Positions 1 to 32,000 of a stretch of 32,000 nt of DNA are shown here, in pieces. Position numbers and translations under genes: made by a program. Source of the DNA: an uncultured Nitrososphaeraceae archaeon (GTDB lineage Archaea; Thermoproteota; Nitrososphaeria; Nitrososphaerales; Nitrososphaeraceae). The notes below the pieces were generated by a model, which worked only from the letters and a program-made list of their open reading frames with translations, did not search any database and had not been told where the DNA came from. Positions within the stretch are counted from its first letter, which is position 1. Every line of letters begins with the position of its first letter. The stretch is from positions 1-32,000 of the forward strand of contig CAWGVG010000049.1 of NCBI GenBank assembly GCA_963825865.1. Direction: 5' to 3'.

Positions 1-1388
1 CATTCCCTATGTATATGTGTAGATACAACCTCATTAACAGATTAATAATAATTTGAAATTCGAAATTGCTATTTTCCTATCACAATTTTGCCTCCTTGAT
101 AGTAATTACATTTCAAAATTTTGCATACAAAGTGTTGCTACAGCAAAGTGTTTGCTGCCTATATTAAAGAAAAAGGAGACAGCATCTGTCAATGGTGATG
201 GTAGTAGTGGAAGTGGATAACCAGGGAAGGGGCAGCTGAGATCGAATAGTAGTAGCAATGGATAACCAACAGCAACAATTAGGTAATGGCTGACTCTCAG
301 TCTTTTCCTTCACCTAAATTATAGTCTAATCTTTTTCTATTTAAAGAAAGTCTCCAAAATCGCTTCACTTGCAACATTGCTCCCCACATTAGCATCATTT
401 GGTACAGTCTACATCATTTGTTGGTGGCTTGTTCATTGAATGATTGTCACAATACTTTTTACAGTAAAGAGCTTATTTATTTCTTCGACCAACCAATTGA
501 GCTTTTATAAATTCTTTTGATTTTGAAGCCGGCTAATTATCAGTAATTTTTTGGCTAATTTGCTCTAATTCTCGTTACAGATTCTTCCTTATCGAATATA
601 CCACCATACTGTAGAAAAATATGTAATTACATATGTTCTTATGCGGTTTACATTAGTAATATTCAATACCCAATAGCTAGATGTCTAGAGCAATGGTTTT
701 ACCTTGTGCACCACCGGTAAAATTCACCAGTTAGGGCATGTAACCTTTGAAATGGAGTACATGCCCAAAGAAGTAAAAAGTGAAGGGGAAGAAGCTAAAT
801 ATGGCAAGACTCAGAATAATTAGCCTGTCACATTGCACAAGTTGGTTAGATGTCAAATGCGATGGAACGGTGCCGGCATTAGAAAAGGTAAGTTCTCTAA
901 ATGAAGGTTCTTTATGCTGGCTTAAGCTAAATGAAGACAGATCAAAGGCTAGGAGAGGCATTTACAAGATTACCGAACTCAAAAGGCAAAATTTTATTGC
1001 TGCCTGGATCGTTCTACTACAACAAATCTCCTTAGCTGAAATTTTGTTGTTTAATCTACCAACCAATTTATTACCAGTTATTACCTTCATCCTTAGTTTC
1101 AACGAGTCTAGTAGAATGTTTAAATGCATACTTAATTGATTGCACAACAAAATACTACCTGTAGTGTATTACTACTAACTAAATCACAAACTCGTTTTTC
1201 TATCCCGCTTTTATGACAGGAACTCAAAATGTGTGGCAACAACAATCAAAAAAATTTATTTGTTGTTATTTCGCCAGTTTCCTGTTCTTGCTTTTCTTCA
1301 CTTTCTTTATCGTCTCCTTTTCTTCACTTTCTTCATCATTGTAATGAGAGTATACTACCGACTATCGACTGTCTCATATTATAATCTA

Positions 1389-1683
1389 TTAAGATAGCTT
1401 ATCAATTACGTTAGCTGCTTCAGCCATTGAAAATGCTTTGAGTGTTCCAGTACGTATATTGCCTAGGCTTCCGGTAACTGAATAACACTGATGCTATTGC
1501 CTCATCATTTGGAGCCTCAATTACCGATACCATATCATATCTTCCAATCGTATAATAGAAGCCGAGAAATTTACAACCTGTTTTTTCTAATGCACTTCCA
1601 AAAGATTTAGCTCGTTTTACAGTATCTTTAACATTCTTTATTCCTTGATCTGTCCAGTTCACCAGTACGATATAATTTGGCAT
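1389..1683 (-). pseudogene. GYD-domain protein with a 1-nt frameshift near 1468-1476
   Basis: MPNYIVLVNWTDQGIKNVKDT...GFYYTIGRYDMVSVIEAPNDEA fits the GYD family. The expected C-terminus GSLGNIRTGTLKAFSMAEAANVIDKLS* is readable in another frame and ends at TAA 1389-1391. The track ORF 1420..1683 ends in out-of-frame residues. Confidence 0.75.
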
Positions 1684-1786
1684 TGTTATTGTTCAGCAAC
1701 TAAGAAAGCTAGTATGGATATATATAGATACACCGGATGCGGTTGCGAAATACAGGAAGACAAAATGTATAAGACAGTTACCATGA

Positions 1787-2092
1787 GAAGATTGGTCTGG
1801 ATATAACCAGTGGATTGGAGCCGATGGTGCTGCATTTCTTTCTGCAGGCGGGTACCATCATTACATTGGCATGAATACCTGGCATAGTTTGAACGGAGAA
1901 GCTCACTTGAGTGGAGAGGCAGGATTAGAATATTTTACAATAATAATCCCAGACAGGTCATTTGTTAAGACACTTGCTTCGCGTATACAACAACACAGCT
2001 CTATTACTTCTAATTCTAAACAGGAAAGCGAGAATCAACTGTCGTTGGTTTCTGATCCAGATCACATACAGTTTCTGATTAGGTCAGAGTAG
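1787..2092 (+). pseudogene. C-terminal fragment of a two-domain VOC (glyoxalase/extradiol dioxygenase-like) protein
   Basis: The in-frame stretch ...AAFLSAGGYHHYIGMNTWHS...GLEYFTIIIPD...DPDHIQFLI matches only the C-terminal VOC module. A TGA lies just upstream at 1784-1786 and no N-terminal domain is present. Confidence 0.6.
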
Positions 2093-2247
2093 TAGTGTAA
2101 AAAGAAGCCAACCAAGTTTTTAGTATCATGTTAATTCGCTTCGGTGCATGTATGTCATTAGCAATATCTGGCAGCAAATAATCTATGCTCTAGTTTAGTT
2201 AGTCAAAATCTGGAGAGCAGAGATATCCTTTTCTTTTAGCGGTCTGT

Positions 2248-2379
2248 ATGCCGGTCGTTGAAGAAAACATGCGACTGATGAAGACGCTGGATGACGCGTG
2301 GAATGCCTAGAACTGGGATACATTTGACGAACGTCATACTGAAGATGTCGCAGTGTCTTGGCCTGGTAAACATAGATAA
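2248..2379 (+). pseudogene. SnoaL/ester-cyclase-like (NTF2 fold) N-terminal fragment with an in-frame TAG
   Basis: MPVVEENMRLMKTLDDAWNA*NWDTFDERHTEDVAVSWPGK has its TAG at 2308-2310 and is truncated after about 40 codons. The segment is visibly GC-richer than its flanks. Confidence 0.5.
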
Positions 2380-2447
2380 ATAAACTTCAATAGCTCACTA
2401 GATATTAACTAAACTCATAGACAGCATAACAACCTGGTTAAGAATAA

Positions 2448-2562
2448 TGATATTGATATCAAAACCACCTAACCGTTTGATATCAAATATGCAAACTTGG
2501 ATATCAAGAATTTGGTAAAAGCGAGAATGAAATTAATTTGCTGATATCAAGTGTAATATCAA
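2448..2562. repeat. Array of the 10-bp palindrome TTGATATCAA and near-copies
   Basis: Perfect copies lie at 2453-2462 and 2477-2486. One-mismatch copies lie at 2498-2507 (TGGATATCAA) and 2541-2550 (CTGATATCAA), and a half-site copy at 2553-2562. Centre-to-centre spacings are 24, 21 and 43 bp. Confidence 0.7.
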
Positions 2563-2729
2563 TCTGCTATATTACTATTAGATTGTATGCGAAGTGCGGG
2601 AAACTTATTTCAGTATGGGCTTTTACATTTAGCACAGGCAATAGGTGATCGTTTACTTTGTCTGTTTCTGGAGAACCAAATATGATCACAAACCTCATAT
2701 TTGAGACCTTGAACTTGTATTATTGCCAT

Positions 2730-2942
2730 TTACATTTCTGATCGACTATCTTCTACTATTATTCTACCTGTCTTGCAAATAGGACAGCATACTTGTTCCT
2801 CACAGGATATATTGCCAAGCTTTCCAGATAAATCACAGTACGATACATGCCATGAACATGATTGGCACAGAAGGAGATATTTTTTGTATACGAATAATGT
2901 TTGTTTTTGGTTATTATTGGTTATAGATCCTACACTATACAT
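2730..2942 (-). CDS. Small Cys-rich (zinc-ribbon-like) protein, hypothetical
   Basis: ORF with CQSC...C...C...CCPIC spacing. The start is probably the internal MYSVGS, because the longer form overlaps the carbonic anhydrase 3' end. No recognisable family. Confidence 0.3.
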   Translation of the reverse strand: MYSVGSITNNNQKQTLFVYKKYLLLCQSCSWHVSYCDLSGKLGNISCEEQVCCPICKTGRIIVEDSRSEM

Positions 2943-3471
2943 TTGTTCTAACACTAATCCTTTTTTGTTTTATGTCTTCACCCACTCCTTCAAGCTTTCC
3001 AGTCCTCACGTCATATACGAACCCGTAGACCGGTATATCCTTTGGAAGAAAGGGGGTCGACTTTATCCTATCTACCTGATTCTTCACATTCTCCACAAGA
3101 TCTGAAAATGAGTGGAATTTGAGTTCGCTTGCATCTGCTTTGTACTTTTGGGCGAGCTTCTTTTGTAGGTCTTCATCAGCGAAGGTAAGCATTCCGCAGT
3201 CTGTATGGTTTACGACCAAGAACTCTTGTGTTCCAAGAAGCTCGTGGGAAATAATAAGTGAACGTATAGCGTCATCAGTAGCTATCCCGCCAGCGTTTCT
3301 TATAATGTGCGCTTCTCCTGTATTCAATCCCAGGAAGTCTTCCACGGTTAATCTCGCGTCCATGCATGCAAGTACCGCAAGTTTCCTCGAAGGTGGACTC
3401 GGCAGATTCCAATGCTTGAAATCCTTAGAATATTCCTCGTTTGCTGCGAGTATTTTATTTAGTTCAGCCAT
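2935..3471 (-). CDS. Beta-class carbonic anhydrase
   Basis: 178 aa with an ATG start. It has the zinc-ligand motifs LACMDARL and VVNHTDCGM plus IIRNAGG, as in Cab-type beta-CAs. A TATA-like box lies about 25 nt upstream of the ATG. Confidence 0.9.
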   Translation of the reverse strand: MAELNKILAANEEYSKDFKHWNLPSPPSRKLAVLACMDARLTVEDFLGLNTGEAHIIRNAGGIATDDAIRSLIISHELLGTQEFLVVNHTDCGMLTFADEDLQKKLAQKYKADASELKFHSFSDLVENVKNQVDRIKSTPFLPKDIPVYGFVYDVRTGKLEGVGEDIKQKRISVRTNV

Positions 3472-3740
3472 ATCAGATACTCTATATTAGAATATAGTAG
3501 GTTGGCAATATAACTAAATCCAAGTATGCAAAATAGATTGGATATGTGTATTATTATCATCATTTTTAAAAATAAAGCTGGGATCACTCACTCTGGACTG
3601 CTAGCAAGAGAATTGCTAGAATCAGCCATAACCAACAACAACTGAGTAGTTACCTTAGGATGGTCTGTGCCTTATCTCTTTTTTAAAAATGTATATAAAT
3701 TAATGTGTGCTCATGATTTGTTTTCTTGCATCCAATTTAA

Positions 3741-3908
3741 TTAAATCCCAGATTTGTGATTATTTTTGTCGCAAGAGCAGGAAAAACCACGACATTGACT
3801 ATGGTTCCCCTGCGTGCAATAACCACATATTGTTCTGAAATCTGATGCTACATCAGTAGCTATAAAGCCATCATCCTTATCCAATGGTATATCTGAATCA
3901 TCTTTCAT
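3741..3908 (-). CDS. 55-aa Cys-rich small ORF, hypothetical (below the track threshold)
   Basis: My own translation is MKDDSDIPLDKDDGFIATDVASDFRTICGYCTQGNHSQCRGFSCSCDKNNHKSGI*. It has an ATG start and a clean stop. There is no support other than the Cys pattern. Confidence 0.25.
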   Translation of the reverse strand: MKDDSDIPLDKDDGFIATDVASDFRTICGYCTQGNHSQCRGFSCSCDKNNHKSGI

Positions 3909-4276
3909 TAAATCAATTGTCTATCGAACTATGAATCTAATAAATATTGTTTGTATAGACGACAGGGTATATAAATGTATCTAAAAAAAGATGGCCTATG
4001 CCCCTAGTATCGTTACTAGTTGCTTTTGTATTAGTAATGAGTGGACCTGAGGGCAGTATAATAAACAGCAATTATGTCTATGCGGCCATAATAACTGCCA
4101 AGTAGTGCAAAATGAGGACATATATCTACACTACGTTATGGCAGTGGTTTACTTGTTAATCTTGTAGTAACTCTTGCAAAATAGTTTGCTACTAATATAT
4201 ACTGAATTGAATTAACTATGTTAATCATTGCCTATATAAGACAAAGTAGAAGAGATACAACAGTATATCTACACAT

Positions 4277-4726
4277 ATGTTAAATGCTAATAATAATGAT
4301 TACAATAAAAAGGAACAATTCACTACTGTATCGTCTTCTTCTTCTTCTTCCAGATACAGAATACTGAGCCTAATAGACAATTTTATCGAACAAATATTCC
4401 ATATTAGAAAAACACTCCTAGGAGTTTCTATTTCTGCATTGGTATTAGCTCCTATTGCAATAGGTCTTTCAGTATTCTTGTTACAGCACGCATCGTTTTT
4501 CGCAATCCTTGATATAGAAAATGAATTTGGAGACGTCCTTGCTGTGCTTTTAGGAACGATTATTATTATTTCTTCTATATGGCTTGTAGCAGGTATAAGG
4601 CAGTATCGGCTAATTAGTTCTTGGAAGAAAAGATATGGAGATTATATCAGAGAAAAACAAGAAATAGATAGAAAGATTGCGTCACAATATAGTAGTGAAG
4701 TTAGTAATAGTAGTAGTAATTATTGA
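4277..4726 (+). CDS. Membrane protein, two predicted TM helices, hypothetical
   Basis: 149 aa. It has an N-terminal poly-Ser, two hydrophobic stretches (LLGVSISALVLAPIAIGLSVFLL and VLAVLLGTIIIISSIWLVAG) and a charged tail. Confidence 0.5.
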   Translation: MLNANNNDYNKKEQFTTVSSSSSSSRYRILSLIDNFIEQIFHIRKTLLGVSISALVLAPIAIGLSVFLLQHASFFAILDIENEFGDVLAVLLGTIIIISSIWLVAGIRQYRLISSWKKRYGDYIREKQEIDRKIASQYSSEVSNSSSNY

Positions 4727-4755
4727 TTGCTGTTTTTTTAAATAACTGCAATTTG

Positions 4756-5172
4756 TTATGTTGTTACTAGCCGCAAATGCTGTTCTTCTTGTTGATGATC
4801 TACTTCCTCTTGAAGACGACTTAGTTGTCTTGCTGGTTTTTTCTCTTCATTACTATTACTATTATTATAGACAACAAACTCTTTTCTTCTTGGGAACATT
4901 TTCTCATATGGTTCTAATATACTTCTACAAAACTCTATCCCTTTTTGTGTGGGCTTGTAGATTGCAACAATTCTTTTTCCAAATGGCAATTCGCTTTTGT
5001 TTATGAAACCATTTACCTGTAGTTCGTCAAGTATGCATCTATGCTTTTTCAAATTCAATCCACAAAAGCTAACTAATGCAGTCTGGTTTAGCTCACCATG
5101 CTCTACCAACTTTAGTATTATATCCTCAACGATGTAAATCCTGTCACGATACGATATTGGAGAAAGAGACAT
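4756..5172 (-). CDS. Winged-helix DNA-binding protein (archaeal COG3432-like regulator)
   Basis: The first ~95 aa (ILKLVEHGELNQTALVSFCGLNLKKHRCILDELQVNGFINK...IYKPTQKGIEF) look like a wHTH. The tail is low-complexity and acidic. Confidence 0.6.
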   Translation of the reverse strand: MSLSPISYRDRIYIVEDIILKLVEHGELNQTALVSFCGLNLKKHRCILDELQVNGFINKSELPFGKRIVAIYKPTQKGIEFCRSILEPYEKMFPRRKEFVVYNNSNSNEEKKPARQLSRLQEEVDHQQEEQHLRLVTT

Positions 5173-5696
5173 ATGTTAATTATATACCAGCGGTATAGTA
5201 TGCAATCAGCATATTATTATAATTAAGTTAACTATGTTAAGTAATGCAAAATCAATCCCGATAAGATGACAGAGTAAGGAAAAGAGCTATTCGGAGTTAT
5301 GGAATATTGAACAAAAAGGACTTTTACATATTCTAAAAGTCAAAATATGTGGCTATTACCAATTCGTCTATGCCTGTGTAGGTGACTAACCATTAATGAT
5401 ATAGCAAGTGAGAGTGATAGAACGGAACTATCGGATGTACAAAGAAGTCTCTATACAATGATTAGTAACAATAGTAGAGAATTCAGCCCCAAATGACAAA
5501 TATCAGGTCAAAAAGCGATTGAAGGTCAAGACCAAATGAAAGTCAATATAAGACAATGGAATGATTGGCGAATTGCTGAAATGAATTTTACAAAACTTTT
5601 GAATATTGCTTAGGACATTCTAGAAGTACGACAGCTAATTTTTGTAATACCCCTCGATATGGTCCTATTTTTTACATAATCGTTAGCAAATATATA

Positions 5697-5754
5697 GACC
5701 TATGCTTCATATAACGCTTGGATGAATGGATATAAATATATCTATCTCAATCAT
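5697..5754. repeat. 58-bp intergenic repeat, copy A
   Basis: gacctatgcttcatataacgcttggatgaatggatataaatatatctatctcaatcat differs from copy C at 18080-18136 by 2 substitutions and 1 indel. Confidence 0.85.
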
Positions 5755-6028
5755 GCCTGCTGTTTTTAAATCCGTCTTGTTATCATCATCTAATATCATA
5801 CAATACCTCTTTTGGGTCCTTATCAAATCCGATGAATAACGGAAATTTAGAAAATACAAGTTTAAAAAAGAATTTGAAATGCTTACAGAATCGTGTTCCT
5901 ATCATATCAGCTGTATATTCAGTTTGCTATAGGAATATAACCACATAGCTAATAGAGTTGTTCCAAAGCCGAAAAGGTGGGAACTAAGTTAAGTATCAAA
6001 TTATTCATCTACAAATGTGGTCCTACTC

Positions 6029-6163
6029 ATGAGGAGATGGAAGATGTTTTGTAGCTGCCCGATCTTGAAAGAAAGAGACTGCAAAAACATTCATCTTCAT
6101 GAAACAACAGGAGTACCATCTCGTCTGCATATGAAATCTTGTAGTTTTGAAACTCATGATTAA
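6029..6163 (+). CDS. 44-aa Cys/His-rich small ORF, hypothetical
   Basis: MRRWKMFCSCPILKERDCKNIHLHETTGVPSRLHMKSCSFETHD*. It lies downstream of an upstream region paralogous to the one before ORF 6601. Confidence 0.2.
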   Translation: MRRWKMFCSCPILKERDCKNIHLHETTGVPSRLHMKSCSFETHD

Positions 6164-6384
6164 TTCGTACAAAAGTAAATAAAACAACTATAATAAATCG
6201 CCAACAAAATATATCAACTGATATAATTTGTATTCATACAGGATGACAGTAATGACGAATTAGTATTAATACTGCCATTATCAGGTTTATTGAAATCGAT
6301 AAACCCGACCTATAACACACAAATCAAACTAATAATTCGCTCAGTCAGTTTCTAATATAGGATGTGCTATATAGCAGATCCTAT

Positions 6385-6406
6385 GGATATACATATATCT
6401 ATCTCA
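6385..6406. repeat. Partial copy B of the 58-bp repeat
   Basis: ggatatacatatatctatctca matches the 3' part of copy A in 21 of 22 positions. Both copies are followed 128-139 nt later by acaagtttaaaaa (5856-5868 and 6524-6536). Confidence 0.6.
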
Positions 6407-6600
6407 TTTTCTGTTATCAAAAGCTGCCTACCAAAATATCTTATCTTTGATATCGTCCTGTTACCGTTTTGTACATATTTTAAGTCCTTACAAAAACTCC
6501 TATTATAAAGAAATTAACTAAAAACAAGTTTAAAAATAAATATAATACCAAAACCATGATAGCGTAACCGTGTCGTTGTATATCTTCCAATGTTCATTTC

Positions 6601-7047
6601 ATGGAGAAAATAACGATATACTGCAGCATTCTGTTCCTTTTATTGCTCGCTGATTGTGATGTAGATGACATCTCATCTGAAAATACTGATAATAACGTAG
6701 AAAATAACTACAATAATCCTGGAGAAACTTATATTCCTGTATCTTCGTCTCCACAAAGTAAGGACAAAAAAGTTGATGTCATTGGTGAAGTTATAAACAA
6801 TGCTCGCAGGCTAGTCAAGTTTAAGGATCTCTGTTCCAAACTTTCATCTTTTAGCCAGCCAATCCAAAATGTAATGCCGTCTCAACCAAACTTCAATATT
6901 TTATATTTCAACGAAGCTCTGAAAAACATACTGCCACTTACTATTACGAACTCACGACAAATCTTTGGATTTAGGATTTATACTTGCCGGAGATGTTTAG
7001 AAGCTCCTATTGAGCCGGTTTTTTACTCTTATGTACGTTATGTTTAA
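6601..7047 (+). CDS. Hypothetical secreted or membrane-anchored protein
   Basis: 148 aa with an N-terminal hydrophobic signal (MEKITIYCSILFLLLLADC), an Asn/Asp-rich linker and a C-terminal CRRC. An A/T box lies about 65 nt upstream. Confidence 0.45.
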   Translation: MEKITIYCSILFLLLLADCDVDDISSENTDNNVENNYNNPGETYIPVSSSPQSKDKKVDVIGEVINNARRLVKFKDLCSKLSSFSQPIQNVMPSQPNFNILYFNEALKNILPLTITNSRQIFGFRIYTCRRCLEAPIEPVFYSYVRYV

Positions 7048-7076
7048 TAAATATACAATAAAAAAGAATGATAAGG

Positions 7077-7160
7077 CTGCTACCACCTGTTACCAATTTT
7101 GTTATCCCTGCTACCTCCTTGTTACTACCTGCTTTCATCTGTTGCCACCTGCTACCAACT
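7077..7160. repeat. Degenerate ~10-11-nt tandem motif (CTGYTACCWC)
   Basis: gctgctaccac ctgttaccaa ... ctgctacctc cttgttactac ctgctttcat ctgttgccac ctgctaccaac. A related GGTAGYAG/GGATAAC-rich patch lies at 190-295 on the other strand. Confidence 0.4.
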
Positions 7161-7283
7161 TATAATAAGATTATTTTGCTGATATTTCAGTTCGTTAGTT
7201 GATGTTAGTCGTTTCTTTAGATCTTTGAATGTTTTTTTGTTATTATTTATGCGTTGGCTCGCATTAGAAATTTTCGCTTCAAT
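7159..7283 (-). pseudogene. 5' stub of a terminase-like gene plus its conserved upstream motif (second copy)
   Basis: The reverse strand reads TFKDLKKRLTSTNELKYQQNNL, against MTFKDLKKIVCLATTQQQSRL at 22966. The upstream motif ttggctcgcattagaaattttcgcttcaat (7254-7283) matches ttggccgcattagaaactttcgatttgcaat (22991-23021). Confidence 0.45.
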
Positions 7284-7399
7284 CTCGTATTACCAGAACT
7301 TAAAAAGTAAAAAAGAGAGGAACATGATAACTTGTTAGATGCCTTTATCTGCAATGTCGATATTGAGTGGCCTACTATCAGCCACTGCCATACTTTGTA

Positions 7400-7700
7400 T
7401 TATAGTTATTTTAGGAAATATAGGAATTTACAGAGATTCTATATTATTATCACCTAGAAGGGCCCTCTATTGGTGGAAAGGCATTTCCTTCTGTAGTAGC
7501 TTTCAAAGATGGTAAGTTACTCGTAGGAGAAATTGCTAGACGACAAATGATATCTAATCCTGAAGGTACTGTCTTAGCCGCAAAGAGGAAAATGGGAACA
7601 GATTTTAAATTCAATGTATTTGCTAAAGAGTATACTCCACAGCAGATATCTGCACGAAAACTTCAAAATAGGATAGCACAAGACACAGCAGGAATTGGTT
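7400..7700 (+). pseudogene. Hsp70/DnaK-like N-terminal fragment, frameshifted and truncated
   Basis: [65 protein letters not shown] aligns with the DnaK segment TTPSVVAF...GE.AKRQ...NP..T....KR.MG....YTPeeISA. A different frame upstream holds a possible [11 protein letters not shown] (compare IGIDLGTTNS). DnaK similarity stops after about 7690. Confidence 0.6.
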
Positions 7701-7886
7701 TATGTTTGCATCCAGGAATTGAAGTCATTGGAGATTTTGATTATGAAATAAAAGGTAACCAAGGTATTCCAATGGCATATACAGTACATGATTTTGGAGT
7801 AACCAGACATTCAGATCAAACGAGAAAGGAGTATAACTTTGATGACGGTGGAGAATTTCTAATTGAAATGTATAGCCAACACTTTG

Positions 7887-9046
7887 TCATAGTACCTGTA
7901 TAGCTCCACTATGATTACCCAAGCTATCAAGAGCTGCACCCTTGTCATTTAACGCTCCAATTTTATGCGGGTCAATAGCTAATGCCTTATTATAATATAC
8001 TATAGCTCCCGTATAGTTTTTTAAATTATAAAGATCACGGCCTTTGTTATATAATGCTGAAGTGTCATATGCGTCTACAGCTAATGCCTTATCGTAATAT
8101 TCAATAGCTCCAGTATGGTTACCTAAATCATCAAGAGCTAGACCTTTGTTAGTTAATGCAAAGACATTCTTCGGATCTATAAACAATGCCTTATCGTAAT
8201 ATACTATAGCTCCACTATAGTTTCCTAATTTTTCAAGAACATTACCTTTGTTATATAATGCTGCAACATCATGTGGGTCTACAGCTAATGCCTTATCGTA
8301 ATATACTATAGCTCCAGTATCGTTTCCCAAGTCGTCAAGAGCATTACCTATGTGATTTAATAGATTGTATCGAATGACGGTTCGTTATATTCTAATTTTT
8401 TTCCAGGATATAGTATAAGTGGAACTTCCATATCTCCAGTTACAACATTTGTCTGAGGATCAATAGCTTCTTTTACCATTATTTCATTTCTGCTATACTT
8501 TCCCCTTTGACTTCTTGACCAAGTTATTGATCCATGCAGCTTATACAATAGTACATCTTCACCTCTACCAGAAAAATATCCAGTTCATTCATGAGCAAAA
8601 CCGTCAAAATATTTTTTGGAATTTATAACACAAAACCGTTCAACACAAATATCATAATTGGTAGAAAAAATATGCAATGGCTTGTAAAGAGATATGAAGT
8701 CAGATAGCGGTTGTAAATATTGGATATCTATCTCCTTTTTGCCAGTACTTATTGCAACTGAGCGTTTTAATATATCAGACAAGAACTTTTTTTTGCTTGC
8801 GTATTTAACCTCTAATTGCTGGTATTTAGTTAATTTCAGATTATTATTCACAAAAAATTGGGATAAAACATTGTCATCTCTATCCTCAATCTTTTCTATC
8901 GCTTCGAGACTTGTAGATTTAAGACAGAGTACAACACCAGAAATATAGATAGGGTATGATAAAGCGAGAGCTCCAATCGGAAATCCTGAAGGCTTCAAAC
9001 CAGATGAGACAGTTTCATACTTAATTCCATCTAATACAAATTTCAA
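7887..9046 (-). pseudogene. SIR2-like (SIR2_2 type) domain fused to TPR repeats, with an in-frame TGA and a frameshift
   Basis: ...LHIFSTNYDICVERF...FDGFAHE*TGYFSGRGEDVLLYKLHGSITW has its TGA at 8585-8587, and both ORFs share one frame. A frameshift near 8335-8360 leads into at least 4 TPR units (GNxxGAIxYYDKALAxDP). Confidence 0.65.
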
Positions 9047-9218
9047 ACCTCACATAGCATATCTTCAAGGCAATTGGAAAAACAACGCCGGTAACATTGT
9101 TTTGACATAAGTTAAGTATCTGCACAATACCTGCTTATCCAGCAACAGGTATTTTGTATACTCAAAACAATCCAGAATTCATTAAGTATTCGAGCTCAAC
9201 TATGAAACAGCAAGAGCA

Positions 9219-9466
9219 ATGACAATAGCAACAAGTATAGCGGAGAAGAGACAAAGTACAAGAAGCTTTGCAGCAAAGGATATAGTCAAAGACAGATATC
9301 GCACATGCTGCAAGTTGGACTGGCTACCATAAATAGAGACATATCATACCTGAGAAATCAAGCTAAAACCAACATCAAAAGATACATTGATGAAAGACTA
9401 CCAGAAGAGTATGAGAAATGTCTAGTTGGGTTGACAGCAATTCTAAAGGAAGAACACCACTATTAG
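9219..9466 (+). pseudogene. HTH protein of the integrated-element module (copy 1), two frameshifts
   Basis: Reconstructed as ...RRDKVQE/LCSKGYSQRQISHMLQVGLATINRDISYLRNQAKTNIKRYIDERLPEEYEKCLVGLTAILKEEHHY*. The N-terminus is paralogous to the stub at 14317. Confidence 0.5.
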
Positions 9467-9480
9467 TCTAGTGGTGTTCT
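9451..9480. repeat. Perfect 12-bp inverted repeat with a 6-nt spacer
   Basis: agaacaccacta ttagtc tagtggtgttct overlaps the stop codon of the HTH remnant. Confidence 0.8.
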
Positions 9481-9644
9481 TATATTCCGCTACCAAACTG
9501 AAAGCTCGGGATAATCTGGCTATTTTTATTTCTGTTTCTTGAAGTTTATGGATTTGAAACGTTGGGAGCTTTGGTTGCAGATTTTCTAACCGGTAAGTTT
9601 CCTATAATCATGAAGACAGACATATCCAGAGCCTTGATTCTAAT

Positions 9645-9935
9645 ATGCAAAGCAATGGTATGCAGACAACAGTAAATGGACAATTCGAACCAACTTTTTA
9701 CAAAAATATAGATTTAGACGATATGCTAAATTATCTGTTAAACATCAGAAAGTTTCAAAATCACAATGCCAGAAGCTTGGTCAATTATTTCCGTAGCTTT
9801 CGAGACATATTTTTTGGTCCTGATCCTGCAGAAATTCTAAAGTTAAAACCACATAAGAGATCATGGATTCTGCAAGCAATCCGACATTTTGGAAATTACA
9901 ATGGCAATACAATCGTTTCAAGAAATACAAAGTAA
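9645..9935 (+). pseudogene. Possible N-terminal (SAM-like) fragment of a tyrosine integrase
   Basis: The 96-aa ORF (…LNYLLNIRKFQNHNARSLVNYFRSFRDIFFG...KPHKRSWILQAIRHFGNY) is helical and sits directly after the HTH remnant. No catalytic domain follows. The assignment rests on context and general resemblance only. Confidence 0.3.
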
Positions 9936-10017
9936 AATCAGAAATCAGAATATCTGAAGAAGATGCAACAGCAAGGTTCCTAAGAGTAAACAAGTAACTA
10001 TCTAGGAATAGTAGCTA

Positions 10018-10308
10018 TTACATGATGATTATCTTCACATACAACACAGCCTCGTTATGGCATAGATGAAGTAGAAGAGGTACTTTCTCAAGATACAATC
10101 CTATATTCTCTGTAGGATTGTAGCTCCCACCCAATCCTCCTCGTCTTGTTGAGTTGGAAAACCTCCAAGTGCTGTGTCCCGTTGTTCCTAAACAGGTCAT
10201 CCCTAGCAGCACCATCGCATCATGATTCTTTTTCGGTATTCTGTAGACAAAGAGCACGACCTGACTTCCAATCTCTTCTTGCATTTCCTTTATGTTTGAT
10301 TTACTCAT
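10018..10308 (-). CDS. Hypothetical protein, possibly DUF1428-like and possibly frameshifted
   Basis: The start MSKSNIKEM overlaps the upstream stop (ATGAGTAA). VVLFVYRIPKKNHDAMV resembles the DUF1428 N-terminus. The middle reads better in another frame (DDLFRNNGTQHLEVFQLN). Confidence 0.3.
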   Translation of the reverse strand: MSKSNIKEMQEEIGSQVVLFVYRIPKKNHDAMVLLGMTCLGTTGHSTWRFSNSTRRGGLGGSYNPTENIGLYLEKVPLLLHLCHNEAVLYVKIIIM

Positions 10309-10910
10309 GGGTAGCAGTATGTGATGCATAGTTTAAAAAATGACGATGATAACTATCAACTGCTATAGAATACATTGCAAAGATGTACATTTGTACCATG
10401 TTGGAAGCTGCTTCCAAGCCGGAGGGCCAGATTTTTCAGCAAGAATTGATAGACTAGGTGGCTTCTGCGTAGTGGCCATGATGTCAGCTTGAGCCGGATC
10501 TTACATCTTGAGAAAACATATCGTGGAATAGGTCTGGGTTTATGTATGCAAATCCTCCACTATCGGTTTTCAAAAAGTCTTTTGGAAGCTTTTTGACGTC
10601 GAAGAAATCGCCTAGGATTGGCAAGCAACGTAAACAAGTCCTGTGACATTGGGATTATTATAAGCAGCGTTTGTGATTACTATTCCACCATATGAGTGTC
10701 CGACAAGAATTGTTGGTCCACCAACAGCTCAATTGCACGCTTTACCGTAGCGATGTCATCTGCCAAAGAATGAAGAGGAAGCTGTACAGCTATAACTTTA
10801 TGTCCTGTGTTCTTTAAAATGGGAATCACTTTGCTCCATGAAGATCCATCAGCCCAAAAACCATGGACTAAAACGATGTTCATACTAGTGGTTGCGTTGT
10901 TTGTTGCCAT
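10301..10910 (-). pseudogene. Alpha/beta hydrolase with at least 3 frameshifts
   Basis: NIVLVHGFWADGSSWSKVIPILKNTGHKVIAVQLPLHSLADDIATVKRAIELL is followed in other frames by GGPTILVGHSYGGIVITNAAYNNPNVTGLVYVA, then ILGDFFDVKKLPKDFLKTDSGGFAYINPDLFHDMFSQDV, then DPAQADIMATTQKPPSLSILAEKSGPPAWKQLPTWY. Confidence 0.8.
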
Positions 10911-11515
10911 ACCCTGTACTCGGGGTATATTGCAAGCCTATCTATATATACTCCATATCGGGAATCTTCTGTTCTGCTATGTTGAGTATTAAAAGTTATA
11001 ATAGAAAAAAAGATTCTGCAATTTTAGCACAGTAATTCTATAGGCATATGTAGTAGAGTATGGATATTTGTCAAAGACCCCCCATAATTCTTTGACTTTT
11101 CCATCTTCATTCTTTATGAAAAAACTTGGAAATAAGCTTTGACATTAATCTATCAGTTGTTATAATTCTATTCTAAACGTGTTAGAATAGCGGTGACGCA
11201 AATCTAAGTCTTCCTCAATATGCTCCTTCAAAGGAAGACACAAAACTAACACGTATTTCCCAAGCAAAATAAACAATGTCGTTCTATAGTTCGGCACTTA
11301 ATGGTAATAAAGAGGGAACGAATTTTATTAAGGATTTTGGGTCTATAGACCTATACATGTTGTCTTGAACATAATACTGAGCAGCTAGGATTGCATTTCT
11401 CTTTAGATAGAATTTTAAATATAGGATTATTGTTGTTGGAGTTCTAAATACATATATGCATGGTAACTTTGCAGTCAAAGCATAGTCAATATCATCTGTA
11501 TTCAAGCCACAAGAA

Positions 11516-12911
11516 TCATTGACCCGATGCAGCTGAAATCCTGTATATCTTTCCTTCACCATGACTTGACTTTTTTTCATCAAATGTCAATATATACAAA
11601 AGACCATCTGGCCCAGTCTTGATATCTGTTATGCCACGAAAACCTGTTGCAAGAGTTACTGCTGCTACTTCATTTTTATTATCAGCTACCTTATCTGATA
11701 GACCAGAAGAAGAAGAAGAAGAAGATGATGATTGTTGACTATTGCTATCTTCATTGCTATTATCAAACTTTAGTCCTGTTCTATTTTCATTAACCTCAAA
11801 GAAGTACAGATTGCCTTTGGTTATATCGCCAACAAATATGTTATTTTTGTATTTGTCTCCAAGTTTTGATGAGTTCAGAAAAGCTATGTCTGTTACACCT
11901 ATTGATTCAAACCAGCTAAAAACAGGATCGGCATATCTGGAGCCTGGAAAATTAAAAAGCTGGGATTCATTAATACTGCTGTTTCTGGAGATGGGTCCCA
12001 TCACCTTCTTCCATCCACTGTTGAAACCAGATTTCATCATAATCTTTATCGCCGTTTTCTGCATCCCATAAGGTACCAGTTACTGGATCAAATGCTAGTC
12101 CAAAACTGTTTCTTATGCCATATGCAAAATATCTGCTCATAGCTGAGCTATTGCCATTTTTCTCAGATAAAAATGGATTATTCTTAGCTGGATAGCCATT
12201 ATCAGGGTTTATTCTTAGTATTACAGATGTATCATCTGGTTCTGGTCCATCTATGAAATTCTGAAGTTTTCCCTGTCTGTTAAGGTCTCCTATAACTGCA
12301 TATAGATATTGATCAGGACCAATTGCCAATTTTCCACCAGGATGATTTTGACCCTCTGCAGGAAGGTCTAAAATAAGCTTGGGGTTTATAAGCGTCTCTC
12401 CATTCCATTGGTATTTGTAAACTCTATTTCTTACAGGCTGGTCACCTTTGGCTGCTTCTGAAAGATAAAGAAAAACTTCTCTACTGTTATTGCTGCTGTT
12501 GCTGTTACTTGCTTTAGTTGCTATTCCCAAAAGGCCACGACAGCATATTCGAGTGGAATTATCAATATCGACTTTCAGTACAGGTTGGTCTTTTAATACG
12601 CCATTTGAAACTAGACGTACTTCTCCATTATTCTTTTGTAGAATCAAAATATCTTTGTTGTTGTTGTTGTTGATAAATGCCATACTAGTTGGATAAGATA
12701 ATCCTTGTACTACTAATTCGGCTCTTAAGTTAGGATCATTAAAAGTTGGTTCTGTAGAACTTGCTTCTGCTTCTTTGATATTGGTGGCATAGACATCACT
12801 AACAAAAAAGTGTCTGCTATAAACACTAAAATTTGATAAAATAAACAAAACCATAACTGCTAATGCTATTACTGGTATAGTAGAAGAACAATAATAATAA
12901 AGTCTATACAT
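11516..12911 (-). pseudogene. PQQ-type glucose/sorbosone dehydrogenase beta-propeller, one frameshift near 12027-12033
   Basis: It has a signal anchor (MYRLYYYCSSTIPVIALAVMVLFIL) and the motifs RGLLGIA, NHPGGKLAIGPDQYLYAVIGD, ILRINPDNGYPAKNNPF and AYGIRNSFGLAFDPVTGTLWDAENGDKDYDEI. The frame then switches to GFNSGWKKVMGP...GPDGLLYILT...GKIYRI. Poly-Asn and poly-Ser inserts are present. Confidence 0.8.
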
Positions 12912-13029
12912 AGAATTAATTTCGTTCTTATAACACATAGTAAGTATTTGTTCTTTTTGAACTTTAGAACAAATAAGAGCAATAACAACAATAAGCATAA
13001 AGTCTGCCCATGTGAATTGCATTTAAGCG

Positions 13030-14260
13030 TATTGTTTTATTCATCTAGTGTATGACCATATCCACACATAACAGATTGAAAGGATATCTACCCATTCGAG
13101 GCCTTACCTCACTACAGTCTTTATCCTCATTGTTAAGGATGGATTGCCACAGTTAACTTGACGAGGCTATTCTCTTACCTCAAGCTTTATGTCGTGGTTA
13201 TGACTCCTTAACTGTCATTATATTTTGGAACATATTCTCTTCTTTCTTTTATAACCCAATAAACAACCTTCAGCAATTTGGATGCAGCAGCAACAACTGC
13301 TTTTGAATTACCTTTAATTTTAGCAAGTCTTTCATAAAACCTTGTGATGCTAGTATTCTTATAATTTCTAATATGAGCACGGACACATTCTACCATAACC
13401 CATCTCAGATACCTGCTACCTGTCTTGGTAATAAATCCGTGATATGTTATACCACCTGAGCTATGTGTAGAAGGTACCAGTCCTGCATATGAACAAAGAT
13501 GGTGTGAATCAGGAAATCTGTTTATGTCTCCACCAATTTCACTTACTATCAATAGAGCAGAGTAATATCCAATGCCAGGTATTGTCATTAACAGCTTGGC
13601 AATATCATTTTCATTTACACATAACTTTATCTTTCTAGATACATCATTAATTTCTGAATCTAGAGATTCTATTATACGAAGGTAACTATCAATTCTGTAA
13701 TCTTTGATCTCCTTTAATTTCTCAATATGTTTACGAGTAAAAGGATGAACACCTGTTATTCTTACACCCTTCATCAGGATAATGCTATGAATCTTGTTCT
13801 TCATCTTGGTTCTCATTTTCACCAATGCAAGCCTGTGCCTGACAAGCTCACGTAGACCCATTGTTTCCTTGTCTGGAATGTAGCACTCTGCTATGTATCC
13901 ACCTCTAAGTAAATCAGCTAATTTCAACGCGTCTATTTTGTCTGTTTTTATCTTAGCTGTTGCTATAGCTTTTGTTTTGACAGGATTTGATAATACTACA
14001 TCAAGGTGTTTTTGCTTTGATAGGTATTCGTATATGTTATACCATACACCTGATGATTCCATTACTACCTTTGGATTTTCGTTATTGATATCCTTGAAGA
14101 ATTTGCCTACTTCAACCAAATCATTATCTATCCTTGAATTTCTAATCAGCTTTCCATTTTCATCAAGTGCAGCTATTTGAAGATACTTCTTGTGAAATCC
14201 ATTCCTATGTACATAGTAGGTATTTTACTGTCTAAGTTGGATTTAGGTAACTTTTTATTC
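13030..14260 (-). mobile_element. IS110-family insertion sequence (boundaries approximate)
   Basis: It holds the transposase gene, about 180 bp of 3' non-coding DNA and under 100 bp of 5' non-coding DNA. It sits between the sugar dehydrogenase start region and an HTH gene stub. No long terminal inverted repeats are visible, as expected for IS110. Confidence 0.7.
13208..14214 (-). CDS. IS110-family transposase (DEDD N-domain plus C-terminal transposase_20-like domain), with a frameshift at codon 7
   Basis: MYIGMDF is followed after a 1-nt shift near 14195 by HKKYLQIAALDENGKLIRNSRIDNDLVEVGKFF...VVMESSGVWYN...PGIGYYSALLIVSEIGDINRF...LCSYAGLVPSTHSSGG. The track ORF 13208..14119 begins only at an internal TTG. 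Confidence 0.85.
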
Positions 14261-14316
14261 ACATACTGTTAACTTTCACAAAGTATACTATGCTTGAATG
14301 TGAATAACTATTCTAT

Positions 14317-14405
14317 TTGACGAAGGAAATAATGAATAATTTGAGCTCATCATTGAATAGTCTAGAATGGCGTAAAAGCAAGGTATTAGAATTAGCAAGT
14401 CAGGG
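14317..14405 (+). pseudogene. HTH protein of the integrated-element module (copy 2), N-terminal stub
   Basis: MTKEIMNNLSSSLNSLEWRKSKVLELASQGYN parallels RRDKVQELCSKGYSQRQIS of copy 1. Similarity ends at about 14405. Confidence 0.45.
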
Positions 14406-14434
14406 CTATAACCACCGCCCCAACTGGCGGCTAG

Positions 14435-14620
14435 ACACTACTAAAAACAACGACTCCGACTCTACCAAATACTCCACCTCCACCATCAACACAACGTCCA
14501 CCATCAACTCCGCCAATACCAACTGAACCACCAATATGTCTACCGGGAATTTCAGGTTGTAAACCACCATGTGATCGACCATCTCAAGATCCAAACCGTT
14601 CAGCAGCAGTAAGAATTTAG
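14435..14620 (+). pseudogene. Pro/Thr-rich linker and Cys-containing C-terminal remnant, no start codon
   Basis: The frame reads TLLKTTTPTLPNTPPPPSTQRPPSTPPIPTEPPICLPGISGCKPPCDRPSQDPNRSAAVRI*. It is GC-richer than its surroundings and begins directly after a TAG. Confidence 0.3.
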
Positions 14621-15127
14621 CTAGGCCATACAAGAACAGTTACTTGATTCTGTCTTTGGTATTTCTATAAAACTAGGCAGAGTTCCTTTTTCTACAGTAG
14701 TGAAAAGGTCAACGAAACATACCAAACCTAGTATGTCATCTTTCATAAATAAAGAACCATTCTAATTCTTCTCATTTTTCATCGGTCAAACACCATTAGA
14801 AGATGTACCTTTGTTCCCTATTTAGTTCTGATTATAAACAACCACATCGTGCATAGAAGTATGGATGCTCATATCAACATTTGTATATACCTGGTTGCTT
14901 GTTTGGGCTGCAGTTACAATTAAAAAACAGTCATGGAGATAGGTATATAAGTTGTGAAAACATGTATCTTCTAGCACTTGAGATAACCCCCGTTCTTCAG
15001 AATATCGAAGGTAATGTATGCTAATGTCCAAATCAAGTTTCTCCTTTACATATTGCTGGATCTCAACTGCTGTCAAATGTCTAACAGTAGAACATTGCTA
15101 TTATTACAATTATTGAAGTAACTATTG

Positions 15128-16009
15128 TTATTTAGAAAGAGGCAGCGTCTCAATTTCCCTTACACTAAGATTTTTTAGATCCCATATGATGTTGTCTGAT
15201 CTGAATGCTACAGTCTGACCAGAATTTGTTATTATATAGTCTTTAGGTTTTCCACAATCAGCACTGTAAAATACGTTATCAGAAGCGTCGGCATACCATC
15301 CACCATCGTCAATAATATCTGCTACTTTTACCCAATGGTTGTTATTTTTATCGTCTAGGTATGACTGCATTCTTACTGCGCTATCATTATCTATATTATA
15401 AATAATCACTTTCCAGCCAATCCATCTACCAAGAATTGAATCAGTAACTTTGGCTTTAGCTAGCTGATCGGTATATCCATCCGTAAACCATATTTCTTTT
15501 ATCCACGATACAGTACCATCGATACCTAACCAGCCTTTTAGAGCAGAACCATCACAAGGAACGTCATCACTATGTTTACCTCCTCTTGCATACCAGTCCA
15601 AGTGATCATTATTGGGAGAATTTGCCGAAATAACCTTAGCATAACCCGTAATCTCAACGTTCTTCCATGGCTGCATGCCTTCCGGTGTATTGACATTCAT
15701 TCTTACCTGTTTAGCAGCTATTTCCCATGAACCATCAGGTTGTTTTGTCAATGTAGACTTTGGATCGAATATTCCATCGCTTTTTGGACTGTCCATATTA
15801 ATATACCACTGCCTTCCACCTTCTTTGGTTGGATATATTTCCTTTATACCTAATTTATCTACAGTAGTTGGGGGAGTAGTAGTCGCAGAAGATAGAGTAG
15901 AATTTTGGCTACTGTCGTCGTTTACAAGACTATGCACTACAGTAGGTGCAAATGTTCCTAGAATAGCGATCAATATGAATGCAATGAAATATACATATTT
16001 AGAATACAA
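15128..16009 (-). CDS. Secreted protein, probably a beta-sandwich (lectin or polysaccharide-lyase-like), function unknown
   Basis: 293 aa with a TTG start, a signal peptide (MYSKYVYFIAFILIAILGTFAPTVVHS) and a Thr/Pro linker. A Trp/Gly/Asp-rich domain follows (WYARGGKHSDDVPCDGSALKGWLGIDGTVSWIKEIWFTDGYT). Confidence 0.6.
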   Translation of the reverse strand: MYSKYVYFIAFILIAILGTFAPTVVHSLVNDDSSQNSTLSSATTTPPTTVDKLGIKEIYPTKEGGRQWYINMDSPKSDGIFDPKSTLTKQPDGSWEIAAKQVRMNVNTPEGMQPWKNVEITGYAKVISANSPNNDHLDWYARGGKHSDDVPCDGSALKGWLGIDGTVSWIKEIWFTDGYTDQLAKAKVTDSILGRWIGWKVIIYNIDNDSAVRMQSYLDDKNNNHWVKVADIIDDGGWYADASDNVFYSADCGKPKDYIITNSGQTVAFRSDNIIWDLKNLSVREIETLPLSK

Positions 16010-16274
16010 TTATACTAAACAACAAAGTAGAAGAATTATTTAGACCTTACAGAAGATATTACGTTGCAAGGTAAAATAACAAGATTATGTATAATAATAC
16101 TATTAAAGCAGATATGCAGATGTAAGGTAAGACGTCCAAAATAAATGATTACTCGCGGGCTCTGGAATACTTCTATACGTATTGCGCACACTGCGTGTGA
16201 TGCGAGCACAAATATCTACTTTCTTTCCTAAAAAGAGAAAGAAAAAATAATAATTCTTTTTGTGTACTTACACT

Positions 16275-16609
16275 CTATTGTGGTGTACTCATTCTAAGAA
16301 CATCAACCTGTCCACTATCTAACCAGTTCTTTAACTCTTCATAGGTTGGCTTTCCATCATGCTTGCCAGCTAAATCAAGATAATGCCATTTTGAACAAGT
16401 ATTTTCTGCTTTAAATCATTACCCATCCTTCTCTTGATGTACCTAGCGCTTTGCTTTGAATTCATAGACCATCTTACTGTTTTCTTTAGAGCATATTCAG
16501 GTAAGTAATCAGAATCGGAAGTGATAGCAGAATGTCTTATGCAATATGGATTCCATTTTTTAGTTTTGATAAGGTATTGATGTTTTTCTGCTTCTTCTTT
16601 ATCAGATAT
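16275..16609 (-). pseudogene. Tyrosine integrase C-terminal catalytic fragment, with a frameshift near 16375
   Basis: ISDKEEAEKHQYLIKTKKWNPYCIRHSAITSDSDYLPEYALKKTVRWSMNSKQSARYIKRRMGNDLKQKILVQNGII contains the RHS...RY catalytic residues. LDLAGKHDGKPTYEELKNWLDSGQVDVLRMSTPQ* follows in another frame. A stop codon lies directly upstream of the first residue. Confidence 0.65.
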
Positions 16610-16704
16610 TTAATCTTGGGGAAGGGGCTATGATTAATTTTACCAATAACCACCATGCAGCAGCAAAGTTATTCCTTGACAATTCGACAGGGTTAGAAAA
16701 ATGA
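16606..16704 (+). pseudogene. 3'-terminal stub of an acid phosphatase/PLC paralog
   Basis: IFNLGEGAMINFTNNHHAAAKLFLDNSTGLEK* parallels the C-terminus of the long pseudogene at 18435 (AGSIMNMFNFTNSHP..KLFLDNSTGVEK*). Confidence 0.6.
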
Positions 16705-16708
16705 ATAA
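16673..16708 (+). repeat. 36-bp direct repeat, copy 1 (att-like)
   Basis: tccttgacaattcgacagggttagaaaaatgaataa is identical to 16986-17021. A 33/37 match in inverted orientation lies at 18432-18468. Confidence 0.9.
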
Positions 16709-16719
16709 CTATCGCAAAG

Positions 16720-16860
16720 TTGACAAGGTAATCATCTTGTCAAATCAAGCGCAGACTTGACAGAGCCTTAATTTAGGCTCTGTAAACCATCTCCCTATGT
16801 ATGGACACGACCATAGGGAGATTGGAACAATCTTTTTCCTGAGATGTTTCGGAAAGAAAG
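16720..16860. other. Cluster of three strong hairpins and one weaker hairpin inside the 277-bp segment between the 36-bp repeats
   Basis: Hairpin 1 is ttgacaag(16720-16727)/cttgtcaa(16736-16743). Hairpin 2 is acagagcc(16760-16767)/ggctctgt(16776-16783). Hairpin 3 is atctccctatg(16789-16799)/catagggagat(16812-16822). Hairpin 4 is the imperfect tctttttcc/ggaaagaaaga at about 16831-16860. Confidence 0.75.
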
Positions 16861-16985
16861 AGAATCGCTGTAGACGAATTACAAACTATTGTAATAAGGT
16901 AATACCATAATTTTTCTATTTGTTATTTAATTTTGATTTATATACAATTCAATAAGACTAGCCCATGGTTACTTAGGGTAGGTTA

Positions 16986-17021
16986 TCCTTGACAATTCGA
17001 CAGGGTTAGAAAAATGAATAA
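16986..17021 (+). repeat. 36-bp direct repeat, copy 2 (att-like)
   Basis: Identical to 16673-16708. The sequence upstream of it is not phosphatase-like, since a stop codon lies 2 codons before LDNSTGLEK*. Confidence 0.9.
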
Positions 17022-17106
17022 TTCTCAGGCCTAAAAATCAGAGTGTGATTTTCTTTACATTATGAATTAACGTTAATCATTTGTTATCTCTTTCAATCTG
17101 AATACC

Positions 17107-17367
17107 TTATCTTTTAATAATGCCTCCGAAATGGGAATTGCCATTCAGTCCTTGGCTTCCATGCAATCCAATAGATCCTGGTCCAGACTTAATTCCACCT
17201 GCTCCAACAGTCCCACCATTTTGTCCTTCACATTTTGCTCCCCCGAACTTTAGAGCGCCAGCAGCTGTATCTGCAGTTCCCTTTTTGGAATTACAGTCTA
17301 TTGTGCTCGTGTTTATACTATCTACTGCATTCGACACTTGGGCTATCGGTGTCATTGTTATGATCAT
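17107..17367 (-). CDS. Small Gly-rich protein, hypothetical, possibly 5'-truncated
   Basis: 86 aa. ...TPIAQVSNA looks like the end of a signal peptide, and a Gly-rich region with 2 Cys follows. The upstream reading frame closes immediately. Confidence 0.3.
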   Translation of the reverse strand: MIITMTPIAQVSNAVDSINTSTIDCNSKKGTADTAAGALKFGGAKCEGQNGGTVGAGGIKSGPGSIGLHGSQGLNGNSHFGGIIKR

Positions 17368-17370
17368 AAA

Positions 17371-17582
17371 GATGAACGGTCAGTTCTTAGAGCTTTGTTA
17401 GATACGAGAGCAAAAGGGTTAGATGAAAAGATGCTTGTAACTGCATCGTATGCAATCGCTTCGCTAGTTGAAAAGACTCACTTGAATGAAAACTATGTAA
17501 TTCCCAAAGTAAACGACCAAGGGTTCTCCCAGTTGTGACAGAGACGTTAAAAGAGGCAATCGTACCAGTATCTACTAAATGA
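17371..17582 (+). pseudogene. Malic enzyme C-terminal fragment, with a frameshift near 17525
   Basis: VLRALLDTRAKGLDEKMLVTASYAIASLVEKTHLNENYVIPKVND fits the malic enzyme tail (RGALD.RA..i.eeM..AA..AiA.lv....yiiP). VLPVVTETLKEAIVPVSTK* follows in another frame. Confidence 0.55.
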
Positions 17583-17689
17583 ATGTAAAAAAAAGAGGAT
17601 TATTTTAGATTAAATCGTGAGAGTATCAATCTCGTCCGCTGCGCCAGTTAATACTTGTATTCGTACGGAGTTAGGGGGAAGAAAGGGCT

Positions 17690-17902
17690 TCAGTGCGCAT
17701 ATAGCTGCCCATTCCTGCGAAAGTTTCGGGTCCTGTCCTCATCGAGTTTAAAGACTCGAACAGGAGGAGAAGGACCGAAGTCTGGGGGATTGGAGGTTCC
17801 AGGTATTGGTGTCGCAGTTGTGATATTGAATGTTATCTGCCCACGCGGTTTTTTTTCGTTTACTTCAAAATTTACAATAGTTCCTCTGTATTGACCAGGC
17901 AT
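17690..17902 (-). CDS. Hypothetical 70-aa ORF in a GC-rich patch
   Basis: MPGQYRGTIVNFEVNEKKPRGQITFNITTATPIPG... No family recognised. It may be another fragment. Confidence 0.2.
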   Translation of the reverse strand: MPGQYRGTIVNFEVNEKKPRGQITFNITTATPIPGTSNPPDFGPSPPVRVFKLDEDRTRNFRRNGQLYAH

Positions 17903-18008
17903 CGCTACTTTATAGAAGTAGAACTATTTATACTTTTCTTGTAATAGTGGATTTCTTCATCTAGAAACAATAGCTTTGAACGAGCAATCAATAGTCGAGG
18001 TATGATAA

Positions 18009-18040
18009 TGGCGCGCTTAAACTATTATACAATCGCGCCA
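18009..18040. other. GC-clamped hairpin
   Basis: tggcgcg(18009-18015) cttaaactattatacaat cgcgcca(18034-18040). This GC stem in AT-rich DNA lies 40 nt upstream of repeat copy C. Confidence 0.6.
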
Positions 18041-18079
18041 ACTAAAATTATAGATAAATATATATATTTAATTTTAGTA

Positions 18080-18136
18080 GACCTATGCTTCATATAACGC
18101 ATGGATGAATGGATATAAAATATCTGTCTCAATCAT
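18080..18136. repeat. 58-bp intergenic repeat, copy C
   Basis: Nearly identical to 5697-5754 (2 substitutions, 1 indel). Confidence 0.85.
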
Positions 18137-18434
18137 AAACATGTTAGAAACCTACCATCGCTAGAATAAGTGACTGAATGTATGCTTGTATATTCAGGTC
18201 CTATACTAGTCTTCTCTCCACTCTGCATATTAGTCCAATTATACCAAGGAGTTTCTATTTCTTGGCGTCCAAAGCAGGAGATAAAGCAAACACATTTGTC
18301 GGCCACGACAAACAATAAAACACAACTGCTATAATAACAAACAAAAGTAACTGCAGAATGAGACTGTCCAAGTCTGCATGTTTGAAGAAAATCCTCCTAT
18401 ACTAACTCAGTTTCTTTATGATATCGGAATTCTT

Positions 18435-20027
18435 CATTTTTCTACCCCTGTTGAATTGTCAAGAAACAGCTTTTCGCAGGATGACTATTTGTAAAGTTAA
18501 ACATGTTCATAATTGATCCAGCTTTGGCATCAAATGATTGATCTCCAATACGCTTCAGGCCCCAATTATCCTCTATAAACCTAATTATGGATGTCTGGTC
18601 TGTAATCTCATGATCAACATAGTTTACCTGGAGATATTATCAATAAAGGAAGGCGAGGCCCATAACCACATCTGTCTTGATAAGCACCTGCAGGAGCGTG
18701 GCCACAAAGGCCATCCTTGCCAAGGAGCCTATCGTAAACGGGGTCGTTGGATTGACTGACTATCTGTGGCATTACATGATCATACCATCCATCTGAGTCA
18801 TCATAAGTTATAATGACTGCTGTACTATTCCATTGTGGTAGATTTTGCAAGCGGTTAGTAGTATTAACTAGAAAAGTCTGTTCATCAAGTGGATTAGAAA
18901 ATCCTGGATGTCCACTTTGGAATGAGGGGGCCTTGAGAAAACTAACTGCAGGTAAATTGCCACTTTCACGGCTCTCCAGAACATACTCAGATTATATTGA
19001 TGATTTGCTTGGTCACCATTACCGACCATTGCTACTGAAGTTGGGGATAGATGATGAGGATTGGCTGTAGAATTATAGTACTGGAAAGGTTCAACATCTG
19101 GATAATAGTCATTCTGTTGAGTATTATTATTAGTCAAGATAACTCCGTTGTATGAGCAAAGCCATTTACCATTAGCTATTTTAATAGATGGTGTGAAACC
19201 TGCTGAAAACCATCCCCATGTTACATTATTTTTCTCATTAAGACGATCACCTATGTTCTTATTCTTATCTGACATGACTATTGTAGGATTTGTGTGATTT
19301 GAACAATCATCATTGGTGGGATCTAGGTTACCTATCAAGGTACCTTTAACAACACGGTTTTTAATGTCGGTTGATATAACATGACCTTTACTGTCTCTTG
19401 GTATCACACCATGAGTCTGACCAGAAATAAAGTTAAGATGTCCTGGAGTTGAAGGCCCAAAGGTAGGACTAAAGAAATTATCGCTCATTGCAAAGTGTTG
19501 CGCATAGTTCCATAATGCTGTTACAGTATTACCATCATAATGTCCCATGACCTGATGTAGGCGGCAGGCACATTACAATAATCTCGATAAGGGGATGTAG
19601 AATTTACAAAGTTGTCCAAAAGACCACCGTTAGTTGCATTCTGCTCAGCTGTGTAACCATGATTCATGTCACAAGTTACAGCTCGGGAGCGATCTAGACG
19701 GAATGGCTGATATTGATTTGTATTATTAGTCAATTGGGCTCCAGTTAAACCATTAACTGATGGTGTGTTTGGAGAAGGTGAAAAGTGAGGTTCACCAGGT
19801 AGATTTGTAGTATTAGGATAAGTAGCAAAATAGTGATCGAATGAAATATTTTCTTGAAAGATGACTACAAGGTGTTTAATAGGTTTAGCTGTTGAAAAAT
19901 TACTAGGAGCAGCAGAAGCTTTCGTTGCAACTGATATTAGCGACGTACCAGATAAAATTGACGAGATTATTAGTAATAAAGCTAAAAGTACATTTGTTGA
20001 TATCTTATTCAATAGGTGCAGTTGCAT
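18435..20027 (-). pseudogene. Phosphoesterase-family acid phosphatase / phospholipase C (AcpA/PlcN type) with four frameshifts
   Basis: A signal peptide is followed by IKHLVVIFQENISFDHYFATYP. After shifts near 19550, 18965, 18625 and 18480 the pieces read VMGHYDGNTVTALWNYAQHFAMSDNFF..FGPSTPGH, then GNLPAVSFLKAPSFQSGHPGFSNPLDEQ...AVIITYDDSDGWYDHV, then YVDHEITDQTSIIRFIEDNWGL, then KLFLDNSTGVEK*. Confidence 0.85.
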
Positions 20028-20478
20028 TGTAACTTATTTATGCTTTCGTCAGTATACAATTATTATTCCACACCCATCTAACCAAAAAAGTAAAGATTGT
20101 CATTTACTACTATAAATAACGATTATTAGCTGGCTTCCTTCGCTGACGAAAAACGACCAACATTCTATATTTATCTTAAAACCTTCAATGGGTTCTTTTA
20201 TTGCAGAAGATCTTGCTTGAATGAATCCTATTGCCAGTAACGATAATCCTATACATAATGATCTAATAGTGTGTCTAAAATATGCCGGAGTAGTGTTTAC
20301 ATGATGTTACTAAAAGGCTGTGAGCAGCCTCGATAACTTCTGTACGCGAGCAGTCGACATTGAGTGCTCCATGAATGTGTACCTTCAATTGGGGAACCTG
20401 AATCCCACCCTCTATATGAGAGTGTCACAACCTGCGCCATAACTAATAGAAACCCTTTAATCTTTACATTTCTTTTTT

Positions 20479-20885
20479 TCAAACTATCTGGATGATTGAT
20501 ACTTGATGCGCTATAGCATGTGATGTATTGATAAAAACATACCTGATATTAATACTACCACTGACTTTAATGGCTGCGGCTGGTAGTATTGTACTGGATA
20601 ATGATAATACCGCATTTGCAAAAAACAAACCAGTAAATAATGGCCCGGCTGCATTAGGTTTTAGACCAGAAGTCAGAAATCTTAATTTTAAGCCCAAGCC
20701 TCTTTGTTGCTCTTATTACAGCACAACAAGCCTTGATGGCTGGACTTGAACCTTCTATATTTTGACTAACCGAATCTATTGCTGTATCTCTTACGAAATC
20801 ACTTAGACCGAGTTGTTTTGAAAGCCTTTCAACATACTCTGCTGCATCTAAAGCAGGAACATAGTCTATTTCTGACATAGTTTGC
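20479..20885 (-). pseudogene. TFIIB (TFB) cyclin-fold remnant, frameshifted, no zinc ribbon
   Basis: [61 protein letters not shown] fits the TFB repeat (dyv.Rf...L.l...v...A......sG.sP..iAaA.iy.A). A shifted frame further on holds AAAIKVSGSINIRY (compare VTEVTIRNRY). Confidence 0.5.
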
Positions 20886-21032
20886 ATAACGCTTTTTGTC
20901 GCGATTCCAAAATCCATACACGAGGATCGGATCCGAGAGAACAGTCAGGTATTCGACTTCGATCTTGCGCCTGATGATATGAAACTCCTAGACTCGCTGA
21001 ACGAGAATTTGCAAACAGTATTCTTTGATTAG
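20886..21032 (+). pseudogene. Aldo-keto reductase C-terminal fragment
   Basis: ...[44 protein letters not shown] matches the AKR tail (IPKS...Ri.EN..vFDF.L...dm..l..Ln). It is GC-richer than the flanks and no upstream barrel is present. Confidence 0.6.
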
Positions 21033-21449
21033 TGATGATCTGATTGATCGTGTGCTCTGGATGAAAAGTTCAGCGTTCCATGCATCTCCAATAGCGGTAA
21101 TCGATCTTATAACACAATGCATACGTGATGACAGAAGGAAATGACAAAAGCTTCTTTTGTAATTGGGAACATCAATTGAGCAGTCTTCTTACGTTGTTGT
21201 TTCTAATGTACATTAGCTAAAAACCATTCTAGGAAATTGGAAATAACTAGCACACAGATTGAATCTAATATAGAGGCATATTTTTCTAAGGCGGATGTCG
21301 TGAAAAGCTGGCGTTATTATCCCAGTCATTCTTTTTATAATTATCATCGCTTGTATTTTGAAGAACAATATAAGAAGGCTACAAGTAACTAAGTTACGTG
21401 TCATAGATAATCAAGGGTTATAACAAAAATTCAACCCCGTTATTCTACA

Positions 21450-21944
21450 ATGACAACAAATTCAAAACTAAGCAAGAAAGTGCAGATACCGGCGGCAGTC
21501 ATAGCTGTTACTGCTGTTTTTTTGACAGGAATGTTGGCAGTATATCCGGCAGTAGCTGCTGTAGGTTAATCAATGAATACGATTACTACTATGGCTCCAG
21601 GATATGGAGGGCAAATTCCAAATATCACAGGTTCAGTAAACGTTGGACAGACAGCTAAAAGTTTTATCAAGGATAATCTCAAAATACCTTTTTCACAAGC
21701 TGCCGACATTGCAGGAAAACAAAACACCAATGGTACTGTGGTAGGCGGTCATCTGGGAATAGTGCAAGGATATCTGGTATACAAATTCTTTGCAGTGAAT
21801 CCTACAAATCATACAGGGTATCTAACTATTGTTGATGCTGGAAATGGCAAGGTATTGTATACATCGCAAGGTCAACAAATGGGAGGTTCCTTTTGTACAC
21901 ACGGAGCAATTGGTGGAGCATTTGGAGCACGTCCACTACACTGA
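21450..21944 (+). pseudogene. PepSY-domain protein with an in-frame TAA between the signal anchor and the domain
   Basis: MTTNSKLSKKVQIPAAVIAVTAVFLTGMLAVYPAVAAVG*SMNT... has its TAA at 21567-21569 in the same frame. PepSY-like sequence follows: FSQAADIAGKQNTNGTVVGGHLGIVQGYLVYKFFAV...LTIVDAGNGKVL. Confidence 0.6.
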
Positions 21945-22186
21945 TTGAGAAAAGGAAGAGAGTCTGTCCCGGAAGATTGACCGGACCGCGTCATTCTCGG
22001 ACCTGATAGATCATGAGATCGCGCCTGGAAATATGATGTACAGGCGGTGAGGCGCTACGGGCGAACATCGTCGCCAATGTCGCCACCAACCCTTTCTTTT
22101 ATTCCGAATGTATAAACTCAACACCATATCGTTGAGTGATAACTGATTATTTTTTGCAACTAGGTAGCTGTTTGCTATATCATACA

Positions 22187-22966
22187 CTAGCATAGCTTTA
22201 TGTCCTCTGCATGCAGTATCTGTACATGATTATCCATCCATTGAGTTACCGCAATCCCAAATGCTGAACTCCCCCATGCAGGATCTATACCCATTGATTT
22301 AGAACTAAAGTATGAAGAACCAATAGCGTCAGGATCGTATTTCCTTCCTTTCTCTATTGCTGCTTCTATGTCTTTTGTGTGGAATACATTACCTATTTTA
22401 CCATGATATTTTAGGTTGTATTCCCGTTCAAATGAGGGTGATTGTTTAGCTCTTTTTTATCTTGGCGGTATATTTTGCCAATTCCATAAGTATAATCCAA
22501 GAATATGCGTTTGTACAAACAAGTGTCTTCAGACTCTTTTTCTATTCTTTCAAACAAACCATCAGGTGCATTAGGAGTTGAAACCATCACAATATATGGA
22601 TTTGATTTTGCAATGTACCTCTCGCTTACATCCCTAGCATCTTGCTGCTGTCCTGGAGGAAAGAAATCAGCTTCGTCTAACAGTATGAAGGATACGTTAG
22701 GTAGACCACGCATTGCATCTAAATGATGCGAGGGAAATGCTTAAAGAATCATTTTCATAGTCATATAGAGGCTTATCAATTCCATCTTTCTGAGGCAGTC
22801 CAATAATGTGATTAAGGCAGCAACATCCTTTTGTTCTTATGTCTTCTTGCTTCTGTTCTTCAATATTCCATATCCAAAATGGTTTACCCTTCAGTATTTC
22901 GCTTAACCGAGATTGCTGCTGTGTTGTTGCTAAGCAAACTATTTTCTTTAGATCTTTGAAAGTCAC
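22187..22966 (-). pseudogene. Terminase large-subunit-like ATPase/nuclease, frameshifted, internally deleted and 3'-truncated
   Basis: MTFKDLKK...CCCLNHIIGLPQKDGIDKPLYDYE is followed by HLDAMRGLPNVSFILLDEADFFPPGQQQD...IVMVSTPNAPDGLFERI (Walker-B-like), then YNLKYHGKIGNVF...MGIDPAWGSSAFGIAVTQWMDNHVQILHAEDI in three frames. The Walker-A region is missing. Confidence 0.6.
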
Positions 22967-23275
22967 TCTTCGACTAGTTATACATTTACATTGGCCGCAT
23001 TAGAAACTTTCGATTTGCAATATAATTAAACGTATGTTACTTAAGACTAGAATCTTGATTGATTTAAGATGTAAGAAGGTTAGAAGAATGATAATCAATT
23101 ATGATCCACAGGTTTGATAAGTACTGTCATTATTCTTCAGCTAACCTAGATAAAAATTTGATATAACAGACCAGATTAGTCGATTTGTGCTATCGATGTT
23201 ATCTGTAATACATAGATTATCCTAACAGTATAATGGTGCATCAGGATCAAGAAATGTCTTATATAGTACACAGAT

Positions 23276-25315
23276 ATGAATACTACATTGTCAGAAGGGA
23301 ATTTAGTAGAAAAATCACCAGTTTCGGATAACAGTGGAGATACTACTTATAATGAATGGCATACTGGATATATTCAAGGCAATACTTTTCACCAGAAGGA
23401 AGTCAAGTACAAAATAATTGATGATATGGCGATTTTTCAAGGGGATATTATTCTTGCCAAAACTCCAGAACACCTAGAAAAGCTTAGTCAAAAGCCTAAG
23501 GTGCAAAGCGAACAGGAACCACCTGCAGCAAGACATGTATCTGTAAAGGCCATTGTAAGACATGGGGATGAGCTTCGTTGGCCACGTGGAGAGATACCTT
23601 ACGTAATTCAAAATACACTTCCAAATCAAGAGCGCGTTAATGATGCAATCAAACATTGGGAGGAGAGAACACCAATGCGCTTTATTCAGCGCAATGATAA
23701 CAACGCTCGAATTACCCAAACTACGTCTCAATTATACAATATGTTCGCAAGCCAAACGAAAGATCAGACCTTTTTCATTGCTCATCAGCCATTGGGATGC
23801 AAAACTGGGGAGAACAGAATATAATTATATCTGATCAATGTGTTACTGGCGATGCAATACATGAGATTGGACATACAGTAGGACTTTGGCATGAGCAAAG
23901 CAGAAGTGACAGAGATGATAACATAAGAATTCTAACTATTAATATTGAGCCCAAAGACATACAGAATTTTGACAAACATTTTACAGATGGTGATGATGTA
24001 GGGGAATATGACTACTGCTCAATAATGCATTATGGTACGAATTTCTTCTCTAAAAATGGACTTCCAACAATAGAACCAATAAAACCGTTAAATGGTTGTG
24101 TATTAGGACAAAAGAACGGACTAAGTAATGGAGATATAGGCAGCAGTTATTGAAATGTATGGAAATACATCTCCTACCATATTGAAAAATGCTGATGGTA
24201 GGCTGGAAGTAACTCATAGTACGTTCGGATGGCTATTTGTACCGTAAACTACAGATGGCAGCAAATAGTAGTAGTGGATGGGATAAGGAATGGAATTCAT
24301 TGGAACTGCGAGCAACGTTTTTCTTCTGGCCAGAAACCTACAATAGTAAAGAATTCTGACGATACTCTAGACGTCTTCTGGGTTGATGTTGGAAACCTAA
24401 ATCATGCTTACCAGAGTGCACCAAATGGTTCATGGAGTAATGAGAATCTTCATGAAAGTTATGGACAAGGATACCTTGGTGCTCCTGTAATACATGATGT
24501 TGGTAGTAGATTAGATGCCTTTTGGCTAAACCACGACGAATGGAGAACACTCCATCATGCACGGCGAGACACATTGTCAAACCGTAGATTTAGTTCTACG
24601 CAGGTTTTAGGAGGACCAACGTGGTCTCCTAACAGAAAACCTGCTGTAGCACAAAATGCTGATGGTAGGCTGGAGATATTTATAACAGGTCTGGATAGAC
24701 AGCTATACCACAAATGGGAGGAAACTACACCAAATAATAGTAACCAATGGTCTAACTGGACTTCACGGGGAGGACCCTTACTAGCTGATCCTGTGGTAGC
24801 TCGTAACACGGATGGTAGGCTGGAGGTATTCGCAGTATTTGGTAATAATAGGGCACTATGTCATAGATGGCAGACTACAAGAGTCAAAGATAACACTGGC
24901 AAAGACACTGACGAGTGGAATTGGTCTAATGGATGGGATAGCTTGGGAGGATATTGGTCTGCTCGTAAAACACCCGCAGTAGCATTGAACGCAGATGATA
25001 GATTGGAGGTATTTATGATGGGTAAAGAAGACCAACTGTATCATACATGGCAGACTACAAGAGATACCAGGTACTGATAGATATGATTGGTATTCCGAGT
25101 GGGAAATGATTAAAAAAACGAAAAAAACTCCAGATGGAAAAACTGAAATTGAAAAGTGGCCGCTAAGCGGCAATCCTGCTGTGGGGCGTAATCCTAACGG
25201 TACATTAGATGTATTTATGATAGATAAATATGGAAATGTCAACCATAGATGGCAGACTACAAAAAATAACGGTCCTGGCAAGTGGAATTGGTCTGATGAT
25301 TGGCAAATAATATAA
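23276..25315 (+). pseudogene. Astacin (M12A) zinc metalloprotease fused to a 7-blade beta-propeller lectin-like domain, with at least 5 frameshifts
   Basis: The catalytic motif IHEIGHTVGLWHEQSRSDRD and the Met-turn SIMHY are intact. Seven repeats of the type NADGRLEVF...LYHxWQ...WSxWxSLGG follow. Frame changes lie near 23702, 24139, 24212, 24322 and 25070. No signal peptide is seen. Confidence 0.85.
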
Positions 25316-25690
25316 TTTCATTGTGCTTGCATAAAATTCAGAAAACTTGATTTATTGTCGTCTCACCAGTTTGCTCTTCCTGCTCTTCCTCTAACTGATC
25401 TTTGTCTTCATCGTAATCAGGTTCGTTTGCTTCTTTCTCATCCTCATTGCTATTACCTAGTGACTTATAGTGTCAGCTTATTTGGTTTTTTAAGATAGCA
25501 ACATACATTTTTGTCCTACGTAGAATATCATCAACGCTGTCTTTTGTCAATACACGTCGTCTGCTACGTCCAAAAAAGCAGCATCAAGTCACCACCCAAA
25601 GTCCATAGAAGATGTTGTAAGTTTAGTAGTAGATGGTGAGATGATGCAGAATACGTAATCATATTGTGCATGACTATCTAAGAGATACCA

Positions 25691-26114
25691 TTGTATCAAC
25701 TTACAGAGAGTGCACCTATTGTAAAAGTAGAACACAATTTGCATGCATCAAGTGTGGATATTGCTACAGCTGACCACTGGAAGAAAGAGGAATTGGACAA
25801 AGTTCGATCAGAGTCCTTAGCAACTACTGCTAACTCTGCATTTTTAGAGAAACATTCGCAGGCTGCGATAATAATAGCAGAACAATCATCATCACAGCAG
25901 TCAGCGACAACAACAACAGCAAACAAAAGTTATTGATGTATGTGGTCAACAAATAGAACCAATCTGCAACTATCGTACATGCCATCACATATTTTCAGTT
26001 CATGGTCACAATACTCACATATGCAAATGCCGCCATCCCATCAATTATACTATAGGAGTATCCTCAATATCGCCATTAACTAAAGAAGAGAGAGGTTCTA
26101 GGATATATGATTAG
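25691..26114 (+). pseudogene. Hypothetical protein with a C-terminal Cys/His zinc-finger-like module, with an apparent frameshift in a low-complexity tract
   Basis: The track ORF ends ...SSQQSATTTTANKSY*. The next frame continues without any start codon as QQQQQTKVIDVCGQQIEPICNYRTCHHIFSVHGHNTHICKCRHPINY...RIYD*. Confidence 0.3.
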
Positions 26115-26189
26115 AAAGATAGTACATTATTATGATCAAAAACATTTGTATTACAAAGATAAAGGTCGGAATTTCATATATTATTATGT

Positions 26190-26393
26190 ATGTCTCTCAT
26201 GAAAACTCTAATTTATTTTTTTAATATATTAAAGATACAAGAAGATAACGAAATTTATAGAAATGCGTTGGCACTTGTACAAAAAATTCCAATAAAATCT
26301 GTAAATGTAGATCGTGATAGCAACGACAATGATAGTAATGAATGGATTAGTGCTATGAAGACTATAGCATATGCATATTCTTCACTAAAATAA
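26190..26393 (+). CDS. Hypothetical 67-aa protein
   Basis: ATG-initiated ORF with no recognisable family. Confidence 0.25.
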   Translation: MSLMKTLIYFFNILKIQEDNEIYRNALALVQKIPIKSVNVDRDSNDNDSNEWISAMKTIAYAYSSLK

Positions 26394-26424
26394 TACTACT
26401 TCCTATATCTTTTCCCAATCACAA

Positions 26425-27196
26425 ATGTCTGACTTTCTGACCTTATCTGCAAAGGGTATAGAAGAGAAAAGAATGAGTTCAGAAATAATAGACAATTTAA
26501 TCTTCAAGATTTATAGAGATATTATGGAAAATTATCAGGAATTTAGTCAAAATTTAAAGTCAAACTACCCTGGAATTATTGTTGACGTTATCTCTATTAT
26601 TAACCAAGGTATGGATACTAAAGGAACCAAAGTAAGTTCAATTAGTATTGGGAGATACTACCAATCAAGAAAGCAGCAAGCAACAATGAGTAAAGAAGAA
26701 CGGGAAGAGGAAGGGAAAACTCCAGCAACAGTAACAGCAACAACAGCAGCCGCTATCCATAAAATGAAAGCCCATTACTATCATTGTACTCAAAGAATGA
26801 CCTTGTTGAAAGTCTTTCCCAAATAACAAATAGAGGAAGAAAAGAGATACAAGAATCACTTGCAAGATTGCAAGATTCAGACCTAAAACGGATAAGTGAA
26901 CTATGCCACAACTATAGTAGATTACAACACTATAGCAAAATAATAACAAAAGAAGGCTCACAAGAACAATTTAAAAAAGAAATACAAAGAGACTAGGAAG
27001 AAAGCTGAGATTTCATCAACTTGGACGAGCTGCTAACTCTATAAGAAGAGCTCGAACCTATATTGAGAATATACTTGATAATAAATTCATACCTGATGCA
27101 TCGCATGGTATTAATCATGTTAAACATAACCTTGAGTATGGTTATCAGTTGATGAATCTAATTGAGCGTACAAGAAGAAGACAAAGGATTCAATAA
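26425..27196 (+). pseudogene. Composite ORF ending in a truncated HD-domain N-terminus, with two apparent frameshifts
   Basis: Three consecutive overlapping frames read MSDFLTLSAKG...AAAIHKMK, then PLLSLYSKNDLVESLSQITNRGRKEIQESLARLQDSDLKRISEL..., then KLRFHQLGRAANSIRRARTYIENILDNKFIPDASHGINHVKHNLEYGYQLMNL...*. The last piece looks like the start of an HD phosphohydrolase but stops before the second His/Asp cluster. Confidence 0.35.
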
Positions 27197-27411
27197 CAGC
27201 TACAGTAGCCAAAGGTATTATTTATTTTAGTTTTCATCTATTGTAGTCTGTAACTGTAGAATCAAAAGAAATAAGACTATTCTAGCCGGTACAACCATTG
27301 TTGATAGAAAAGCCAGTTCTCTTGTTGTGAAGGACACCTGTAGCAGGAGTACAGACCCAGTCGCTACTACTACCGCCGCATTCGGGTCCGAAGGATTTCC
27401 ATTGATTGTAT

Positions 27412-27510
27412 TTTTTAGCGTGCCTCTCTATAGTGTAATTTGTTTACAACGTGTGACCGGTCACACGGTCACACGCTCAAAGTGTTATATCCTAGGACAT
27501 AGAGAGAGTT
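27412..27510. repeat. Structured ~100-nt element, copy 1
   Basis: The outer stem is ctctcta(27424-27430)/tagagag(27500-27506). The inner part is the perfect 16-nt palindrome GTGTGACCGGTCACAC (27451-27466) followed by a second GGTCACAC. The first 33 nt match copy 2 in 31 of 33 positions. Confidence 0.8.
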
Positions 27511-27810
27511 TTAATTAGATACGTTTCTGTGAACCATTGCTGTTAATCCGCTTGATCTAAGTATATACTTGAAGATTACAACTAATGTCATAGCTCTTAA
27601 ATTGCCTTCTATTCTATGTCCAAGCAAAAACAATCCAATTGCCATAGACCACAAAATAACACCATTTACAGGATTTGTATGCAAGCCAAACAAATCGCCT
27701 AAAATTAAGGCTATTCCTGTAACATAAAAAGGGGATCCTATGCAATGTAAAATTCTATTAATTGGATGTCTGTGACTACTCTTTATTGCTTTAATAAGGC
27801 TGAAAGGCAT
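27511..27810 (-). CDS. DUF962 / Mpo1-like small membrane protein
   Basis: 99 aa. HRHPINRILHCIGSPFYVTG...LFLLGHRIEGN fits the DUF962 His motifs, and there are 2-3 TM helices. Confidence 0.6.
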   Translation of the reverse strand: MPFSLIKAIKSSHRHPINRILHCIGSPFYVTGIALILGDLFGLHTNPVNGVILWSMAIGLFLLGHRIEGNLRAMTLVVIFKYILRSSGLTAMVHRNVSN

Positions 27811-28075
27811 TTGTGAATATCTTATAGATTTATTATCCTATATGCCTATAAATTAAGCAACATCCTATAGCCATAATTCTTACATCCTTGTCTCCTTTCT
27901 GTAATGGTTATAGCAGTGCCTCCAGTAACCTATAAAATAACTCTTCTAACCTATGACAACGAAGTATTGTTGTTGTAGGTTCGGAGACTGCGGAGTTACT
28001 TCCTGTATGTAAGGGTCTTTCTTAAACAATACCTATAATCACAAATATATCATATTTCCCAATTGCATATATTAT

Positions 28076-28549
28076 ATGAGAATTTTGAATGCTAGCCCGG
28101 GATTTGGAGCGCCATTAACAGAGAGTGAGGTTATCAACTTTTTGACAAACAGCAAATTAAATATTCATATTGGTACACTTGATAAGAAAGGAGAGCCAAA
28201 TATACATCCAACATGGTATTACTTTGATAGTAACGATAATAGATTTTACATTGAAACATCTAAGCAGTCAAGAAAAACAGAAAACATGGACACAAATAAT
28301 ATCATTTACTATTGTGTTGATGATCCTAGCCCTCCATACAAAGGAGTTAGAGGTAAGGGAAAAGTCAAAATTCATGAAGACATCAGTCATAATATCCCTA
28401 TAGCTGAAAAGATAATGATCAGATATCTCGGAAGTCTTGAGCACCCAATGGCAAAAGTTCTTATGAGTAGTGTTAAGAATGGAGATTCAATTATTTTAGA
28501 AATATCTCCTAGTTATTATTCAACTTGGGATTATAGCAAAAGGAAATAG
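28076..28549 (+). CDS. Pyridoxamine 5'-phosphate oxidase (PNPOx/FMN-binding split barrel) family protein
   Basis: 157 aa. ...IGTLDKKGEPNIHPTWYYFDSNDNRFYIETSKQSRKTENM...YKGVRGKGKVKI is typical of the PNPOx-like family. Confidence 0.7.
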   Translation: MRILNASPGFGAPLTESEVINFLTNSKLNIHIGTLDKKGEPNIHPTWYYFDSNDNRFYIETSKQSRKTENMDTNNIIYYCVDDPSPPYKGVRGKGKVKIHEDISHNIPIAEKIMIRYLGSLEHPMAKVLMSSVKNGDSIILEISPSYYSTWDYSKRK

Positions 28550-28653
28550 CAGGAAGATAATAAACATACTTGCTAGGTACGTAATATGCATACTATGGTC
28601 TACTCCTCGTATAGGGGGCTATTGCAACTTGATCGCATGATATTTTTATTATA

Positions 28654-28745
28654 TTTTTAGTGTGCCTCTCTGTAGTGTAATTTGTTACAGCATGTGACCG
28701 AGTCACAGTCACAAGCTGAAAGTATTTCCGACCCAGAGAGACGGC
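28654..28745. repeat. Structured ~100-nt element, copy 2
   Basis: The outer stem is ctctctg(28666-28672)/cagagag(28734-28740), an A-T to G-C covariation relative to copy 1. The inner hairpin is TGTGAC cga GTCACA (28693-28707) followed by a second GTCACA. It lies about 65 nt upstream of the macro-domain ATG. Confidence 0.8.
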
Positions 28746-28806
28746 TAAAATTTTAGTGAGAAAAATGAAAAAATGTATCTTTTAATGATGATGAATATGT
28801 GATTAT

Positions 28807-29372
28807 ATGACCGTAATAGTAGTAGATGAGGCAAAGCTAGGTAGCAACAAAATCCTTAGACTTGTTAAAGGATATATCACAGAAAGAGATGTCGATGTCA
28901 TAGTAAATGCTGCAAATTCTTATCTAAAACATCGTGGAGGAGTTGCAGCTGCCATAGTAAGAAAGGCTGGAGCAATAATTCAAGAAGAAAGCGACAGGAT
29001 AGTAGCAGGAGGCTTTGTCCCGGTTGGTTGAGCAGTGATTACTACAGCTGGAAAATTACCATGTAAGGCAGTAATACATACAATCGGTCCAAGTGTGGGT
29101 GAAGGTGATGAAGATAATAAGCTACTAGAGCAGTTCAAAGTACTCTGGCATTAGCTGCAGGAAAGGAGTTCAAAAGTATTTCAATGCCAGCAATAAGTTC
29201 TGGAATATTTGGTTTTCCTAAAGATAAATGTGCAAAGATACTTGTAGAAGAATCAAAAAGGTTTCTTGTAGAAAATAAATCTTCTCTTGAATCTATAGAA
29301 TTTTGTATATTTGATAATGAGATTCCATATTGCTTTGAAACTGAATTTGTTAATGTCAATGATATAAAATGA
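28807..29372 (+). pseudogene. Macro domain (ADP-ribose binding/hydrolase) protein with an in-frame TGA and a frameshift
   Basis: [36 protein letters not shown]...[24 protein letters not shown] has its TGA at 29029-29031. A shift near 29135 leads to [37 protein letters not shown].... Confidence 0.8.
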
Positions 29373-29624
29373 AATGAAATGTAGATAATGACCTTCTAAG
29401 GCTATCTGCTAACCAATTCTATATCTATTGGTAAGACAACACAAACATCATCAACAACAACAACATATACTCAATCATTTTGGACAAAAGGTGTGCCAAT
29501 GCCGCCTACACCAAGAACAGAAGTTATTACCTTATCGATATGGTCATACTATAGTTGGATAAAACAGTATGCTTAAATGCAGTTCACAAGGTAGTTTTAT
29601 GCATTTTTGTTCTAACAGAAAAAC

Positions 29625-31052
29625 CTACCACCATTGATTTACTATACAGTCTAGCAACGTTCCGTCGAATGTTATTATCCCATACTCATACTTTTCTGTC
29701 GTATCTGAATCTCTACGCTGCAAATAAAAATCTCTATTTCTTGTATTGTCGTCTTTACCTAATTTTTGAAAAGCTGTTTCCTTATAGGAGTGTGCAGAAT
29801 GATAATTCGGATCGATCTCCAAAGCTTTATCATAAGATATTATAGCTTCCTCATATCTGTCTAAGAAGTAAAGAATCTCGCCTTTACTTTTCCAGATATA
29901 TGGATTGTCTGCGTATTTTGAGTTATGCTCTAAAGCCTTATTTATGCAGTCTAAGGCTTTCTCCATCCTTTCTCTTTCATCGAATCCATCCATACCACAT
30001 CTCCTATCTGATTTATACGCAAGAGTATAACAAAGTTGAAGCCATACATCTGCTGAGTTATTTTTATAATTTGAATTGATTTCACTGGCCTTATCATAGC
30101 ACTTGATGGCGTCATCCCATCTACCCCATCCTTCATGAATCAAACCTTTCTTAATCCATGCCTTTGCATGATTCGGATTTATCTCTATTATCTTATCGTA
30201 GCAGTTCATCGCCTCAATTTCATGATTAATACATTCATCTCTGGACTCATAGGCATCGAGAAGGAATAAGCCTTTGTTATACAATAGCTCTATATTATTA
30301 TTATTATTTGGATTTTTCTTGACAGCCTTATCATAAGATTCAATGGCTTCATTACACAATATCCTTGAAGTATAAGGCGTTTTCCTATTTACCTCTACTA
30401 TTTTATCATAACATTTAATGGCCTCATCGTATCTTTTCAATTCATAAAAAGTATTACCTCTTTCATGCCATATCGTAGCGTCATCATCATTTGGATTTAG
30501 TTCTTTTACCTTATCATAACATTGCTGCGACTCTTCATATTTTTTTAAAAAGCAAAGAATATTGCCTTTTCTATTCCACGCTTGAATATTATTTGGATTT
30601 ATTCCTAATACTCTATGATACCATACAAGAGATTCTTTATATTTTTTTAAAGTATAAAGAGTATTGCTCTTGCCAACACAGGCTTCAAAATTATTTGGAT
30701 CCGCCTCTATTACTATATTATAGCATTCTAAAGCTTCATAATAATATTCGTACTTTTTATGAAACGTGCCTAACTTGATAATAGCATCAAGTTTGCATTT
30801 CAATATTTCAGGATAGTCAATGTTACTTATCTTGAGAGCTTTGTCATAGCAGTTTATACCTTCATCGTATTTTTCCAGTCTACAAAAAGCATCACCTTTT
30901 TTCTTCCATGCTTCAAATAGATTTGAGTTTATTTGGATAGCTTTATCATAACGCTCAATAGCTTCTTTATATCTGCATCTATCGTAAAAGGTATTGCCTC
31001 TTCTATACCATTTCGATCCTTTAACTGGTATAGCAGCATCCGAATCGGCCAT
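29625..31052 (-). CDS. TPR-repeat protein (475 aa), intact
   Basis: More than 10 TPR units of the form W..kG..l..l..Y.EAi.cYDKa.eInP. Confidence 0.85.
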   Translation of the reverse strand: MADSDAAIPVKGSKWYRRGNTFYDRCRYKEAIERYDKAIQINSNLFEAWKKKGDAFCRLEKYDEGINCYDKALKISNIDYPEILKCKLDAIIKLGTFHKKYEYYYEALECYNIVIEADPNNFEACVGKSNTLYTLKKYKESLVWYHRVLGINPNNIQAWNRKGNILCFLKKYEESQQCYDKVKELNPNDDDATIWHERGNTFYELKRYDEAIKCYDKIVEVNRKTPYTSRILCNEAIESYDKAVKKNPNNNNNIELLYNKGLFLLDAYESRDECINHEIEAMNCYDKIIEINPNHAKAWIKKGLIHEGWGRWDDAIKCYDKASEINSNYKNNSADVWLQLCYTLAYKSDRRCGMDGFDERERMEKALDCINKALEHNSKYADNPYIWKSKGEILYFLDRYEEAIISYDKALEIDPNYHSAHSYKETAFQKLGKDDNTRNRDFYLQRRDSDTTEKYEYGIITFDGTLLDCIVNQWW

Positions 31053-31208
31053 CTTTCCATCAGTTATTTAATGAACGTAATTTATTTATTTTTTCACACA
31101 TGCAAAGTCAGTTCAACTACAGACCAAGATGCCTTCTTGTACATGCAATCAAAAACATAATCCAAAGTTATGATGTGATATTTATTTTGGTGTCCATACG
31201 CAGCCATA

Positions 31209-31334
31209 TTATTTTGTTATCCTAAAAGAATCAACTATTTTTTGTGCAGTTGGCAAGAATGTATTGTAATATGCCGCATCGCCATCAAATGAAAGCCAAT
31301 ATACTATACCATTCTTTATAGTAAAAATGTTCAT
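31209..31334 (-). pseudogene. C-terminal remnant of an unidentified protein
   Basis: MNIFTIKNGIVYWLSFDGDAAYYNTFLPTAQKIVDSFRITK*. The same frame continues upstream (…GKNGNCISYPSRPKIIE). An adjacent frame reads TNYGYSFRLPWEK across an A-run. The function is not assigned. Confidence 0.2.
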
Positions 31335-31446
31335 TTCGATTATTTTTGGTCGTGAGGGATAGCTGATGCAATTACCATTTTTTCCCAGGGTAACCTGAAA
31401 GAGTAGCCATAATTAGTATCCGCTATTAGTGGAACTATAAAAAAGA

Positions 31447-31623
31447 AGTCCTCCTGGGGATCTGAATGATCTTAAGGCAAACAAAAATGTTACTTACTGT
31501 TCTGGCGGATATAGAGGAAATATGGTTGCAGAGGAGTTAAACAAGCAAGGATTTGATGCTGTAACTATTGAAGGAGGCTATTCTGCTTGGAAAGACGAAG
31601 AGATAAAGACAAAAATAGAATGA
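31447..31623 (+). pseudogene. Rhodanese-domain C-terminal half, no start codon
   Basis: GDLNDLKANKNVTYCSGGYRGNMVAEELNKQGFDAVTIEGGYSAWKDEEIKTKIE* includes the active-site loop CSGGYRG. A TAA lies directly upstream and the N-terminal half is absent. Confidence 0.6.
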
Positions 31624-31923
31624 AGAATAAGATTGTCGAAGACTTGGAAGCTGAACCAGAGCTCGAAAAAGTACAAGAAGAGCAACAACAACAGCCTGTT
31701 CCAGTAACGCAGTGAATTATCTAATCCAGACAGATAGACTTAACGATATGGCATAAAAAAACAATTCCTAATTTCTTTTTTGAATAGCAGAATAACAATT
31801 TTGGGTTTGGTGTAGGTAAGGAGATAATGAATATATTCTCTTCATACCAGTAGATTATGTTCTCCTTTGTTCAATCAAGAATTGAACTATTTTAGTATAT
31901 GGAAAATCAACTATGATCAATAG

Positions 31924-32000
31924 AATAATGAAAACATAAAGCCCCTGTTTAAGGTAGTTGGAATGTATTGCACTTCATGCAAACCAATTGTAGTTAATTT
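31924..32000 (+). CDS. Start of a heavy-metal-associated (HMA) domain protein, partial at the window edge
   Basis: NIKPLFKVVGMYCTSCKPIVVN contains the GMxCxxC metal-binding motif. The start codon is unclear, because an in-frame TAG lies at 31921-31923 and no ATG precedes the motif. Confidence 0.35.

Follow-up and report, generated by a model that had tools for sequence, protein, structure and literature searches.

Results

The window, by which we mean the whole stretch of 32,000 nt that was analysed, comprises positions 1-32000 of contig CAWGVG010000049.1 (assembly GCA_963825865.1), part of a metagenome-assembled genome of an uncultured Nitrososphaeraceae archaeon. An ORF scan over the 32,000 nt demonstrated that only 49% of the window is taken up by stop-to-stop frames of 100 aa or more, and that only three frames reach 300 aa. 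Using Pfam, split or partial genes were recognized among the open frames (AcpA/phospholipase C (PLC), Astacin, GSDH, Macro, GYD, IS110, Hsp70, rhodanese and SIR2_2). The broken frames were confirmed as a true property of the window's sequence. A first-pass annotation had counted more than 20 broken genes; the frames are indeed interrupted, but most of the breaks appear to be assembly-specific rather than biological.

The window was compared with another assembly, ENA contig_67085 (loci L002 and L004), which derives from an almost identical strain and is colinear with window positions 5387-29401; the ENA comparison ends at 29401, and positions 29402-32000 are known from the window's own assembly alone. 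Across the colinear part the two sequences share 99.2% identity. They are separated by 74 substitutions and 74 indel events; 56 of the 63 indel events in the L002 part are 1 bp in size. A structural breakpoint is located at 5245..5250, where the ENA contig is ~2.76 kb longer, response-regulator genes included, and to the left of which identity drops to 95.9%. Different sets of genes are broken in the two assemblies: some 20 lesions that break a frame occur in the window only, and ENA has roughly as many of its own, in other genes. When an ENA/window mosaic was built by picking one allele per disputed site, the fraction covered by frames of 100 aa or more rose from 0.50 to 0.66. JGI contigs covering the AcpA and carbonic anhydrase loci differ almost exclusively by substitutions; their intact copies belong to other strains, 98-99% identical, and attest working genes in the population, not in the window's strain. 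Overall, the lesions are assembly-specific, other assemblies have the genes restored and the differences are clustered at sequence motifs.

The first-pass annotation had listed frameshifted genes as one of three classes of broken genes. Seven frameshifted genes are intact elsewhere, five in ENA (GYD, GSDH, IS110, astacin and macro), AcpA in JGI and the putative HD gene in the mosaic, and their breaks are therefore specific to the window's assembly. The GYD-domain gene (1420..1683, minus strand; 87 aa in the window; Pfam GYD, profile 1-67 of 91) carries an extra T at 1476 within a GTAC site, and the IS110-family transposase (13211..14210, minus strand; Pfam DEDD_Tnp_IS110 and Transposase_20) lacks a C at 14196, within a GATC site. 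Both genes are intact in ENA (97 and 331 aa, respectively), and both breaks are artefacts. The glucose/sorbosone dehydrogenase gene (11519..13044, minus strand; Pfam GSDH in two stretches), encoding 494 aa intact in ENA and 513 aa in the mosaic, is interrupted at three positions. An AAGCTT site has gained 1 bp at 13003 and again at 13006, and 14 bp are deleted at 12029; this window-unique deletion is unusual for a base-calling error and could be real.

The gene for an astacin protease with a PLL-type beta-propeller (23276..25312, plus strand; Pfam Astacin in two stretches) contains six window-unique single-base indels, at 23707, 24139, 24211, 24310, 25070 and 25273. In ENA it is intact with 672 aa (Astacin and Beta-prop_PLL), and its end maps to about window position 25296-25312; the TGA at 25473, previously listed as an in-frame stop, lies downstream of that end in sequence without a Pfam match. 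The Macro-domain gene (28807..29372, plus strand; Pfam Macro in two stretches; 188 aa and intact in ENA) lacks a base at 29125, adjoining an AGCT site, and its supposed stop TGA 29029-29031 is a window-unique substitution, ENA reading TCA. Two indel sites that the first-pass annotation had singled out, GAGCAGTTC (macro, 29125) and GATATAGGCAGC (astacin, 24139), coincide exactly with sites at which ENA and window disagree. A further gene (26163..27193, plus strand), for a protein of unknown function, is fragmented in the window, e.g. at 26763 and 26992. Its tail, which is similar to the first part of an HD domain, had been read as a terminal stub, but belongs to a longer ORF, called as 257 + 58 aa in ENA and 344 aa in the mosaic, for which Pfam returned noise only.

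The AcpA/phospholipase C gene (18437..20027, minus strand; Pfam Phosphoesterase) is distributed over four frames. Three- and four-way alignments assigned four lesions to the window alone, at 19565, 18969, 18630 (8 bp) and 18475, so that none of the four frameshifts has a counterpart in the other assemblies; the 8-bp deletion is unusual for a base-calling error and could be genuine. Conversely, both AcpA frameshifts of ENA are missing from the JGI contig and from the window. The mosaic yields a complete ORF of 536 aa, and JGI contig L003 carries an intact gene of 533 aa, its unique changes at the locus being 14 substitutions, one in-frame 3-bp indel (a codon deletion) and one non-coding base. 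One GTAC site, at 19468, received three different calls in three long-read-style assemblies; an extra base there is also seen in L005, a second ENA contig. Related contigs at 96-99% identity carry different flanks around AcpA. A repeat search (families D7, I2 and I3) found the final ~15 AcpA-type codons repeated at two additional places, 16657-16713 and 16986-17026 (plus strand), each time in inverted orientation with respect to the corresponding end of the real gene; the copy translates to AAKLFLDNSTGLEK, its counterpart in the gene being KKLFLDNSTGVEK.

Three genes are intact in the window but split or shortened in ENA. The beta-carbonic anhydrase gene (2935..3471, minus strand; Pfam Pro_CA), which encodes the same protein in a JGI contig, is split into 86 + 85 aa in ENA by two indels at AGCT sites. 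No change in this gene is unique to the window, and nine substitutions and zero indels are unique to JGI; ENA has two indels and six substitutions of its own, of which both indels and five substitutions are located at AGCT or GCAGC. A secreted protein of 293 aa belonging to no known family (15128..16009, minus strand, from the ORF list) is called as 222 aa in ENA owing to a 2-bp difference at 15873. The PNPOx-like 'general stress protein 26' (28076..28549, plus strand; Pfam PNPOx_N) has 157 aa in the window and 156-157 aa in the other cluster members, and is reduced to 131 aa in ENA through two differences of its own. A TPR-repeat protein (29625..31052, minus strand; Pfam TPR families) is likewise intact in the window with 475 aa, the JGI cluster members having 469-474 aa.

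The differences between ENA and window are strongly clustered. Within 2 nt of AGCT, GTAC or GATC, which were chosen a priori, we found 34 of the 74 indels and 32 of the 74 substitutions, compared to a background of 8.5% (p = 2e-17 and 1.6e-15, respectively). Adding GCWGC, a motif derived from the same data and without independent support in this lineage, raised the numbers to 48 indels (65%) and 36 substitutions at a background of 10.3%, and an indel difference is present at ~40% of the GCWGC sites. For the four motifs, p reached values down to 1e-29. The control palindromes CATG, AATT, TCGA, GGCC and CGCG showed no enrichment at ENA-window differences, and TGCA was marginal for indels (7/74, p = 0.037). 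About one third of the indels lie away from all four motifs. Homopolymers (runs of at least 4) hold just 5 of 64 single-base indels, in agreement with the first-pass annotation; its conclusion that the indels must then reflect real decay does not follow, as the errors cluster at methylation motifs instead.

Several lesions are common to both assemblies. In the SIR2-like gene (8360..9046, minus strand), in which the Pfam SIR2_2 match spans the stop codon, an in-frame TGA at 8585-8587 (TGG to TGA) takes the place of a Trp found in all six homologues that were aligned. The stop, correctly recognized before, is present in window and ENA with no motif close by; the GAGAS motif at the N-terminus has degenerated, and the C-terminal part is absent. 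From its sequence, this gene can be regarded as a genuine pseudogene. A three-way alignment with a JGI contig encoding an intact homologue of 281 aa (92% identical) revealed that the alpha/beta-hydrolase fragment (10394..10926, minus strand) has lost 19 bp at about 10623 and lacks its 5′ and 3′ ends in both assemblies. The mosaic did not restore the gene, and the fragment likewise appears genuine, the additional errors at 10724 and 10501 being the window's own. The terminase-large-subunit-like remnant (22190..22999, minus strand; PHROGs terminase large subunit, E = 0.014 and 0.032) occupies three frames and is truncated at its 3′ end; frame maps showed ENA to be more fragmented than the window, and the mosaic did not rebuild the gene. 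Since the SIR2-like, hydrolase and terminase-like lesions and several short stubs are shared by both assemblies, we consider them genuine. A PepSY-domain gene (21450..21944, plus strand; E = 0.0024) has an in-frame TAA at 21567-21569 between membrane anchor and domain, identical in ENA. The Hsp70 fragment (7472..7654, plus strand; Pfam HSP70, 40.7 bits, profile 29-87 of 599), in a region colinear with ENA and with one single-base difference inside, at 7580, is probably a genuine remnant.

The terminal stubs located within 5387-29401 are identical in sequence in window and ENA. As claims about gene identity, some are less secure, the Pfam matches of three being below threshold (E = 0.004 to 0.02). 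They are a malic-enzyme C-terminal stub (17377..17526, plus strand; Malic_M, profile 202-241 of 258, E = 0.0038, below the curated threshold), and a TFB cyclin-repeat stub (20657-20917, minus strand; TFIIB, E = 0.0058) convergent within 20657..21014 with an aldo-keto-reductase (AKR) C-terminal stub (20898-21014, plus strand; Aldo_ket_red, profile 256-291 of 291, E = 0.019); all three are also found in ENA and are weak matches. The claimed integrase fragments, including a C-terminal one at 16397..16558 (minus strand; same sequence in ENA), gave no match in Pfam, PHROGs or PDB. The same was true of the claimed VOC-like C-terminal stub (1817..1990, plus strand; Pfam at E <= 1), which lies in the diverged left part, with four indel differences from ENA at 1807-1830. 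A rhodanese C-terminal stub (31489..31599, plus strand; profile 57-101 of 102, 20.5 bits versus a cut-off of 22.2) is known from the window's assembly alone.

Discussion

The data strongly favour the explanation that most breaks are Nanopore-type consensus errors at methylated motifs. The window's assembly would most likely have been obtained from Oxford Nanopore reads of archaea that methylate AGCT and GTAC (m4C), GATC (m6A) and apparently a GCWGC-like site too. The modified bases would distort the pore signal, and at modest coverage the consensus would gain or lose a single base, or take a wrong one, at or adjoining the methylated sites. With ~1.5 errors per kb, a false frameshift would be expected in almost every gene longer than ~700 bp, while short genes would mostly be spared. 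These errors would overlie a naturally gene-poor, strain-variable region holding few genuine remnants. We infer sequencing platform and methylation as the cause. Orphan methyltransferases are persistent in this group, for GATC in 27 of 29 Nitrososphaerota genomes and for GTAC and AGCT in 8 of 8 Nitrososphaerales each (REBASE survey, PMC10609329), and methylation-induced Nanopore errors have been documented (PMC11610573); the published errors are mainly substitution ambiguities, however, whereas single-base indels dominate in the window. In the Microflora Danica Nanopore project, coding densities below 75% occurred mostly in low-coverage, low-GC archaeal MAGs (PMC12313526), and the ENA assemblies bear Flye-style names ('contig_N'), a pattern shared with the Nanopore MAGs of Microflora Danica that the genome collection contains and consistent with a Nanopore origin.

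Chimeric indels might also arise without any role of methylation, if the assembler or polisher had collapsed reads of co-occurring strains. Several close strains do occur in these samples, as seen from the related contigs and their varied AcpA flanks, and the third of the indels away from the four motifs would fit. Nevertheless, strain mixing predicts neither the clustering at AGCT, GTAC, GATC and GCWGC nor three differing miscalls at one GTAC site, and where the JGI contigs show true strain differences, these are substitutions and not indels of one base; we consider it very unlikely. Recent pseudogenisation, with the strain losing genes via true frameshifts, nonsense mutations and truncations, accounts well for the shared SIR2-like stop, the hydrolase deletion and missing ends, the truncated terminase-like gene and the identical stubs, and the window-unique 8- and 14-bp deletions could belong here. 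As an explanation for the bulk of the breaks it is very unlikely: the lesions unique to the window are matched by a similar number in other genes of ENA, indels are as frequent as substitutions although the accurate JGI contigs differ almost by substitutions only, the lesions cluster at methylation motifs, and the mosaic gives back a full AcpA gene. Programmed frameshifts or stop-codon readthrough decoded by the cell, for which nothing speaks beyond the catalytic motifs still readable in the broken genes, can practically be dismissed: even contigs of 99.2% identity do not share the interruptions, the homologues are uninterrupted, and the single gene with a TGA at a Trp position is also N-terminally degenerate and without its C-terminal part.

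The comparison yielded no evidence for the extreme, recent decay proposed before. The shared lesions and identical stubs leave a modest set of real remnants, supported or plausible in the individual case, consisting of the SIR2-like, hydrolase and terminase-like genes and several short stubs. The host is a low-GC soil ammonia-oxidising archaeon of the family Nitrososphaeraceae, and under the preferred explanation of consensus errors at methylated motifs the window is largely a data-quality artefact overlying an ordinary, gene-poor, strain-variable island.

Reading Frames and Gene Remnants

The window has a GC content of 36%, and stop-to-stop frames of at least 100 aa cover only 49% of it, with only three frames reaching 300 aa. 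Neither tRNA genes (tRNA scan) nor Rfam matches (Rfam scan) were detected in the window. For the Pfam run, all open frames of at least 40 aa were concatenated in genome order per strand. The first-pass annotation had described a 32-kb graveyard of more than 20 genes broken by real and recent decay; the broken frames are present in the sequence, and many of the identifications were backed by Pfam. A phosphoesterase gene of the AcpA/phospholipase C type (18437-20027, minus strand), which will be referred to as AcpA, was recognized in four frames at 18.4-20.0 kb, and astacin, glucose/sorbosone dehydrogenase (GSDH) and macro in two stretches each. Further Pfam matches were obtained for GYD (profile positions 1-67 of 91), an IS110 transposase, a piece of Hsp70 (profile positions 29-87 of 599), the C-terminal end of a rhodanese and a SIR2_2 domain reading through a stop codon. 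The proposed stubs of malic enzyme, AKR and TFB gave sub-threshold Pfam matches only; neither the VOC stub nor the integrase-like fragments had a match in Pfam (E ≤ 1), PHROGs or PDB sequences. Most intact genes are short: the PNPOx-like protein has 157 aa and the carbonic anhydrase 178 aa. Longer intact genes encode a TPR protein (475 aa) and a secreted protein (293 aa); an exact database look-up of the 293-aa ORF as listed returned no record.

Comparison with a Second Assembly

A protein search with the reconstructed AcpA yielded intact homologues with 60-70% identity in Nitrososphaeraceae and Nitrosopolaris MAGs, as well as one 327-aa fragment with 98% identity encoded on contig_67085 of ENA assembly ERZ25039464. 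Scanning the genome collection with the restored AcpA retrieved relatives at ≤61% identity only and not the contig of the window itself, and a metagenome scan found no close relatives of the astacin-propeller protein. The ENA contig (54,483 bp), from a nearly identical strain, is colinear with positions 5387-29401 at 99.2% identity; the comparison refers to this interval, the right end (29402-32000) being represented by the window only.

Uninterrupted genes were found in the ENA contig for macro (188 aa), astacin plus PLL-propeller (672 aa), IS110 (331 aa), GSDH (494 aa) and GYD (97 aa). Conversely, carbonic anhydrase is split (86 + 85 aa) and PNPOx (131 aa) and the 293-aa protein (222 aa) are shortened in the ENA contig, these three being intact in the window. 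Since each assembly carries its own set of broken genes, the lesions, and with them the supposed pseudogenes, do not reproduce. About 20 lesions in GYD, GSDH, IS110, AcpA, astacin, macro and a 344-aa protein are confined to the window. Two indels offered in the first-pass annotation as examples of real decay, GAGCAGTTC in macro (29125) and GATATAGGCAGC in astacin (24139), do exist in the window and fall exactly at sites disputed between the assemblies.

Over the 24 kb compared, 74 indel events and 74 substitutions were counted, and 56 of the 63 indel events in the L002 part of the ENA contig were 1-bp indels. Diverging strains do not show a 1:1 ratio of indels to substitutions with the indels scattered through coding sequence. 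The spectrum typical of evolution, with a large excess of substitutions and no tie to motifs, was not observed; the two classes were equally frequent (74 versus 74), and both were linked to motifs. GSDH additionally shows in-frame length differences of 9 bp at 11726 in a Ser-rich tract and of 3 bp at 12657 in an Asn-rich tract, which, unlike the single-base indels, look like true microsatellite or normal strain polymorphism.

Differences Concentrate at Methylation Motifs

The disputed sites concentrate at AGCT, GTAC, GATC and GCWGC. Counting a motif when present in either assembly, 48/74 indels and 36/74 substitutions lay within 2 nt of one of the four, compared to a background of 10.3% (p ~1e-29 and ~1e-16, respectively). 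As these motifs had been picked after seeing the data, the test was repeated with AGCT, GTAC and GATC fixed beforehand, again yielding strong enrichment within 2 nt (34/74 indels and 32/74 substitutions; background 8.5%; p = 2e-17 and 1.6e-15). Five of six control palindromes (CATG, AATT, TCGA, GGCC, CGCG) showed no enrichment, and TGCA was marginal for indels (7/74, p = 0.037). The two assemblies differ at approximately 40% of the GCWGC sites and 30% of the AGCT sites. We know of no natural mutation process that reaches such a per-site rate.

The type of difference varied with the motif: GATC (m6A) was associated with 15 substitutions and 4 indels, and AGCT, GTAC and GCWGC chiefly with single-base indels. 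Substitutions linked to motifs could not be told apart from the remaining ones by their transition/transversion ratios. GCWGC, or loosely GCNGC, was the strongest indel hot spot (23/74 indels within 2 nt versus 2.4% background) and may represent a further modified motif, a candidate fourth one, in this lineage. An excess of substitutions was also seen at CCGG (6, p = 1e-5).

According to a REBASE survey (PMC10609329), persistent orphan methyltransferases are found for GATC (m6A) in 27/29 Nitrososphaerota genomes and for GTAC (m4C) and AGCT (m4C) in 8/8 Nitrososphaerales each; AGCT methylation also occurs in marine Thaumarchaeota MAGs (PMC8919816). The three Nitrososphaerales motifs of the survey are those enriched at the disputed sites. 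The window itself carries no methyltransferase gene, GCWGC is not among the motifs of the survey, and the match of motifs reported here comes from comparing sequences.

Assignment of Errors to the Assemblies

A mosaic, in which either the window or the ENA allele is chosen at each disputed site, was informative for AcpA. With the ENA allele at 19565, 18969, 18630 and 18475 and that of the window at 19923 and 19467, the ORF runs uninterrupted over 536 aa, in agreement with the homologue lengths of 517-539 aa. The first-pass annotation had proposed a comparison with related loci, which indeed revealed an intact AcpA: the 90% protein cluster includes a 533-aa protein from a JGI contig (L003) that aligns across the gene. 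In three- and four-way alignments all frameshifts of the window were restricted to the window, and all those of the ENA contig were missing from both the JGI contig and the window; a second ENA contig with AcpA (L005) also carries an extra base at the GTAC site at 19468. At this site, the window and the two ENA assemblies each show a different call. The JGI contig alone has 14 substitutions, an in-frame deletion of 3 bp and a change at one non-coding base.

The carbonic anhydrase protein is identical in a second JGI contig, whose gene differs by nine substitutions and no indels of its own. The window has no unique change, whereas two indels and six substitutions are specific to the ENA contig; the two indels and all but one of these substitutions are located at AGCT or GCAGC. 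The JGI-only changes of the two genes add up to 23 substitutions, plus one in-frame codon indel and a single non-coding base. A further contig (L006), which shares only 201 bp with the window, was left out of the comparisons.

For the mosaic of the whole region, the allele that extends open frames was chosen at each site. Frames of at least 100 aa covered a fraction of 0.50 in the window, 0.58 in the ENA contig and 0.66 in the mosaic, which restored GSDH (513 aa), IS110, AcpA, astacin-propeller (681 aa), macro (192 aa) and the 344-aa protein. The alpha/beta hydrolase and the terminase-like gene were not restored by the mosaic of the two assemblies.

Lesions Common to Both Assemblies

The failure of the mosaic to restore the hydrolase (10394-10926) led to the finding that its lesions are real. 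Relative to an intact homologue of 281 aa on a JGI contig (92% identical), a 19-bp deletion and loss of similarity at the 5′ and 3′ gene ends are common to both assemblies, each of which adds its own motif-linked errors atop the shared lesions. The SIR2-like gene (8360-9046) carries TGA at 8585-8587 in both assemblies with no motif nearby. The position is Trp in 6/6 aligned homologues, corresponding to a change from TGG to TGA, and this stop is the window's clearest case of a genuine nonsense mutation. Moreover, this gene lacks its C-terminal third and has a degenerate N-terminal GAGAS motif. An in-frame TAA at 21567 in the PepSY gene, a possible lesion, is likewise common to both assemblies. 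The terminase-like gene (22190-22999) has weak PHROGs support (E = 0.014), and its recognizable sequence ends at about 22190.

Stubs present in both assemblies are those of Hsp70, malic enzyme, AKR and TFB, an integrase-like piece and two extra AcpA 3′ ends (16657-17026). The last ~15 AcpA codons (18427-18473) recur at 16657-16713 and 16986-17026; these copies are separated by 313 bp and have the orientation opposite to that of the gene end. Recognizable stubs are mostly 3′ ends of genes, as for malic enzyme, AKR, TFB, rhodanese and, twice, AcpA, a bias that may reflect repeated insertion or exchange events. Two multi-base deletions seen only in the window, of 8 bp in AcpA (18630) and 14 bp in GSDH (12029), are possibly real.

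Strain-Variable Surroundings

The left 5.2 kb of the window are 95.9% identical to the ENA sequence compared to 99.2% right of ~5245, suggesting recombination or replacement at this boundary. At ~5245-5250, the ENA contig holds ~2.76 kb of extra sequence (5480-8236 of its locus L004) with two response-regulator gene fragments. The JGI contig with the carbonic anhydrase (L001) is 98.9% identical over that gene and loses all similarity downstream of 2848, past which it encodes an unrelated 150-aa protein, marking another breakpoint between strains. AcpA itself is 98% identical in the first JGI contig (window 18144-20142) and in the second ENA contig (18385-20671); in both, similarity extends no more than a few hundred bases beyond the gene in each direction, so that its surroundings differ in three strains.

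Several repeats were also observed. A 60-bp non-coding direct repeat (5695-5754 and 18078-18136, 95% identical) has copies 12.4 kb apart, the right one lying just beyond the end of the JGI AcpA-contig similarity at 18144. It could represent a pair of attachment sites; the JGI contig lacks the repeat, and an empty site was not found. A 55-nt inverted repeat (13008-13062 and 29537-29591, 85% complementary), situated just upstream of GSDH and the 475-aa TPR gene, may be a shared promoter or leader element. A 33-bp direct repeat (27412-27444 and 28654-28686, 94% identical) flanks a 99-aa membrane protein and the PNPOx-like gene. Overall, features that may hint at a decayed integrated mobile element or a variable island are the IS110 transposase, the weak terminase-like matches (E = 0.014), the 60-bp repeat and the differing AcpA flanks in three strains; the integrase-like fragments had no database match, and tRNA genes and Rfam matches were absent.

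Among low-GC ammonia oxidisers of soil (Ca. Nitrosocosmicus), finished genomes have coding densities of only 74-77% (PMC6657660, PMC5398378). The corrected region, with 66% in frames of at least 100 aa, resembles them in base composition (GC near 34-36%), in its abundance of short ORFs and in its long stretches of non-coding sequence; it is therefore gene-poor, yet not far from normal for such organisms. The window does not come from a known Nitrosocosmicus; the best species-level AcpA matches are to Nitrosopolaris and Nitrososphaeraceae MAGs, at ~60% identity.

Discussion

The window very probably represents, for the most part, an assembly artefact, combined with a smaller, real and ordinary set of shared lesions and stubs. 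Extreme, recent and real decay, as put forward in the first-pass annotation, does not hold for seven of the frameshifted genes and one of the five in-frame stops (TGA 29029 in macro), which are attributed to assembly. We propose that consensus errors of long reads of the Nanopore type at methylated motifs would generate false frameshifts. Homopolymer errors fit only 5/64 single-base indels, those in homopolymers of at least 4, and were rejected as the cause. The remark that most indels lie outside homopolymers was therefore correct; the argument that an indel outside a homopolymer must be real fails, as methylation motifs constitute a second systematic source of error.

Truly pseudogene-rich genomes, such as those of Mycobacterium leprae and recently host-restricted symbionts like Sodalis, also show many recognizable genes with frameshifts, stops and truncations at low coding density. 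In these organisms the lesions reproduce across strains and methods and have no tie to methylation motifs, whereas most lesions of the window are private to one assembly. The shared lesions expected of a genuine pseudogene-rich region were found for a minority (SIR2-like gene, hydrolase, terminase-like gene, PepSY stop and stubs) and not for the approximately 20 window-only lesions. Programmed frameshifting or stop-codon recoding was rejected because the interruption sites differ between assemblies and the homologues are uninterrupted. Alternatively, methylated sites in this archaeon might be genuine hot spots of indel mutation, the single-base indels at AGCT, GTAC, GATC and GCWGC being real and caused, for instance, by error-prone processing of m4C or m6A sites. 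Co-existing strains would then each carry a different, fast-changing set of frameshifted genes. We regard real indels at these motifs as highly improbable, since three other assemblies are free of every lesion specific to the window and none occurs in the accurate JGI contigs. A milder reading, likelier than this one, takes the shared stubs, mainly 3′ gene ends, as traces left by repeated exchange of cassettes within a variable island.

With respect to provenance, ENA assemblies ERZ25039464, ERZ25039575 and ERZ25039578 have Flye-style "contig_N" names, as have the long-read MAGs of Microflora Danica that the genome collection contains, Nitrososphaeraceae included. From contig naming and error pattern we infer a Nanopore-type platform, and the window may belong to the Microflora Danica set. 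The MAGs of that set are Nanopore-only Flye assemblies with one Medaka round, in which coding densities below 75% are found mostly among archaeal MAGs with low GC and low coverage (Sereika et al. 2025, PMC12313526). The window is alike in its low-GC archaeal origin, abnormally low coding density and contig naming and, probably, in Nanopore-only assembly with one Medaka round. That paper ties low density to low coverage and long homopolymers, whereas here methylation motifs account for most indels. Methylation-induced Nanopore errors, mainly substitutions, have been documented (Lohde et al. 2024, Genome Res, PMC11610573); as in the window, they are non-random, recur at short motifs and differ between assemblies of one organism, and they disappear in data without modification signal. 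The published cases are mainly purine or pyrimidine substitution ambiguities in bacterial isolates. In this archaeal MAG, probably read on that platform, single-base indels dominate at the m4C-type motifs AGCT, GTAC and GCWGC, and substitutions dominate at GATC.

A public genome, probably a species representative, contains about 1.5 false indels per kb over this region. This suffices to break almost every gene above ~700 bp, inflating pseudogene counts, fragmenting protein predictions and polluting protein databases. Fragments from the window already exist as separate public protein entries (for instance AcpA, 168 and 226 aa; astacin, 69, 118 and 282 aa). For long-read MAGs, this is a warning that errors can be linked to motifs and that the lack of a homopolymer is no proof of a real frameshift. 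At the same time, comparing sequences was enough to retrieve, from the sites where errors concentrate, the methylation motifs known for Nitrososphaerales. The biology that remains is ordinary: a strain-variable, gene-poor island with few true gene remnants.

Follow-up and report, generated by a model that had tools for sequence, protein, structure and literature searches.

A 277-bp segment between att-like duplications of an AcpA gene end in a Nitrososphaeraceae archaeon: an apparent remnant of a larger insertion

Integrases of the SSV type split their own gene upon integration, and fragments of these genes border the att sites. Degraded integrated elements, as well as integrase fragments, have reportedly been encountered in Sulfolobus chromosomes. 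Among thaumarchaeal integrated elements, 14 of 68 reside in 3'-distal portions of protein genes, of which the open reading frame (ORF) is reconstituted, NitEve-E2 in a zinc-finger gene of Nitrososphaera evergladensis being a precedent described in 2019 (PMC6563490). The att sites of these elements have a median length of 17 bp and exceed 25 bp in only 7 of 68 (PMC6563490).

The present study concerns a locus of an uncultured Nitrososphaeraceae archaeon in which the last codons of a phosphoesterase gene of the AcpA type (AcpA-1) are found on both sides of a 277-bp segment. The window, i.e., the whole stretch of 32,000 nucleotides that was analysed, is archaeal, has a G+C content of ~35%, and contains many pseudogenes, including a TFIIB fragment, a malic-enzyme fragment, and an IS110 transposase. 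Every relative found belongs to the soil Nitrososphaeraceae. Exact-protein look-ups with the 293-aa ORF of the window and with P0097 gave no match.

The duplicated gene end and the segment between its copies

The features around the duplication are as follows (window coordinates, strand, description, and basis of the assignment).

16380-16611, minus: pseudogene piece from a tyrosine recombinase, 77 aa, internal, covering box II HxxR and the catalytic Tyr region (translation, 638 homologues)
16625-16672, plus: stub of AcpA-1 (...GAMINFTNNHHAAAKLF), truncated on its 5' side (identity to locus L112 and other AcpA loci)
16673-16708, plus: core copy A, attL-like, last 10 codons and stop of AcpA-1, with two TYGACAR 7-mers
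16709-16768, plus: left arm P', with predicted hairpin H1 and three TYGACAR 7-mers (core-P' junction common to X28-X32, 1-2 mismatches)
16769-16785, plus: junction filler with GGCTCTGT, an inverted copy of the adjoining ACAGAGCC, creating H2 (relatives diverge on both sides)
16786-16962, plus: right two-thirds of a ~300-bp unit (unit V), with predicted hairpins H3, H4, and H5 (collinear with loci L108-L111 and L113)
16963-16985, plus: right arm (P arm) beside core B, not AcpA coding (conserved beside the solo core in L108, L109, and L111, and in X2, X4, X8, X15, and X29 contigs)
16986-17021, plus: core copy B, attR-like solo gene end (exact repeat of copy A)
17022-17047, plus: native downstream flank of AcpA-1, 26 nt (directly after the single core in L112 and in X2, X3, and X4 contigs)
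17048-17375, minus: block with an 86-aa glycine-rich ORF (ORF86, 17107-17367), the anchor for finding relatives (homologues P0121-P0132)
18430-20027, minus: AcpA-2 pseudogene with at least three frameshifts, of which the 3' end (18430-18473) is an inverted third core

The 36-mer TCCTTGACAATTCGACAGGGTTAGAAAAATGAATAA is present without a mismatch at 16673-16708 (copy A) and at 16986-17021 (copy B), as a sequence-only reading of this DNA had pointed out, and no match was obtained in 100 dinucleotide shuffles. The repeat grows to ~43 bp (16668-16710 / 16981-17023) if a single T indel at its left side and a single C/T mismatch at its right side are tolerated. The core codes for ...LDNSTGLEK* of a PF04185 phosphoesterase, and its identification in that reading as the last residues of an AcpA/PLC-type phosphatase is borne out by related full-length genes that end alike: intact AcpA homologues of 525-537 aa in related metagenome loci have the C-terminus ...KLFLDNSTGLEK*. 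Likewise, phosphatase coding sequence was confirmed to lie 5' of copy A only, as a stub from ~16625/16630 to 16672 whose identity is 91.7% with the 3' end of the L112 gene, which is intact, and 82-91% with other AcpA loci. Copy A matches the single core of the empty site in L112 at 36 of 36 positions. The gene end of AcpA-1 is preserved, as had been proposed, because its stop codon sits inside the duplicated core.

The window contains a third, inverted core copy at 18430-18473 (32/36 over the core), which had been described as the diverged 3' end of a long AcpA pseudogene. That description stands, as it is the natural end of the AcpA-2 pseudogene (18432-20027), a second paralogue that is ~73-76% identical to related genes and, in the case of locus L016, 72.8% identical over 1.7 kb with the downstream flank included; a role as third att site of the event is rejected, the copy being merely the end of this second paralogue. 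In another soil lineage (L001, L002, L005, and L008-L010) a second case was observed, in which a solo core of the AcpA-2 type is present without an AcpA body. An apparent likeness of the window's right arm to that of the solo core in L001 was set aside, being too short to tell from decayed AcpA coding sequence.

The 277 bp between the cores contain no ORF of at least 40 aa, and they are predicted to fold far better than shuffles on both strands (z = -4.5 and -4.8), in agreement with the earlier description of the segment as ORF-free and hairpin-rich. Five hairpins are predicted: H1 (16720-16743, 10 bp), H2 (16759-16784, 9 bp), H3 (16787-16823, 11-13 bp), H4 (~16831-16863, weak), and H5 (16877-16895, 7 bp). 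H3-H5 have conserved stems that show no covariation, and the loop of H3 is variable. Rfam searches gave no match at the gathering threshold in the window and none at E<=1 in 16500-17150, and a known structured RNA was rejected on this basis together with the lack of covariation in the hairpins. Scans for tRNAs and bacterial-type terminators were empty.

The segment is a four-part mosaic of left arm, filler, a piece of unit V, and right arm. Relatives part from the window at 16768, to the left of the filler, and at 16785/16786, to its right; hairpin H2 is confined to this junction because GGCTCTGT inverts the neighbouring ACAGAGCC, and the filler may be the snap-back repair product of an internal deletion. 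The unit V piece is collinear with L108-L111 at 89-94% and with L113 at 83%. In L108, L111, and L113 unit V starts with a TATA-like TTAAAT positioned ~30 nt before a leaderless ORF of 28-31 aa (MSKKFRKSYSTLIKLAQQQRKLNVGLTR*) and then runs on into H3-H5; both this box and this ORF are missing from the window. Since unit V is also found in a different context, in L113/L114, it is DNA foreign to the AcpA locus.

The left arm and unit V were sought with nhmmer and regular expressions in 1.1 Mb of loci, which returned only L002 (weak, left arm) and L108-L114. Although pieces of the 277 bp recur elsewhere, the whole unit is confined to one strain; neither the window nor the related loci (1.1 Mb) contain it a second time. 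Terminal inverted repeats are lacking in the unit, its best end-to-end inverted match being 17/40; given the absence of inverted ends and of another copy in these data, the idea of a MITE-like family did not hold.

Within 88 bp the 7-mer TYGACAR occurs five times, twice in core A and three times in the left arm, with one copy inverted, and core B holds two further copies; the 32-kb window contains 21 copies, against ~17 expected. This cluster fits putative core-type and arm-type binding sites of a recombinase, and the repeats may more generally be sites of protein binding.

Empty, occupied, and decayed states in relatives

The loci of relatives were found through homologues of the 86-aa ORF to the right of copy B. 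In L112 the site is empty: an intact AcpA gene (527 aa) ends in one core, followed by the same 26-nt flank and then the ORF86 homologue, with a flank identity of 91.4% between the window and L112. Short contigs in X2, X3, and X4 display the empty-site arrangement as well, the X2 contig joining 16710 to 17033 and skipping 322 bases. The check put forward in the sequence-only reading, i.e., a comparison of relatives for an empty site with a single core, thereby gave a positive answer in L112 and in these contigs.

The right junction is occupied in L108, L109, L110, and L111. These loci and the window are collinear (93.7% and 88.9%) over a stretch that begins at 16786, includes core B and the flank, and extends through ORF86; to the left of 16786 they do not resemble the window. 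The right end (~200 bp) with the attR junction is also present in X8, X15, and X29 contigs. In relatives the solo core is decaying, to GGG-CTAGAAAATGA in L108 and to GGGGCTAGTAATATGA in L111. Upstream of unit V in L108 lies 'gene X', a fragment that resembles an ordinary chromosomal secreted protein; a search with its C-terminus to extend the occupied contigs leftwards returned short fragments in unrelated contexts (L117, L118). In a comparison over 17048-17297 the window, L108, and L111 cluster against L112, and as the occupied loci thus group against the empty one, a single gain suffices.

The left junction is occupied in X29-X32 contigs and in the X28 metatranscriptome, where AcpA coding sequence (TTTGATGCCAAAGCTGGGTCAATTCTAAAC…) is followed by the stretch from 16630 through core A and the left arm. 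These left junctions have 1-2 mismatches and then continue, after 16763/16768, into two different interiors, so that AcpA-1, core, and P' are succeeded by CTCTATCTATATATTATATATACACATTGT in X28, X30, and X32 and by TTGATATTGTCTGGAGCTTATCCCAATTTA in X31. The X28 contigs, being metatranscriptomic, hint that transcripts of AcpA-1 may extend across the core and into the insert. Near-identical strains thus carry full AcpA coding sequence upstream, where the window has its truncation.

To the right of the site, L113-L116 match the ORF86 block solely from 17048 rightwards, which marks a sharp breakpoint, and no core was found at the more distant ORF86 homologues (L113-L116, L119, and L120). Sharp breakpoints in this patchwork of gene fragments are situated at 16611, 16785/6, and 17047/8.

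Independent soil-metagenome contigs reproduce all junctions of the window at 0-1 mismatches, by which an assembly artefact is ruled out. The contigs covering each junction are:

16495-16653: integrase fragment / stub (X47)
16613-16763: stub / core A / left arm (X6)
16682-16832: core A / left arm / right block (X25; also X26, X27)
16928-17078: right block / core B / flank (X1)

The adjacent integrase fragment and the search for a complete element

Next to the stub lies the fragment that the sequence-only reading had taken for the C-terminal part of a tyrosine integrase. Alignment places its 77 residues (…KKWNPYCIRHSAITSDSDYLPEYALKK.VRWSMNSKQSARYIKRRMGNDLK…) internally in a protein of ~437 aa instead, the fragment lacking the N-terminal ~250 aa as well as the C-terminal CPRC…CSKC zinc ribbon and coiled-coil tail of the family. 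In a BLAST comparison of the window with 80 genome loci that carry the integrase gene, the match is bounded at 16374-16614 with 66-82% nucleotide identity, and nothing else around the finding matches those 80 loci.

This integrase family is multi-copy in Nitrososphaeraceae and often itself degraded (for example in L017). A tRNA gene adjoins it in 26 of the 50 loci scanned, just upstream and on the same strand (Arg, Ala, Lys, Met, Val, Pro, or intron-bearing), intact members being situated ~60-100 bp downstream of tRNA genes. For example, in L028 (Ca. Nitrosocosmicus agrestis) the 437-aa integrase starts 61 bp after the tRNA end, in the order tRNA-Arg, integrase, 363-aa ORF, AbrB-like protein, Zn-finger protein, and 749-aa P-loop protein. 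None of the 80 genome loci has the AcpA core next to the integrase family, and at the sole integrase locus with an AcpA gene within 10 kb (L070) that gene has a different C-terminus. The fragment had been tied to the element on account of its abutting position. That tie was not upheld: the position of the fragment is external to the repeats, its family is associated with tRNA genes, and strains with the same attL junction lack it, so that it represents unrelated debris and not the cognate enzyme.

No integrase was found between the repeats, and none is linked to the site in any relative. A complete element with both junctions on one contig was not recovered, and no circular P-core-P' junction was present in the runs examined, of which the contigs are short and shallow; the only joint that runs backwards, from 16971 to 16668, is explained by the identical cores in combination with a variant right arm. 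No viral contig was matched by the core, by the left arm, or by the variant interior, and shorter core or H3 patterns gave unrelated palindromes of higher GC or nothing in these contigs. A wobble-degenerate pattern of the core was found at 16 loci in metagenome contigs and at none in genome contigs or in viral contigs.

Origin of the duplication and comparison with known systems

The explanation that we favour, and consider probable, is that an element was inserted at the extreme 3' end of AcpA-1, most likely through site-specific recombination by a tyrosine recombinase, and subsequently decayed. A site carried by the element would have recombined with the last ~36-43 bp of AcpA-1, leaving the gene intact at the left junction (attL, 16668-16710) and a solo gene end at the right junction (attR, 16981-17023), beside the native flank. 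The element would then have diversified or decayed among strains, and in the present strain an internal deletion would have brought the initial ~60 bp of the left arm up against the final ~200 bp of the right end, a short palindromic filler marking the joint. A separate, later rearrangement would have removed the body of AcpA-1 and set the unrelated integrase fragment against the 84-bp stub. For the earlier claim that attL and attR were created by site-specific integration, the att-like duplications around an insertion and the empty site stood, and the recombination itself, like the order of the deletions, is what we infer from the anatomy of the locus. Several observations weigh against this explanation: the relatives and runs examined yielded no integrase linked to the site, no complete element, and no circular junction; viral contigs gave no match; the repeat is long for a thaumarchaeal att site; several AcpA paralogues have the core in common, which would open it to host homologous recombination; and the larger element in relatives may be debris too, 'gene X' being a fragment.

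An integrase-independent route would start from DNA, circular or linear, carrying the conserved AcpA end, which had been released by recombination of tandem AcpA paralogues or acquired from a relative, and which entered the core of AcpA-1 by host homologous recombination, producing the same direct repeats without an att system. The near identity of the 30-36-bp core across nine or more AcpA genes with ~25% divergence over the rest, the presence of tandem AcpA paralogues in L006 and L014, the lack of a cognate integrase among the loci found, and the second, independent solo core of the AcpA-2 type in the L001, L002 group would all agree with such a route. It requires, however, a donor in which a core follows non-AcpA sequence, i.e., a prior solo core, and the three additional core 7-mers in the left arm suggest a protein-binding architecture; we regard it as unlikely. 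Without any mobile element, template switching or templated-patch repair could have doubled ~40 bp of the gene end, the gap being filled from elsewhere. Such local rearrangement might produce a mosaic like the present one, in which a piece of 60 bp, a filler of 17 bp that repeats its neighbour in inverted form, and 200 bp that recur elsewhere follow each other in the patchwork neighbourhood with the breakpoints given above, but the left and the right junction are each present in strains with different, larger interiors. As the junctions are common to strains with other interiors, the duplication is older than the mosaic and once bounded a larger insertion, and a purely local origin is rated as quite improbable.

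A chance close to nil is assigned to tandem duplication, a MITE or transposon that duplicated its target site, or an artefact of assembly, for which the direct repeats around a short, non-coding, hairpin-rich segment could be adduced. The insert is no copy of its neighbours and the junctions are reproduced. A simple tandem duplication was rejected since the 277 bp are unlike the flanks and their right part is homologous to the unit V found elsewhere, and a MITE, transposon, or casposon was discarded in view of the single copy, the absence of inverted ends (17/40), and the 36-bp duplication; to our knowledge, no target duplication of 36 bp occurs with transposons or casposons.

The comparison of relatives indicates that the 277 bp, specific to this strain, are what an internal deletion left of a larger insertion, which is polymorphic and has attL/attR-like duplications at its borders. 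The proposal that the segment is a reduced remnant gains from this comparison, the left junction being common to close strains and the right junction to others, with other or larger interiors.

It is also conceivable, albeit very unlikely, that an undescribed family of elements in Nitrososphaeraceae, inserting within a few bases after the stop codons of different genes, has the left arm (starting ATC..CG AAAGTTGACAAGG; motif ATCAACCGAAAGTTGACAAGG-like) as its conserved end and TYGACAR as recombination or binding sites. P'-like sequence follows the apparent ends of other genes in X8, X16, and L002 (...AGATAA, ...CATTAA, ...CAATAG). What precedes the left-arm homologues of X8 and X16 is …AGATAAAAATATCAACCG and …CATTAAAATCATCAACCG instead of the AcpA core, and in L002 left-arm-like sequence (19/22 in one block) lies ~330 bp upstream of the solo core, right after the stop of a DUF2283-like gene. 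If such a family did exist, repeated integration and excision at AcpA paralogues would explain the near identity of their last ~40 bp, and unit V and the ORF86 block, each of which is found in more than one context, could belong to the same system. The understanding of such systems is unchanged by this locus, unless the left-arm module does form the terminus of a broader family directed at the 3' ends of genes.

The archaeal integrons (Ghaly et al. 2022, PMC9668308) resemble this locus in having hairpin-bearing, non-coding modules after gene ends and small blocks that are shuffled between contexts. In contrast to these integrons (PMC9668308), the locus has no R''/R' sites, no IntI-type integrase, and no array of like-oriented cassettes, and its hairpins measure 20-40 bp versus 57-141 bp for attC. 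An integron attC was rejected for lack of RYYYAAC or GTTRRRY in 16600-17100 on either strand, and the integrase family of the adjacent fragment has no link to cassette arrays.

The tRNA-targeting elements of Nitrososphaeraceae, with their 437-aa zinc-ribbon tyrosine recombinase, are the source family of the fragment at 16380-16611, but these are located beside tRNA genes (26/50 loci) and none has the AcpA core. An integrase fragment beside an att-like repeat need not stem from the enzyme that made that repeat, and in this case the relatives separate the two. Unlike the fragments left by SSV-type integrases, the present one is internal, kept apart from the core by the AcpA stub, out of frame with the core, and outside the repeats, and the intact genes of its family are whole beside tRNAs; moreover, stops are present in all three plus-strand frames of the core, and a split integrase of the SSV type was rejected. 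The degraded elements of Sulfolobus share with this locus the solo att copies, the integrase and gene fragments heaped at one locus, and decay in place. The empty, occupied, and decayed states among co-occurring soil strains constitute a usable natural example of such island erosion.

Another close resemblance is to the thaumarchaeal elements in protein genes (PMC6563490), with which the locus has in common the host clade, the 3'-end target, the flanking direct repeats, the frame and stop kept at the left junction, and the occupied and empty sites that become visible by comparing relatives. It differs from them in that it is a 277-bp, gene-less remnant without integrase, of which relatives yielded junctions only, in its repeat of 36-43 bp, a length above that of most att sites in Thaumarchaeota (median 17 bp), and in its target, AcpA or phosphoesterase genes not being among the targets in the main text of that study (PMC6563490). 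The event is therefore of a known kind in Thaumarchaeota, at a new target gene, and adds the AcpA gene end to the short list of protein-gene integration targets in ammonia-oxidising archaea.

Shared ends of AcpA genes and possible transcription into the insert

The final ~40 nt of AcpA paralogues were nearly identical at the nucleotide level among related loci (L003, L004, L006, L011-L016, and the empty site L112) and the three window copies A, B, and C, including less-favoured codons (CTT, GAC); outside this stretch, the paralogues were ~25% divergent. As the search pattern for AcpA ends required amino-acid identity, the near-identity is partly due to ascertainment bias. The 7-mer TYGACAR was clustered, with 5 copies in 88 bp across core A and the adjacent left arm of the insert (window 16676-16763), and two copies in core B (16989-17003). 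RNA-derived contigs from a soil metatranscriptome (X28; window 16630-16768) covered AcpA coding sequence, the core, and the left arm without a break and continued past the arm, which hints at read-through transcription from AcpA into the insert, and the same contigs may represent DNA carry-over.

A ~300-bp unit within and beyond the window

Comparison with relatives showed that window 16786-16962 is the 3' part of a ~300-bp unit, of which the hairpin portion alone was retained. In relatives, the unit was encountered in at least two genomic contexts (L108, L111, and L113) and consists of a TATA-like TTAAAT, ~30 nt, a leaderless ORF encoding a basic peptide of 28-31 aa (MSKKFRKSYSTLIKLAQQQRKLNVGLTR, followed by the stop), and three conserved hairpins. 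Possible readings of the unit are a small gene and a small mobile module.

Small ORF of the ~300-bp unit in relatives
1826-1909, minus strand, L108
1578-1661, minus strand, L111
1122-1217, minus strand, L113

Further right, comparison with L113-L116 placed a sharp breakpoint at window 17047/17048. The ~330-bp block to its right carries an 86-aa glycine-rich ORF, and its left neighbour in relatives was of three kinds, i.e., an AcpA end, a solo core, or a response-regulator region.

The recombinase family and the broken neighbourhood

The 437-aa tyrosine recombinase whose C-terminal part bears a zinc ribbon (CPRC...CSKC), and of which the window has an internal fragment, was multi-copy in Nitrosocosmicus, Nitrososphaera, and Nitrosopolaris genomes (80 loci, L018-L097; for example L028, 9357-10807), usually with a tRNA gene ~60-100 bp upstream of it, and many copies were truncated or contained in-frame stops. 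On one Nitrosocosmicus contig (L070), an AcpA gene lies 4.6 kb from a tRNA-Arg and a recombinase copy, a nearness that is probably coincidental.

Features of L070
3210-4802, minus strand, AcpA gene whose C-terminus differs (…LILDPNRGNMIVH)
9360-10816, tRNA-Arg and frameshifted recombinase copy

Directly downstream of the window's integrase fragment, in another frame, is the end of a different ORF (16290-16378, minus strand; …KWHYLDLAGKHDGKPTYEELKNWLDSGQVDVLRMSTPQ and stop), standing where the zinc-ribbon tail would be. Contigs of relatives part from the window at 16289 and 16342. Broken genes were numerous in this neighbourhood, and coding density was low.

Genes and gene fragments in the window
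11970-13022, minus strand, glucose/sorbosone dehydrogenase gene, C-terminus truncated
13208-14119, minus strand, IS110-family transposase gene
17338-17538, plus strand, malic-enzyme C-terminal fragment
20654-20917, minus strand, TFIIB-repeat fragment

Solo gene ends in a second lineage

Another soil lineage (L001, L002, L005, L008-L010) carried a solo AcpA-2-type gene end without an AcpA body.

Solo AcpA-2-type gene ends
5247-5282, minus strand, L001
209-244, minus strand, L002

L001 and L002 shared 99% identity as far as a point ~120 bp upstream of the core, beyond which they were wholly different; there, L001 contained an IS-like transposase fragment, and L002 a DUF2283-like ORF with an adjoining small ORF, which, as read by eye, may together form a DUF2283/DUF4258-like pair.

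Follow-up and report, generated by a model that had tools for sequence, protein, structure and literature searches.

The stretch analysed here, called the window, comprises 32,000 nucleotides from an uncultured Nitrososphaeraceae archaeon. It contains two homologous direct repeats of about 100 bases (Table 1), found where an earlier note on this DNA had placed them (27412-27510 and 28654-28745). They share a 5' block identical at 31 of 33 positions, and their mean column identity is 82% in a 144-column alignment that includes the flanks. Each carries a second, tandem GTCACA, and together they flank the two module genes, on opposite strands, that had been described between them. Copy 1 abuts the stop codon of the DUF962-like gene, which its 3' T-run overlaps, and copy 2 lies upstream of the macro-domain gene, ending 62 nt 5' of the ATG at 28807. 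The macro-domain gene is represented in the window by two pieces (28807-29031 and 29184-29372); contig L001, 99% identical to the window, has an intact gene of 188 aa. The window and L001 differ by 47 indels, mostly of a single base, two of which fall within copy 2 (28685 and 28704); the core of copy 2 has one T fewer in the window than in L001.

Table 1. Coordinates of the repeats, their parts and the adjacent genes in the window
Feature	Position	Strand	Description
Copy 1, whole	27412..27510	+	TTTTTAG at 5' end, nested inverted repeats, 3' T-run; CM 66 bits, E=7e-14
Copy 1, outer inverted repeat, 5' arm	27424..27431	+	CTCTCTAT
Copy 1, conserved core	27435..27457	+	J1 GTAATTTGTTTA and inner-repeat half-site A CAACGTGTGAC
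Copy 1, half-sites B and C	27460..27478	+	B, GTCACA (27460-27465); C with extension, GTCACACGCTC (27468-27478)
Copy 1, outer inverted repeat, 3' arm	27499..27506	+	ATAGAGAG
Module gene 1	27511..27810	-	99-aa membrane protein; weak Mpo1-like/DUF962 match, E=7e-4, below the Pfam cut-off
Module gene 2	28076..28549	+	PNPOx-family flavoprotein, E=8e-11
Copy 2, whole	28654..28754	+	Includes 3' TTTT run (28751-28754); CM 88 bits, E=2e-19
Copy 2, outer inverted repeat, 5' arm	28666..28672	+	CTCTCTG
Copy 2, conserved core	28677..28698	+	J1 and half-site A, CAGCATGTGAC
Copy 2, half-sites B and C	28702..28718	+	B, GTCACA; C, GTCACAAGCTG
Copy 2, outer inverted repeat, 3' arm	28734..28740	+	CAGAGAG
Macro-domain gene	28807..29372	+	Split by a frameshift in the window

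A 25-nt core pattern, allowing up to three mismatches, matches only two sites in the window (none expected from 100 shuffles), and an nhmmer search of the window returned no copies beyond these two. The copies are spaced by 1242 nt. A third one in the same orientation follows about 3.36 kb further on, 13-105 nt past position 32000, in contigs near-identical to the window (L001, 5792-5700). The description of two copies bracketing one cassette is therefore correct as to the bracketing of the two ORFs, but not as to there being exactly two copies, an appearance that arises because the window edge cuts off the third.

A low-copy family of nested palindromes

The related genomes contain further copies, about 17 distinct ones in all, every one of them in Nitrososphaeraceae DNA. 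They constitute a family of nested palindromes that is small, restricted to this lineage of soil ammonia-oxidising archaea and not described before; in the literature on Thaumarchaeota MITEs, repeats and promoter maps we found nothing on the element. Scans with exact patterns matched one of 185,579 GTDB genomes and four JGI contigs. No copies were found in nine unrelated Nitrososphaeraceae loci, and in 428 kb of compared DNA the arm motifs are absent outside the elements.

The element is about 95-120 bp long and consists, from 5' to 3', of a T-run, an outer arm (YCTCTCTGGGGTG), a linker (AATTTGTTTA), the inner repeat, a second linker (AAAGTATTTTT), the other outer arm (ACCCCNAGAGAG) and a T-run. 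The outer arms, with the consensus YCTCTCTGGGGTG / ACCCCNAGAGAG, are imperfect, 7-20 bp long, and represent terminal inverted repeats; in all copies the ends read TGTGYCTCTCT... and ...AGAGAGRGGCA. The inner inverted repeat (consensus CARCRTGTGAC / GTCACAYGYTG) encloses a variable spacer of 7-36 nt, which often carries additional GTCACA/TGTGAC units. The most conserved block of the family is the core formed by J1 and half-site A. Both linkers are A/T-rich and conserved but not complementary to each other, so the element has polarity; the T-runs are likewise strand-asymmetric across the copies (26 vs 3). A coding function was rejected: open frames across the element lack a conserved start and have variable stops, and are thus accidental. 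Proteins P0001-P0003 in public protein sets are translations of the element, i.e. spurious ORF calls of 40-100 aa. A viral or proviral origin was also rejected, as two patterns gave no IMG/VR matches.

The element lies upstream of the closer macro-domain orthologues (at least 83% aa identity to the L003 protein), and L031, whose macro-domain protein is 83% identical, retains only a degenerate remnant. It is not tied to every macro-domain gene, being degenerate at 83% identity and absent from the loci at 69%. Nor is it tied to the PNPOx/DUF962 pair: PNPOx homologues with 79-83% identity occur in three other contexts without DUF962 or the element, and the contexts of PNPOx homologues in other Nitrososphaeraceae are unrelated. 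A conserved adjacent DNA-binding protein was dismissed, since the upstream proteins of the window lineage, L018 and L027 share a generic HTH only. No recombinase, integrase or Y1/HUH transposase adjoins the element in any examined locus; Pfam scans of the window ORFs and Pfam annotation of all loci revealed no tyrosine recombinase, and the Y1_Tnp domain is absent from the examined loci. Mobile-element genes are limited to IS6-like copies and an IS110-family gene at a distance of 13 kb. Neither accounts for the element: IS6/IS240 sequences, considered as its parent or neighbour, have unrelated terminal repeats (GGCTCTGTTAACTTAA) and lie about 110 nt from the element in L026, and the distant IS110-family gene, considered for a bridge-RNA link, has no element-like sequence nearby.

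Conservation of sequence rather than pairing

Both window copies fold, as had been proposed, with a TGTGAC/GTCACA hairpin inside an outer stem. For copies 1 and 2, the RNA folding z-scores against shuffled sequences are -3.9 and -2.9 (+ strand) or -4.5 and -6.9 (- strand); for DNA folding they are -4.4 and -3.0. The earlier note inferred a covarying stem, and hence selection on base pairing, from an A-T to G-C difference in the outer arms. This is a single event, and the 17 distinct copies show no covariation above shuffled controls (score 0.120 vs 0.117, with 205 of 500 shuffles as high), while the fraction of paired cells among them is 81.7%, compared to 81.9% after shuffling. The variable stem positions change independently and produce mismatches: one inner-stem pair is A.C in seven of the 17 copies, and several outer-stem pairs are unpaired in 7-9 of them. 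G.U mismatches (32) are as frequent as A.C mismatches (34), which means that the RNA signature is absent on either strand. Outer arms taken from the same copy pair no better than those combined from different copies (-17.9 vs -16.9 kcal/mol).

Conservation thus concerns the sequence and not the pairing, with the two half-sites varying independently, and there is no statistical evidence that the element is a structured RNA. The element matches no known RNA class: an Rfam search of the window gave no matches at the gathering score, and even at E<=10 none covered the element; elsewhere in the window it yielded just two chance-level snoRNA matches (E ~9). No tRNA or tmRNA was found. More generally, one compensatory-looking change between two paralogous palindromes should not be taken as evidence for RNA structure.

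Arrays, exchanged modules and breakpoints

Around the macro-domain gene the copies form arrays, in which they are co-oriented, about 0.7-3.3 kb apart, and separate modules of one to three genes. The array of the window lineage has three copies per 4.7 kb, that of L018/L022 four and that of L004 three, all on the + strand, and L027 has five element-like sequences within 3 kb. The genes between equivalent copies differ among related genomes, e.g. L003 and L004 have common Kelch and methyltransferase flanks, and the interval between the same two elements is occupied by the macro-domain gene in L003 and by an unrelated 187-aa ORF in L004. At least five synteny breaks or deletions, including one deletion of 7.5 kb, terminate at the edge of an element or inside it, in most cases in the central spacer. 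In the pair L018_a/L004_a the percent identity is 61 in the upstream flank, 70 in the 5' half of the element, 85 in the 3' half and 84 in the downstream flank; the corresponding values for L003_b/L004_c are 59, 72, 85 and 81, against a background of about 60. In L019_b the 5' part of one element is fused to the 3' part of another, which in L022 is 7.5 kb distant. Between L019 and L018, divergence begins just 3' of TGTGAC and the sequences rejoin within the outer 3' arm, and the break in L026 falls exactly at the 5' edge of the element.

Divergence of the element is not coupled to that of the adjacent macro-domain gene, which amounts to a mosaic history. Purifying selection stronger than that on neighbouring coding sequences holds for one genome pair and is reversed in others; we therefore rejected it as a general property, and the reversal again points to mosaicism and not to simple constraint. 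Contigs L005, L006, L007 and L021 terminate at or near a copy, which is what one would expect of a repeat. An invertible switch was suspected at L027 9845-9943, where matches on both strands suggested that the interior was inverted. It was rejected: the only change is that the 3' linker, reverse-complemented, stands in place of the 5' linker, giving a more perfect palindrome, and the orientation is identical in four samples.

The reading that we tentatively favor is that the element is a low-copy, lineage-restricted nested palindrome that acts at the DNA level, is recognised by a protein, and serves both as a boundary between modules and as a breakpoint for recombination. Its conserved half-sites would be recognised by their sequence, in duplex or extruded-hairpin form, by a DNA-binding protein acting in trans, which could be a recombinase, a transposase or a regulator. 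Recombination between co-oriented copies, be it homologous, microhomology-mediated or site-specific, could then swap, insert or delete the intervening modules, and the DUF962-PNPOx pair may be one such module. The effect on the genome would be akin to that of an integron attC site or a MITE, with membership in neither family. The alternative named in the earlier note, that the copies are the ends of a known mobile cassette, comes closest to the comparative data in its mobile-cassette part, but no known cassette system fits. Several observations sit less easily with our favored reading. The examined loci have no recombinase, integrase or Y1/HUH transposase next to the element. The breakpoints are not all at the same nucleotide, and one (L019_b) is a TATTT microhomology between linkers. 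Any repeated functional sequence that recombines, such as sibling sRNA genes or promoters, would yield similar breakpoints. The strand asymmetry of the T-runs hints at a transcription-related polarity that a DNA-level model does not explain, and no clear target-site duplication or empty site was seen.

Two further readings are related to transcription. In one, which we consider unlikely, the elements are sibling small RNA genes or cis-acting leader or 3'-UTR hairpins, in which the 5' TTTTTA corresponds to an archaeal TATA box, the 3' T-run terminates transcription and the linkers are single-stranded recognition sequences. The window copies do fold better than shuffled sequences on either strand. 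The conserved T-rich box keeps a fixed position at the 5' side, most copies have a T-run after the 3' arm, and a loop of variable length is combined with an invariant stem core. The + strand also gives the more stable outer-arm duplexes, by ~1.8 kcal/mol on average. Sibling sRNAs are typically tandem, co-oriented paralogues, and the bacterial clusters resemble our arrays in consisting of tandem, co-oriented, intergenic units of ~100 nt, with conserved primary sequence and a hairpin followed by a T-run. However, besides the lack of covariation, of an excess of G.U over A.C and of an Rfam match, only ~82% of the cells are paired and mid-stem mismatches are frequent. TTTTTA as a TATA box would place the start site ~25 nt downstream, inside the structure and 3' of the outer 5' arm, so that the outer stem could not belong to the RNA. 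Oligo-T terminates archaeal RNA polymerase, and the internal T5-T6 run in the 3' linker of ~6 of 14 copies should stop transcription before the outer 3' arm. L019_b retains the outer arms only. The other such reading, in our judgement quite improbable, regards TGTGAC/GTCACA as transcription-factor operators in a module copied to several genes of one regulon, in which the A/T-rich linkers correspond to BRE/TATA-like boxes and the T-runs separate neighbouring genes as polar terminators or insulators. It agrees with the independent variation of the half-sites, as expected of protein-binding sites, with the almost fixed proximal spacing TGTGA-N4/5-TCACA and with T-runs confined to one strand. A + strand start codon lies 40-75 nt 3' of five copies (win_c2, L003_a, L004_a/L018_a, L004_b and L027_2) and 165-200 nt 3' of two more (L019_a and copy 3), L031 has kept the 3' half and leader upstream of the macro-domain gene while the 5' half decayed, and small divergent HTH proteins adjoin the first element in L018 and L027. 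Yet these two proteins show no clear homology to each other. Three or four independent copies (copy 1, L003_b/L004_c, L022_x) are followed by a convergent gene and have no + strand gene that they could drive, and four have no upstream + strand gene to terminate. The ~100 conserved bp far exceed what an operator requires, the extended half-sites A and C are separated by anything from 7 to 36 bp, and the macro-domain leader has its own, better TATA-like box 3' of the element.

A dedicated, non-canonical integron-like system is a further reading, in our view quite doubtful: an unlinked recombinase would excise and insert single-gene cassettes at sites where a crossover spacer is enclosed by two pairs of recombinase-binding repeats, one nested in the other. 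Like attC sites (including Vibrio VCR-type repeats), which are imperfect palindromes of ~60-140 bp (57-141 bp in the attC definition), the element has two concentric inverted-repeat pairs and a variable centre. Clusters of attC sites lacking an integrase (CALINs) are defined by two or more co-oriented sites separated by less than 4 kb (PMC9668308), and archaeal integrons have been described (Ghaly et al. 2022, PMC9668308). The spacing in the window (1242 nt, then ~3.36 kb) falls within this range, and L018, L004 and L027 also have arrays; both systems separate short, mostly co-oriented cassettes. In both, cassette content varies between relatives, with the same sites holding different cassettes, and sites are more alike within a lineage, as reported for chromosomal integrons (PMC9668308). 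Four breakpoints lie between half-sites A and C. On the other hand, direct reading shows that the attC core boxes (R'' RYYYAAC at 5', R' GTTRRRY at 3') are absent from all copies, whose ends lack AAC/GTT; the element is conserved in its interior and linkers, not in its ends alone; and its breakpoints are central, while those of attC are at the 3' end of the site. The integron integrase IntI was found neither within 27 kb upstream or 5.7 kb downstream of the array nor at any other examined locus; a CALIN would likewise be without IntI, a nearby integrase being often missing from such arrays. The L019_b junction is in the linkers and not in the centre, the left boundary of one swapped segment is near a start codon and not in a site, some inter-site segments are large (3.3 and 7.5 kb) and multi-gene, with genes in both orientations in some, and homologous recombination at the 22-25-nt identical core accounts for the same pattern. 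That Nitrososphaeraceae possess an integron-like platform at a hypervariable locus, in which a putative unlinked recombinase acts on ~100-bp nested palindromes without attC boxes and thereby reshuffles modules of one gene each (macro-domain, PNPOx, Kelch, GmrSD and others), seems to us correspondingly improbable.

Implications for genome plasticity

In several respects the element resembles MITEs, including archaeal ones, and small palindromic repeats (Correia/NEMIS, ERIC, RUP, REPIN): it is a non-coding intergenic sequence of ~100 bp with terminal inverted repeats, a hairpin fold, T/A-rich flanks and degenerate or truncated copies, and it promotes rearrangements and breaks assemblies. In contrast to them, its copies are very few, clustered and strictly co-oriented instead of dispersed in both orientations, and it shows no clear target-site duplication, empty-site polymorphism or autonomous partner with matching ends. 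TTTT(A) occurs on both sides of most copies and TTTTAGTG on both sides of copy 2, but such flanks are rich in T in any case, and the 5' T-run keeps a fixed position, as a part of the element would. No autonomous element with the same ends was found in the 428 kb of compared DNA, the ends of the IS6-like copies being unrelated.

On the practical side, the element breaks assemblies and creates spurious ORF calls. Nitrososphaeraceae are major soil nitrifiers whose genome plasticity is poorly understood, and a conserved palindromic site that marks the gain, swap and loss of modules would offer a handle on the diversification of their accessory genes. If a dedicated recombinase exists, the elements would represent a second, independent system of cassette capture besides integrons.

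Copies of the element in and beyond the window

Both direct repeats proposed in the earlier note are present: their first 33 nt agree at 31 positions, and across a 144-column alignment with the flanks counted in, 82% of the columns are identical. A 25-nt core pattern with up to three mismatches matches only these two sites in the window (none expected), and an nhmmer search of the 32 kb with the two-copy profile revealed nothing else. The outer CTCTCT/AGAGAG stem and the inner TGTGAC/GTCACA hairpin appear in the predicted folds of both copies. Measured against dinucleotide shuffles, these folds are the more stable, both for RNA of the + strand (z = -3.9 for copy 1 and -2.9 for copy 2) and for RNA of the - strand (-4.5 and -6.9); for single-stranded DNA against shuffles, z is -4.4 and -3.0. 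The flanking DUF962-like and PNPOx ORFs and, past copy 2, the macro-domain gene are likewise as described there.

The window (G+C ~35%) is most closely related to two ENA soil-metagenome contigs, L001 (99% identity) and L002 (98%), over positions 17.5-32 kb. Both extend beyond the window and contain a third, co-oriented copy 13-105 nt past position 32000, followed after ~200 nt by a GmrSD/DUF262 gene (type IV restriction-like) with a frameshift. Thus, the bracketing of one cassette by two copies holds within the window, but is owed in part to where the window ends. Comparison of positions 17500-32000 with L001 shows 47 indels in 14.5 kb, mostly of 1 nt, two of them in copy 2. Several ORFs are broken in the window but whole in L001; the breaks probably stem from errors in the assembly of the window sequence and do not mark pseudogenes.

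The anatomy of the element is included in the table. The linkers J1 and J2 are conserved but mutually non-complementary, and the palindrome is thereby polar. Across 14 copies, the + strand has 26 runs of at least four T and 3 of at least four A.

Element copies, parts and variants, and neighboring features
Feature	Location	Strand	Remarks
Copy 1	window 27412-27510	+	
Copy 2	window 28654-28745	+	
Copy 3	L001 5792-5700; L002 2414-2323; = window 32013-32105		outer arms CTGTGG/CCACAG
5' end	element	+	TTTTTA(G), then TGTG and outer arm YCTCTCTGGGGTG
Linker J1	between outer 5' arm and inner arm A		NAATTTGTTTA
Inner arm A	element		CARCRTGTGAC
Central spacer	element		7-36 nt; often proximal GTCACA (TGTGA-N4/5-TCACA) and further GTCACA or TGTGAC units
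Inner arm C	element		GTCACAYGYTG
Linker J2	3' of inner arm C		AAAGYATTTTT
3' end	element		outer arm ACCCCNAGAGAGRGG, few bases, TTTT(A)
Short form	L019_b		outer arms only
J1 variant	L027 9845-9943		J1 swapped for reverse complement of J2
Half and degenerate copies	L027 7129, 7801, 7912; L031 upstream of macro		
Copy beside PriX/PolB	L022 9381-9489		contains 10 consecutive N: an assembly break or scaffolding within the repeat
Weak covariance-model match	window 696-801	+	E=0.33; different palindrome (GGGCATGTAAC...GTACATGCCC); probably chance
99-aa membrane ORF		-	sub-threshold Mpo1-like (DUF962) match
PNPOx-family ORF		+	
Macro-domain gene	window 28807-29031 and 29184-29372		starts 62 nt past copy 2; split; intact, 188 aa, in L001
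Phosphoesterase gene	window 18868-20027		split; intact in L001
Astacin/beta-propeller gene	window 23276-25315		split; intact in L001
257-aa gene	window 26425-26996		split; intact in L001
Glucose/sorbosone dehydrogenase gene	window 11516-13022	-	broken into overlapping ORFs of 182 and 350 aa; probable frameshift
IS110-family transposase	window 13208-14119	-	DEDD_Tnp_IS110 and Transposase_20
IS6/IS240-type transposase genes/fragments, macro neighborhood	L022 102-563; L026 3608-4179; L023 6479-7039; L001 75-407		terminal repeats GGCTCTGTTAACTTAA; in L022 the IS is inserted in the Kelch-repeat gene
Small N-terminal-HTH proteins	L018 2-496; L027 6195-6749	-	divergent, upstream of first array element; weak HTH_23/HTH_38/HTH_7-type matches
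P0001, P0002, P0003	L018 1935-2129; L008 10001-10300; L019 666-791		"hypothetical proteins" of 41-99 aa in public protein collections, mere translations across the element; P0002 recorded on 21 contigs

Distribution and gene context of the family

An exact scan of the GTDB genomes with the first pattern gave zero matches, while AATTTGTTTACARCRTGTGACC, from the block conserved across all three copies, matched a contig (L003) of one Nitrososphaeraceae MAG and four contigs from JGI (L004-L007). Because gene callers sometimes translate the element, we aligned its translations and searched a protein collection with the alignment, which yielded three spurious "proteins" (P0001-P0003) and their contigs, L008-L021. 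Homologs of the macro protein led to L022-L031 and L042-L051, and those of the PNPOx protein to L032-L041. With nhmmer and a covariance model of the element (R1), about 17 distinct copies, full or partial, were located in total, all of them in Nitrososphaeraceae-type DNA. IMG/VR yielded no copy, and the arm and half-site motifs are confined to element copies across 428 kb of collected locus DNA. The copies located, together with their absence beside the PNPOx homologs (loci L032-L041) and beside macro genes of 69% identity, define a low-copy family that clusters around the macro gene and is restricted to a single subclade.

Among independent loci, the element follows a + strand gene in five and a divergent - strand gene in four. 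In five cases (macro, Kelch-repeat gene, 187-aa ORF) a + strand start codon comes 40-75 nt after it; in two others (L019_a, and copy 3 ahead of the GmrSD/DUF262 gene) the distance is 165-200 nt, and in three or four loci a convergent gene is faced (copy 1/DUF962, L003_b/L004_c with a methyltransferase, L022_x/PriX). None of promoter, leader, terminator or 3'-UTR alone fits all copies. Co-orientation within a locus is constant (3/3 in the window lineage, 4/4 in L018/L022, 3/3 in L004, 5/5 in L027), and the macro gene always has the same orientation as the elements. In two loci that encode an identical 199-aa macro protein (L042 and L043), the upstream contexts differ (nitroreductase versus NUMOD3/small ORFs) ~530-740 nt upstream, with the junction near AGCAATGCTATCTGATG and the element absent there; the macro neighborhood is therefore hypervariable even without it.

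Base pairing and synteny breakpoints at the elements

The earlier note read the outer-stem change from A-T to G-C as covariation and hence as selection on structure. The change is real, but it is a single event, common to three near-identical versions of copy 1, and we found no evidence of selection on base pairing, with no signal above shuffled controls among the 17 distinct copies. In the model-fitted alignment of these + strand copies, standard pairs fill 81.7% of the cells, as compared to 81.9% with the 3' partners shuffled; pairs changed on both sides number 4 (4.3 expected), and the covariation score of 0.120 (0.117 shuffled) is reached by 205 of 500 shuffles. As a structure-fitted alignment leans towards structure, this result is conservative. 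Six of the 11 inner pairs are invariant, and in variable pairs the two sides change independently: an inner pair reads A.C in seven sequences, A-U in six, G-C in two and G.U in two, and at several outer positions 7-9 of the 17 sequences do not pair. Over 18 copies, mismatches tolerated in + strand RNA (G.U/U.G, 32) are matched by those that would be G.U on the - strand (A.C/C.A, 34), i.e. an RNA signature is absent on either strand. Outer arms form duplexes averaging -17.9 kcal/mol with their own partners and -16.9 with those of other copies, and the 5' arm of copy 1 pairs better with the 3' arm of copy 2 than with its own. The lack of covariation, the independent variation and the single A-T/G-C event together indicate that the pairing is due to conserved inverted-repeat sequence and not to compensated evolution. 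Terminal repeats, or half-sites that a protein reads, would be expected to look like this.

Comparison of related loci reveals differing modules and breakpoints at the element. L003 and L004 are 89-91% identical over both the Kelch-repeat gene and the methyltransferase gene, and the same two elements enclose the macro gene in L003 and an unrelated 187-aa ORF in L004. Segment identities (upstream flank, 5' half, 3' half, downstream flank; background ~60) place a break inside the element in L018_a versus L004_a (61, 70, 85, 84), L003_b versus L004_c (59, 72, 85, 81) and L003_a versus L004_b (91, 93, 82, 71). L019 is 95% identical to L018 until the TGTGAC of the element upstream of macro, continues with a foreign 3' half and ~95 nt, and regains homology (96%) inside the outer 3' arm, through macro and into the next element. 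It also lacks 7.5 kb of L022, and its short element combines the 5' part of the post-macro element with the 3' part of the PriX-side element at a TATTT microhomology junction. The homology of L026 to L018 starts exactly at the 5' edge of an element. How far the elements have diverged does not follow the divergence of the macro gene beside them (third positions 67% identical and element 5' halves 93% for L001 versus L003; 97% and 85% for L003 versus L019); their history is therefore mosaic. Half-sites A and C enclose four of the breakpoints, and one junction, that of the L019 short element, lies elsewhere. No linked recombinase was found at any locus examined. Mobile-element genes are limited to one of the IS110 family, 13 kb upstream in the window, and to IS6-like copies, whose ends are unrelated. 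An HTH protein as conserved partner beside the element was considered and rejected: those of L018 and L027 have only a generic HTH in common (30% over 53 aa), and neither is related to the protein that precedes copy 1.

Interpretation and relation to known systems

The best-supported reading is a DNA-level element, in which the conserved half-sites of a nested palindrome would be read as sequence by a protein, and co-oriented copies delimit small gene modules and serve as recombination breakpoints. The comparisons show the anatomy, the arrays, the missing covariation, the differing modules and the breakpoints, whereas reading by a protein and the kind of recombination are inferences; the four A-C breakpoints would suit a central crossover and also homologous recombination that starts from the J1+A block, where 22-25 nt are identical. 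In its manner of working the element resembles both attC sites and the small palindromic repeats (MITEs, Correia, ERIC, REPIN), yet defining features of each are missing. It has neither the core boxes of attC nor an IntI, and it differs from a MITE in having few copies, clustered and co-oriented, with no autonomous partner in the DNA searched. The T-rich flanks gave no demonstrable target-site duplication.

Among the alternatives, a structured RNA, with the 5' T-rich box as archaeal promoter and the 3' T-run as terminator, is unlikely even though tandem sibling sRNAs exist: a start site ~25 nt past the box would leave out the outer 5' arm, in many copies an internal T5-T6 run should make the archaeal polymerase stop short of the outer 3' arm, and neither covariation nor an Rfam match is found. 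The earlier note, too, had recognized no known riboswitch, C/D sRNA or terminator class, and the literature searched contains no description of the element. Somewhat less probable still is a dedicated integron-like cassette system; the architecture and the logic of the arrays resemble attC sites and CALINs as defined in PMC9668308, but the core boxes (R''/R') and the integrase IntI that characterize attC are missing. We give the same low credence to a regulatory module, which accounts for the independent variation of the half-sites and the nearness to start codons and leaves unexplained both the copies that face convergent genes and the 100-bp extent of conservation.

The RNA-covariation argument, the original attraction of the finding, fails; the pattern of arrays and breakpoints, in an ecologically important archaeal family, is worth pursuing.
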